Source: Oikopleura dioica
Taxonomy: Eukaryota > Animalia > Chordata
Direction of reading: 5' to 3'
Length of the DNA: 64,000 nt
Assembly: GCA_907165135.1 (NCBI GenBank)
Contig: OU015569.1
Span: 1,178,001-1,242,000, forward strand
The notes below the pieces were generated by a model, which was given only the letters and a program-made list of their open reading frames with translations, was not told the origin of the DNA and made no database searches. The position numbers and the translations under genes were made by a program. This document shows, one piece after another, positions 1 to 64,000 of the stretch (positions are counted from its first letter, which is position 1; the number at the start of each line of letters is the position of its first letter).

Positions 1-122
1 TCGTCTTCGAATAAAATAAAAAATCATGAAGTTTTTCCTGTAGATCTCACATATCCAGAAGTACACTCTTGATAATTCTTTCAAAATGGCTGACTTGGGA
101 AAAACTGTGGAGGGAGCTGGAC

Positions 123-493
123 CAGAATTGCAAATTTGCTGAGCTGAGTAAGCTGAGCTGGCCGAGTGAGCTGAGCAGTCGCTCAGCTCAGCTCAGTGAT
201 TTTTGAAAATGATCTGATCTGCTCAGCTCAGCTCAGCTCAGACAATTATCACTTTGCTCAGCTCAGCTCAGCTCAATGATTTAAACACAATTTTACTACT
301 AAAAACACACTAGAAAACAGCTCAGCCAACCAGCACAGCTCCGCTCTAATTAGGGTCCGCTCAGCTCAGCTCAACTACCTTAAAAAAAGGTCTGCTCCGC
401 TCGATGACCTCTGAAAGAGGCCAGCTCAGCTCAGCTCAGAGAAATTTTCACTCAGCTCAGCTCAGCAAAAATAAAGCGAAATTTGCAACTCTG
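123..493. mobile_element. hAT-type MITE, copy 1 (GCTCA-pentamer family), 371 bp
   Basis: Terminal inverted repeats CAGAATTGCAAATTT (123) and AAATTTGCAACTCTG (ends 493). Exact 8-bp target duplication AGCTGGAC at 115-122 and 494-501. Subterminal (GCTCA)n arrays. CAG termini plus an 8-bp TSD are hAT superfamily hallmarks. Confidence 0.9.
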
Positions 494-1321
494 AGCTGGA
501 CTGCATGAAGAACGAAAGTAAATCATATAGTATGATTCATATTTGAAAAAAATCCAGATGTCTTTTATTCTGAAAAATATTATTTTTAAAAATAAATATT
601 TATAATTTTAAATGAATTTAATTTTTTTTTTTAATTTTTTAAATATTTATTTTGAAAATAAAGTCGATCTTTTTTAGTCTTTTTTCAAGATAGTAAAAGC
701 TTGTGAATTCACTCAGCAGGGGTCTTATTGAATCATGAAAACACGAGTGAGAGCAGCTCAGTTATTTCTTAATATAACCTCAATGCGAAGAGTAAATTCT
801 TTACCGGGAAGGGACGAGTCATGCTTGTGCGTCTTACTCCGGAAGAGAGTCTTTTTTTCCCGAGTGCGAAATTTCATAAGGCCGTGAGAAAAATGAGCTT
901 CTAAAATTGTAAATCCCTTTGTAAATCTTCAGTTCTTGTCTTCCCGTCCGTCCCGAATTCCGACTGAGGTGGCCGATGACGACTAATCGTGTGGAATATG
1001 TGAACCCTCTCATCAAATCACTCAAGAAAGAAGAACCGTTCACTCTCAAAGCATTTTTGATGGGAATTTATTTGACACTATAAAACTAGAAAAAGAAGGC
1101 ATGAAAAGAACATATCGACGAGTTACTTATGAATGGTTCGAATCAATTTTATTACCGGTTTCATGTTCCGACTAGAGTCCCCTAAAATGTGAGTGTGTGT
1201 GTGTCGACAAGTGAAAATGCGCAAGTACAGGTTTACATACAAGTCAAAGCGTAAAGAACGCGTGATCTTTACGCTTATCGGTGAAGGGTTTATAAAGGGT
1301 GCATCGCAGGGGCTGCGTGAT

Positions 1322-2180
1322 TTATTCTTCTTCCTGACCGTGGGTGATGATGTAGCAGAGAGCCTTAAAAGTGACTGAAAAAAGGGCTTCGAGGAAAAGG
1401 GGCGTACCTTGTAGTCGAGGTTGCCGGAAACATCAACTGGGGCGAATTCCATGAGAGCATCGACTTCTTCTTTGGAGAATCGAGTGGCCTCGCAGGTAAG
1501 GGCTTCGATAAGTTGGGAGGAATGGATCTTTCCAGTGCCAGCGGGGTCGAGAACCTTGAAAGCTAGAACGCGCGAATTGAATCAAAAACCATCGGTGTTC
1601 AGAGTACCTTCGATCATGACGTCCTCGGGGTCAGTGCCGTGGAGCTTCTCAGCAAGCATGTTAAGGAAGGTAGTGAAGTTAAGAGCGCCAGAAGCTTCGT
1701 TCATCATCTTTTCGATATCAGCATCTTCAACGTTTCGGACACCGAGGGACATGTAGCTAGAAAAAAGCGTTCCGTTTTAATTTTCCCTTTTTGCGCGATA
1801 TTATTTAGTTAGGAAGGTAGCTAGCTTGATTGGCCTCTCACGCCTGTTTGGATTAATAATTTGAAAAAAACGCTTTCGGGTGGTTTTGGCCGAGTGGCCT
1901 CGAGAGCGTTTTTCTTTCATGGGGCCGAGCAGCGGATGGAAGGAACCTTTTATTACGCGCTCGAGAATCGTAATTACGCGGAAACATTGATTTTCACGCT
2001 TTCGATTATGCTTGATACTCACGTGGATCGGAGATCGTTCTTGTCGATGAAGCCGTCTCGGTTGGAGTCGATCATTTCGAAGGCTTCTTTGAATTCTTGG
2101 AGCTGGGTCTTCTCGAACATGTTGAAGACATCAGAGCCCTGGCAGACGACCTTCTTCTCCTTCTTGTTTCGTCGACCCAT
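1322..2180 (-). CDS. MRLC: Myosin regulatory light chain (EF-hand, muscle MLC2-like), 4 exons
   Basis: Exons 2023-2180, 1608-1756, 1408-1562 and 1322-1363 with GT-AG introns give [10 protein letters not shown]...[29 protein letters not shown]...[33 protein letters not shown]...[26 protein letters not shown], the classic RLC signature. Confidence 0.93.
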
Positions 2181-2423
2181 TCTGTGAGACTGTTGCGATT
2201 CCGAGAGTGATCTGAACGAATCTCTGACTCAATTCTCAAATTCCCTCTAGGCTACTACCTTGATAAGAGTGCTCTGGACTGGTCGGAAAGTTCTCCGACC
2301 AAATAGAGCTCCGGCGCGGGGCGTCACCTGTCCAAGAGGCAGCTGACACTGTCTCATCCGGCTTAGCGCTGCAACCTTTAACACCCGAGATAGTACTAGC
2401 GCGCAGCAATCAATACCCATATA

Positions 2424-3420
2424 CAGAGTTGCAAATTTTGTGAGCTAGCTGAGCTGAGCTATCTGAGCTAGCTGAGCTACAGCTCAGCTCAGCTCAGCTC
2501 AGTAATTTTGAGGTGTGGGTCAGCTCAGCTCAGCTCAGCTCAATTTGACCTCAGCTCAGCTAGCTCAGCTCAATGGTTCTTCGAAAAGAGCCAGCTCAGC
2601 TCAGCTAGCTCAATTTTAACCTCAGCTCAGCTAGCTCAGCTCAGCTCAGTCTATTGAGCTGACAAAGTTCGAACCACTTTTGATTGGTCTATTTTTCAAA
2701 AACTTCAACGTATTTTCTATTCATGCTTTCCTGTTGGTCAATTTTAGATAGAAATAATTTGAGTTTTCTTTGAAGCAAGAGAGAAATAATATAAAAAAGG
2801 GCTTCCAATATAAAAATAATAAAGTACAGATGGTAAATATGTGATTGCGAATGTGAGAGACTGGTCTAGGGGTGTGCGAGGGCAGGGGCTCCCTGTCCAT
2901 CTACGCTAGAAGGTTGAAACATTGGCACACCCACATAAATTATACCACTGTATAATATTTTGGAGGATTCCTTATTGTTAAATGACAGAATAATTTTTTT
3001 ATGTAAAAAAAGTGCGATGTTGCGAGTGAGATGCTGGTCTAGGGGTGTGTGAGGGCAGGGGCTCCCTGTCCATCTACTCTAGAAGGTTGAAATTCGCTTC
3101 AACACACTTTTTTGGCATTCCTTGTAGTAAATAAAAATCAGCTTTCTCAGCTCAGCTCAGCTAGCTCAGCATAAAAAAATGGTCAGCTCAGCTCAGCTAG
3201 CTCAGTTTGAGAAATCGACAGCTCAGCTCAGCTCAGCTCAAAAATTTTCAAATATGCCCCAGCTCAGCTCAGCTCAGCTCAATTTTTTTGAAAAAATCCA
3301 GCTCAGCTCAGCTCAGCTCAGTTGTTTATATAAGGGGCCAGCTCAGCTCAGCTCAGCTCAATTTCGACCTCAGCTCAGCTAGCTCAGCTCAGAAAAAATT
3401 TTCAAAAATTTGCAACTCTG
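2424..3420. mobile_element. hAT-type MITE, copy 2 (long variant, 997 bp)
   Basis: TIRs CAGAGTTGCAAATTT and AAATTTGCAACTCTG. Exact 8-bp TSD CCCATATA at 2416-2423 and 3421-3428. GCTCA arrays at both ends, AT-rich non-coding interior with a duplicated 59-bp GC-rich motif. Confidence 0.92.
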
Positions 3421-3498
3421 CCCATATACGGAAATCCTTGGCGAGCCCGATTTAATCATCAAAATAACCTGCTTCCCGAAGTATTTGTATCAGCACTT

Positions 3499-4681
3499 CT
3501 AGCTACGAATATCGACCTCTAGAAACAAACGATCTTTTGCTTGAGCCTTGGAATCTTTGACTTCTTCTTCGTGAAGAAATTGTATTTTGATTCGTATAAT
3601 TTTCTTCCCCCAGCTGACGAATTTGGAGAATTTAAGTTCACCCCTCTTTTTCACGTTCTCGAGGATGTCCTCTAATGTATTTTTACAGAAAGTAGCTTCA
3701 TCAAACAAGCTTTCTCAAAAGGTTTATTCTTACAGGGATCGTCAAATGGAACAACTTTCTAATGCGCTTTAGCCTTTTTTTAGTTTATTTTATCTAGCCC
3801 GATTACATTATCAAAATCGCCCAATTTTTATCATTGACCAGAGTTGCAAATTTTGCTTTATTTCTGCTGAGCTGAGCTGAGTAAAAATTTCTCTGAGCTG
3901 AGCTGACCTACTTATGAGGTTACTAAGCTGAGCTGAGCTGAGCTGGCCTTTTTCAGAGGTCATTGAGCTGAGCTGAGCTGAGCTGAGCGGCCCCTAATTA
4001 GAGCTGAGCTGAGCTATTTTCACTGTGTTTTTAGTAGTTAAATTGTTTTAAAATCATTGAGCTGAGCTGAGCTGTCAGAGTTTATTGATAATTCTGAACT
4101 GAGCGGAACAGATCATGCTCGAAAATAATTGAGCTGAGCTGAATGAAAATGGTCTGATCTGCTCAGCTCAGCTCAGCTCAGCAAATTTGCAACTCTGTGA
4201 TTGACAGTTTTCGTTGTCTATTTATGGAATTGCAAGTAATCAGGGCAGCTTAGCAGCTTTGGAAGTACATTTGCCTTCATTACAGTACTAAAATAGTGTG
4301 TTAGTTTGTGTGTGCCATTTCCAGGTTGCATCTTTTTCAGTTTATTATTAAATATTTTTGCCAAGACATTAATCTCAGCGAAAAATGCGTGATTTTCAAA
4401 GAAGAAAAGTTCGATCACGTAAAAGTGCGGATAAATCTATCATTGTTCTTATTGAACAAAAAAAGTGCTCTTTTCGCACGATTTGAATCATCCTCAGCAG
4501 ATGAAGGCCATTTGGCAAAGCTCAATTTACAAAAGTGGTCTGAGGAAGAGCCGGTAGAAGAAGCCGGGTACGCGATGTCACACGTGTCGTAATAATTGCT
4601 TTTCTCGGAGAACAGGGCGAAGGGTGCCTCGTTTGTGATGTCTAATCGAAGACGTCTGATCTGCTTGCTGACCCATGACAA
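3499..4681 (-). CDS. Probable MATH/TRAF-domain protein, multi-exon, with MITE copy 3 inside an intron
   Basis: ORF pieces RLRLDITNEAPFALFS...CKLSFAKWPSSAEDDSNRAKRALFLF and GELKFSKFVSW...DRLFLEVDIRS* resemble the first and last strands of MATH domains. Exon junctions are not fully resolved. Confidence 0.45.
3839..4197. mobile_element. hAT-type MITE, copy 3 (359 bp, inverted relative to copy 1)
   Basis: Same TIRs. TSD TCATTGAC (3831-3838) and TGATTGAC (4198-4205), one mismatch. The interior is the reverse complement of copy 1. Confidence 0.9.
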
Positions 4682-5062
4682 AATTGAGAAAGTACTGCGC
4701 TTTTCCGCGTTGAGGAGTGGGTGATTAGTCCCTTAGCTTTTAAAAAACAGGACCCGTGGGAATTGGAACGTGTCGTAACGCTTGTCGTAGCAGGGAGCGT
4801 GAGTCATAGGCTGCTTCGGGCACAAGGCCTGCGGCGAACAATGCCAGCAGCGATGAAAAGAGACTTGGAAGGCTGCTGCTTTATCGGCGAAGCACATTAT
4901 TAAGCAGTAGAATTTAACTTAGAGCAGTTTACAGGCGAGTGTTTGAACTGCACTGACGTTGTTATTTACTCGGTGAGGCGAATGGAGCATGACAAAGATG
5001 GAGCGAAGCCAGAGCAGAGCTTCCAGCAGAACGCAGACGGCAAGCAGGGCAACCGAGAGAGA

Positions 5063-8000
5063 ATGAACCTAGACGATGTGGTCTGGGCGCCCTGCCCTAA
5101 AGATGGCTACAAAACCGCCAAAATCAAAGTAAGAGAGCGCCCTGTATTACTCCTTCGATCAATACAAACAATATGCAGGTGTATTTTTATTCCTCAAGTA
5201 GGAAAAAAATACTCCTATGAAATTCATTTCCGACTAATGCGGGATGTATTTTTGCTATTTTCTTGAACTGCGAAGTTGATCTAACTCGATCCGGGATATT
5301 CATAAAATTCACTAAATTCATTAAATTCGGCTCAAAATAGAAAGTTTGTATTTATTCGTAGGACATCGGAGCAACAGATATAACAGTGAAATTCTCCGAC
5401 GGCTCTCCTGGTGTCTTTGGCTATGACGACATCTATCCGACTGAGAAGGACTTGAAACGAACCGTGGATGACAACTGCGCGTTGATGTACTTGAACGTGG
5501 CCAACTTATTGAACAACTCGAAGGAGCGCTACATCAATGACAAATTTTACACCTACGTTGCCAACATTCTAGTCGCCATTAATCCCTACAAGAATATTAA
5601 AGGCATTTGCTCACAAAACTATCAAAAATGCACAAAAGCGCGGTTATTTAAACAGTATAAAAGTGAGTAGAATAGAATCTATCATAAAGATTCTGGAATC
5701 GCTAAGGAATTAAAAAAGATTGCTCAAATTTACACAATGACGGTTTATTGAAGAAAAATTTCAAAATCGTCAACTCGAGTCAAAGCAAATATGAAATAAG
5801 TTATTATGGAATTTTCAGTTCCGATTAATTTTTGAGCAGAAGGATAAGGTTTTTATGATGCTGCTACAATCAAAGCCTATAAAGGCAAGTCGCTTGGAAC
5901 TCTGCCCCCACATTGCTTTGCAATCGCTGACAAGTCGTATCGTGATATGAAGGTGTTCAATCAGTCGCAATCCGTGATTGTTTCCGGCGAATCCGGCGCC
6001 GGAAAAACAGAGAACACCAAGTTCATGATCAACTACCTCGTGCACAACTACGGCTCAGGACAAAGCTCGCTTGATGCGAAAATTATTGAAGCGAATCCGC
6101 TTCTTGAAGCCTTTGGAAATGCGAAAACCGTTCGAAACAACAACTCTTCCCGCTTTGGAAAGTTTATTGAAGTCCACTTTAACGAGAAGCACGCCGTCGA
6201 TGGCGCTCAGTTTTCACATTATCTTCTTGAGGTGCGCATTTCTCACGTCTTTTTATTGTAGTCGTGTTTGCCTTTTAGCGCTCAAGAATCGTCTCGCAGA
6301 ACAAGAACGAGCGCAACTACCATATCTTCTATCGACTATGCGCTGGAGCCCCTGCCGTAAGTGGAGCTCGACGTTTTCTTTCCTTTTTCTAACCTTTTCA
6401 AGGATGTCAAAGGCGCTTTGAAGCTACAAGCGCCCGAAGCATATCACTACCTAAATCAAGGCGACACGAGGCTCTTTGGATCACAGCTAAAAGATCCCAT
6501 GCTGAATGATAAGGTAAACATCGGAAATCTCTATAAGACTTTAGAAAACTATCGTTATCTAGAACTAAACCAATTTATGGAAGTGCATTCTTGAATTACC
6601 AATAAGATTGCTGTATTTGGCCCTTCGGCCAATCAAAACGCTGATCCATAAATTCACTTGCATAAATTGGTTTAACCCGTTTTCTAAGGGCGATTTTGTC
6701 CGGACCGAAAACGCGATGAAAAAGATCGGAATGGCAAAAGACAAAAGAATGGATGTTTTTAAAATTGTCGCCGCAGTTCTCCACCTCGGAAACGTAGAAA
6801 TCATTGATGGCTCGAATGGTGGAGCAGAAGTAACGCCAAAAGGTATTCCAGCGATTAATGCTGCTGCAGAGCTTCTTGGAATGGATGCAACGCAGCTGAT
6901 CGAATCGATAACAACGAGGGCGACGAAAATTCCCGGAGAAGCGACATTAGTCAAGGTACTCTTGACACTTTAGGAGCTTGAATTCCAGGGTTTTTTCTTT
7001 TAGAAAGCTTTGATTGCAAGAAATGCTATTCATGCCAGAGATGCTTTGGCAAAAGCTCTCTATGCGAAACTTTTCGACTACGTGTGTGAATTGATCAACA
7101 AATCCATCCCTGCTGGTGGCTCTAGCTTCATCGGCATTCTGGATATCGCAGGTTTCGAGTACTTCGAGAACAATTCCTTCGAGCAGTTTTGCATCAACTA
7201 CTGCAACGAGAAGCTCCAGCAGTTTTTCAACAAGCGAACTTTGAAAGATGAAATGGAACTTTACAAAACTGAAGGTCTCAAAACAAAAGGCGTTGAATAC
7301 ATCGATAACCAGGTATATGATGTTTGCAGACAGAAGCATATCCTTACTTGCCTTTCTCAGGATATGATCGAGCTGATCGAAAAACCCCGCGTAGGAATCA
7401 TTGACGTTTTGGATGAAGAGATGAAATTGCCTAAGCCGCTGGACTCTCACTTTGCGGAAACACTTTACAACAATCACAGGTATTAAAGCTCACCTCTTCT
7501 CATTCTGAGAGACAACTGGCGCGAAGTCTCACGCCCTAAATAAGGAAAAACGGGCGCTTCCTCTCGCCCCGAAAATCACCTGTGACAAAGTACAAAGCGC
7601 TGACTGACTCTGAGGCGTTCATTTTGCGACATTTCGCGGGAGCTGTTTGCTACAATGTCAACGGCTTCGTCGACAAGAATACGGACGGCCTTCATGATTC
7701 CCTCCTCCAACTTTGCGCCACTGCCAAACATTCCATTCTCGTCAAGGTAGCAAAATTAATTATATAAAATCACTTCATCATCTTTCTCAAAAAAAGATGT
7801 TCGCCGCTGATGCAAAGCGAAAAACCGGCCGCGGCAAACTTCAACTCAAATCAAATGGTTCCACCTTCCGGACGAATTTGAACATTCTGATGGAGAAGCT
7901 CAACTCAACTGGTTCTAGCTTCATCCGCTGCATCAAGCCCAACGAGAAAATGGCGCCACAAGAATTCAACGGCGCAAGTATCATGAGCCAATTGCATTCT

Positions 8001-10801
8001 GCTGGTATTCCCGCTGTTTTGGAGCTGATGCAAGCTGGCTATCCCTCCAGGACGCACTTCTCCGATCTTTACGGAATGTACAAAAAGCACATGCCGGCGA
8101 AACTGTCGAAGCTGGACCCGAAATTGTTCACTCGAGCTCTTTTCCAGGCGTTGGGACTCAACACCAACGATTTCACCTATGGCGTGTCCAAAGTTTTCTT
8201 CAAGCCCGGAAAATTCGCCGCCTTTGATCAGATGATGAACGGCGATCCAGAGCACCTGCGCGAGATGCTCAAAAAGTTGAGCAGTGGCTCATCAAAGCCA
8301 GATGGAGGTAAGACAGCGACATAATTATGTGGTTTTCTTTTGCGTGTTTTCGTGGACATTGCACTCGCTACTGATAATCGGACATAATACAGTATCTTTT
8401 CAGATACTACATTCACGGCGTATGGATGGCGATCAAACTCGAAAAGAAAATCGAGTATCGAAGAGCTGCAGCAACAACAGTTCAGGCCTACTGGCGAGGA
8501 TGGCTCGTCCGTCGTCGACAAAAGCTCGTTTTGGAGCTCTTCCGTCGATCCAAGAATCTCGTCGCTCGATCAGATGAGCTCATTCAAGCGGCGTCGAAGG
8601 TATCCTCTCCCACGGGCGCTTATTAATATTCTGATGACGTGAATAATGAATTAGGACCGACCTTTATCTCTAGGTTCCGAAAGGTAAAGCGCGTGACGAC
8701 ATGCTCAAGCAGGTCCAAAATTATCAATCGCAGCTGAGCGCGGCGCAATTAGCCACGAAGAAGTTGGCACTCGAAAAGAATCCCCAGACGAGTCCTCAAC
8801 TCAAAAAGATCGATCAGAATATTCAGGCGCTTCTAGCCCAGGAAGGCAAGCTCATGAAATCGATTGCCTCGCTTAGTAAAGCAGAGCAAGAACGGCTCAG
8901 AAAACTGGAAGAAGAACGCAGGCGGAAAGAAGAAGAAGAACGCCAGCGAAAATTGGTAAACGAAATATTCTCTTGAAATTTGCTAAAGTCAAGTTAAAAG
9001 GAAGAAGAAGAACGAAAAAGAAAGGAGGAAGAAGAGCGAAAAATGCGGGCAGAAATGGAAAAACAACGAAAAATTGAGGAAGCAAGGCAAAAGAAGAGGA
9101 ACAAAAATGCAAAAGATCCAGGCTCAAATGGTGTGTAACTCTATTATACGGTATTATTTTAATACCTCTATTATATCAAGTTAAATTTTCGAAAAGTCAA
9201 AACGGCAAAACTGGACCAGTAATTTTAGCGCTTATCTAAAAGAGCATGAAAAACTGGTCCAGAATAACATGACGTGAGTGAATTCTTATCACTCGATTGC
9301 AGGAAACTCTTCCTCTGAAAATACCCACATTTTCAGCAAGCAGAGAGCAAAAAGAGTGAATAAAAAGTGCCCTTTGAAAAATTTGAACATTATGAAACGA
9401 ATTTCAAAGAAATGAATGTTTAGGAAGCCGACATGGCAAGGACCGCTGCTGAGGAAACTGCGAAGCGACAACGGGAGGAACAAGAACGACGCGATAGGGA
9501 GCTTGCCTCGCGACTTCAAATGGAGCAAGATGAAGATGCTTCTCAAATTGGTCTATCCACAGCTCCAACGCGGCAAAAGAATATGTAGATTTTTGAGTTC
9601 CACGTTGAACCGATTGATAAAGTTCTTTTCTAGCGCCAAGAACGAAAAGGGACAGAGATATGACCTCACAAAGTGGAACTACGCTCAACTGAGAGATTTT
9701 ATCAACACAAGCAGCGACGTTGAAATGATAAAAAGTTGCAGGGAAGAGTTTGCGCGAAGACTGCAAGCTTATCACAAGTGGAAAGACCAGGTTATTCAGA
9801 AATTACGCGTTTGAAAGTAAATTTTCTTTCAATTAAGAACAAAGCATCTGGGCAGAGCACTGGAACACAGTCAGAAGCTAGAATGCCCGATAACGTTCGT
9901 GCGATGGCGGAACAAGCTGTCAGTCAAACGGGTTCATCAGCGCCGGTGACAGTAAATAAAAAACAGCGATACTTCAAAGTTCCTTTCAATCCTCGACAGG
10001 TAATGGAGATTTTAGATTAAGAAGGTAGATATCAAGAATCGCGATTTTCCGTCAGACTTTTCTCCCAAAGTTAAAATAGTGACACCCTTATTTTACTTTG
10101 GAAACAAAAACTTTAGACCTTTCTCTATTTCTTATGGAAGCTGAAATTTCAAATTTCAAAAACAATTTTGACAAAATTTTTCGTCAAAGATCGCTAATTT
10201 TCCTAAAATGGGCAGTTCGGCGACAATCGAAGGTGCCAGATTTGCATTGTAGCACCTCGAAAACTCAAGAAATCTGAATTTTTGGTTTCCATAGGAAAGA
10301 GATAATTGCCGGAAATAAATTTTGAGCAGAAAAAATAAGGGGGTCACTATGTTAAAAATATGAGAAAACCCTGACAGGAAATCTGATTCTTGATATCTAC
10401 CCCCTTAATAACTACCACTTGCTTAATCATTTCGAATAAAGATTTATGTTGGTACATGAGAGCGATGTTCTATTGACTTTTGAGTTTTAGGGAGGTGCGA
10501 AACTAGGTTGGTGGTATGCTCACTTCGATGGCAATTACGTGAAGCGGCAGATGGAGCTCCATCCGAACAAAGAGCCCATCCTGCTAATTCGTGGAAGACA
10601 TGACTTGGAGATGTGCGAGCTGAGTCTTGAGAAAACCGGACTTACAGGGTGAGTTACCGGCGGCGGTTAGTTGGTATTAGCATAAAATTCAGTCGCAAAG
10701 GCGCCGAGATCTTCCCACATATATTCGACGAGATGTGGGAGCGCTGTGGTGGGAAGCTCATTACCGATTGGAAGCCGCCACCACGTAGAAAGCAGAACTG
10801 A
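5063..10801 (+). CDS. MYO6: Unconventional myosin VI (about 17 exons); the sequence as given has homopolymer frameshifts near 8271 and 9089-9107
   Basis: N-terminus [11 protein letters not shown]-loop [56 protein letters not shown], charged SAH tail [10 protein letters not shown], and cargo domain [13 protein letters not shown] and GWWYAHFDG...[12 protein letters not shown]...EMWERCGG, all diagnostic of myosin VI. An alternative in-frame ATG lies at 4982. Confidence 0.96.
10017..10408. mobile_element. TTAA-flanked MITE with about 90-bp imperfect TIRs (Kolobok-like) in a MYO6 intron
   Basis: TTAA at 10017-10020 and 10405-10408. Left end GAAGGTAGATATCAAGAATC matches the reverse complement of the right end, GGGGGTAGATATCAAGAATC; pairing continues through ATAGTGACACCCTTATTTT. 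TTAA target plus purine-purine termini fits Kolobok rather than piggyBac (CCC termini). Confidence 0.8.
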
Positions 10802-12104
10802 AGCTGACTGTGCCCAGTATTACTATCACTAGAATATATTTCATCCAAATTCAGAAAAATACCTGCTCCAGGTTCAAACAAGAAGCTGGGCAATTTGCTC
10901 GCAATCTTTCAACTAGAAAAAGAGAAAGGCCCGTCTTTTTTAATATTTTAGCCGGTTTTTGCATTAACAGCAGCAGATCGACTAATGTACTCTCGAGCGG
11001 CTTGGTTCGGCTCTTTGGTAAAATCAAAAAGCTCAGAATATAAAAATCAAGCAGTTTATTATTTATCCTTCTTTCTGAATATTGATACGGCCAGGACTAA
11101 TCCATTATCGTGCTTCACCGCAGAAAAATCGACACAGAGCAAGAGCAGTCTATGAAAACAAGCCAAACATAAACGGTTATACATAACAAATCACTCTCTC
11201 TCTCTTTCTCCGTCAAGATTTGAAATCGCTATCTCCTGGAGAAAATTCTGATGGGACGAAAAATGCTAGCTTTAAAATTCTTGTGGAAGTCTTTCTCCGT
11301 CGCTTTCTTTTATAGCTCGAGATGAGAAAATAAAATATCGTCATATATTTCAATTCCTATGCCTTAAACTTTTGAAATAAGAAGAAATAATAGCTAAAAC
11401 GAAATAAGTAACGCCGAAAAAGACGTTTCGAAAATATTCCGAAATAATATTTTCGCAATTTTTCTTCGGGTGGAATCGAAAGGTATGAGACGAGTCTTCC
11501 TTGATTTTCTAGCTTTTTCTATCGGCGAGAGCAGTATTTGAAATATTGAAAGAATGGTACGATTAAATATCGCAATGTACAGAATCTGCTTGTTTTCATC
11601 TTTCCCATGTGAAGCGGATTTATCGCCGAGGAAATTATATTCGCCGGCTCTGCATATTGTCATAATATCAGCACTCAACAATTTCGACACTTCCATGAGA
11701 AAATTCCTTCTAGCGCAATTAGAGCATCTAGCCAGGCGTGTCAAGGTGCATAAATGTCGCGTGCAACTTTCGGTTCCGCAGAGCCTTTGTATCGAAATAC
11801 AAATTGTCAATCATTAATTGGCAAATAAAAAGTGCACGCGTGTTTGTGAGCGCGCTCGTGAAAGTTCTGCTGCGCATACAAGTCGGCCATAAAGACCAAC
11901 TTCTGGGGCGCTTCCAATCTGCTTCATCAACGCTGATCTGTTCCAGATTCGGCGATCGCCTGGGGGCGCAGCGGAGTTGCCCTCGGCGGCGCATTTCTCT
12001 TCTCCTGCTCCTTTATTTAGCCGAGCACGCGACACGCTCGATTATTGCTCTTTTGACAAGACAGAGACATCCGTTTGACCCCAACCTACTCAATTAAGAC
12101 ATCA

Positions 12105-15100
12105 ATGATGGTTAGCGAAGTTGACGTGAATGCGCGTGTAAATGAGACGGCGACGGCAAATAGCTGGCGGATGCATATACCAGACACGACGCCACCTGTT
12201 CAGACACTCCCTGTGCCTCAAGTCCCGACAGAACTGCCGCCAAGGGTTTGCCACTCCTGCAGAGGAAAAATCGACGACGCCTTCTCCTGGCAAGTTCATC
12301 CAGACTACTCTTTCCACCCTCACTGTCTCAAGTGCAGGTAACTGACCAGCTTATTTTTCAAATTTTATCGCAGCTAAATTTAAACTTCATCAAATAGGAA
12401 ATGGTAGAGCTACATCATAATGTTAGGGTTAGGGTTAGGGTTGGCTCGTTTTTGCATTTTTTCTTTGATAGGCATTGTTTCCGTCGAGAAATCTATCTAA
12501 TGAAAGATGTGAGCTGGAGTCTGATTAATAATTGATCATTGATACATATTTCTGCTTGCAAAAACGTCTAACAGTACTTCATTTTTGATGACAGGCGTAA
12601 AATTGATCAATGTGATCAGTGACGAGAACTTTTGATCTGTCGATAATTTGAAATCCCCCGAGAGCGCGGATTATACTTTATTATTATATCTTCTATGAAA
12701 AAATCCCCAGGGCGGTCATGTAGTTATCGTGGGAAGATGTTGTGACCCTTTTGGGTCCTTTTGGCTGCCTTAAAACGATGCAAGTTAATTTTCTTAAGTG
12801 AGTGTGGATGCTACTTCCAGGACGCGACGAGCTGTTTCATGAAAAACGAATTAGCCTACTGCAAGGATGATTATGAACGGTAATGAAATACTTGACATAC
12901 TGATAGTTTAATTCTTGATATTGATTGGTCAGTACCTGCGAAGTTTTCGATCTTAATTAGCAAAAATGAGGAGCGTGTTTTTCTGTGAATCGATGACCCA
13001 GGTCAGCATATGCAGCGACCTAGTAGAAGGACAGTCTCGTGACCTAGCTAGCCTAGCTCGGCAGGTCGAAGCGGCTGAGCCTGGATGGACGGGTTGAGCC
13101 GATCACTCAACGGCGGCTGTCCATGGCTGATCCAAATCCGCCCCGCGCGGATGAGATATCATCGACCCTCAGCGGTACCGCTCGATTCTGACAGTAACAT
13201 CGGCCAGTACACTTGCAGCCACTAAGTCAAGCTTATCCCCGCACTCAATGTCAACTTCGATTGTAAATCAGGCAATTGCGGATAGAGTGAGTTTTTTTAC
13301 TCAGCGGCGCCTTGCAGGCTCACCTCGACCAATCGCCACGGGCGAGTGTATTGGCTCGAGATCACTCAGATCATCCATCTGGCTCAACTTGAGCCTTGAA
13401 ATCAGCATGACGAAGGCGAGATCAAAGCCGCGCTCGCCACCGCTGAGTCTCAAGAAAAACAAAACACTTCTTCCGAAATTAACGCGCTCAAATCCCAGCG
13501 CAACAGCGTCGGAACAGCGATTTTTCCATGTCGATTTTGCATTGTCAAAAAAAAAAGGGATCAATCGTCATCCGCAACAGTGACCGCCGCTCAATGCGAC
13601 TCGCGGTTCGCGCTCCACACGCTTCAGTGATAACATAATCGTTAATCTTTTTTACTATCGATATCAAAATAAGCAGTTCTTTCTTTCAGACTCTACATGG
13701 AGCATTGTGCCAAGTGCGACCATGTGCTGCATCCGACCGATCTCGTTCACAAAGTCAAGAATTGCACCTTTCATGTGGACTGCTTCAGGAACGATTTAAA
13801 TTTTTTGACGAGCATATTTTATATAGAAGAAAATTGTTCCATGCCCTGTGAAAGATAAATAGAACAAAAGATAGTATAACGCGAGTTATCATATCGTAGT
13901 AAAGTTGTCTGAGGGTATGATTAATAATAAATCGAGTAAGTTGCTCGTCATGCGTTCGTGTTCTGGTCTCTGGTGATGAGTTCTTATTGATCGACACTCG
14001 TCTTTTCTGTCGACCTTGTCATGAACTGGAGTCGGAGCAATCTAGGCAGGGATCTAGAATAGTATCAAAATGAAAAATGACCGCAAATCGCCCACCGTAT
14101 CGGCTTCATGTCCAGCAGCTCGTTGCTTATTGCATTACGAATTAATGATAGCCTGAAAACAGACAACTGACATATGTCCAAGGCGACATCGATTTTTTAT
14201 TCTTATTTTACAGTGTAAAATTTAAGCACTCAGGTTGGAAATTTTCCCTTTATCCCTTCATCAGACAGAACCAATTCCGTTGCCGGGAGATGGAGCGACG
14301 AAATAAACCGAAAACAACGAGGTAAAATCTATTTTCCAAATCTCTTCTATGTCTTCATTGCCAGAGTTCGAACGGTGCTGAACGAAAAGCAGCTCCACAC
14401 TCTGCGAACGTGTTACCAAGCGAATCCACGACCAGATGCGTTGATGAAAGAACAACTGGTCGAAATGACGGGCTTATCCCCGCGAGTGATCCGCGTGTGG
14501 TTTCAGAATAAACGGTGAGAAGGGATCATCCGATCATTTTTGATAAAACCCCGAGTTCTTAACCTTTACTCATCCCTCACAATACTTCTTAGATGCAAGG
14601 ACAAGAAGAAACAGATTATGATTAAGCAGCTCGAAGATCAGAGAAATAATCAAGGTAAGTAAATAACGAAGAAAGAGTTAATTCCATCGCTATAATTTCC
14701 GAAATGATTTAACAAAAATGCTAGATTCGGGGACTGATGAAACGAAATCGATCGCGTCCTGCAAAGCGGTTTCGCTAGTCGCCACCGATCCCGTTCCGGA
14801 TAATCCTCAACAGAAGCTCGACACAGAGATCGAAATAAAAAGCTACCAGACACGGGCTCATTCATTTTCGTGACAGTATATATTCTCGCTAATTTCCAAC
14901 GCTAATTTCAAACTAATCAACCTACTGCAAGCTGAAAATATAGCCCCGAGAAGCAAAACGACTGGAAATCGCTCAACTCAATCTCGTACAGGGAAGACAA
15001 CTCGCTGCAGCAACTCGTAAGCAATTTTCTCGAGTTTCTGATTTTTATTTTTATCACAATAGGTCTCTTCGTTTTCGGATCCACTCTCTCATTCATCAGT

Positions 15101-15161
15101 CTCAGACTCATCCCCCTGTTCTGTGACGTCGTCAACGTCATTTGGAAGCTATTTGGCCTAA
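12105..15161 (+). CDS. ISL1: Islet LIM-homeobox transcription factor
   Basis: Two LIM domains ([10 protein letters not shown]...HPHCLKCSEC...CKDDY; CAKCDH...HVDCFSCSSC...CRPC). Homeodomain [60 protein letters not shown], nearly identical to vertebrate Isl1/2. LIM-binding segment WKSL...LQQLV. Confidence 0.96.
12965..13250 (+). ncRNA. Candidate structured non-coding RNA (weak RNase MRP/P-like motifs) in Islet intron 2
   Basis: GC-rich, no ORF, several nested helices found by eye, plus motifs resembling CR-I (GGACAGTCTCGTGACCT), CR-IV (AGTAACAT) and CR-V (ACTAAGTCAAGCTTA). Family assignment unverified. Confidence 0.25.
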
Positions 15162-15342
15162 AACAGAAAAAAGCCTTCTTCTTTTAGTCCCGAAAAGATT
15201 ATTATGTATATTTTCTTGACCCTTCTACGTAGACATTGAATAAAGGCGGATTCGTTTCTATAAAAATACTTTTTATTTAATTTAAAATTTTATTAAAATA
15301 TAAATTTTATAAATTACAAGGGCGAAAAAATCGAGATACTTT

Positions 15343-15839
15343 TTAACTTCTTTGAGCGACAGACTCATATGAAGGAGGCAGTACGATATCGTCATACTTG
15401 GGAGGCGGAGACTGAACATCTACTGACTCGGATGATACTGTGCGTATACTCGGCAGGCGAGGCGGTCTTCCATAACTAGTTGAGCTAAAAGGGTAGTTGA
15501 CGTTTGAAGTAGAAGCTGTTATTGATCTAGAATGCTTTCACGGATTTTGAAATATTCTAGCAAAGATTAAAACATAGAAATGCGATAAATCCGTAGCCAT
15601 GGAGAAATTCGCACTCCGCAAAGTCGTTTCGCAACTGCTACAACTAGATAGAGAAGAACAACCCCAGCAGTTGTGACCGCGACGCCTCAATCTCGAAATT
15701 ATCAATTCTAGCTTACTGCTTGCATCTCTTAATGATTTCGTTCTTTTCCGATAAAAAGAGTATCCCTATCTTCATTTATGTCTCTTGATGGTTCTTCGGC
15801 CATTGTGATTTGCTTTTCGCAAGACAAAGGACAAGCCAT
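15343..15839 (-). CDS. Small protein ending in PPxY motifs, convergent with Islet
   Basis: Last exon reads SITASTSNVNYPF...SPPPKYDDIVLPPSYESVAQRS* after an AG acceptor, with AATAAA downstream on the minus strand. Upstream exons uncertain. Confidence 0.35.
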
Positions 15840-16024
15840 TCGCTCTCTCTCTCTTTGTGGCTTTTGTCTGTACCAAAAAGAGAAAAAAGAAGTTTTCACG
15901 TGAATGTATTTTACAAATGGAATGAGAGGGTCAGCAAGTCAGGTCTGGAAATATTTTAAGCGTTCAGGAGTTACGATAGGCACGGCGGTCGAGGGTTGAA
16001 CTTATTATCGATCAGGAGGCGGGC

Positions 16025-19000
16025 TCAGTCTTCTTCTATGATTTTGTTTCTCCAGTCATCTAAAAAACATTAAGGGCAAAACCTTTGTTCACCCACCTTT
16101 GAAACATATAGAAGTGAGAATAGCTGCGCCCTCTTTTCTAAAATCGCTCTTGTGTCTTATCCCGAAGATGCTCCGGTCGTTTTTGGTTAATCCCATCAGT
16201 TCAGCTTCGTTCGTCATTTTGCCAAGTTTAACTGCGAAAACTTCCACTTTGCTGTGTTCTGCTGCGTTGAGAACTTCTTTGAGTCGTCGTGGATGAATGT
16301 AAAGGCGACCGGCAGTGATCATGATAAGAAATCTCTAAATTTAGCGTTAGATTCAAAGAGTTGTTTTCGACCCTTTTTTCTCACCGGATTTTTCCCGTGG
16401 AAGAGATCGATGCTGTTACGAAGGCCGGCGTACGCATTGTAGCCCATGTTTTTGAATCGGTTCTTGCTCTGCTCTAATCCTTGAAGTAAATTGCTCTTGT
16501 CGTTGAACCTCGCCAAGTCGAATTCAATCTCTGTTTTGGTCGAAAATTGCACAAGTCCAATGCGCGATCTTTCTTGGCTGAAAAAGATAATGTTTTTGAT
16601 TAGTTTGAAGTTAACGGAGTGATACTCTTACCTGATATTAAGTTGAGTCACGATAGACTTGATCCAGTCGATCACCATGTTGTAGTTTTTTCGCCCGATT
16701 CGAATGGAACCATCGATCAAGAAAACAATGTCAAAAGCTTGGTCCTTGCACACTGAAATTATTAATCACTTTTCCGGAACTTGCTTGACGAACTAACCGT
16801 TCGGAACAGAGCGCAACTTTTCGCAACTTCGACCGTAGTATCTATCAGTGCATTGGCACTGGTGCTGATTCGGAGACGATTCCATGCATTTCCCGCCGTT
16901 TCGGCATTCATCTTCGCAAGCAGTTATTTCTGAAATAAAAAAATTGAAAATTGATCTGCTAATTTTCGGCTGAATGAAAAAATAGAAAATAGCGCGCTCG
17001 TGCTTGATTCTCGCTCGCCGACTTTGATAAAAAATAGAATAAAAAAAAACGACACCATGCAAGATAGATAACCGTGTTGACACTTGTTTCCGGTAAAGTG
17101 TTTCGAACAAGCGCAAACAAATTGCCCGGCATCCATATTTTTTTTAAGCGCGAAACACTTTCCACCATTGAGACAAGGATTATTCGGATAACAACTCTTA
17201 TGATCACCAACTCTTACTGAATGACACCGTAATTGAAAACACCGTTTGCAATTTTTACAAAACCTGATCTTATGCTTTCGGATTCGATATTAAGAAAGTC
17301 TGGTAACTCAAATTGAACTTGCTGGTGGCAAAGACGACCAGTAAAGCCTTTCTCGCATTCGCAGTGGAACGAATGCTTGTCTATCACGCATTTTCCATTG
17401 TTGTAGCAAGGATTTTCGGCGCAGATACCAAGTGGCACGCAAGAGTGCCCGTCAGCGCTCAGAACGAAGTCTTCCCTACACTTGCAGCTGTAGGTTCCTA
17501 TTAGGAAAGAAGATGAAGATCACGTGAGTATTTACATGAGTTACATTACCTTCTTTGTTAATGCAATCCTGCTCACAAAGATTTCTCTTTGGAGAGAGGC
17601 ACTCATTCACATCAACGCAGTTGTCGATTTGGTAATCGAATTGGAATCCTTTGTCACACTGGCACATGAAGCTTCCCTCAGTGTTTATGCATCTTCCATG
17701 ATTGCAAGGACTGAATAATTTTAATTTTAGCTATAGTTGAATAATGAGGTCAAAACTTACCTTTGGATGCATTCATCAATGTCTTAAAGGAAAAAGTGGA
17801 TTATTATTTAAGGGACTCCGCAATCGCCAGTGCGCAATTTTTTTTTCGCGCTGAGCCGGAGGGGAGATTTGGCGGAAAAAAACGAGAGAGAGAATAATTA
17901 TTATTATCATGAAGGAGAGCTTTGTTTTGGCAATTCTCGCCGGCCCCGCGATTTTGTATGTTTTTAGAATTATTTATTTTGTGGGCGCTGGGTACGACTT
18001 CTCGGAGAAAGATGATCAGCAGCTGATGAGCAAGTCGGACAACTCCGACAATTTGTTTGACGAGCTTATACACATTTGGAAGTCACCAACTCGAAGACCA
18101 GTCATTCAAAAGCACAAGCAACCGCGATCAGCCCTCGAAGATCTTTATCAACGCTCAGTTCCTAGAGAATCATTCGTGCTATCTTCAACGCGCCCGTCAG
18201 AACTTCTCAGTCACACGGAGCTCCTCCCATGGAATATTTCCTTCGCGAGAGTCACTCAACTCGCCAACGAAAGACCCTTATTCTTACGACAAGATCTCAT
18301 TGATGGTGATTGCTGCATTCTTTGGCCGTACGATTTTTATAAACTCCCGTTTTCGAAAAACGACACGATTGATTTTAATGCAAATTTTGTGATTCTACCA
18401 TGGATAGGAGAACTCAACTATGTTGTGCCGCTGAAAGATCTCTACAAAATGGATATTTATCATTTCGGACAACAAGGTATATAATATAATATAATATAAT
18501 ATAATATAATATAATATAATATAATATAATATAATATAATATAATATAATATAATATAATATAATATAATATAATATAATATAATATAATATAATATAAT
18601 ATAATATAACTAGCGCAAACTATTTACAATGACGACTTGGGAGACGAAGACGAGGAAATTGACGATGACGAGGATGAGTATATTACGGTCAGCCGCAATC
18701 ATATAACTGTTTTACAGCATTTGGCACGGGTTAGCTTATCTTATAAGCATCGATGTTGAAACCAAGCAAGAGATTAAAACCCTCGTAAAGTATTCCGAAC
18801 TAATTCACCTTTACGACGACATTAACGAAGCGCCGCCCGCAGATTTTCCCCCGCCAATGCAATCAATGGCACCAAATGCAATCATCTGGGAAGGCAGAGT
18901 CAAAATACTGCGAGCGATATTTGGCATTGCAATCGCCTCAGACAATCTGGTGGCGTTGGAAAATCTCGAAATTCTCTGGCGAATACTTTTTCTCGAGCTC

Positions 19001-22000
19001 GACGAAAAGTTTGGAATGATTCCACCCGTGCATTGGCAACAAGAACATCAACGCGTGGCGGAACTGCTCATAGAGTCCGAAAGTGACTGGGCCAATCCCG
19101 AGCACTTTGAAAACATTTGAAAATACATTACCCTGATCACACTTGTTCCCTTTCCAGCCTTCTGAGCACTTGCAAACGTCATCGATGCAGAGCCCGTTTT
19201 CGCACTCCACTTTGCAGCCGCTGTTCTTGTTCTTCCGTGATTTGCTGACACAAGTATGCATATCGCTGGATAGATCCTCTCCTTCTCCGCAAACACAACG
19301 ATAGCCACCTTTTCAAGAGATATTATAGACTACCGATGATAGCAGGCCTTTGCCCGGGATTTGAAGCTGTTCGCCACGGATGGCGAACAGGTTATCCGGT
19401 CAGCCAATCACAAGACAGGATTCTCTTAGTGGCGGCGTAACCCCGGATTTGAGTCTGCTATCGTCGTATCATGTGAAATTCTCTTCAAAAGCTCTGATAA
19501 TTATCAATTGAATCTCTGCCTTGAGTATTGAAGCAATAATCTGAGCATCCTCCTTTTCGAATTTGACATTCGTCAATGTCAAGACATGTGTGGCCATCCT
19601 GAGCAAGCTCGTATCCATTTGGGCAGTCGCATCGATAGTAAACATTTGGAGCAGCAATGTGGATTGGAGTAGATGGGGCGACGATTATCGTACTCGTAGA
19701 AAGAAGAATGCAAGTATGTGAGCATTTGTGGTTGGCTCCATCACATGTCGAGAGTGCTTCGCTTGTAGAATCGGCTTCTTCTTCGTCTTTTTCTTCCTCT
19801 TGAATTTCTTCACAGACAAAACTGCCCGGTGTATTCACGCAGTTTGAAAAATCGTCGCAAGGGGAACTAAGAGTGGCGCATTCATCAACGTCGAGGCAAG
19901 AAAAGGAGCCGAAACTGTTCGAGCAATAAAATCCTTCCTCGCAGGGTGAATTTTCACATTCGTCAATATCTTTGCATTCGTAGCTGCCTAGAGTATTCAC
20001 GCAGTTTGTGCCAGCCTGGCAACTCTCGGCCGTGCATTCGTTCACATCGACACATGTATACGAGCCTTCATTATTGAGACAAGCGTAGCCGTTGTCACAC
20101 GGCTCCTCAAAGCACTCGTTAATGTCAAGACAATCGTAACTGCCGTGTTTGTTGTAACATTCAAAGCCAACGGGACACGATCCAATTTCCAGACACTCGT
20201 CGACATCCACACATGAAAAGTTTCCAACGTTGTTGACACATTTGAAGCCGATTTCGCAGATGTTTGCTTCGCCGAAAACGGCGCACTCGTCGAAATCCTC
20301 ACATTGATAAGAACCTGGAGTATTTTTACACGTGAATCCCAAATCACACGGAGAATCGATCACGCATTCATTGATATCAAGACACTCAAAGCCATCAACG
20401 TAGTCGACACACTCGTAACCAGCTTCGCACTGCGCATTTTCGCAGAGATCGATTTCTATGCACTCAAACGAGCCCTCCGTATTCTGGCATGTTTGTCGCT
20501 TGCTGCAAGTGTTTATTTCTTCCGCGCACTCGTCAATGTCGATGCACTCTGAAAACAAAGTAGACTTCTTCTTCCGCCTCGTTAAAAGTCAACGGTTCCC
20601 GAGCAAGTTCAAAAAGTTTTGTATGCTTACCGTAAGCCCCTGGCAGATTAGCGCACTTGAAACCCGATTCGCATGGATGACTTTTTGGTGTTTACTAAAC
20701 CGATTGGTATCCAAACATAACCACAACACTCAAACTTAAACACTCCCTTTTGCATTCGTCGACGTCCTCGCATCTATATCCGCCGTGCAAATTAATACAT
20801 TCCTCGCCTTTGTCGCAAGGCTCATTAAGGCACTCATCTATGTCGCTGCACTTGAACGAGCCGTCGATCGTGTTACTGCATTCAAGTCCTGCAGCGCACG
20901 GATTTTCTTCGCAATGGTCAACAAAAGAGCACTTGAAATCACCATCGGAGTTTTCGCATTTGTATCCAACTGGACAGGCCATTATTTCGTGAGCGCATTC
21001 GTCGATATCGATACACTCATAATCGCCGTTAAAATTTTCGCATCTAAAAGAAGATATATCATATTCCTAAAAACAACATGTATATCATTAGACATCCCAC
21101 TTACCTGTAGCCTGAAGGGCAGATATTCTCCTTCTCACACTCGTTGATATCGACACATTCGAATCCAGCTTCATTAACTCTGCATTCAAAGCCAACTTCA
21201 CAGGGCTCCTTTGCGCAGGGATCGATGAAACTGCACAAGAACCCGCCAACCGTATTTTCACAACTTTCATTTTCGTCACAGGGGTTGTCATCGCATTCGT
21301 TTATATCGTAACATTTAAAGTCGCCTTTGAAATTTTTGCAGGTGAAACCATCGGGGCAGTGAGCTTGGGCACACTCGTCGATATCAACGCATTCGTAGCT
21401 GCCAGCCGTATTGATGCACTCGTAACCGTATTCGCACGGTTCCAAGGCGCACTCGTCTACGTCTACTTATCGGGTCACATTCGGATTTATAAAATAAACA
21501 GGTAATAAATGGTGACCTTAATCTATACAAGTGTGATCGTCGTTGTCCAAAATGAAGCCTGGTGAGCAAAGGCATCTGTAAGCCATGCCCGAAAGGTTGA
21601 CACACTTATCGCTGCAGTTTGCCAACTTGCAAGTATCAATTTCGCTGCAACTCTTGCCGTTGAAGTCAAGTGAGAAGCCGGGATAGCATTCGCACGTGTA
21701 CTCGCCCGGGAAATTGCGGCAGATTTGACCGCAACCGTGGCTAGAATCTGCACACTCGTCAACATCGTCGCATTGCCCGCCGATGGTCAGCTCGTATCCT
21801 TCGTTGCATTCGCAATTGTATCCTCCTCTAGTGTTAATGCACTTGTGCTGGCAATTGTGCGACGAGATGGTGCACTCGTCGACATCTTCGTCGCATTTTT
21901 CGCCGGTCCATCCTGCATGGCACTGGCAATGCGCCGTGTTTCCAAGCATCTTACAGACCCCGTTGCCACAGGACAAATCCTCACAAGTGAGTTGCGCTTC

Positions 22001-23424
22001 GAGCGATGAATTGCTGCATTCAAAGTCGTAGGAGCCCTTTTCCTTGCAGAATTGAGTGGGATGGCAGGGCTTGGTAAGGCATTTTCCATGTTCGCAATTT
22101 ACTCGATGGCATTTTGTTATGTAGCTGCTGGCATATCCACCGGTGTTGTACTTTTTCAGGCATTGAAATGATGAAGTATTGCAAGTTTCGAAGTCGCGGC
22201 AAATGAGCTGCTGCAACTGTGCGAGTTCATCAACCAGGCGGTTCTCTTTGATCACCCGAAGAATACGACTTGCGCTTCCGGTGAACTCATCGGTAATTCC
22301 GCTGTCCTCCTCGCCGACCACGACGGCAAAAATATTCACATCGTGGAAACTTCTAAGCTTGGTAGCCAGCGCATTTGACGAGTACGTCGGCGTTTCCCCT
22401 GACATGACGATTAATATTTTTACAGCCTTTCACAGAGGGGCGACAAAAATAAAACCCTTTTTATCGAAAACGAGAATGAAAGATCAAAAGAGGAGGTAAT
22501 AATAGTTTTGTTGGTGGCCCTCGTGCCTGAGCCCGTGCTCCGCGGGAGCGCGAAAATCCGTACTTTTGCACATTATCCAAAGCTCCTTCAAACGGATCTC
22601 CTTCCATTTTGGAGGAATTGCGTCCAAAGCGCCGCCGCAAGCTACGCAAATGACGTTGAGAGCGTCGGCTCGCGTGGCGACCTTTCCGACCAAGTGCCTT
22701 CCTTTTCATCTCCGACAAACTCGTTTTGAAGCCGGAAAACTCGTCGTAATCGTGGAAGGAAATGAATCGTTCGGTTTGCGTTTCATCAAACTGAAACACC
22801 GCCATTTTCACCATCGAGTCACTTTTTTATTGATGCAAATTTGGTCAATAAATAAAGCAAAAAAAAAACGATATGATATTTTTGCATACGAAATTTCCTA
22901 TACATCATCGTTGAAGCCATATAAGCCACAAGCCTCTTGAACTGAGAATATGCAGTACTCGTCGTCATATAACTTCATAATGGGTCATTTAACTTGGCAA
23001 GATGATACCCAGCTCACCTCGAATCCAAGAGAAAAAGAATGTCGATAGGAACATCCGAGGGACACGCATTTGTTCGAACAGCGGCGGAGATCTGCTCGGA
23101 GATGTCTTGTAAGTCCCTTGCTTCGACTTTGATAACATCAGGTTTTGGCACTTCTGCTTTGCGCGCATAAGAACTGTAGCTCAAATCTCTGGATCTATGC
23201 TGATGAGGGTAGTAGTTGGAGGGGTATCTGTACGTCGGTCGAATATTGCGCCTGTATATCGGTGATTTTTCTGTAGTCTGAGGCCTCTCTACCCAACTTT
23301 AAACTTTTCTTGAAAATCAAAAATAAAACCAACAACTTTACCGAATGTATCGATATCGGGGACTGGAATACGTCCGATAGCCGAAACTCAGCTGCAGCAG
23401 GAATATTAGCCGCTTCCAGATCAT
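16025..23424 (-). CDS. Secreted matrilin-like protein: signal peptide, vWA, about 30 EGF/cbEGF repeats, vWA
   Basis: Start MIWKRLIFLLQLSFG. vWA1 DILFLLDSS...VKMAVFQF...GFSRSRGARAQAVKILIVMSG. Serial D[IV][DN]EC cbEGF modules. vWA2 FDIVFLIDGS...RSRIGLVQFS...FLIMITAG. Exons join in frame across all introns, including the 1.35-kb intron 17783-19131. Confidence 0.85.
17909..19120 (+). CDS. Nested antisense gene, type II membrane protein of unknown function, 3 exons
   Basis: Exons 17909-18476, 18614-about 18677 and about 18718-19120 join in frame through GT-AG introns. N-terminal hydrophobic anchor SFVLAILAGPAILYVFRIIYFVGAG. The gene lies wholly inside host intron 17783-19131. Confidence 0.75.
18479..18609. 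repeat. (ATAAT)n microsatellite, about 26 units, filling an intron
   Basis: Perfect pentamer array directly after the GT donor at 18477 and ending just before the AG at 18612-18613. Confidence 0.95.
19331..19468. mobile_element. Small TA-flanked foldback/MITE in a matrilin-like intron
   Basis: CGATGATAGCAG (19334-19345) pairs with CTGCTATCGTCG (19455-19466). TA on both sides. Internal hairpin TGTTCGCCA-cgga-TGGCGAACA. Confidence 0.6.
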
Positions 23425-25334
23425 TTCTTTTTGTCTCTCTTGGTGTGTCTTTTTTATGGTTTTGAATGTGGAGCCTCGGTCATGTCGAAATCGCGGTCGG
23501 GGCCAAAGCCATTTACAGATGCACTTGGACAACGTCGCTGGCGCCAACTGGCGGAAAAGTTGCATAACGCGTTAAACACGCCGTGACGAGCACTTGAAAG
23601 CTTAATGACTACAAAATAAGGGATCAGCCACTGTGGATTAAACTGCTTAAACAGACAGGAGCAGAAGAGCACTTCCAGACGGTCTTTGATGAGAACTGAT
23701 CGGTATCAATTATACGCATCACCCACCGTGGCATTTTTTTTATATTAGAGGCAGTTACGAATTTATTGCTTCATGGGAATTATGATCTTGCTTTTTTTGA
23801 TCTTCAGTATGATTTAAGCATTTATGGTGTTGATTACGGCGAGTGATACAGTAATGAAAATAATAATTTTCAATTACTCAACGATCGAAAAGGTCATTCA
23901 AAAATTATAATCGTCGAAAGTACAAAAGTTCTTTATTAAAAAAACAGAGCTAAAGGTCAAAATAAACTGTGGAAAAGGCGGAAAAGGGTACAAGTTCGAG
24001 TGCATTCCAAAAATGCCACATTGGCCCGTTTAATAAATAGCAAGCTCACCAGCCGGTGCCGGTCGATAAAGTTAAGTGATCTTCGCCCTCTCGACAAGCT
24101 TTTGGTCCACCGTTTTAGCTACTTTATCTCACAACAGAGCTCGATCGGCACGCGGCTGAAGTAGCTAGTTTTTTAGCTTTTTTTAGTGTCCTGCGATGGA
24201 TTTATAAGTTTACTTTACGTGCTAAACGAGGACCGAAGGACAGAGCCGACGAAACTTTTTTTTTTGGAGAAGTTTCAAGATCAAAGGCGAAAGCACGAAA
24301 AAAGGTGAGAGGATATAAAATTTAAAGATGTGAGATGTTAACGAGAACGGGGAATTACTCCGCAGTCGGGAAATTTATTGCGATATTGGTGGGAAACCCT
24401 AAAGGCCTGAAATTTAGTTTTTCGTAAAAATGTCACAATTGAAAAATGATAATTTGAAAATATCAACGGCCAAAATTTGTGACGACCGAAAAACGTTTAT
24501 ACAAGTAAAACAAAAGATTACATCCGCCCGTCTCTATAAAACAAGGATTGAGTAAACACATCTTTCTTTTTTTTTAACAATTTCAATTGCTCATTTTCAA
24601 TGAGCGCCCTTATTTTTTTATTCCGCCGATATAGCGCTTTAAATTTATAGTAGCGATTCTTCGATTCCCGTGGCCTAAAAAAGTGCCTACGCTGAATTGC
24701 TCAGGTAAGACGCTCCTCTTTTATATTAATTGTTTTATACTATTTTTTGAATAAGTATCATTTTGAAAGCGCGCTGGTTTGAATCCAAAGGTGCTCGTTT
24801 GTTGAACCTTGAGAGCTTTATTTGAATCAAACGTTTAATCATTACTCCGCCGTTCTCAGAAACGTAGAAAGGCAGAAGAACGAGCTTGATTTGCTCTTCA
24901 ACAAGAGGGTATAATAGAGAAAGAGAAAAAGAGAGAGGGCGAGCAAGCTATTGTAATTTAAAGGGGAGTGTTTATCAATAGTACTAATCATTGCGATAAT
25001 AGGTGCCGCTATTCATAACGGAACTGTAAAGAGAGTCGAGTGGCGCCAAACTGTACGATAGTAGCGGTACTCCTCGTCTCGCTCGACCGGAGAGGCAGTA
25101 ATCTGTAACCGGAGCTTACTACCAAAACTACTGATTTGCCGAGAAGTCTTAAGAGCCGGAGCCTTATTCATGAATTGCGATTTTACGACGGCTCGTGGAT
25201 AGTTACTTGTTCACCCGCGCAGCGATTCATTCAAAGAAGAGAGAGAAAAGAGAAATAAAAACTACTCAAGAAGAAGAAGGAGCGAAATCAGAAAGTTCCA
25301 AAAGTTTCCCAGGCGGCGCAGAGTAAGAGAGAAG

Positions 25335-27176
25335 ATGCGAAACCTTTTCTTCTTCATTTCATTTCATGCGGCTCTTGGAGAGATTGAACTAATCCCAGTG
25401 AAAGAAGGTCGCGAGATAAACTTCCCGCTTCGGAATTTTAATTCAGCGGAGTTGAGCGATCTCTCCTACATCACCCTCAAAGACGACTCAGGAATGCGTT
25501 TTTGAGAGTCAAATTTAGTGAGTACTCGAGCTGGGAGCTCCTCTGAATGTATCCGGGCTGCTATTGAGAGCCATCCGGGCATGTTGTATTTGAAAAGGAT
25601 TCTTGAAAACGCTCTCCACAGGGAAATTCTATTTCAGAGGGAGTGTCTCAAATGGAAGGATCGACCAACATTCAAGCAGCGAGTTCATGCACTCTGGAAA
25701 CAAGCTCACGAGATCCAACGCACAATTGTCGGACGAAAAGAAATATGTGATCACCTACATGGCGACTCAAGAAGTTGAGGAAAGGGTTGTATCTGAATTT
25801 GCATCGTTTGAATCTTGATCGCTGAGCGCTATTTATTACTTAGCGGGGTCGAATTTTTATTAGGCCAAAACAAAGATTGATTGGAATGTTTCCAGCGTCC
25901 TAAATTGATGAATTGAGATGAGCAGATCCCAACCCCTGATAAGGATGAATTCGAAATCGTTATTTTGCAAGCACCGACCGTGCAAATAGATAAGAAGTTT
26001 ACGGGCGACTATGTGACACACAGCGCCGATCCCATTTTCTTGGCCACTTGTACAGGTGCATTTTCACGCGCATTTCTGTGAATCGAATTTTGTATTTTCT
26101 TAGCTGTCGGTGGGAAACCTGCTCAATCTACTGTGGAATGGTCTGTTCGGGGCAGAGATATGCAGCTGCGAAAGATTCCTGGAGCAGAAGGAAAGAATTC
26201 AGCAGACTTGAAATTGCCCGTGGAGAAGGAGTTTCTTGAAGACTTGTTTTTCGTTTGCCATGTGCAGCACGAAGCAGTAGACAATCCTATTAGCGAGGAT
26301 TTCGTTGTCCCACTCAAGTTCAAGCCGTTTACTCCCATTTTCGACATCCGATCGGTAGTGTGTTCCTCGGACGGATCAGCTATCGAGCAGATTTCTGTCG
26401 ATTGTTCTGATAATAGAGAATATCAAGCAAAACCAAGGTAATTTTCGACGAGTATTCACCTCACATCATCATTTTCAAGTGTCACTGGCTACGATATAAC
26501 GCTGCCAAATAATGTGATGAAAAGCCTAAAAGAACTGACGCTTACTCTGTACGAAATGGGCATCTACGAGACGCAAAGCTATTCAACTGCTGTTTTGCGG
26601 TGCACTACGAGCAATAGCATTGGCAAATCCACTTCCGCTAGTATCAACTTGGGCGACGCTTACGATGAGCATTGTCGCTCGATGGGCGGAGCTAGCTTCA
26701 ATGTCCTAATCGTCGTCATCGTTCTTATTCTCATGTAAGAGCTCTCACGACCCGTAAATCCGTAAATTGACGCCCCATTCAGAATTATTATTGTGGTCGG
26801 CACTCTGACCTGGGTCTTCCGGGAACAAATCAAGGCGAAATTCGCAAAGGAGCCAGTCGATTACGACCCAGCGGAAGAACGAAGTAGCATCACTCCGCCG
26901 CCAAACTATCCGGCGGCGCGTCTCAATTCAGGAGTGTCATTAGTTGGTGGAACCCTGAAACGAGATAATGGAGGGACACTGCGCTCCGATAGTGGCAACG
27001 CTCGACTAATTGTGCGTGATGAAAGTGACTACGTCGACACAGGTCAGTAAACTCCAAGGATATTCGCTTCCTCCAATTAGTATCCTGTTACAGTACCTAA
27101 CGAAGTATTTACAGTCGACGATCGCTACGCAGACGAAGAGATCCACTTCGACCCCAGGCGAACCATTCCTGTCTAA
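25335..27176 (+). CDS. Nectin/CADM-like Ig-superfamily adhesion protein (signal peptide, 3 Ig domains, TM, PDZ-type C-terminus)
   Basis: Signal MRNLFFFISFHAALG. V-type domain with L..SNAQLSDEKKY. C-type domain ATCTAVGGKP...VEWS...FVCHVQHEA. Third domain ending LRCTTSNSIG. TM VLIVVIVLILIIIIVVGTLTWVF. Ends RRTIPV*. Confidence 0.75.
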
Positions 27177-27501
27177 TTCTAATTGTTAAAATTATTGTTT
27201 ATGTTGATGAAAAAAGAATGCTGCAACTGCCAAGCCCAATCAATGAGTAAGTAAATCTGCGTAATCTCTGTTCCCCCGTCGCTTCTGTCAGAAAGTTCAA
27301 CACTGTGTTGCGAGAGATCGACCCATAAGACAGCAGACCACCTCGAACGACTTCATTCTCTTTACACGAATACTTTAAAAGCACACTTTTTACCTTCGCT
27401 TCACTCTAATTTTTTCCTTCACAAATCAACTTATTTTGCGTTTAAATGTGGTGACAATAATAATAAACATGTACATTAATAAACCAGCAGCCAAATCGTC
27501 A

Positions 27502-28424
27502 TTACACCAGGAGCTTTTCAATGTCTTCTCGATGTAGGTTGAAATTTGAAACAGTCTTAAAAATTGAAATAATCGAAATCAACGAAGAGAACAAAATTAC
27601 CTCCATGATTTTGACGTTGTACTCTCGAAGCGCAAATCTGTATTCAAACTCGCAATCAATAACTCTTTAATAAAAAGTTAAAAAGTCGAAGCGCTAATTA
27701 GTTTAGCTAAACTTATCCAGAATACGCTCGCGTTTCTCATCATTGAACGATTTGTCCCTATGTCGGCAGTAATGCTGCGTCGCCTCGTTCATTTTTTCTC
27801 GCAAAATGCAGATGAGTAGTTCTGAACGGAGAATGATCCTAGAAAAGCCTCTACCTCTAAAGTGGTCTCTCACGTTTTCTACGTAGATCTCTGATGACTC
27901 TGTTCATCCCTTTTTCGATTCAAAATGCAAAAAATGAGGATTTCGAAGCCACTTCGATGACAACTCTACAATCATCATCGATTATAACTTGCAAAATGAA
28001 GACAAACAAGCAGTGTAAAATACAGGCAAATGAGAGTACGAAACAGACCCTTATTAATACATGAGTTATTCACGTGTAAGAAAAGCGGTTGTTGCAGCAA
28101 GTTGTTGATTAGCGTTTAATCAGTGCATCTTATGATTGCTCGGATTCAAAGGATTTACTTTTTCATTTTATTGAAATCATGCAGAAAATGGATAGGAATT
28201 TGGAGCACTTGTTTTCGTCGAGAAACTTTCTCCAAAAGAGAATGAACAGCTCCCACGACCACGAACATGGAGAAGACCCTGTAGTTGACATTGGCCGCAT
28301 GATAGGGCTCAGAGTCTCTTTTTTTTTCTTTTGACTTTGTCAAGAGGCGCTGAGGTAGACAATCGACGATCTTAAATGGATGCGAATACAGCTGTCCTTC
28401 TTCATGGTAATGATTTTGTCGCAC
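27502..28424 (-). CDS. Multi-exon gene of unknown function
   Basis: Spliceable pieces ...IDCEFEYRFALREYNVKIME|TVSNFNLHREDIEKLLV* and upstream open stretches. One apparent homopolymer frameshift at 27792-27797. Confidence 0.3.
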
Positions 28425-29063
28425 ATCAATTTAGAAATTGAAAAAAAAAATGTAGATCTTGCGAAAGTCGTTACAAGAAAAAATAGGAAAAGTCGGGCAA
28501 GTCACGACTATTTTCAATTATCAATAAAATTTGATTCTTTCAGCGGACCAAAAAAGCTATCCGACTGCGGCAATCTCGAAGAAGGTGGCAAGATTGACAT
28601 TCGCAAATTCATGGGTAAAGCAAGAAAGAAGAGACCTTCCGAAGTTTTCAATTTTTAGAATCGTATAAAAAATGCACAAACAGTTTCTACAACCTAGCAT
28701 ATGATCCACCAGTCGTTCATATTTCTCATATAAAGGTCTCTAAAATTGAGAGTCTGAAGAGTTTAATAAGTATTTTTTGTATAATATTCTTTGACTCTCA
28801 GAAAGCAAGCAGGGGAAGAAAAAACTGCTCTCAACCATATCATGACTTTGATTCTTCTTGGCGGACTTTTCGGCGTTGTCTTTTTGCATTTTAGTATAAA
28901 AAATGTTCTCATTCGTTAAGTGACTTTTACTTTATTTCAAAGTAAAAAAATTAGAAAAAGCAAAGACGGCGCAAAACAACCGGCAAGTGAAGATAATATC
29001 CTCCTTGTCAGCAAGAATCGCGGCAAAGGTAAGATGAACTATCCTTCCTAGCCATCAAATTGG

Positions 29064-29251
29064 TTGTAGGAGGGTTATCATTCGAGCTGCCCCTAAACCT
29101 AACCCAGGGGCTACGCCCCCCGGGACCCCCTCCTAAGGCTTAGATCAGGGGCTTCGCCCCACAGGACCCCCAGTCCCTAACCACTAGCCCAGATTCTAGG
29201 GATATTGGATGGCTCGAATCCTAGGCTCGAATGATAACCTCTCTCTACGAT
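29064..29251. mobile_element. MITE with about 25-bp TIRs and internal GGGGCT(A/T)CGCCCC hairpins
   Basis: GTAGGAGGGTTATCATTCGAGC at the left pairs with GCTCGAATGATAACCTCTCTCTAC at the right. Two internal GC hairpins. TSD not clear. Confidence 0.7.
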
Positions 29252-29571
29252 TGAATTTAGATCCGCAAAAATGATCCACCGGAGGAGAAAGTTTCTAGTG
29301 CCGGACCAACCTCTCCCGCACCAACGAATCAAGATGAGATCAAATTTGTCCGGCAACATATCCGGAAGACCTGTAAGTGACCGACTCGAACACTTTCTCA
29401 GAATATCTTCTCCGTCTTCTTAGGGTCTCGTCGATCTGCTCGCCGTAGACTTGGAAGGAATAGACGAAACTTGCGGTAAACGAGCTTATTCCCATTATTT
29501 CTAAAGAGAAATATTTCAGCAGCCAGCAGCGAGATTTTCAATTTCATCTTCCCGGCATTGAATCCAGCTGA

Positions 29572-29770
29572 GCTCAGCATTCTGAGTAGAAAACCTGAGT
29601 CAGGCTCTGGAAGAGCTAAAATGAAAAGCCGCAAAGCTTCGCCAGGAGTTTAAAGAAAAATCATATGGTTTATTTGCGAAGCCGCTTTGCGGCTTCGTTT
29701 TTAAAAAAGCCGCTATGCGGCTTTTCATTTTCCAGAGCCTGACTCAGGTTTTCAACTCAGGTTGCTGAGC
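29572..29770. mobile_element. Foldback element, about 200 bp
   Basis: GCTCAGCATTCTGAGTAGAAAACCTGAGTCAGGCTCTGGAA...ATGAAAAGCCGC pairs with GCGGCTTTTCATTTTCCAGAGCCTGACTCAGGTTTTCAACTCAGGTTGCTGAGC. Internal AAGCCGC-NNN-GCGGCTT hairpins. Confidence 0.75.
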
Positions 29771-30133
29771 CCAGGAAAGCAGACCGCGGAAATCCTACGA
29801 AAAGCACCAAAACTCCAAGAGAAAGCCCCGTACTTCTACTGAAAAATGAATTCGCATGTTCGTTACTGACATTAATTATAAAAGAATTTTTTGATCTCCT
29901 GACTTAGGATTGTTAATTATGAATTGTTCTTCTTTTTCGCCGTGGATTAAGAATGATCCCTAGCAGACTCTGTAAAAATGTCCGATCACGATTATTTCAA
30001 GCAACTTTTCACTCAGAAAACGAAGATTGTAGGGCCGATAAAAATAACGTTTATGCCAAGTAAGAATGAGCACTTTTTGTTCCAGGGAGAATTTGAGAGA
30101 AGCGATCACAGCAGTCAGGAATGAGCCTGCGAA

Positions 30134-30320
30134 CATATGGAACAACTTTTTGGTCAGTACTGGAAATGTCACGAATGTCACGAATTTGATGAAAATGTCA
30201 CGAAAAAGAAACATTTGTTGGCACGAAAACATGTTTCTTTTTCGCGACATTTTCAGCAAATTCGTGACATTTGTGACATTCGTGAAATTTTCAGTACTGA
30301 CCAAAAAGTTGGTCCACATA
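30134..30320. mobile_element. Foldback element, about 190 bp, with AATGTCACG subrepeats
   Basis: Arms of about 80 bp (CAACTTTTTGGTCAGTACTG...GAAAAAGAAACAT) are near-perfect reverse complements. This explains the mirror-image ORFs at 29960-30367. Confidence 0.85.
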
Positions 30321-30359
30321 CAAGCTTGCTAAAAAGATCTTTGCAGATTCAGAAAATAG

Positions 30360-30605
30360 ATGAATGATACTGCTGAATTGAAAGAAACATTCAACAACTC
30401 ATTTCTTTGGGTCATGCTACCGGTCAGTCTCGCTTATGATTTCGACTTATTAAATATTTAACAACAGAGCCTTCTGGTGTTCTTCGTCGTTGCTTTCATT
30501 TTCTACTTTTTTCATGGAATCACGCTGACGAAGAACAAGGCGAATCGAGCGTCGCTTTTGAGCAAAAGAAGATACACGACTACGGGGACTCCTCAATATT
30601 ACTAA
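30360..30605 (+). CDS. 62-aa single-pass membrane microprotein, 2 exons
   Basis: Exon 30360-30410, GT-AG intron 30411-30467 and exon 30468-30605 give MNDTAELKETFNNSFLWSLLVFFVVAFIFYFFHGITLTKNKANRASLLSKRRYTTTGTPQYY*. An AG lies directly before the ATG. Confidence 0.55.
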
Positions 30606-30857
30606 ATCTTAATTATGACTCGGATGTCTGATTAGCAGTTATTTATAATATTACTATGAGTAATCCCTTGCAAGCATCGTCACATAATTACCGACTCCTG
30701 TCTATGACGATGAAATAAAATGTATGCCTTCGCCGTTTTCAATAGCTATTTTATTTTATTGTATAAATTAGATAAAATGCTCAACATATAGATTGAGACC
30801 AAAGTAAACAGAAAAAGTCAGGTCGCAAATTTTGAGAGAGATGAGTAAATGTTTCAT

Positions 30858-32633
30858 CTAATCGTCTGAGCTAGCTGAAGATTTCGATTCCTGATCGTTC
30901 TGCTCGTTCTCTTTCTCCCAGGGCTGTTTTGGGCGACGGCGGTTTTCATTTTCCATCATTGGCTTTGGTGGGGCTATTCAGAGGTTGTAAATTTGTGCTA
31001 GTGATTTTGCAGGAACTTGGCAAAAGAGTATACTCTGTATTCTGTAGCTCCTACCCTGTAGTATTCGACGGCGCGCGTTGATGAACCAGTTGTTGACTTG
31101 CAGTAGGGTGAGACCCGTTTGCTGAGCGAGATTCCTTTTTTCGTCCTCAGAGGGGTAAGGGTGGACGAGGTGCTGCTATGCGGTCTCCAGCGTTGTTATC
31201 ACTAACTAACTCGAAGAATGAGGTCTGGAGACCGTAACTGAAAAAGCCAGCCTCGGAGCGTGTCGGTCGCTTGACGCGGCAGTAAGCCCCGTTTTAGCCT
31301 GTTATCGGCGTCAAAATTATCGTATAGACCCGGCATGTTATGACTCTATCTTATTTAAGCGTTTGATGTAAATCGTGTTGAACGAAACCTGAGCGTGCCC
31401 GTGTGGAAGGGTCGAAGGCAGTACTGGCGCGTTGGGTCGTGGGAAAGCTTCGTACGCGGCGTAAGGGTGCGGAGGGATCTGGTGTCCTAGGTGACTGCTT
31501 TCTAGAGCATACTGAGCTGTATTTGGTCTAGATATTGGATGGATCATCTGGGCACCCAAATCGCTAGGAGACATTTTTCACAGGGTTAAAAACGAACTCG
31601 TTTACCATGGATCATCGGAAGAGTCGACTGAGTCAGGACTCCTGAGTAAATTTTCAGATTGCATTTTCCCTAAATTGAATAAATATGCTCTTCCGGTGAC
31701 TTTTGACCTGCCACTTTTTGACTCGACGAGAGTCCTCAAATTGTTATTACCTTTTAGACAATGTATGTATCGGCGGCAGAAGTCATTACTTAGATCGCCA
31801 ACTTTCTCGAGCTCGATAAGATGGATTTTTAGCACTAAAAATGGCGTTTTTACTATTGACAAATAAATTATCTAGACATTTGTAGCGCCGCCGCTAGTTA
31901 GCCGCCAACATGTACAAATCTCTCAAAAGCGCGTTTTCGCACTGTTGACGGGGACAATCACATCTTGTCACAATAGTTACGGCGAAATGGACAGCTTTCA
32001 TAAGCCAGGTGTCACAAAAACGCACTTCTCCAACAGCACAATGCTACTCAGCGAAAAAAATACCTTGCAGCGCCTTCACCATCAGCGAATCGAGCTCTGT
32101 GTCGTTCGTGTAGATCGTTCGTCCTTGTTCCATCAGCCGTCGGGCGAACTTCTGAACCTAGAACAGTCTGATGAGAAGAGGGCTGGAAGGAAGGGCGAAA
32201 GTTACCTCTTGGTTGAGACGGTGAGAATTTCGGCGCACATCTCGTGGCGGACAGGAAGTCTGTTTCTCGCACTCGTGGAAGAGCAACTCGAGTAGAGGGA
32301 AGAGCGGATGACTAAAAGGATCATTGAGATACTAAAAATGCTTCGCACCTTCGTATCCGCTGTTTATCTCTCTCGTTGATTTGATCTCTCATAGGGTCTG
32401 GCTGCAGACTCGCCGTTTGTTGGGTCCATTCGCTGTTATCCATATCAATGTGCAGAGCTTAAAATGTTTTCTCAGGAGATTTTCTCTTGTTGAATTTTGT
32501 AAAAACTCAAATTTGAAATTTACACTCATTCAAAATTAGTTTTTTTTTTAATTGTGGCTTTTTTAAAATAAGCGAATTCGAAGTTTTTTATGCCAAATTT
32601 GGTCTTGGGATTTTTTTGCTTACAGGTTGGCAT
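30858..32633 (-). CDS. PKNOX1: Prep/PKNOX TALE-class homeobox transcription factor
   Basis: MEIS/HM domain [22 protein letters not shown]...[46 protein letters not shown] (the KMxSExLL motif is Prep-type). Homeodomain [60 protein letters not shown]. Confidence 0.93.
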
Positions 32634-33936
32634 TTTATTATTACTGCATTCTGATTTTCTCTTGCTGGGAATTTTGTGCTTGAATGGCGTTTTCGCGAAG
32701 CCAGAAATTGTTAGGGTTAATAATGGCGCTCCATAAATCGAGAGATCCCCCTCTACCTCTACCTGGACTTGGTAGGATCAAACAGCGACTTGCTAAACCT
32801 GACACAGCTAGTATAAGACCTGATTTATGGTGATCGCTCCAGCTGAGATCTAACCGACCTTCGCTACCATAAACACAGGCAGGAGTGAGCCTGGCGACAT
32901 TCGCTGCTTTTCCAGGCACAGCTGCTTCCTCTCTACCAATCGATTAGGACGAGGCAAAAACAGCAGAATGTCAAATCTATGTCGCGATTTAAGAGCGCAT
33001 TTCAAACCCTTAAATCAAGCCCAAACTAATCACTTGCTAAAATTGGCCCAAGCACAACCCGAAGAAGAAAGAAAGGAAAACAAGCTTTATTATTCTTCCT
33101 TGATTTTCTCTCGTTGTTTTTTACCTGCTTCATTTATTAGAGTATTTTTTATCCATCAATCAAATTGACAAAAATGTCTTCTTTCTGAAGAGTGGACTCT
33201 TGAATGTGTAAAAATAGAAAGTATAGAAAGTGTTCAATCAGCTTCTCCTTTGGGAACCGTAATAAACATGATCTCGCCCATAAAACATGTTTTACTACGA
33301 TGATCACCGCGAGAAATTTCCCCCAAGTGGCTTAATGACTCCTAATTATGGAAATGGGTGAGCTAATGGACAATTCAAACTGTTCGCATTTTGCATGAGA
33401 GAAAAGCAAAGAAATATGTGGCGCTATAATTAATGAAAAAATTACCTGTCGAAGGGTTGTCTAAACTCTGACTGTCACTCAATCAGGACCCTGTCTCTTG
33501 TTGAAATGGCGACGATCAACTTGTCACGCTGATGAGCCCAGCTCGCCGCTAATTCACACTGTAAATAACAGAATAAATCATCTTGTTTATAGGTTGAGCG
33601 CAAACACACGACAGGTCGAGCACAATCAAAGGTGTCTCTGCGATCATACTAAATCAATTTTCGACAAGGGCACTTTTTTCAGGTAGGCCACTAGAAAATA
33701 TGAAAAACACAAAATTTCTACTATGACAAACAGAAAGTTATCTCTGTCTAATTATATCAGAAGAAAAGATGAGACAAAACTGGATTTTTTACTGATTTTA
33801 TTAAGTTTTTGAGAGATATGTTTGTAGGTAAAGTAAATTGTGATCATATGAATATCGGGAGATGGAAAGCGGAGAAAGTAAAGATGAAGAAGTAAGATGA
33901 AAAAACAAAACTTGGGAGAGTATTTTGGGAGATGAA

Positions 33937-34455
33937 TCAGCATCGAAGATATTTGAAGGGATCCCGAGCAAGCTCTTCGAAGATCTTCTTGATCATATCT
34001 TCTCTTGAAGGCGGGATGATCTCTTTCTTCTTGATCGAGAATTCTGGTCGACCGACGTTTGCCTCTGCTTGGAAGTCCCTCCACCATTGTCGCGTAAACT
34101 CGAGCATTTGCACGACTCTGATGTTTCTGTACTTTCTCGAATGCCGAAGGCGCTCTGCAAGGCCGATGACATCTTCCTTGTCGAGCATCGTGGCAGAGCG
34201 CTTTTCGAGGTCTTTGTGGAAAGCGATGAGGTGAGGGGACGCATTCTTCCTGTTGATGATTCTTGGAGAGTTCAATGCTGCCTTGTGTTTTTTGACTATT
34301 TTCAGGACATCAGCGTTTGAAAGCTTGACCCGGAATTCTTTCGAAGCCCAGGAAGCTGTTTGCGAAAGAGAAGGTCTTGGGTACTTCGTAGTGGCGTAAA
34401 GAGAAATTTGGTTCTTGACGAATTCGTCGATTTTGGTTGTCTTGTTTGCCTGCAT
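33937..34455 (-). CDS. CENP-B/pogo-type tandem HTH DNA-binding protein without a DDE domain
   Basis: Intronless 172-aa ORF. SLSQTASWASKEFRVKLSNADVLKIVK resembles the first HTH and LEFTRQWWRDF resembles the F-x-x-S-x-G-W-L-x-x-F motif of the Tc5/CENP-B HTH. No catalytic region or TIRs seen. Confidence 0.6.
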   Translation of the reverse strand: MQANKTTKIDEFVKNQISLYATTKYPRPSLSQTASWASKEFRVKLSNADVLKIVKKHKAALNSPRIINRKNASPHLIAFHKDLEKRSATMLDKEDVIGLAERLRHSRKYRNIRVVQMLEFTRQWWRDFQAEANVGRPEFSIKKKEIIPPSREDMIKKIFEELARDPFKYLRC

Positions 34456-34892
34456 TGTATTTTTGTTATTGGTCGATGTACCTTTTTGTTGGAATAGGAA
34501 TTTTTACCTGCTTATATGAGACAAGAAAAGCTGCGTGCACCAGGTGGCTAATGAGAGAAAGAAGTTTTCATCATGATAATGGTGATTACCCGCTGTGATG
34601 GTGCCGATTCCTGGAAATTTCAGAGGATATGAGATTTTAATCACTAATCTGATAAACTTTACTGATTTTGTATTGAGATTTTTGTCATAATCGCTCGAAC
34701 GGTTCACCGAAAGCTCCTGCAGTTAGTCCTGCTAAAAAAATAAAATACCATATATAAAATATATTAATGATAATACGATATAATTTATATTCAAGTATTG
34801 ATAGATTGTATTGATTTCCAGTTTATTGGGAGAAAATGACAGATCTAAAGTTTTAGTCTCACTTTCCTTAAGTCTCCCTAGAAATGAAACAG

Positions 34893-35991
34893 TTATTCTT
34901 TGATGGGGAGAATGTCAGAAAGGGTAAAGCTCTCTTGGCAGACGGAACAAAGCGCGTAATCGACGTTCCAACTTTCCAATCTTACCATAAGAACCCCTTC
35001 CAAACATTCCTTGCATGAAACATGCCCACATTTGCGAAGAGCGCATTTATGGTGGAGCGAATCGTTGCTGTATTCTTCCAAGCATGATTTGCACCTTCCA
35101 TTACCTTCAATTTAGAATATAATTATTAGTCTGTAAGAAACTTTTTTTACCTTTCATATTTTCTTTGGCTTCAACCGAAAGATACTCGTAAGAGAGCTGT
35201 TTGTAACGCTTCGCCGCCTTGTCAACTTCTTTCTCCTTTTCAAGCACCTCTTCCATAATTCCTTCATGAGCCTTCCTGGCGTCTTTAATTTTTGGTGCGT
35301 TTTCCTCAATCTCCTTCAAAGTCATTTGATAGTATTCGTAATAATCTTTTGCCATTTCTTTTCTGTTGCTTTGCTCTCTCTCCATTTTCTTAACGGTCGA
35401 CTTTTGCTGTCTAGATAGAACCTCAAGTTCCGTTTGCTCACGCTTTGCTTCGGCATGGATGTTCCTGACGATAAAAAGCTTGTTTCTTTGCGCTAAAATT
35501 TCATTTTTAAACCACATGGTTCAATGATGAATGACCAGTTACCTTTTCGGTTGTCTGTCAACCACTTCGAGCCCGGCTCACAGCAAGAACCGAGGTAGAA
35601 TTCTTCGAACGAGAGATTCTCCGATTTGCAGCTCTCAGTTGCGGAGAACGCTGGGCATCGAAATTTCGCGTCGGATTTCTCAAAGTCTCGGACTTCGATT
35701 TGTTCTTCGCCGCGTTCTTTATCTACACATATTTCGCAGAACCTTCCTTTACTTATTTGGATCGTGTCAGCAGGTACTCTGAATATTCATGGATAACTAT
35801 TCTAATTTTACGAGAATTTATTCTTACCCATCGCACTCAGATCCTTCGCATTTGCCAAACTGGCCATAGGAAACCACTTTATTGGGGAAAATCTGCTCAA
35901 ACTCGTTCGGTTGATGAGTTCCGACCCTTTTCGATGTGAACGTTGAATCATTTTCATCATTTTTAACGAGTGATCGAGATGGCAGTTTCAT
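34893..35991 (-). CDS. Cys-rich N-terminus, coiled coil and C-terminal C3HC4 RING finger protein, 4 exons
   Basis: Exons join through GT-AG introns. C-terminal CKSC...CGHVSCKEC...CSVC RING and a long coiled-coil exon at 35152-35496. Confidence 0.75.
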
Positions 35992-36532
35992 CTGGCTAGA
36001 AGACGTGTTAAGATTCTTATTAAAACTTTTTGTAATCATTGAGCACTGATATCTTTTCTTTTCTCTTACATTTCCTTTTTTCTTGGCGGGAATAAATTGA
36101 TATTTTCTTTCAAATTGGCAAAAGAAAATATGACAAAACTCAGGCAAAACCTTGGATTTTATAATTTCTCAACACGCGCTTCGGCTCGAAACCACGCGGT
36201 TTTGCGATTATTTCATCGACAACTCATTGTTTCTGAGTCTACGACCTGCAAATGGCTCTTCAAACTAGGTTGCGTAAATTCCGATGTGCTAGTTCTATGA
36301 TAGAAGTTCTGTCTATCTGAGTGAAAGTGTGGGGAAATCCGACATATAGTCGAATGGATTGTACTCGAGGAAAACACTTTCTTCGTTTACTAAGTCAAGC
36401 ACGTCGATTTGAATTTCCTCTCCGGAGCCGTCGCCAGAGTCGATTCCAGAGCTACAGTAAATCGTTGGAAAAAGGAATCTAGGAATCTAAAAGTATTACC
36501 TTGCGAGTATGATGGCTTCATACTCCACATCT

Positions 36533-36714
36533 TCAAACATCTACAGTCGATAGTTATACTTAGAACTTACTTGATGCCGGTATTTTTGTAAAAAGATTTC
36601 GTCGCGGCATATCTCACTTCCATGCTGTCATCCATGTCTCCAGCGGGTGACTGAATGCTGAACTGTGGCTTTGACTGTATAAAGTTGACGTAATCGTTCC
36701 TAATCTGTTCGTCT
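36533..36714 (-). repeat. Inverted near-identical copy of 37992-38180 (exon part plus intron of the TSP1 gene)
   Basis: The reverse complement matches CAGACGA.CAGATTAGGAACGATTACG...GGCATCAAGTAAG.TCTAAGTATAACTATCGACTGTAGAT.TTTGAAGATG with only a few substitutions. Confidence 0.92.
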
Positions 36715-37562
36715 GATTTGTTAACGACTTATTTTTTCTGTTCAAAAAGTTCTAATAAAGATCAAATTTGATCGAACCTTAAATTATACGTATTTTTTGT
36801 TTATGCATGTAAAAAGCAGATTGTATTGGCAATATATTTTGACAAGGCCCCTTATGTCTTTTTCAAATGAAAATTATGAGCTCCTGATTTTCATTGACGA
36901 GCAAGAGAGAGTATATGAGTTGCGAGACAATATATTTTGCGGATTTCAAATTCTTACTGTAACATTAACTTTTATTTGGCTAAGTGAATAGATATTGAAA
37001 ATCCGAAATTAGAGGTCGTCGATCGCGATTTCAGGATTACCTGCATGCGTAGTCGTATTTTTCTGTTTCTTCTCATATTTAGTTTACGGTAAGTAACCCG
37101 ATGAACACAGGGATTTAAAACACACAGTAGGAAAAACAATACAGCATATTATGGCAGAACCAGAATCCTTCTGGAGAAACGAGAAGTCAAAACATGCTTT
37201 TAAACGCGCGACTCATCAAAGTTCCAGAAAAACTATACAATTCGTGATAGATATCGACGAAATCTAGTCTGCGTTTCTATGAATGAATAAACTGCAATAG
37301 TAATTGGATAAATTTGGCTAAACTGTTCAAGAAGAGAAATAAAAGTTGACGTCGCCAGTGGCTTTTCATCCGACTAAGACGGTAATTACTCTCCCGTTTG
37401 AGAAGCAATTCAGCCGCTGCAAAGCTTTCGCTGCGCACCAATAGCTCGCGAACCGCTCGCCATTATGCTCTTGATCCCCTATCTGTGTACCCCTAAGACG
37501 TGAAAATTCTTCAATCTCGGGCAAGATCATTTTCTCGAATTCTTCGAGTAGATCACCTCGTT

Positions 37563-40500
37563 ATGATAAAAAATGCGCTTTTTACCTCACTTATAGGCAA
37601 GTATACTTCTTTCAGAGATCGGCGATTTATATTTTCATTTAGCTTCTACTAATGCCTTGTCACAAACAACACTAGACAAGTTAAAAGACCCGGCCGCTCC
37701 ACTCTCGAATGCGGAGCTCAGTTTCGTTGGATTGAATTTTGATGGCCCGTTTTGGACAAGCTGGTCGGATGACTATGGTTGCGAGAACTTGATTTCTAGG
37801 GCTGATCTTTGTGCATATCCTGGGAGATACAAGCTTCGTAAAACGCGCTACAAGTAAGGACTATTATTTCTTTGTCGTTCTTTTATGAGATATTCAGAGA
37901 ATGTATTCACCCGGACAATCGAAACTATCCAATGCGTATTCTGGATCCAAACTCGCCAAACTACTTTAAATACAGAACCATCCTCGGTGGTACAGACGAT
38001 CAGATTAGGAACGATTACGTCAACTTTATACAGTCAAAGCCACAGTTCAGCATTCAGTCACCCGCTGGAGACATGGATGACAGCATGGAAGTGAGATATG
38101 CGGCGACGAAATCTTTTTACAAAAATACCGGCATCAAGTAAGATCTAAGTATAACTATCGACTGTAGATTTTTGAAGATGCGGCACAGACGATTTCTCGA
38201 AGAACTGTCAGGCGCCTTCTGTGGCGACAGAGTGTGATCCAAGAATTGCGGAATATGCAAAGCAAAATGGAATTACAGTAGAAGACGCTGTTGCTCTTTG
38301 GGAGATTCAAGAAACTGATTCTCGCTGGGGAACCGGTAAAAGAAATAAAGTTGCTAGGATTGATGTACTCTTCTTTAAGAATGGGGTGCTTACCCGAGGA
38401 ATCCGATTCGACTAGCAATTCCTGAAATAAAAATCAACGAGCGAGCGGACACTATTTGTGACGATCGTTGCCCGATTCCATTGCCTTTTACCGCTTCCAA
38501 CTGCAAATGTGAGACCGGCTCGTCTTTCAGGGGATCCGAAAGTGAAGCAGTGGATCGATCATGCGACTGTGATGAATCTCCTGTCCGCGCTCAACTTTGC
38601 TTTGATCCCGATCTCAGTGATGACGTGGACTGCGAGTCTGTTGGAATTGTTTGCTCTTCTCAATTGCTGCTCTTGTACTAAATTCTTTTTTTAGGATATG
38701 CTTCGGAAGTTCCCCGATGAATGTATAGTCAATCTGAACCCTTTGATCAGCGAGTCTACTTCGAGCTACGTATCCTACACGACCACGAACAATCCATTTA
38801 CAGCACATTTGCTCGAGGATTGGTACAACAACATGCCGCGGTTCAGCAGGCAGCAGAATCTTTACAGCATGTCAGATTGGATCTCGACGGACGATATTGA
38901 TACACCTTGGAGAGGATTGAGAGTACGTGCAGATGCAGCGGAAAAACTCAAAGCCAACAATGGACTGAATTCAATTCGCAACGCCATCTCGAACTTGATT
39001 GAAGGAAGCAACTCGCAGATTCGCATCAATGTTCAGCGGCTGAAAACCCTTCTGATAACAGAGAACCTTGTCGATGTGCGGGAGGTAACAACTGATCCAT
39101 CGCCTGTCTCCAAGTTTATGACTAACTTTGCTGCTTCGACGAGAAAAGACAGCCGAGTTGACGGCAGCGCCAATCGCATGTATGACTTTTCCGATGATCT
39201 CAAGGTATCCTTTCTATACTTATCAAAACTAACTCAGACTAAGTTCAATTGGGGACAAGCTTGTGACAAAAACAATCCAGATGAAATCATAACAATAAGC
39301 AAGGCGACTCTCTATCTGACTGACACGAAGTACGCTGACAACCGCGAAACTATTCTAATTGATATCCCCTCGACTAATATCCAGGAAGAAAAAATTGAGG
39401 CTGTTGTCAGGATTGGTTTAACAGAACTGAACATTGCAAACACTGAAAACAGTCAGAAAACAATCACTTTAAACCCAATTAAGATTCATTAAACAGAACA
39501 TATCACCGATGCAAGTGGGGATTCAGCAGAATACCTGCAATTTTGTATCTGCGACTCTGGGAGAATGGACTGAATGGAGTTCTTGCTCGCAACAATGTGG
39601 TGGACGGTCCGATAGATTCCGAACTTGTACGACTAACACAGGCCAGATCTTTAGTAAGTACTCGTCGTATTTATTGACTTATTGGAATATTGCAGCTTGG
39701 AATGGAAACTGGGTAGACCAAGATGGCAACAGTCCAAGTAGCTGCTACTGCACGGAAACAGGTGGTGAGTCGAGAGCATGTGTAGAAAAATGCACGTACT
39801 CGGAATGGTCAGAATGGGGACTCTGTCTACTCAAAGGCGATGCTCGACCATGCAGGTAAGAAGAAATAAAAGCGACGCTAGCATTCCGTTTATTTTCTTT
39901 AGAAATCCTGACGATGATACTTTTGGGAAACAACGACGATCACGGACTCTTCTTTGTGGGGACGAGTCGAGATGCTGTGGAGATGACGATTTCAAGGACT
40001 GTTTTGTCCCTGAGTGCCGTAGGTCATCATGTATTTGAAACTTTCTAATTTCATTCAAGCTGGCTGGAATTCCTGGGGAGAATGGTCGTGTTGTTCTAAA
40101 TCATGCGGCGCAGCTGACGAAATTGGCACGCGTGTTCGCACACGGGGATGTAAAGGGGATGATATTGGAAGTGAAGCATGTCCGTGCGGCGTCTCTTTCG
40201 ATTCTCCTGATTCTATTTTCTCAAACACTTGCATCGACCGATCATCAAACTGCGAAAACGCACTGACGACATCAGACAACCTCGGATTTCTTCAAACAGC
40301 ACTCTGCAATCCTGAGAACGAGTGTCGTAAGTCTTCAGAAGATGTCATGAAAAATTCTATAAATAATTCAGCCAAGCTAAGCGAATGGTCAGACTGGAGC
40401 TCTTGTGATTGTGGAACTGAAACCGAGTTTAGAGAAAAGACTTGCATAAACGCTCTTTTCTCATTAGGCCGAATTCCAGAGTGCATGGGCGACGGAAATT

Positions 40501-41130
40501 TCTACGAAGAACGATCATGTTCTGATTCCTGTAATCGAAGAAAACGAGAAGTTCCTGATTTCTGGGCAGAGTGGTCCGAATGCCCTTGTGGATCAGGGTA
40601 ATCAGACAGTGAAACTATTTGAGCAAAGTGTAAAACTCTCTAGGAACGCGAGGACACGCTCTGGAATCGTTAATGGAATAGACATGAACCAGACGGAGAA
40701 ATGTCCAGTTACGAAGTGCAGTAAGATTCTTAAAAGGAACTGCGGGGAAACGTAGTGATTTCGTTTTATAGGCTTCGTTTCCGAGTGGTCAGAATGGTCG
40801 ACTTGCTCCGAAGCTTGCGCACAACGTGATGGAGTTGAGCGACGAGTTCGAAACTGTCTGCACTCTCATTCCTCCGAGTGCCAAGGCAATCTCCTAGAAG
40901 AGCGGCCCTGCACTTCCGTTCCAGATTGCCGTATGTTCTTTTCATTACCATAAAATCTCTATCGCAAATCTTTAGCTAAATGGGGACAGTGGAGCACTTG
41001 GTATGACGACTGCGCGATCTCGAATCGCCTGATCCGAATGAGGACCTGCTCTGGCACCGTCGCTGCCTTACCTCACGAGTGCTCTGTAAATGACGACGTT
41101 GAATACATTTCCTGCTCCAGCCGCCTTTGA
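37563..41130 (+). CDS. Large secreted protein with multiple thrombospondin type-1 repeats
   Basis: Signal-like MIKNALFTSLIASTNALS. Repeated WxxWxxC...R.R.C motifs (GEWTEWSSCSQQCGG, WNSWGEWSCCSKSCG, SEWSDWSSC, SEWSEWSTCSEAC). Exons join in frame to the stop at 41128-41130. Confidence 0.82.
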
Positions 41131-41549
41131 GAGTGCTAAAACTGACCCTTCAACTGCTTCAACGAAATTAAAAATTACTCATTTAATCAAAATTAATAAA
41201 ACACTAAGACCTGACTTTGGCAAAAACAAAAAATATACTCAGCCCATATATTTCCGTCTAAGATTTATTGAATAGAGGCAATTACATGATAACTATTGAC
41301 TGTGCTTGTTTGAATTTTAGACAAGTGTGATTTTGCGATCAGGAGAACAGCGAAAATCAGCTTCCGATGAGTGCATTGAACTTTTTGGGATTTTGCGATT
41401 GATGGGTTAATTCTATATTCCTTATGTTCAAACCCTTCCTTATACCAGTGTCGGAATCATTATCGTAAGAGTTGAGTTTGCGCTCCGACTTTGAAAAAGG
41501 CAGCGTCCCACTGAAGTAAAAATTAGTTAACAAAGAGATTCATCGCGAC

Positions 41550-42560
41550 TTACATGCGATCTACCAGGGCCATGTCTGAGACAGAGCGAGCCATGAGTGC
41601 TTTTCTTTCTGCTAGTTTGACGTGCACTTCAGTATGTGTGCATTGCTCAGAGACCGGTTTGTTCTCCGTTTTTCTTTGCGGGTTTTGAATTGTATCGCTC
41701 GGCGCATTTCGCTGAAAACTCGTTATTATCGAAAACATTTGAATCAAAAATTACATTTCGTAAAAAGTTTGCCCTATAAACCAGCTGCGCATCACTTTGT
41801 GTTTCCCTGTAGCTTTGCGATTTGCTCCTAACAATCGCAGTAGATCCAGCGCCGGGTCGTCTCCGACTCGCTGGAGTCATGGAGGAGTAGCTCTTCATCG
41901 TCAACGCGGTCGGATCGCGCCGGCGGCTGAAAGTGTTGCTCGCGTAATTTCCCGGTCCGCGACTTTTATTTTCTTCGTTCGAGCTGGGCACTTGGATGAT
42001 AAAAAGAACAAATGATTCACTTACTCTCGCCATTTCTTCTTTGTTGGAGTCGATTGATTTACTGGCTCGGAATGGGAACGGAGCCTTCTTGTCCGGATCT
42101 CATCTATTTCACACGTGAGCTTCTTAGCTGTTATTGTTGATTTTTGAATCATCTTAAATATACTCAAGTGAATTCGGTGAATGAAAATTGACTTTATCAC
42201 TTCTTGAATTTCGAGTATTCGGGTGGCCATTCTCGATTTCATTTCCAGTATCCTCATCTCCTCTATTTGCTCCTCGAATTCATCTGTCATCGTCTTTAAC
42301 TCCGAGGTGAATTGAAATATCTCGCGCATATGTTTCTTACTTGATACAAGGTTTCGTAGTGGAATGTGTCGACATCGATTCGTTTGATTTCGCGAATTTG
42401 TTCAAGAATACGCGAGCGTTGTCGCAAGCACATTTCCTTAGGAGCAAGTTCAAGTTTTCTACTCAGATAAGAATATTTTTGATCAATTAGCTTTGAACCC
42501 TTCCTCCGCTGCGACACGGTCTTCGCTCATAATCTGGTCGCTTCGCAATCTGTCTAAATT
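41550..42560 (-). CDS. Coiled-coil protein of unknown function, multi-exon
   Basis: In-frame GT-AG joins ...HYETLYQ|LKTMTDEFEEQIEEMRILE...LEIQE|MIQKST...KKKWR. The 3' end is unresolved. Confidence 0.4.
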
Positions 42561-43318
42561 AATATCTCTCAGTCTGTTCGCTCCCTGCTCTCTACTCGTA
42601 TTTTAAACGTCAGCCCGTGTATCTACGCGGCTCTTATCAAAATGAGAAGGACGAATTGAAATTGATTCCAAGGCGAATTACATCAATCAACAATCAACTT
42701 CGCTTGGGAAAGTGAGTCGCCCCGCTGAGCATAGCAATCAAGTCAAGGTTTTTTTTTATTTTTGTATTTTCGAAAAATCCACGGGAGACCCCAAACCAAT
42801 AATTTCTCACAAACAAGTCAACTATACTCACTTTTTCTCATGTTCAATCTCTCTAATTCAATTTCTCTCGCAAATTGACTTCGAAGCCTATAATGGCTTT
42901 GAATTGATTTTCCCTATAAAACAATCAACAATGATTATTTTCATTGATGCCAATAATTCAATAATTTTGCATGAATCTGTTCTATTAATTTGACTTTAAC
43001 ATGCTTACCATACTCCGAATTCTCCCTGGAGCTCTTTTCCTTGTTCTTCTTTTTGCCAGACTAAACAGTTTAAATTCAAGACCCAAGGAATAGATAACCT
43101 TGAAAATCGTCTTCTTTACTTTCTCTCCAAATGAAGGTTTTCTCTCCATTTTTAAAGGTTTCTGCTAGTAGTAGTAGTCATTTGAACTTTTTGCCTTTTT
43201 TTCTCTCGCAGCGTTGTATTTTGAATCCACTGCAAGATCTGCCTGTTTGATAAGCTTTTTTTTTGAATGAATAATTGATCGCGTTTTTTAGTTTTCTGTT
43301 TATTGAATTTTCAAAAAT

Positions 43319-44145
43319 TTATTTTGATTCATCAGCTTGTTTCTTCCAAAGATCTTTCGTCCAGACGGTCTGACAGTAAGTTACCGCGTTAGGCGCATTT
43401 TCGTCGACTGGAACTCTGTATTCGCCGCGGGGACCTTTAAGCCGTTATGTTTTGTTTTTCGTGTATTCGTGGCTCACCTGTGCAAAAAGATGCGCCGGTA
43501 ACGGGGTCGTTTTGAACCGGATGGTAGTAACCGGACAGCGTGCAGGTAGGAATGTAGGGCAAGTCGACCATTCCGTTGGCGATATTGTCCCCGGCCAGCT
43601 GTGTATTTTTCTTGTATTCGTCGAGACAAGGGGTTCCGGAGCATTTCAGTTTCTCCTTGTCAGCCTTAGATGCTTGGCGAGGAGGGTCAGTGGAATACCC
43701 AGTAGTTGAGTCGACGCATGTGCACGAAAAAGCGCTGCATTGCTTTTCCTCCCAAAGTGATGTGTCCTAAAAGAGCACTCTCAGTAATCAACATGAACTC
43801 ATTAAATCAATCCTTCTGCACGTACGGATATCTGGCAAAGGGGAGCGCTCTTGAAGGCTGACAGACCCATCTCAAACTTTTGGAGCTGGAAGCTGCAGCT
43901 TCGGTCCTCTGCGATCGTCATAAGTGGAAAAAGCTTCATATTTCTGAGTTTTGAAAAAAATACACTTCTTGCTGCCGCCCTGTGCCCCTGCCGTTTTTTA
44001 TACTGGCCAAGGTGACCGCAAGATTATACTCGGCCGCCGCAAAATTGCATTTCCCCGCTCCAAGAAGCTGATTCATCCCCTCAAAACCTGCTTGAAGGTT
44101 CTAGACGCTCTCACGAGACACAAATAACGCCGCATGTTTGAACAT
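43319..44145 (-). CDS. Thyroglobulin type-1 repeat protein
   Basis: PLCQIS|DTSLWEEKQCSAFSCTCVDSTTG and TPCLDEY...YIPTCTLSGYYHPVQ...FCT match the TY repeat pattern. The 5' exons are tentative. Confidence 0.6.
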
Positions 44146-44416
44146 GTATAATGAGCATAATTTATTTCCAGAAATTTTATATGCGGGAGTTTACTACAGC
44201 CAAACAATAAAAACAGTAGTTTAATTGTTTGCTATATACAAAGACAAATGGACGTGAATTCTGAGTCTTCGGATCACAAAATGTAAAATAGTAAACAAAA
44301 TGGAAAACCGGAAAAGAATAGAGTACAAATAGATTAGATACAATTTCTGTTTTCGTATAGAGTGAGATGAGAAAGGGAGGGAGAGAGAGAGTGTGATGAT
44401 CCGCGCTCCTTTTGCT

Positions 44417-45115
44417 TTATTTACTGGTCATCATCGCGACGAATTCCTCGTAATTGACTTGTCCGTCGCCGTCGATGTCTGCTTCTCTGATCATCTCGTC
44501 GACTTCCTCGTCCGTCAGCTTCTCGCCGAGGTTGGTCATCACGTGGCGCAGCTCGGCCGCGGAGATGTAGCCGTTTCCGTCCTTGTCAAATACTCTGCGA
44601 AAAACGTAAAGCCGGCTGTTGCGAGTAAATGCCACTAACCTAAATGCTTCCCGAATTTCCTCCTCTGAGTCTGTGTCTTTCATTTTTCGGGCCATCATAG
44701 TTAAAAATTCAGGAAAATCGATAGTCCCATTTCCATCAGCGTCGACTTCGTTGATCATATCCTAGCCAGGCCTACTCAAAATAAAAAGGTCTCAGAAAAA
44801 GACAATTTGACATCGAAAATTTCACCAAGCTTCTAAAATTAGGACTAGGTGCAATACAACGACTATTTTTACGAATCAAAAATGGTCTCTCGAGGCCTTT
44901 CCTGGAGTTCAGCTTCTGTTGGGTTCTGTCCAAGGGATCGCATGACTGTTCCCAATTCTTTGGTGGTGATGGTGCCATCGCCGTCCTTGTCGAAGAGGGA
45001 GAAGGCCTCTTTGAATTCTGCGATTTGTTCTTCCGTGAGCTACGAAAAGAAGAAAAGTTCGCGCAAGTTCCAGCTCGATTCATTTTAAGTTCTTTTGTTT
45101 TACCTGATCAGCCAT
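44417..45115 (-). CDS. CALM: Calmodulin, 4 exons
   Basis: [70 protein letters not shown]...[15 protein letters not shown]. Requires the GA-AG intron 44762-44901. Confidence 0.98.
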
Positions 45116-46529
45116 TTTGGACCCCTTCTGAAAAAAGTACTCGGTTAAACGTGGAAAATATTGATACAGTAGACTAACTACAGTTCGAATTAACAGTTTA
45201 CAGCGATAACAGGTGAGTTCGAGCTTGATAAATTGAGGTGCGAAGAAAATACTATCACAGTTATAAATTTGGCAAAATCAAAAAAAAGAAGAAGCAATCA
45301 TTTTGAAAGCAAGTCGCTCTAGTAGCTTCTCGTTTTTTCGCTATTTTGACCTTTGAAAAAGCTTCGGAAAGTTTATCTTAAAGTTCAAGCCGTCCATTAA
45401 AAAAAAAGTAAGAAAGCGCTGGAATGGTGTCTCTTGGTCTAATGAAATTAGAGTCCATTGAAAGAGAAGAAAAAAAAAACGGCGCAAATAAAAAAGGGCC
45501 GCGGCCGGGAACAATTCGAAACAGACTATGTGCCGCCTACGGGCAGTCAATTCACATAAATGTAACACACGCCCGGGGCGAGGCTGGCCTGTCTTCTGCT
45601 CATTACTCTCTGCTCGAGTGGGTAGTTGCTACTGTTTGTGTCCAGCAATCAGACATTTCGTAATCAATTTGAGAGCCAAACAAAGTAGGCAATGATAAAA
45701 CTAGTGAGATGATTACGACGTGATAAGACCGCGGATGTGATAAAAAAGCGAGATGTACAGCACGTCGTCAACGCATTTCAAAAATACAAAAACTAAAGGA
45801 ATCACAAAAGACAACGCGCGAAATGAGAAAAATGCTCTCTTTGCTTCCCTCTCCCTCTCTCTGTATGTCTCTCTGCAGCGCGTTATTAGACAACAAAAAA
45901 GGGGGGACAGGCGCTGTATTAATCAAAATGATGAGGCCAGATGGGCAATGAAGGGAGTGCTCGATACTGCGAGTGAGTGATTGTGCGACTCCAATTAGCC
46001 CACTGATGTAAACAGCCTTCTCTGCCTTTTTTTGAGCAGGGAGAGAGGAGCGTGTTATTTTTCGGCTCTCCGATTATTGATTTTGCATTGATGTCAAATG
46101 CACATCTCCAAGGACCGAAAAAGGCGGACCATGTTTTCCCGAGGCTCTGGGCTTGCTTCTGACATAACTAGTCTAGTTCAACCCTTTCGAGTTTTAGGAA
46201 GTTCGAAGCTCTTTGCTCGTCATCGCTAAATTTGGATAATTTAAGACGGCCAGCGCTAACTTTCGCCAACGAGTTCGACTGTTACTGTACTGTAACTACG
46301 TTTCTGTTATGCTCCTCGAAATATTTTTTTATAAATATGAGTAGAAGCTTGGGAAAATGATGCGTTGAAAAAATGTTTGGTATGAGTAAATAAAAACAAC
46401 AAATAATTATAGATGGGTAAGTCCTTAAGTACTCAGTTGACGTTGGTGAGCTCTTCTTGTTCTCTGGTTGGCTAGTTTTGAATGAGGTTGGGTTAGGGTT
46501 AGGCTGTGGGAGAAGAGAATTCAATAAGA

Positions 46530-46700
46530 AGAAATTGAGTCATCCCAGATCGCGGCGGACCAATCAGCACGCGCCCTCGTCCCGCGTCCGAGCACTTTGA
46601 TGGAAGAACTCCGCTCTTCCCAATTACGGCGGAAGAAAAAGCGCTAGAATCGCTACGATTGATCTTTGCTTAGCCGAGAAACTGAGCGCATATCACTGCG
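46530..46700. promoter_or_regulatory. Candidate bidirectional promoter between calmodulin (-) and GCN1 (+)
   Basis: GC-rich island with a CCAAT box (GACCAATCAG near 46559) between divergent housekeeping genes. TSS positions not observable. Confidence 0.4.
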
Positions 46701-46918
46701 AGATGTTTATCTGAAAAAAAAAATCATTTTTAACATTTTGTTATTTCCATTCTTCATCAAAATCCTTTTCAATCGTTTATTCGACAAAAATATTTTAGTA
46801 TTCTGAAATGAAACATTATAATGCATATTGAACGCGAACCATTGTTTCTTCGCAAAATGATATATAAAACTGAATAAAATTGCATTTGGTGAAAGTCTTC
46901 TGATTTTAGGAAATTGTA

Positions 46919-49900
46919 ATGGATGCGGAAGGCCCGAAAGAAGGCGAGAAGAGCTTCGAAAAGTTGTTCATCGAAGTCGAACAGCGGATTCTCAAAACGC
47001 ATCCCTTAGAAGATCGTGTCCAGGCAGTTCATGAAGCGGCAGACTTAGTAAAGAAAGCGGACTCGAAGCAGAAACTGGCGACGGTGCAGCTTATCGTCGA
47101 GCCGTTGCACAATGCCAGCCCTCCTGCTTTGCGAAGGGCAGTGTTGGAGGCGATCAAGTACGCCGTGACGACGGCTGACGAGGCCAGTCGCAAGTTCGTC
47201 GTTGGAGGCCTCTTCCTTGCTGTTGAAAAGAAGGCAAAATCACTGTTGAGCACGGCGAACAGCCGAATGTCCTGTTTGGAGTCGCTGGTCTGGATTAAAG
47301 TACTTACGGAGTTGTGCAGCGCATGCGGCTCGTTCTTATCACCAGAAGTAGCGAAGAAGGCTGTTGCCATTGGATCTAAATTGGCAACTTGCTCGGCGAC
47401 GTATTCAAAAGTAGACTTTTTTGACAGCCGAGTGCGGGAGCTTCTGGCAATCAAGGCGATAAAAGAAGCTGTCGTAGAAGATTCTAGCGCGGTCGTGCTC
47501 CATGCTTGGATTTACAAAACTGAACAGCTGAAAGAACTCAAGTCCAGTGTGCTAAAAAGCGTGAACGATATTTTCCAGGAGAAGGCAAAATCGACTCGGG
47601 GAGACTTGCAAAAGCTACAGTACATTTCTACCGTTTTAGAAGTTGAAGATGTGAAGGAGCTCGTGCCAACGATGAAGAAAATGATGCTCCGATCGCCGGA
47701 AGTCTGCTGCCCTAGAATTCATGCGATCGTGATGGGCTTCAAAAACGATTTCTCAGAACTGGCGGCGGATCTCCAAGAGCCGCTGCTAAAGTGTTTGGTT
47801 GGAATGGACGTTGAAAATGTCAAAAACTCGGCTGTTGCATTGCAAAGGATTTATGAACGCAGTTCTAGCGCTCCCGCGAAAGTGGTTGAGCACATTCGAA
47901 AAGTCTGGAATGGCAAAGAAGGCAAAATAACGAGCAACGGACAAAAAGTGGAAATTCTCAAACTATTTGGCTATTTTGTGAATGCGACGGAAGACACGAG
48001 AGTTTCTGCGATTACAAATCTGGTTCTATCGGCGGAAAAAGAAATTACTGATGAAACGCTTGTTGTTGTCGGCAATTCTCTCGCAGTCTTATCGGAGAAG
48101 ACGAAGAATGAAAACGTCCACAAGGAAAGGGTTCTATAATAATCGAAAGAACATTGTCTTACGGAGAAGAATACTTCTATTAATGTAGTAAGTTTTGAAC
48201 TCTATTTGAAGACGATTCTAGAGGCTGCAACGAAACAAACGAAAGGCACAGGAGCTGGTTTGAATGTGTACCTTCGAGGTCTCTACCACCAAATTTCGTC
48301 GGACAATGTCTCCCTCTTCGAAGGCGCCGCTCAAAAAGTACTAACGACATCACTAGACAATATAGAAAAAAATCCTGCTGGCGGATCGGCCGCATTGCTC
48401 GTCATGGAAGGCCTTTACCGATTCGGTGGATTTGCAGAGTTCCCGGACTTGATCAAGAGTAAATTGGAGAAGATTGCCACAGCAAAGATTTTGAAGAACA
48501 TCGCGTCGAATCCAGCAGCGCTCGAGCTCTTCTCGATTTTTGTAGTGAATTATTTCGGGTCTTCGACGCCTGGCGATGAAACTATCAGAGTTGCGCTTCT
48601 ATCCGTCTTAGTCAAGCAAGTTCTTTACGGAAGATGGTCGGCTACTTTGAAAAAGTGTCTCGATGAAATGACAGATGGAACGAAATTCGCCGGCATCTCG
48701 AAGGCTTTTGTCAACGAGCTCGCAAGTCCAAACTACAAACACGATGATCTTGAACTCTTTTCAAAATCCGCAGTGATGGCGAAAATCATCGTCAAACTTG
48801 CTCAGAAAAATAACGCTACGGAAATCGCTAAGGACCTTATCACTTGGGCGACTTACAGTGCCATGTCAATCAAGCATTGGACGGCCACTGTGTTCAAGCA
48901 ACTGCCAAGTCTAGAGGATATACTCATCGCGCAATTCACCAATCTTGCCTTAGACGAAGACCATGACGATAGCTTTTACAAAAAAATTGGAATCTTGGCT
49001 GGCGTTTCGGAGAAATTCACGGCCCTTGTTCTCGAAAAAATACTCTCAGGAGTGCTCAACGCGCCCGGAGAATGGAAGGAGATAACGCTCGAGCAAATTA
49101 ACATTTCCTTGACACCTGAGGGAGAGCTTTACGATACATCTGTGATTAAAGCGAAGGAGGAGAAAATTGATAAGAACTCGAAAAATTATGAAGAAGAGAA
49201 GTGGGCGCTCGAGCAAAAACGCAAATTAGAGCTCAAACGAGGAACTGTCAAACTGAACAAAGCACAGCTGGAAGCCAAGACGAAACAGTTAGCCTTTGAA
49301 TCTGAAGTACGCACAGAGTACTCATCCCGGGTGCGGACGTTTATTAACTGTACTCGCGTTCTCGATGCGATTATTTGTCAACATGGGCGTAAGCTGAAGC
49401 CCAGCTTCACTAAATTTGTCCCCGAATTGTCTTCCAAGCTCTTCCGAATGGTTGGCTACGATATCTGCTCGTCTGATGCTCTGTCTATGATTTCGCGACT
49501 TGTTGAGCTTTGTGGTCGCGACTGTGCTGCCCCAAGTTATTGCCACTCTATTGTTGTGATCTGTGCGCGTTTAGCTTCTTCTGAAAATGTGACAAGCAAT
49601 TGGAAAGAAGAAAAACTGTCAGATGCTCTTTCAAGAAATCTTGACCTTTCTCCGGAAGAAGATGCTAGAAATCTTTCTGAGTGCTTTGCTGGCTGCGTTT
49701 CTGAATTCGCCAATAGATGTCTCTCAAAAGACGGTGATAAAGCAATCACAGTTCTCAAAAATTCGTTCGAAAGATTGCCAAAACTGCAAGCAATTCAAAC
49801 TCTCACGGCTTTAGTCAATCACATGTCCACATCATCTCATGCTTCCACTTTCGAAGCTTCTGAACTTGTCGTGCATCTCGCTGGTTCGCTTCGGTTACGA

Positions 49901-52900
49901 GAAATGAACTCGCTCGACACTGCTGTACCTCTAGTTGATGGCTTTGCTTCTGAATCTGTGTCTTGTCGATCTGCTTGTCTCACCGCTCTCCAACAACTCA
50001 TGCCCGAGCACGGCAAAGATGAAGAGAGCTCCAAGTTGGAAGATTACCTTTCCCATCGCGTCTACTCCTCGAGGCACTCAACAGAGATGTCACTCAAGAT
50101 CCTAGCAGACCAAACAATGGGAGATCTCGATTTATTCCCACCAGAGGACTCTCTCAAGCGCCTCTGCGACGATTGCTCGAGTGGAATTTATCATCTTGAA
50201 ATTCAAGCCTCCAAAGCTCTTGCTGAGCTCCTCAGAACCGTTCCCATTTCGGAAGAAGCAGAAGATTTTGCATTGCCAGAAGAAGTTTGCCAAGAATCGT
50301 GCAACGAAGCATTGTCATTGTTGATGGATGCGTTTAAATTCGAGTTCGAGGAAGCAGGGCCAAAGTATGATGAAGTTGGAAGACTTCTCAAAAACCGGGA
50401 AGATCGATCTGTGCGACGATACGGTCTCGGAGCCGGTATGAAAATGATCGCTAGTGGAATTACTAGCGACAAAGCCATGGAGCTTTTCCTTCTCCTTGTA
50501 CCAGATGCACTTAATGATTCGAATGTCGACGTCGCCGCGGAAATGCTCAACGTAGGAGTCGCAGCTGTCGATACACACGGAATGACTCTGATGAAGGACA
50601 TTTTGACGCTTTTTGACAAATATCTCGAAGGTGGAAAGAGCCAGGGTGATGCTGATGGTGCTCGACAATCAGTCGTTGTTCTCCTTGGACGATTAGCCTC
50701 GCATCTGCCAGTTACTGATCCTCGAGTGAAACCTATCATCGGAAAACTTATTGCTGCACTTAGCGTGCCATCAGAAATGGTTCAGAAAGCCGTTGCAAAT
50801 TGTCTTCCAGGCCTTGTTCCTGCTATCAAATCGGACGCAAAGAATGTCATCAACGGGCTTCTCTCTTTGGCACTAGAATCAAACAACTATGGCGAGCGAC
50901 GAGGAGGTGCTGCTGGTTTGGCTGGTATGGTTAAGGGTCTTGGCATCTTATCATTGAAAAAGTACGATATCCTGAAGAGACTTCTCGCCGCTGTTCAAGA
51001 CAAGAAATCTGTAATCAAACGCGAAGGTGCTCTCTTGTGTTTTAGTTCCCTTTGCTATTCCCTCGGCCGTCTATTTGAACCTTTTATCGGCAAAGTGCTG
51101 CCTGAACTGCTTGAATCATTCGGTGACAATGTCAAGTGTGTACGAGAAGCAGCAGAAGAAGCGGCTATTAATGTGATGAAATCATTGAGTGCACACGGAG
51201 TCAAGCTCGTTCTCCCAGCTCTTTTGAAAGCGCTTGAAAACGATACTTGGCGAACAAAAGTCGGTGGCGTTGATCTCCTCGGTATGATGAGCCACTGTGC
51301 ACCAAAGCAATTGTCAAAATGTCTCCCACAGATCGTGCCCTACCTGATCGAGGTGTTGGCTGACTCGCATCCTAAGGTATCAAAGGCGGGTCGCGAAGCT
51401 CTCGCACAGGTCGGCGATGTAATTCAAAACCCCGAGATCAAGGCGCTGAGCAACTTCTTGCTAGAAGGATTGGCCAGCCCGGCGCAGAAAATCGCGCCCG
51501 CTCTGGTCGAACTCAACAAGACACGATTTGTCCATCATATTGATGCGGCCTCGCTTGCCCTGATTATGCCCATTGTGCAAAGAGCGTTCAACGAGCGCTC
51601 GGCGGAAACGCGCAAACTTTCCGCGCAGATTATCTCGGGCATGTGTGCAAAGAACGCCAACTTGTGTACTGAGTCCGATCTTCAACCCTATTTGGGATCA
51701 ATCATGCCCGGTTTGAAGGGAACGCTTACCGATCCTGTGCCAGACGTAAGAGCCACTGCAGCAAAAGCAATCGGAAACGTCGTCGCTATCTCCAGCGATG
51801 GATCAGTTACAGATGGACTCCACGAGTGGCTTAATGGTCTTCTTACATCAGACTCAAGCGCGGTTGATAGATCTGGCGGTGCTCAAGGTCTTGCGGAAGT
51901 CATGTTCGCCCAGGGCGTGGAGGAACTCGACGAGCTTATTCCGAAGATGATCAAGATGGCCTCCGACACCAGATTAGCTCCAACTATCCGAGACGGTTAT
52001 TGTATGGCTTTCATTTACTTCCCAGTTGTCTTCCGTCAACAATTCTCCGAGTATATTTCCAAGATTATTCCAGGTAACGAAAAGTGAAAATAGCATATTA
52101 TCATTGAAAAATAGCTCTCTTGGTAAACTTGGCGGACGAACAAGAATATCTTCGAGATACCGCTTTGAAGGCTGGCAAGAAGATTATCCAATTGTTTGCC
52201 GACAGTGCCATCAAACTCCTTCTTCCTGAGCTCGAAAGTGGACTCTTGGATGAAAACTGGCGTATTCGATTCAGGTATCTACTCCTTCATGTAATTGTAT
52301 ATAATCAAATTCGTAGCTCCGTACAATTGCTTGGAGATCTCTTGTTCCACATCACTGGTATTTCTGGAAAGATGTCATCAGAGTCTGGCGGAGACGAAAG
52401 CTTGGGAAGTGTGGAAACTCAGAAAGCGATCATCAACAAGCTCGGAGAAGACGTTTACAATCGTGTTATGGCTGGTCTCTACATGTGCAGGTTAGCATTT
52501 CATCCTAAAAAATATTTGAAAATTTGATGAAATATCTGTATTCAAATTTTGTTAAGAAACGACATTGCTCTCAACGTTCGATCATCTGCCCTCCATGTCT
52601 GGAAGTTGCTCATCAACAACACCGCCCGAACTATCCGCGAGGTGCTTCCGATCCTCATCGAGCTTATTCTCAAGAACTTGGCCTCCGAGCACGAGGATAA
52701 CCGTTCGATCGCGTCGAGAACTCTCGGTGACTTGGCGAAGAAACTTGGAGAACGCATCCTTCCTAAACTCATGCCGATCCTCAACAGAGGCCTCAAAACT
52801 GGCACTGACGAGCAGCGACAAGGCGTTTGCATCGGTCTCTCTGAAGTCATATCCGCTGCTAGCAAAGATATGGTTGCAGTTATGGCGGCAGATGTTGGTC

Positions 52901-55168
52901 CTACTATTAAACGTGCTCTTTCTGATTCTAACGAGAACGTTCGACAGGAAGCAGCCTGTACCTTCGATGTTCTTCATAATAAGCTTGGCTCTCAGGTTTG
53001 TTTTCTATAACTTTTAATACTATAAGAATAAAATTATAGGCAGTTGAAGAAATTATCCCTCACCTGGTTGGTTTGCTCGACTCTCAGAGAAACGAGCGAG
53101 CGTACGCCCTCGATGGTCTTAGAAAAGTACTCGTTTCGAAGGGACGCTCTGTTCTTCCTGCTGTTCTTCCAAAACTCACAGAACCTCCTGTTAACTGTGC
53201 AACTCTTTCCTCTCTTGCTGCTGCTTCCGGCGAGCATTTGAGTCGATACGTTGATCAGGTTATGGAGGCATTAATTGGAGCTCTTGCCGATGAAGATTGC
53301 TCTGAAGAGAAGCTCAAAGAATGTACCATCATTATCGATGAAGTTTCGGACGACTACGGTGCCTCACTCATTCTCAGCGAGATCCTCGATGCAACGAAAG
53401 ATGAAGACGCAGGTCGACGAACCGCTGCAGCGTTGCTCACAAAAGAGTTCGTCACGCGTACTGAAGCCGACTACTGTGATTATTACGGTGCTATGTTCAG
53501 GGATATGCTCCAGTATGATCTTATTAATTGTGCTCGCGATAATTTATTTTAAGGCTTATGACTGATGCTCCTGAATCCCCTACGTTGGAGCTTGCTTGGG
53601 ATTCTCTGCAATTCGTTGTTAAAAGAATGGACGCAGAGGAGTTACAAAATCATCTGGCGTCGCTGAGACAAGCAATCTCTTTCATCAAAAAAGAACTTGA
53701 CTCAGAAGGCCATCTCCCCGGCTTCGGTCTTCCTAAGAAGGGAATCAACTGTCTCGTTCCTCTTTTCAAGGAGTGCATTCTCAACGGCGGCCCTGAGGTC
53801 AAAGAACAGTGTGCCCAGTGCATGCAAGACGTGATTTCGATGTGTCCTCCAGCCGCGATAAAACCTTCCATCATTGGTATCACTGGACCACTCATTCGAG
53901 TACTTGGAGATCGATACGGATGGCAAGTGAAAGTGCCACTCATAGCATGCCTTAATCTACTCCTGAGCCGCTGTGGACTTGGACTCAAGGCCTTCCTTCC
54001 GCAGCTGCAAACAACATTTGTCAAGGTTGAGTGCTTTACTTTACTCGGGGGCTTTTCGTTTTAAAAGAACAGCGTTTTGGGTTTCCGCTATTTGGCAAGG
54101 ATATGCCCAATTAAGCAACACATATTCTAGGCGATGCATGACGAGTCCCGCGAGATTCGGTTTTCCGGCGCGGAAGCCCTCGGCAAATTGGCAGTGCATA
54201 GTACGAAAGTGATTCCACTCACGACCGAGCTCAAAAACGCCATCGAAAAGTGCTCCGATCCAGAATTCTACACTACTTACTGTCACGCACTGCGTCTCGT
54301 TGTCGAATCTGCTGGAAAGAAAGTCACAACTGAGCTACGAAATGAAATTATCGAACTTATGGAGGAAAACATTCGACTTGGTAAATACATTTTCTTTCAG
54401 AATAAAAAAATCTCACAAATTATTTCAGAGGATGAGAAATCGCGACTTTGCTCGGCTGGTGTGTTGGGTGCTTGCGTTGCAGGTCATGAAGATCCTGAAG
54501 TTGAAGCCCTCGACGACTTGCTTGATGTTGATTGTGTTGGACAACTCGAAGCGCTTTCTGTTGTCATGAAGCTGAACCCAACAATGCTTCTAGCGAAAGA
54601 AGACATCGGCCAACTACTGATTGGTAGCATCAGATTTTGTTTATCTTTCTAGTGACATACTGTTTTTAGCAAACGTGAAGGTAGCAAAAGAGAACGCGCA
54701 AGCGGTTGCGTTGACAGCTGCATATGCTGTCAAGCACTTTGATAGCGAATCGTACCCTGGCTTCCTGCATAAAGTTTTGAAAGAGTTGATGGTTGCAGGA
54801 CCAACAGAAGCGCAGCAAACATTAGGAAATGCGTTAGCATGGACACAGAAGCCGATGGAAGAAGCAAACACAAGTCTCTGTCAATATGTCGTTGTCGGTT
54901 GCAAGAGTCTCGACTTGCAAATAAAGGTTAGAGCACTAGCATATCAATTTGTTGAATTGAATTTTAGTCTGCATTTGAAACATGTTTGACGGTGATGTCG
55001 AAAGTCCGAGAGAGTGACCAGAAACTCGAAGATTTCTTGGCGCGTTGCCCCTCTGGAAAAGACAACACCTGGATCAACGAGTTCTGTCGCACTGGTGGAA
55101 GACTTAGAAGATTGGCTATCACTACTCCAGTGATAAAACAACCAGATGTTACTCTGCTATTGGAATAA
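46919..55168 (+). CDS. GCN1: GCN1, HEAT-repeat activator of the eIF2-alpha kinase GCN2
   Basis: Roughly 2600 codons. Motifs NYGERRGGAAGLAGMVKGLGI, REGALLCF..LC.SLGRLFEPFI, WRTKVG..DLLG.M..CAPKQLS.CLPQIVP, DRSGGAQGLAE, DENWRIRFSSVQLLGDLLF, ITGPLIRVLGDRY.WQVK. Confidence 0.96.
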
Positions 55169-55322
55169 GAAGTGAATGAAAATGTGAAACGGTGAAATCA
55201 GAAAACGATACAAAATATTTTAGAAGAAATTCTGTCCTGCTGCAACATCTAGAATAATTTAATATCATTACAAGTTCAATGCTCTAAAAATGTTTATGAT
55301 GTTAACGTCGTTTTCGTTTAGT

Positions 55323-56377
55323 ATGTCTGGCGGTATGGGAATGAACGGAATGGGACATGGGATGGGGAACCCTCATAACCAGGGTAGAATGATGGGTAAT
55401 CAGATGATGGGAAGCATGGGACAGCAAATGGGCCATCCTGGCATGATGGGACCAATGGGCCAAATGGGACACCCACAGCATCAGGGGCATCCGCAGCAGG
55501 TACAATTCACTTTCTCGCTTGATACATGAGTCGCCTGTCAGATAGGAATGAACATAAATACTAGATGGGAGGAATGATGAATCAAATGGGAGCTCACGGT
55601 ATGGGAATGGGACAAATGATGAACCACAATCAAGGGCAGTCACATTTCAATCCGATGAACCAAGCGATGATGAACCAGCCACCGGTAATTCAAAATACCA
55701 AAACTATTTAGCCATCAAAGGTTTTAGGCACAAATGATGAATCCAATGAATCAAATGCAAAATCCATCTCAAATGGGTGGACCCCAACAAAATCCGCCTC
55801 ATTCGCAGATGGGTTCAACGCCTATGCCAGGGCAGCAGAATATGGTTCAACAGCAGCAAATGAATCATGCCCAGGACCAAGAGGTAACTTTACGTATTCT
55901 AAGCAGTGTCTAATAGTCATTCTAGCGAAATAGATTCATTGCTGAACTGGAGTTCGTCCAGTGCCTTGCAAACCCGAACTATATCAATTTCCTTGCACAA
56001 GAAGGATATCTAAAAAAGACAGAGTTTCTTAATTATCTGAGGTATTTGGAGGTACGTCAATCTATCGATGAATGTCAATGACTTGAAAATAATAGTATTG
56101 GAAAGATCCAAAATATGCAAAGCTGATAAGATACCCGACCTGCCTTCGTTTTCTCGAGCTTCTCTTGGACCCTCACTTCCGGGAAGCGATCGCGATGAAA
56201 AAGAACGCCAAAGAAATTGATGATCAGGTGATGCTCACTGGATTTCTCCATTTTTTTACCCTCGATAAGATTTTGCTGGCTTGGAACAGAAGGCATCGTA
56301 TTCGCAACGAAAGGATGCAAAAGGCGCACGCGAGACAAGAACAAAACCTCGCAAATCAAAACAGCAAATCCGCCTAA
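55323..56377 (+). CDS. MED31: Mediator subunit 31 (SOH1) with a long Met/Gly/Gln/Asn-rich N-terminal extension
   Basis: [26 protein letters not shown]...[31 protein letters not shown] is the SOH1 signature. Confidence 0.93.
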
Positions 56378-56509
56378 GTTCAATACGTCCAATTATCTAC
56401 ACGTTCTAGTTTCCCCAAATCAATCAAAAACTGCCCGTGTCGAAATATGTACATACATCAAAGTAAATCCGCGAGAGCCGCAACTGCGTCTAACGAAAGG
56501 GAGTTTAGA

Positions 56510-56957
56510 ATGCTTCGTCAGACTCGTCTTCTTCAAACTTGCATTCGTCTTTCTCAAAAACTCCATATCACGGAAGCTGCTTCGTCCCGCCTCGCCCAAG
56601 GAGGGATTTGAGAACGAGAAAGTGCCGTTTAGATGCAGTTTAGTTGCATTTGTGACAAACCCAGCAACAGTGTGTACGGAACCCGGTGAATATCTTCGCG
56701 TGTCCGTTGGTGGCGGCGGCTGCTCCGGTTACTCCTACGAATTCGAGCTGACTACCGAACCCATCGATCCAGAAAACGACCTTGTATTCACAAAGGACGA
56801 GCAGAAAGTAGTGACTGATGTGGACTCGATAGAATTCATGGATGGTGCGACGATCGACTACAAAATGGAGCTTATCAAAAAAGCGTTTGTTGTTGCGGAT
56901 AATCCCCTGGCCGATCAAAACTGTTCTTGCGGATCGTCGTTTTCAATTGACCTGTAA
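56510..56957 (+). CDS. ISCA2: Iron-sulfur cluster assembly protein A-type (ISCA2-like), mitochondrial
   Basis: Arg/Leu-rich presequence, LRVSVGGGGCSGYSYEF and C-terminal CSCGSSF. GA-AG intron 56601-56670. Confidence 0.88.
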
Positions 56958-57053
56958 ACACACGAAAAACATTCACTGTTAACCAATCTTCTGTTCCAAT
57001 AATAATGAATATCATTTCTTAAATAATCAGCGAGTATAATTTCGTTTTGTAGA

Positions 57054-58399
57054 ATGAGGCTATCATTATTGTTAACGCTGCAAATCGCGGTCGCACACAC
57101 TGAGTATATTGACTCTCAAATTCAAGGCCACTTTTCTCAATCTAGCCACACAAATAATTGGGCGGTACTTGTCTGCGCGTCAAGGTAAGCTTGCAGCGAG
57201 TGACAGAAACATGCGCAACATTTACTCAAGGTACTGGTTCAACTACCGCCACATCGCAAACACGCTGGCAGTTTACCGATCCGTGAAGCAGCTCGGAATA
57301 CCTGGTACATTTTTATTCATGTTTTATGCCATTTTTACTTGGAATGTAGATTCGCAGATCATGCTCTTCCTCGCTGACGATATGGCGTGCAATGGTCGCA
57401 ACGCTGAAATTGGTGCAGTCTACAATCACAAGAACAAACTCATTGATCTCTACGGAAAAGATGTCGAAGTGGACTTTAGAGGAGAAGAGGTCACTGTGGA
57501 AAATCTAGTGCGACTCCTCACTGGAAGACAAGACGAAGGTAAAGCATGTGTGCACCTGCAAGTGACAACGCCTGGCTGTTACAGCTGTTTTCTTTCCAAA
57601 AATAAATCAACAAGAGTTGTTTAGATACTCCCCGAAGTAGACGACTGAGCACAAACTCCAAATCGAACGTCTTGTTCTATTTAACCGGCCATGGTGGGGA
57701 GAACTTTCTCAAGTTTCAAGACGACGAAGAAATATCTGCAAAGGAGCTGTCTGATGCATTCGAGCAAATGAAGCAGAAAGAACGTTTCAATGAGCTTCTT
57801 TTCATTATCGGTACTGATCTAGGCAGTCGAGTTTGCTTTAATTCTGATCTCCAGATACCTGCCAAGGAGAGTCGATGATTCGTTCTACATACACAGAAGG
57901 ATTCGTTGGTTTCGCGTCTTCGAAAGTTGGTGAAGATTCTCTATCGCACCATGTGGATCACGACCTTGGCGTCTATATGGTCGACCGGTTCACTTACCAT
58001 CTTCTAGAGTTCCTCGAAAAGATCGAGCCAGACTCAGAAGAGCTCCTAAGCACAATGAAACGAGTCTGCCCTCCAAGCTTGTGTATTTCAACCCCGGTAA
58101 ACAAGTTCGACTTGCTCAAGCCCAACAGGCAGAAGACAGCTAAAGTCGTCGACTTCTTTGGCTCCGAGCGCGCTGCAATTTTCACCGAACTTCGGGAAGA
58201 AAATACAACAGCTCGATTCGCAGAAACGAAGACACAAGAGATGATTAAAATTCGTGATAAAAAAGTAGTTCCCCTCGCCGATGCACTGAAAGAAATTAAA
58301 TCTACTGCCAAAAATATGGAAAACGTTCATTTCTACGAAGAAAAGCGATACTTCGTCGTTTTACTGACCTTCGTATGTATAATCTGCTCTCTTATTTAG
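57054..58399 (+). CDS. PIGK: GPI-anchor transamidase catalytic subunit (GPI8)
   Basis: Signal peptide, [52 protein letters not shown]-terminal TM segment. Confidence 0.95.
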
Positions 58400-58616
58400 T
58401 TTAATTCTAGTATTTTTATTAACATTGACCTTATTCCTTCTGTAAATACTTCTGAAAGCCCCTGAATTACTTCAACATTCTACACTTCATCTCTTCAAAA
58501 GACAATGGCCTCATACATCCGTTTAGATAAGTTTCGAAATCGGAAGTACGCGATTTTTCCCCTAAAAAGACCGCCTTGACCAAGCGGTATTGGTCACTCT
58601 GACTCCGCGGGCGCGG

Positions 58617-60522
58617 ATGGCCCACGTGTCTAGTAGACATACATTCCGCGCTCGTAATCTCGATCCCGGTCGCCCACTAGAAGTCTATGGCAGAGATGAG
58701 CTGCACCAAAAGACAGATTGTAAGTCTTTTGTATCTATTTCCATTCTAACAGGTCTCTTTAGTCGTTCAGGGCGACCGTGCCATGCCGACTATGGCATCA
58801 GGCATGGAAGCTGAGGAAGAGACGGAGCATCACTTGCAACGCGCCATTGCAACGGAAACGGTATCATATCCTCTCGCTAGATGCAGACACTAACGAGTCT
58901 AATAGTTGTCCGGTGGCAAAAAGTTTATACCTACTCCCGAGCCAACGAAAGTAGAGTATTACAGGGATATTTACTCAGATGTTCGATTCATGACGAGAAA
59001 ATGGAAGCAAGGCTACGTCATACAAGTACGCTTAATCGTTGAATTGTTACCGCTAGAATTCTCTATCGCAATTTCAATTTCTAACGGTCTCTTAGGAAAT
59101 GAGAATATTTGAAGAAAATCCGCCGCTGTACAGTTTAGACGAAGAAGATGAGGCCTTCTGTAAATCTCTCGAAAACCCAAAGCTTGAACCCAAGGAGCTC
59201 GAAAACATGATTGATCAGCTGGAAGAATGCGAGCAGCATCAAGGGCCACTGCCTCCATTTTGTAAAGAGTGGAGTTGGGGCAGAGGGATTATTGGCGAGT
59301 ATTCTGACCATGCTGAAGCAGTTCATCAATTCTGGGTCAAGGTTAGCTCCCATCTTAGAGCTTGTATCAACAATTTTTTTAGAAACGCAGCAGATCCGAC
59401 GGCCCTCTACAATTACGTCTTATGAGAGAAAAGCCTGTGATGGAACCTGATTCAAACGAGTCCTACTTGTGCTTCAGGAAGAGGCTCGACAGAATACAAA
59501 CGCGTAGGAACAAACAACGAGACCAAATTGTAAGTTGCGACAAGAGATTCCTGTTTGCCTACTACAAATTTAGTCATACACTCGAATGGTGAAGCTACGC
59601 CGGGACCTAATGACTTTGCTGAACATGTGTGCTCTGATGAAAGACCGAGAACGCAAAAAAGCGGAACTGGTTGACAAGGAGTGCGCAATTCTAAATAAGC
59701 GGATTGCTTCTTGTGATTGGAACAATGAAACCATTAACGAGTACATAAGATCACAGGAGCCGGAAATTGTTCCCGAGAAAGTCAACGGATTCCAGGTAAC
59801 TCGTTAGTCTTGAATAGTTTTAAATAAATCAAGGTGAAGTCGAGTAGCAAAAACAACTCCGAAGCGTACTCAACTCACGATTCCTCGCCGGGCATTGCAC
59901 ACACAAGCGCAAAATCTGAACTGCCTAGCAAGGGTGCCAGGGAAAAGTATACCGAAAAATACAAGCCCAAAAAGAAGAAACCTGGTGGAGAATCGTCCAA
60001 ATTCTCCGAAGTGCGTCACCCCGCCTTTAACTCCAAATTCGATTTCAAACACGAAAATGCTAAGCCTGGCGCCTTCTATTTGGAGGAAAGGGATAGTAAG
60101 AGCTTGGAAAGCAAAGGTAAAGAATTAATGCCGTGGTGCACGAACGAAAATACTTTCAGACGGCGAACCCCATGAAGGCTATCGACTCTTATCAACACAC
60201 CACCGGACGTTAGGTTTCTGCCGCCGGCGACTCGGTCGTGGCGGTCGCATTCTGACGGATCGTGCCTTTCATCCTAATCACGAGACGGTAACTCAAATGA
60301 GTTTGCCTTCTCCAGACGAATCTCTCTCTTCTATTCCTCTCGAAGTTGCGGCCACTCCGGAAGGCACAACGGTACAGTCATCTTTAAAAAGGCCATTTGA
60401 TTTGAATCGCTATTTTTTAGATGAGAGCGATCCTTGATGACATCAAGAAACAGCGAGTTCGTCACTTTTCTCCCGGTGAACCTCGAAAACGTAAGCGAAT
60501 GAATCCGACCAAGAAAAGATAG
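58617..60522 (+). CDS. EPC1: Enhancer of polycomb homolog (NuA4/TIP60 subunit)
   Basis: FRARNLD...GMEAEEETEHHLQRAI, Y.LDEEDE, YLCFRKR...QTRRN, MVKLRRDL, GFCRRRLGRGGRILTDRA. Confidence 0.92.
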
Positions 60523-63500
60523 CCACTCTTATTATATTTGGTGACCACTTAAAGTGACCATCCATAACTGCCAGTTATTTGTTCTTATCAGCTATTAAAT
60601 AAAAAGTAAAGTGTATTTTCTCCTTCTAAACTTTCAAAATTATAAGGCGTACATTCCCACCGAGATGACTTCCATTTCGGCACGCCGAGGGTAAAAATAA
60701 TTTCTCCTCCTTGATTTCAAAAATGCTCAAAATGAAAAAAACGCTCTTCGATTCCAAAGAGAGTGCGATTTGATTTTGTGTTCCTTGTGAGGTCCAGAAT
60801 TCTGTAGAATTTCGTGTTTTCTATTACTTCCTGCCATTTAACGAACTACACACCATTTAAACCAGTTTCAATCAGCTCTTTCGTATAGCAGAAATTAAAA
60901 GAGTTCAACCTTCACATTTTAAGTTCAAATTCAGGAATATCGAACCAACTTTAACTATTTACAACGACTTTATTTGTCAGGTAGAACTCTTATAAACGCC
61001 GAAATAAAAATTTCACAAATGTTACTATTTTGTTTCTTCTTTTTTTTTACTCACAGTATATATTTCCCTTTATTGCGCAGCTTCATTATTGATTTAATAA
61101 AGACTTTAAGTTTTGAACACTTTGTGTTTCCATTCTGGCTCGAAAAGATTGGAAATACTCGATTACCGATTTTATTCTAAAGTACTCACAGATCATGTGG
61201 CAAACGGTTTAGGTCATGTGACTGGCGAAGCGTGAAATCTTCTCACTTCTAAAACAGAAAATCCGCTGTTTTTGCGCGGCGGGAAATCGCAATTTATCTC
61301 CCGCTTTTCGTAAAACGCCAAAATAGAAATTTTACTCCCTTCTTGGAGATTCCAACTTTCAAAGTAATTTTGAGGAGTCTATTATGTACATTATATAATA
61401 TTGTATATTTCTTAATATAATCTAATAGTATATCTTCTATCTCAATAGCTTCTCCCGACTTCCCGTGCGAGTCCTCCTTGATTTCCGAGCCCGAATGAAC
61501 CCTTTGCGTTGCTCTCCTTCTCTCTCTCGCTTTTTGGAATTTATAAGAGTTTTTTCTTTCTAACTATCTACAAGTAACTCCTTTGTAAATTGCACTTTAT
61601 TCAACAATTACCTCGGCAGATTTCTTTTTCTTATTTATTTTCTTTATAAAAACACATTTGTTAATTCTACTTCGATTATACTGTATTATTGTGCACAAAT
61701 TCTGTATCAGGATATCATATATTTATATATGGACTAAGCGAAACGGTAACGGCATATTTGATGATTGCCCTCTGTAATTATCGAAAACGCGCGCGATGGG
61801 AGGAGCAAGGACGCCTTTGAAGGAAATCAACAGACCTCTATATTTTCTAGTTTCAAACGGAAGACCTCCCTTGACCCTTCCTCGCGCTCTCGCCGCAATT
61901 ATTGGATACTGCTTTATGGGTTCAAATCGTGCCAATCTCACCAATAAACCAACCGATCGTGCAAAATCCAAAAACGTTTATTTTCCTTGATTTTCTCGCA
62001 GCGAAGGAATATCAGAATAAAAAAGCAGGTGCGGGCGATTCAATGATTCCCTTTGAAACGCCGCAACTTGTGCTGCAGGTCCAGAGCACTCCTAAACAAC
62101 GGAAATATTGCGTTCTGCTCGGCGCGCCAAGTAGTAGCTCTCCAATATTCTGCAGCGATGCGTGCCAAAGCTAAACAAGACCTTATTTATGGCACCGTGG
62201 TAAACTTTCTCAGGGTTTATTGAATCGCGGATTGATAAATCATCCCTTGCTTACTTTGAAATGATTACTGGCATTAATTATTTTACTGGTGGGATACCAT
62301 TTGAGAAGGCACTTTATGTAACCGACTTTCTGTAATTCGAAGTTCGAAAGAAAGAATTTTCTAAAACAGCGAAATTTAAGACAAAATGTTTCGGACTCGC
62401 AGTTTGCCCCGAGTGAAGGCACATCGTTTGAGCAAGAACTTTGCCAGCGCAAGAACATTTCAATGTAGCCCAGCTGTTTCCCGAGAAGAGCAACTCGTAT
62501 CCCTTGCTCAGCGAAAGAGGTAAACCCTTGCAACAGTAATGCACTCGTATATTTTCTTCCATGATTTCCACAGGCCTGAGCAAAGTTCAAATGGAATAGG
62601 GATCTTCTTTCTGGGTCTTGTCTGCCAGATAGACTGTCTATCCTTCTAGTGGGAAACAACAATTTTGACTCGTCAAAACAGCCGACGTAAAATCAAAATA
62701 CCACCGTCATATTCTTATCAACTCAGCGTCTTTGTTTCTGGGTTATATAATTTCCACTGATATGAAATACGTCGGGCTTCGGACTTTGAGTTCTTATGAA
62801 ATAAAAGTATAGATTTAAAATTTAAATATTGAGTGTACTTGAGAAACTGGTCGAACAGGTTGAAGTTGAAGTATGAAATTTGTTGTTTTTGTTTGTTAGA
62901 TCGAAAACATCGATAGGCAAGGGGGTTGAAATCGGGTTGAAAGAGGCGCAGCGGGTGCGCTGACCTCAATCGGCAGCTAGGAAATCGGCAGCTAAAATCC
63001 GCGCCGAAATCCTAGCATGATCGAACCACCATCTGCTCATCGCACTAGGGAAACGCTCGCCGAAAAAAGGCTGAGAAATCCTAGCAAGGGCACTCAACCG
63101 AACCAGTAAATCAGAACGGCGTAACGGTAAATTCCCATTTCCCGCGCAAGTCTACCTTTGAAGTTCTTATCAATATGACTTTACAATGCACTGTCTTCAT
63201 TCTTATCGACGTACCATAAAAAAGATAAATTGTGATTTCAATTGACGAAACTTTTTATTGCCTTTTTTCGTTAAAATTAAAGCAGCCAAGGTTTAATTTT
63301 AAACATCAATTTCGAAGTTCGCAAAAAAATGTTTTCAAAAGAAGTTTTTGGAGACTCAAAAGTTCCATTTCATTTCCTCAAAAATACGATCTCAAAGCTT
63401 ATTCTTTTTGCCTTATCATTTCTTTACGTATCCATTCTATTCACTATAATAAGTTCATTTTCATGAAGAAACCTAACTTGTTGGTTTCCAGGAAATAACT

Positions 63501-64000
63501 AGATTTTTAATGAAAAATGAGTTAATTTTGACATGAATTAATTTGATTATCGAAGAGAATTTTTAAAATTTTTAAAATGATTTTTATTGAAAATAATTTT
63601 CTGAAAGACTGTTATGAGTCAGTGGTGTTGGAGGAGGCAAGTTCTACTGGTCAAAGAGTTTATTTTTATTGGGGAAAGAGCGATGTTAATTTATTATTAA
63701 AAAGATTTTTGTTTGGGCGGAGCGAACCAAGTCATCCCCGTCTCGGTAGGAAAAGCGTCGCCGATTTGGAGCTCGATTCTCCGAGGGAGCGCTCTTGCCA
63801 CCCACTCGGGGAGCGTCCAATCACGCGCCGCTTGGAGGCCCGTCGCCAATATTAGCGACACATTTCCTAGCAAACTCAGAGTACACTCGGTGAGCAGATC
63901 GGCTCACACACAGCCACCAGACGCACTCGAAAATAAAGAAATCAAGATTTTGAAAAAATCTCATTTCCGCATTTTCGAGTGAATTCAAGTCTGATTTGCA

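Follow-up and report, generated by a model that had tools for sequence, protein, structure and literature searches.

The 64-kb stretch of Oikopleura dioica DNA analysed here, referred to below as the window, encodes MYO6, Islet, a matrilin-like protein, Prep/Pknox, a protein with TSP1 repeats, calmodulin, ISCA2, MED31 and PIGK. Fourteen introns, listed in a first-pass annotation, have donors other than GT, and in 13 of the 14, inverted repeats that begin 0-10 nt into the intron, rather than at its extreme termini, can pair into a terminal stem. All 14 intervals and the arms quoted for the 13 stems are present in the sequence.

Non-GT introns of the window

Junctions were supported by protein conservation, by sister-lineage transcripts or by sister-lineage DNA (exact absence of the intron, or divergence), and independent support of this kind was gained for 10 of the 14 introns. 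The relatives compared are a sister-lineage scaffold (L001), a related larvacean contig (L092, carrying P0030, the one larvacean Prep orthologue recovered), two TSP1 orthologues (L096 and L098) and ISCA2 relatives (L003-L006 and L008-L011). RNA runs that bear the species label come from a different cryptic lineage, are mostly less than 90% identical to the window and give almost no coverage of it. Boundary refinement by homology only was too noisy, the references being about 50% identical, and better results came from a rule of "same length, small shift". A codon-usage gene finder fragmented or over-chained genes, and its GT-AG calls are used as a loose control only. An Rfam search of the window returned no match. 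The offsets given below are the hand-read distances, in nucleotides, of the stem from the 5' and 3' intron ends.

The GC-AG intron of MYO6 (5603-5848, plus strand; stem TGCTCAcAAAA/TTTTGAGCA, offsets 5/10) is the sole solution with four myosin VI references and follows NPYKNIK, with the motor-domain spacing kept; its stem closes both the minimum-energy (MFE) and the centroid folds (z -2.05). Two apparent further non-GT introns near 8285-8417 of the same gene were rejected; the region holds a single GT-AG intron, and an A run there contains a one-base frameshift. Islet, also on the plus strand, has a GA-AG intron (13789-13940; CGATTTA/TAAATCG, offsets 3/6) after FHVDCFSC, where LIM2 spacing is conserved, with the stem closing the MFE fold (z -2.89), and a GC-AG intron (14046-14264; AGGGAT/ATCCCT, offsets 2/7), the junction of which is set by frame continuity only and the stem of which closes the MFE and centroid folds at a whole-intron z of +0.35.

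Four non-GT introns lie in the matrilin-like gene on the minus strand. The first, GC-AG (19309-19519; AGAGAT/ATCTCT, offsets 2/7), has a long foldback in its interior and is exactly absent in the sister lineage, with an unchanged codon count; in its MFE fold (z -3.79) the 3' end pairs with internal CUUUUGAAGAGA, not with the terminal arm. The second, AT-AG, or GA-TA by a 1-nt shift (21463-21522; GGTCACcATT/AATGTGACC, offsets 5/10), follows an exon that ends in TGT ATA G here and in TGC ATT G in the sister lineage; these changes are synonymous and the sixth EGF cysteine is kept, so that the upstream GTATAG is coding. The stem closes its MFE fold, and the sister-lineage stem is GGGUCG/UGACCC. 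The third, GC-AG (22427-22526; CACGAGGG/CCCTCtGTG, offsets 1/4), is closed by the stem in the MFE fold, whereas its sister-lineage orthologue has GT at the same junction and yet retains paired ends (-18.5 kcal/mol); stem and donor type are therefore not strictly coupled. The fourth, GA-AG (22822-22897; ATGCAAA/TTTGCAT, offsets 10/11), is ambiguous. The adjoining mini-exon (22898-22972) is conserved in the sister lineage with only synonymous changes, and so is an in-frame GTATAG 6 nt upstream of the donor; the intron may use the GT six bases upstream instead. Both arms are conserved, forming 9 bp in the sister lineage, and the stem lies outside the MFE fold. An RNA joint, 22823>23018, at first sight a refutation of this intron, is better explained by a divergent, unalignable mini-exon.

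On the plus strand, an unnamed gene contains a GA-AG intron (25492-25621; 15-bp stem with three G-U pairs, offsets 4/9) that folds as a single long hairpin (-42 kcal/mol, z -2.46) and has its junction set by ORF continuity only; the earlier label "nectin-like" for this gene found no confirmation, a Pfam search giving no match.

Prep/Pknox, on the minus strand, has two such introns. The GG-AG intron, or GT-GC by a +1 shift (30963-31055; GGTAGGaGCTA/TAGCCCCACC, offsets 0/4; MFE fold closed by the stem, z -2.00), is exactly absent in the related larvacean, which reads RRRILQPMMEN unbroken. Removal of the TT-AG intron (31173-31237; other registers GT-CA, AG-GC and CA-AG) yields an exact TALE homeodomain, joining WLFQ to HLVHPYP; its stem, CGGTCTCCAG/CTGGAGACCG, is a perfect 10 bp at offsets 3/8 (z -3.49). 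At the same codon boundary the larvacean relative has a 47-nt GT-AG intron without a stem, and this occupation of an ordinary, stemless GT-AG site by a TT-AG intron is newly described here.

The plus-strand TSP1-repeat gene has a GA-AG intron (39411-39483; ATTGGTTTAA/TTAAACcCAAT, offsets 1/4). For the calmodulin GA-AG intron (44762-44901, minus strand; AGGCCT/AGGCCT, offsets 3/6; MFE fold closed by the stem, z -1.27), the spliced product contains NPTEAELQ followed by the residues of the next exon, an exact match to the calmodulin sequence. At the ISCA2 GA-AG intron (56601-56670, plus strand; GGGaTTTG/CAAACCC, offsets 2/8), the junction of 56600 with 56671 is seen in transcript contigs of sister lineages (L008-L011), which read RLAQ and then VCTEPGEY across it, and in the proteins P0005, P0007 and P0008. 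In the genomic orthologues (L003-L006) the intron begins with AA, and its stem is retained but weaker. An apparent GC-AG intron of PIGK is really GT-AG (57539-57624), and a search of MYO6, MED31 and PIGK yielded no further non-GT intron.

Terminal stems, register and splice signals

Helices were scored blind, in fixed windows, as Watson-Crick runs between the first 22 and the last 27 bases of each intron, and the controls were 19 independently verified GT-AG introns, 83 predicted ones, random intervals and shuffles. A score of at least 6 is reached by 11 of the 14 non-GT introns, compared with 1 of the 19 verified (p 2e-5) and 10 of the 83 predicted (p 9e-7) GT-AG introns and with 9.6% of random intervals. 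Non-GT donors thus go with an intron-closing helix throughout the class, as the first-pass annotation proposed, and such stems are absent from GT-AG introns as a group. Against shuffles, lone 6-7 bp stems are weak (p 0.02-0.17 each), six-base stems closing loops of about 200 nt being marginal, and the terminal helix is commoner in the set as a whole (Fisher-combined p 4e-5). The terminal stem belongs to the minimum-energy fold of the whole intron in 12 of the 14 non-GT introns vs 6 of the 19 GT introns (p 0.004), the folds of 19309-19519 and 22822-22897 pairing other partners, and folding z-scores average -1.72 in the 13 stem introns vs -0.21 in 8 GT introns (p 0.005). Duplex energy fails to separate many stems from random GC-richer intervals; Watson-Crick runs, register and whole-intron folds were used. 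Stem introns have a median length of 96 nt vs 47 nt for GT introns. The arms have no common family in the window, in line with the earlier description of unrelated stem sequences, and no similarity was seen among the introns or to the rest of the 64 kb.

The single exception, a putative GC-AG intron on the plus strand (37597-37642), combines a consensus-like donor, GCAAGT, with a T-rich 3' end, and is indeed stemless, as first described (helix score 4, z +0.52).

The stems had been thought to lie at fixed distances from the splice sites, 1-9 nt at the 5' and 4-11 nt at the 3' end. By hand reading the 3' range stands and the 5' range is slightly wider (0-10); the distances vary, and what is constant is the register, in which base +k pairs with about -(k+4 or 5), so that the 3' offset exceeds the 5' offset by some 4-5 nt. 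The two offsets are correlated (r 0.84, mean difference 4.1), and a difference of 3-6, found in 12 of the 14 non-GT introns, occurs in just 15% of decoys and in 14% of the GT introns (p 9e-9). This common register, as opposed to fixed distances, is newly described.

The register statistic is independent of stem length.

The exon-end AG precedes the stem introns in 13 of 13 cases, G+1 is kept in 11 of the 13, and the same number conform to the GV-AG pattern (G at +1, A, C or G at +2, and 3' AG), the AT intron (21463-21522) and the TT intron (31173-31237) falling outside it in the AG-keeping register. Across the window and its relatives the donors are GA, GG, GC, AA, AT or TT. The clearest second deficit is at the 3' end, where the T-rich tract is missing: the T fraction in the last 12 nt before the acceptor is 0.20 in stem introns vs 0.44 in GT introns (p 4e-4). 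At positions +3 to +6, the U1 match amounts to 1.85 vs 2.15 matches for GT donors, which is not a significant difference. Since the donors match U1 outside +2 about as well as GT donors do, the original proposal that the stem substitutes for U1 pairing finds no support in that form. An exon-end AG that is always present, an absent T-rich tract and a U1 match no worse outside +2 are newly described features of these introns, the removal of which is probably aided by the pairing. Border repeats are only 2-3 nt long (NAG), and no target-site duplication was found beyond the AG that is usual at 5' exon ends.

Stem evolution and origin

Orthologous introns in lineages with 70-87% nucleotide identity, with interiors that are unalignable, still have paired ends, and the donor dinucleotide changes between lineages in which the stem is kept (GA/GA/GG in TSP1, GA/AA in ISCA2). 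In the TSP1-repeat gene, one orthologue (L096) is 87% identical and has a GA donor and a perfect 8-bp stem, ATCGGGTT/AACCCGAT; the other (L098) is 70% identical and has a GG donor. The exon blocks are conserved in both and the intron interior is unalignable. Across the three lineages the stem has undergone two pair changes, U-A to C-G and A-U to G-C, and an insertion resolves a bulge. The most distant orthologue was misaligned by MAFFT and RNAalifold, so its pairs were read by hand, and the tool count covers the window vs L096 only. These newly described double changes, apparently compensatory, were found in this one intron and are not significant alone. The stems of the AT intron and of ISCA2 are kept with one-sided changes; the others are simply conserved or have changed on one side of a pair. 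Against a constraint peculiar to the stems, the 5' end of a GT-AG control intron (20549-20630) is well conserved too. With 10 G-U pairs vs 13 A-C mismatches, the former are not preferred, and the constraint is thus not tied to RNA rather than DNA. Because the stems persist in diverged lineages, juxtaposition of the splice sites is a reasonable function for them.

The explanation that we favour, if only somewhat, is that the stem introns constitute a distinct class of spliceosomal introns that have two weak ends and would be clamped by a selected helix. A different view is that the stems are leftover terminal inverted repeats (TIRs) of small DNA transposons (introners/MITEs) that made the introns, on the pattern of Fritillaria borealis, without any role in splicing, which we regard as unlikely, if far from negligible. 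The two introns that are exactly absent in relatives, 19309-19519 and 30963-31055, could indeed be recent gains, 19309-19519 and 25492-25621 fold as MITE-like long foldbacks, and the greater length of stem introns (96 vs 47 nt) points the same way. However, the GT-AG intron 21044-21104 is also absent in the sister lineage, so that absence reflects general intron turnover; a duplication model predicts a constant sum of offsets, whereas the observed offsets rise together. Neither the mutual resemblance of introns, nor copies elsewhere in the window, nor the target-site duplications to be looked for in transposon scars are seen, and the Prep TT intron sits at an ordinary intron site of the relative. 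Moreover, stems appear to persist, with compensation, where interiors can no longer be aligned. A transposon origin is possible for some stem introns and is compatible with later selection on the stem; only the no-function version is a rival. Even as mere transposon scars, the stems would allow intron gain to be traced and dated in the chordate genome that evolves fastest.

Proposed splicing mechanism and known systems

Under the favoured explanation, that of a selected clamp on spliceosomal introns, a donor that lacks U at +2, and twice also G at +1, and an end with a last dozen bases that are not T-rich would be compensated by a short helix lying wholly inside the intron and tying both ends in one register. 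Pairing of +k with about -(k+4 or 5) would leave a tail on the 3' side that terminates in AG. The ordinary U2-type spliceosome is the most likely remover, given that AG is invariant at the exon end, that +1 is usually G and that the acceptor is AG. The helix would act early, as an RNA bridge that joins donor and acceptor and replaces the U1/U2AF protein bridge normally built on strong sites. Before catalysis it would need to be unwound or somehow accommodated. The association, the register, the missing T tract and the retained stems are observations; formation of the helix in living cells, its promotion of splicing and excision by the spliceosome are inferred from them.

If it were kept into catalysis, a stem that begins at an offset of 0-5 nt would get in the way of U6, which pairs at +3 to +6.

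We also consider, as a quite unlikely extension, a chordate shape-based intron code independent of that of euglenids, in which a hairpin in register and a flanking AG on each side would suffice to define the intron, with no need of a pyrimidine tract or of any particular donor dinucleotide; such a code would be read either by a spliceosome dispensing with U1/U2AF65 recognition or by a separate pathway.

That a hairpin-reading pathway other than the spliceosome removes the stem introns, as for the nonconventional introns of Euglena, is very unlikely in our assessment. The geometry does recall the Euglena code, 5'-N3-CDG ... CHG-N5-6/R, with its longer 3' spacer (PMC12501133), and the varied donors, the missing T-rich tract and the awkwardness, for U6 pairing, of a stem near the 5' end would all suit such a pathway. 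The euglenid introns resemble those described here in having non-GT-AG borders, an inner helix that joins the ends and short direct repeats at the borders that make the register ambiguous (PMC12501133, PMC6221363, PMC3935182). Unlike them, they need arms that carry a CAG/CTG-type motif and spacers that measure 3 and 5-6 nt, do not require an AG acceptor and possibly rely on machinery that is not spliceosomal. The arms here are without a common sequence or such a motif; the spacing has the same asymmetry, but with spacers of 0-10 and 4-11 nt and a difference of 4-5 vs 2-3; and the invariant acceptor and exon-end AG, along with G+1 in 11 of the 13, are spliceosomal signatures. In addition, larvaceans have lost the U12 spliceosome, and by experiment all intron classes of Fritillaria have been assigned to the U2 type (PMC13326754).

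It is extremely improbable that the pattern reflects chance and the choice of introns and boundaries in the first-pass annotation: lone short stems are not significant, many of them are no different from random intervals in duplex energy, and three junctions are putative or follow from continuity and one is ambiguous, but scoring was blind and used fixed windows, independent evidence pins down ten junctions, three genes searched gave no additional non-GT intron, the register, independent of stem length, is very unlikely by chance, and orthologues in other lineages repeat the pattern.

The "nearly canonical" GV-AG introns of O. dioica, which account for 11-12% of its introns, have been described in terms of their dinucleotides, and m6A of the U1 snRNA has been proposed as an aid to their removal (PMC8008620, PMC13326754). 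They are the same introns as those analysed here, with GA, GC or GG donors and AG acceptors; AT-AG and TT-AG in the window and AA-AG in the sister lineage fall outside the term. The two papers make no mention of a closing stem, a register or a missing T tract (PMC8008620, PMC13326754), and we found no published account of closing stems in Oikopleura, although Denoeud et al. 2010 and Henriet et al. 2019 might mention them. For the splicing of the approximately 11% of Oikopleura introns that break the GT rule, in an animal that has a conserved U1 but lacks a minor spliceosome, a sequence-independent clamp in register, if real, would provide a second, directly testable explanation beside the snRNA base modification proposed in a paper of July 2026. 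Such a clamp would also supply a rule for annotating these introns, connect Oikopleura with Fritillaria, Euglena and Amoebophrya, in which introns bear hairpins as well, and offer a simple animal system for studying how far RNA shape replaces splice-site sequence.

Fritillaria borealis, a larvacean likewise devoid of U12, has abundant non-canonical introns derived from MITEs (introners), with inverted-repeat ends and a short direct repeat upstream of the 5' site and at the intron end (Henriet et al. 2019, as cited in bioRxiv 10.1101/2025.08.15.670264 and PMC13326754). These introns differ in having mostly AG/AC and AG/AT ends, with YAY repeats, whereas the 3' end here is AG. Their inverted repeats are TIRs that belong to repeated families, and their unusual 3' ends are recognised by divergent U2AF paralogues. 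In the window, no repeat family is seen and the stems are intron-specific. The introners of Amoebophrya are also non-canonical, with inverted repeats of 8-20 nt linking the ends, boundary direct repeats of 3-5 nt and a predicted hairpin; unlike the introns of the window, they form repeated families, and their host is a dinoflagellate for which the search for a U1 protein was negative (PMC7789003). Here, each intron is unique and the host is an animal whose spliceosome is conserved.

Other intramolecular helices are less similar. In yeast introns such as that of RP51B, an intron-internal helix shortens the distance from donor to branch point and improves the pairing of the signals. Helices of this type are likewise intramolecular and inside a spliceosomal intron, but they occur in long introns, where they pair sequence downstream of a canonical GUAUGU donor with sequence upstream of the branch point, neither replacing sequence signals nor setting a register at both splice sites. 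Mirtrons are short GT-AG introns that serve as pre-miRNA hairpins, with a stem of about 20 bp and a 2-nt 3' overhang; the introns here have stems of 6-11 bp (one of 15 bp), long loops, non-GT donors and 3' tails of 4-11 nt. In the bulge-helix-bulge structures of the tRNA/XBP1 type, cleavage occurs in 3-nt bulges that flank a 4-bp exon-intron helix, in contrast to the stems of the window, which lack exon-intron pairing in the inspected cases, lie wholly within the intron and leave single-stranded tails of unequal length.

Terminal stems of the non-GT introns

The 14 introns, 13 of them stem-closed, that the first-pass annotation delineated as non-GT, and the pairing arms quoted there, are all present in the sequence as written. 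We scored each intron blind to the stems read by hand, matching its first 22 bases against its last 27 and recording the best ungapped Watson-Crick helix. A score of at least 6 was reached by 11 of the 14 introns vs 10 of 83 GT-AG introns predicted by our own rough gene finder (p = 9e-7), by 9.6% of length-matched random intervals and by one of 19 verified GT-AG introns, bearing out the initial reading that ordinary GT introns lack such stems (the verified set holds 19 introns for helix scoring and 20, with a PIGK intron added later, for site comparisons). That chance or selection bias produced the pattern is hardly credible: taken singly, the stems of 6-7 bp are unimpressive against shuffled ends (p 0.02-0.17 each), but the whole set exceeds these shuffled controls, a comparison proposed at the outset, with a Fisher-combined p of 4e-5, and the above frequencies speak against chance as well. 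The association of non-GT introns with terminal stems is real. Whole-intron folds of minimum energy contain the closing stem in 12 of the 14 vs 6 of the 19 verified GT introns (p = 0.004), and the mean folding z is -1.72 for the 13 stem introns vs -0.21 for 8 GT introns (p = 0.005). Judged by duplex free energy alone, the set stands out poorly from random intervals, whose G+C content is higher than that of the introns. The one exception, the GC-AG intron 37597-37642 with the donor GCAAGT, is indeed stemless, and its 3' end is T-rich.

The window is gene-dense larvacean DNA of 43% G+C. Bulk RNA runs with the same species label are mostly <90% identical to it, with fixed differences (window 19651-25650), and therefore come from another cryptic lineage of little use for the window junctions, where they yielded almost no coverage. 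Because read mapping gave so little, the junctions were assessed by conservation and by relatives, namely public metagenome and metatranscriptome contigs of sister lineages retrieved by exon searches: L001, ~72% identical to the window, for the matrilin-like gene; L003-L006 and transcripts L008-L011 for ISCA2 and MED31; L092, a related contig, for Prep; and L096 and L098 for the TSP1 gene.

Ten of the 14 junctions are independently supported in this manner. The GC intron 19309-19519 is exactly absent in L001, and the GG intron 30963-31055 in L092, each with the codon count kept. The bases preceding the AT intron 21463-21522, TGT ATA G, read TGC ATT G in L001; because these changes are synonymous and the codon of the sixth EGF cysteine is kept, the GTATAG directly upstream of this intron is coding. 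Splicing of the TT intron 31173-31237 gives a perfect TALE homeodomain (WLFQ|HLVHPYP), the calmodulin (44762-44901) and Islet LIM2 (13789-13940) junctions reproduce the conserved protein, and the MYO6 GC intron 5603-5848 is the sole solution with four myosin VI references. Sister-lineage ISCA2 transcripts are joined exactly at 56600|56671, and the TSP1 junction (39411-39483) has conserved exon blocks on both sides of an unalignable interior. For 14046-14264, 25492-25621 and the exception 37597-37642, frame continuity is the sole basis. Intron 22822-22897 is ambiguous: a conserved in-frame GTATAG 6 bases upstream, also seen in L001, could be an alternative donor. An RNA joint spanning this intron, at first sight at odds with it, is better accounted for by the mini-exon 22898-22972, clearly coding and too divergent for read alignment.

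Several introns share 2-3 bases between their two borders and hence have more than one possible splice register, so that TT-AG can be read as GT-CA and GG-AG as GT-GC; none of the registers yields GT-AG. No overlooked stemless non-GT intron was found in the reference-checkable genes: MYO6 has 11 verified GT-AG introns, the GC intron being the only other, and all five MED31 introns are GT-AG. A candidate non-GT intron of PIGK turned out to be GT-AG.

Helix register and splice sites

The stems had been described as lying at fixed distances from the splice sites. The hand-read offsets vary (0-10 nt at the 5' end, 4-11 nt at the 3' end), and it is the register, the 3' minus the 5' offset, that is shared instead. 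The two offsets correlate (r = 0.84, mean difference 4.1), whereas a target-site-duplication model predicts a constant sum; scored blind, 12 of the 14 introns have a difference of 3-6, a range seen in 15% of the decoys and 14% of the GT introns (p = 9e-9). Base +k is paired with about -(k+4 or 5), and shorter stems are the same helix minus outer pairs.

All 13 stem introns are preceded by an exon-end AG. Their T fraction over the last 12 bases before the AG is 0.20 vs 0.44 in GT introns (p = 4e-4), and their median length is 96 nt vs 47 nt. The match to the U1 consensus outside +2 is no worse than in GT introns, which lends no support to the proposal that the stem substitutes for U1 pairing.

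Non-canonical introns make up 11-12% of those of O. dioica (PMC8008620) and are termed GV-AG (PMC8008620, PMC13326754); the 5'-terminal m6A of U1 has been proposed as an aid for them (PMC13326754). Hairpin-closed introns are described in Euglena (PMC12501133) and Amoebophrya (PMC7789003). Among the papers searched in full text, none describes closing stems in Oikopleura. The window newly contributes the common register of the stems, the lack of a T-rich tract, a U1 match no worse than that of GT introns and the natural experiment in Prep.

Stems in relatives, origin and removal

In Prep, L092 carries a stemless 47-nt GT-AG intron (score 4, z -0.10) at the codon boundary where the window has a TT donor and 10 perfect pairs. 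The TSP1 intron has a GA donor both in the window, with the arm A-U-U-G-G(bulge)U-U-U-A-A, and in L096, with a perfect ATCGGGTT/AACCCGAT stem: a U-A pair has become C-G, a double change confirmed computationally, although two usable rows make significance impossible, and the bulged C is paired with an inserted G. L098 has a GG donor, and the first pair has changed from A-U to G-C. In L001, both arms of 22822-22897 are unchanged and extended to 9 bp around an unalignable loop; the AT intron shows one A-U to G-U change, one pair lost and one gained at the outer end. The sister-lineage ISCA2 intron starts with AA and retains a weaker, interrupted stem. The L001 orthologue of 22427-22526 has strongly paired ends together with a GT donor, which shows that the coupling between stem and donor type is not strict. 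Conserved intron ends alone are weak evidence, because the 5' end of the GT-AG intron 20549-20630 is conserved too.

The stem introns are unrelated in sequence, as originally noted, with no mutual resemblance and no match to the rest of the window, and a window search gave no Rfam matches. Fritillaria non-canonical ends have been attributed to transposon TIRs (bioRxiv 10.1101/2025.08.15.670264). Since 19309-19519 and 25492-25621 fold as long MITE-like foldbacks and the former is absent in L001, a transposon origin is plausible for some stem introns. That the stems are purely transposon scars is nevertheless rather unlikely, given that the GT-AG intron 21044-21104 is likewise absent in L001 and that stems are retained across deep divergence, which points to present-day selection on them, whatever their origin.

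With moderate confidence, we favor removal by the spliceosome, the helix serving early on as an RNA bridge between two weak ends, because the AG signals are invariant and all intron classes in larvaceans (Fritillaria) are reported to be handled by the U2 spliceosome (PMC13326754). The helix, if formed in vivo, may help splicing. A stem near +1 would have to open before catalysis, as a clash with U6 pairing would otherwise be expected. An Euglena-like pathway that reads the hairpin itself appears unlikely. The first-pass interpretation is partly supported: the stem/non-GT association holds, and the retention of stems in relatives is compatible with a role in bringing the splice sites together, but fixed distances and U1 substitution are not supported as worded.

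Intron turnover and neighboring genes

Three window introns (21044-21104, 19309-19519 and 30963-31055) are exactly absent in relatives, and L092 carries a further GT-AG intron (L092:2756-2806) within the homeodomain (LLQ|VNNWF) without a window counterpart; intron turnover is rapid between close lineages. Intron 19309-19519 (minus strand; 211 nt) folds unusually strongly (-67 kcal/mol, z -3.79). At its 3' end, TCTCTTGAAAAG, acceptor included, forms an inverted repeat with CTTTTGAAGAGA (intron positions 29-40) in which 11 of 12 positions match, and the element resembles a MITE-type foldback of ~183 nt.

Near Prep 31173-31237 (minus strand), genomic ORFs of many other animals start right at HPYP, suggesting that their intron (..HLT|HPYP) lies three codons downstream of the larvacean WLFQ|HLVHPYP; these would be a near-intron pair or a case of intron sliding. 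The name "nectin-like" for 25203-27200 (plus strand) is unsupported: five exon ORFs lack a Pfam match and give a faint Ig-like hint only (E 0.1).

MYO6 has a one-base frame shift in an A5 run at 8263-8285 (plus strand; GCTCAAAAAGTTG), which with one extra A reads as other myosin VI proteins. The probable cause is an assembly error in the homopolymer, and errors of this kind in other places could be mistaken for unusual splice sites. MED31 and ISCA2 (window 55320-56957, plus strand) are spliced on one RNA in sister-lineage metatranscriptome contigs (L008-L011, L007), and L007 holds three ORFs, with the PIGK start downstream of ISCA2, compatible with a putative MED31-ISCA2(-PIGK) operon. The fifth MED31 intron (56228-56269, plus strand) is 42 nt long, in frame and stop-free, and its retention would add 14 residues.
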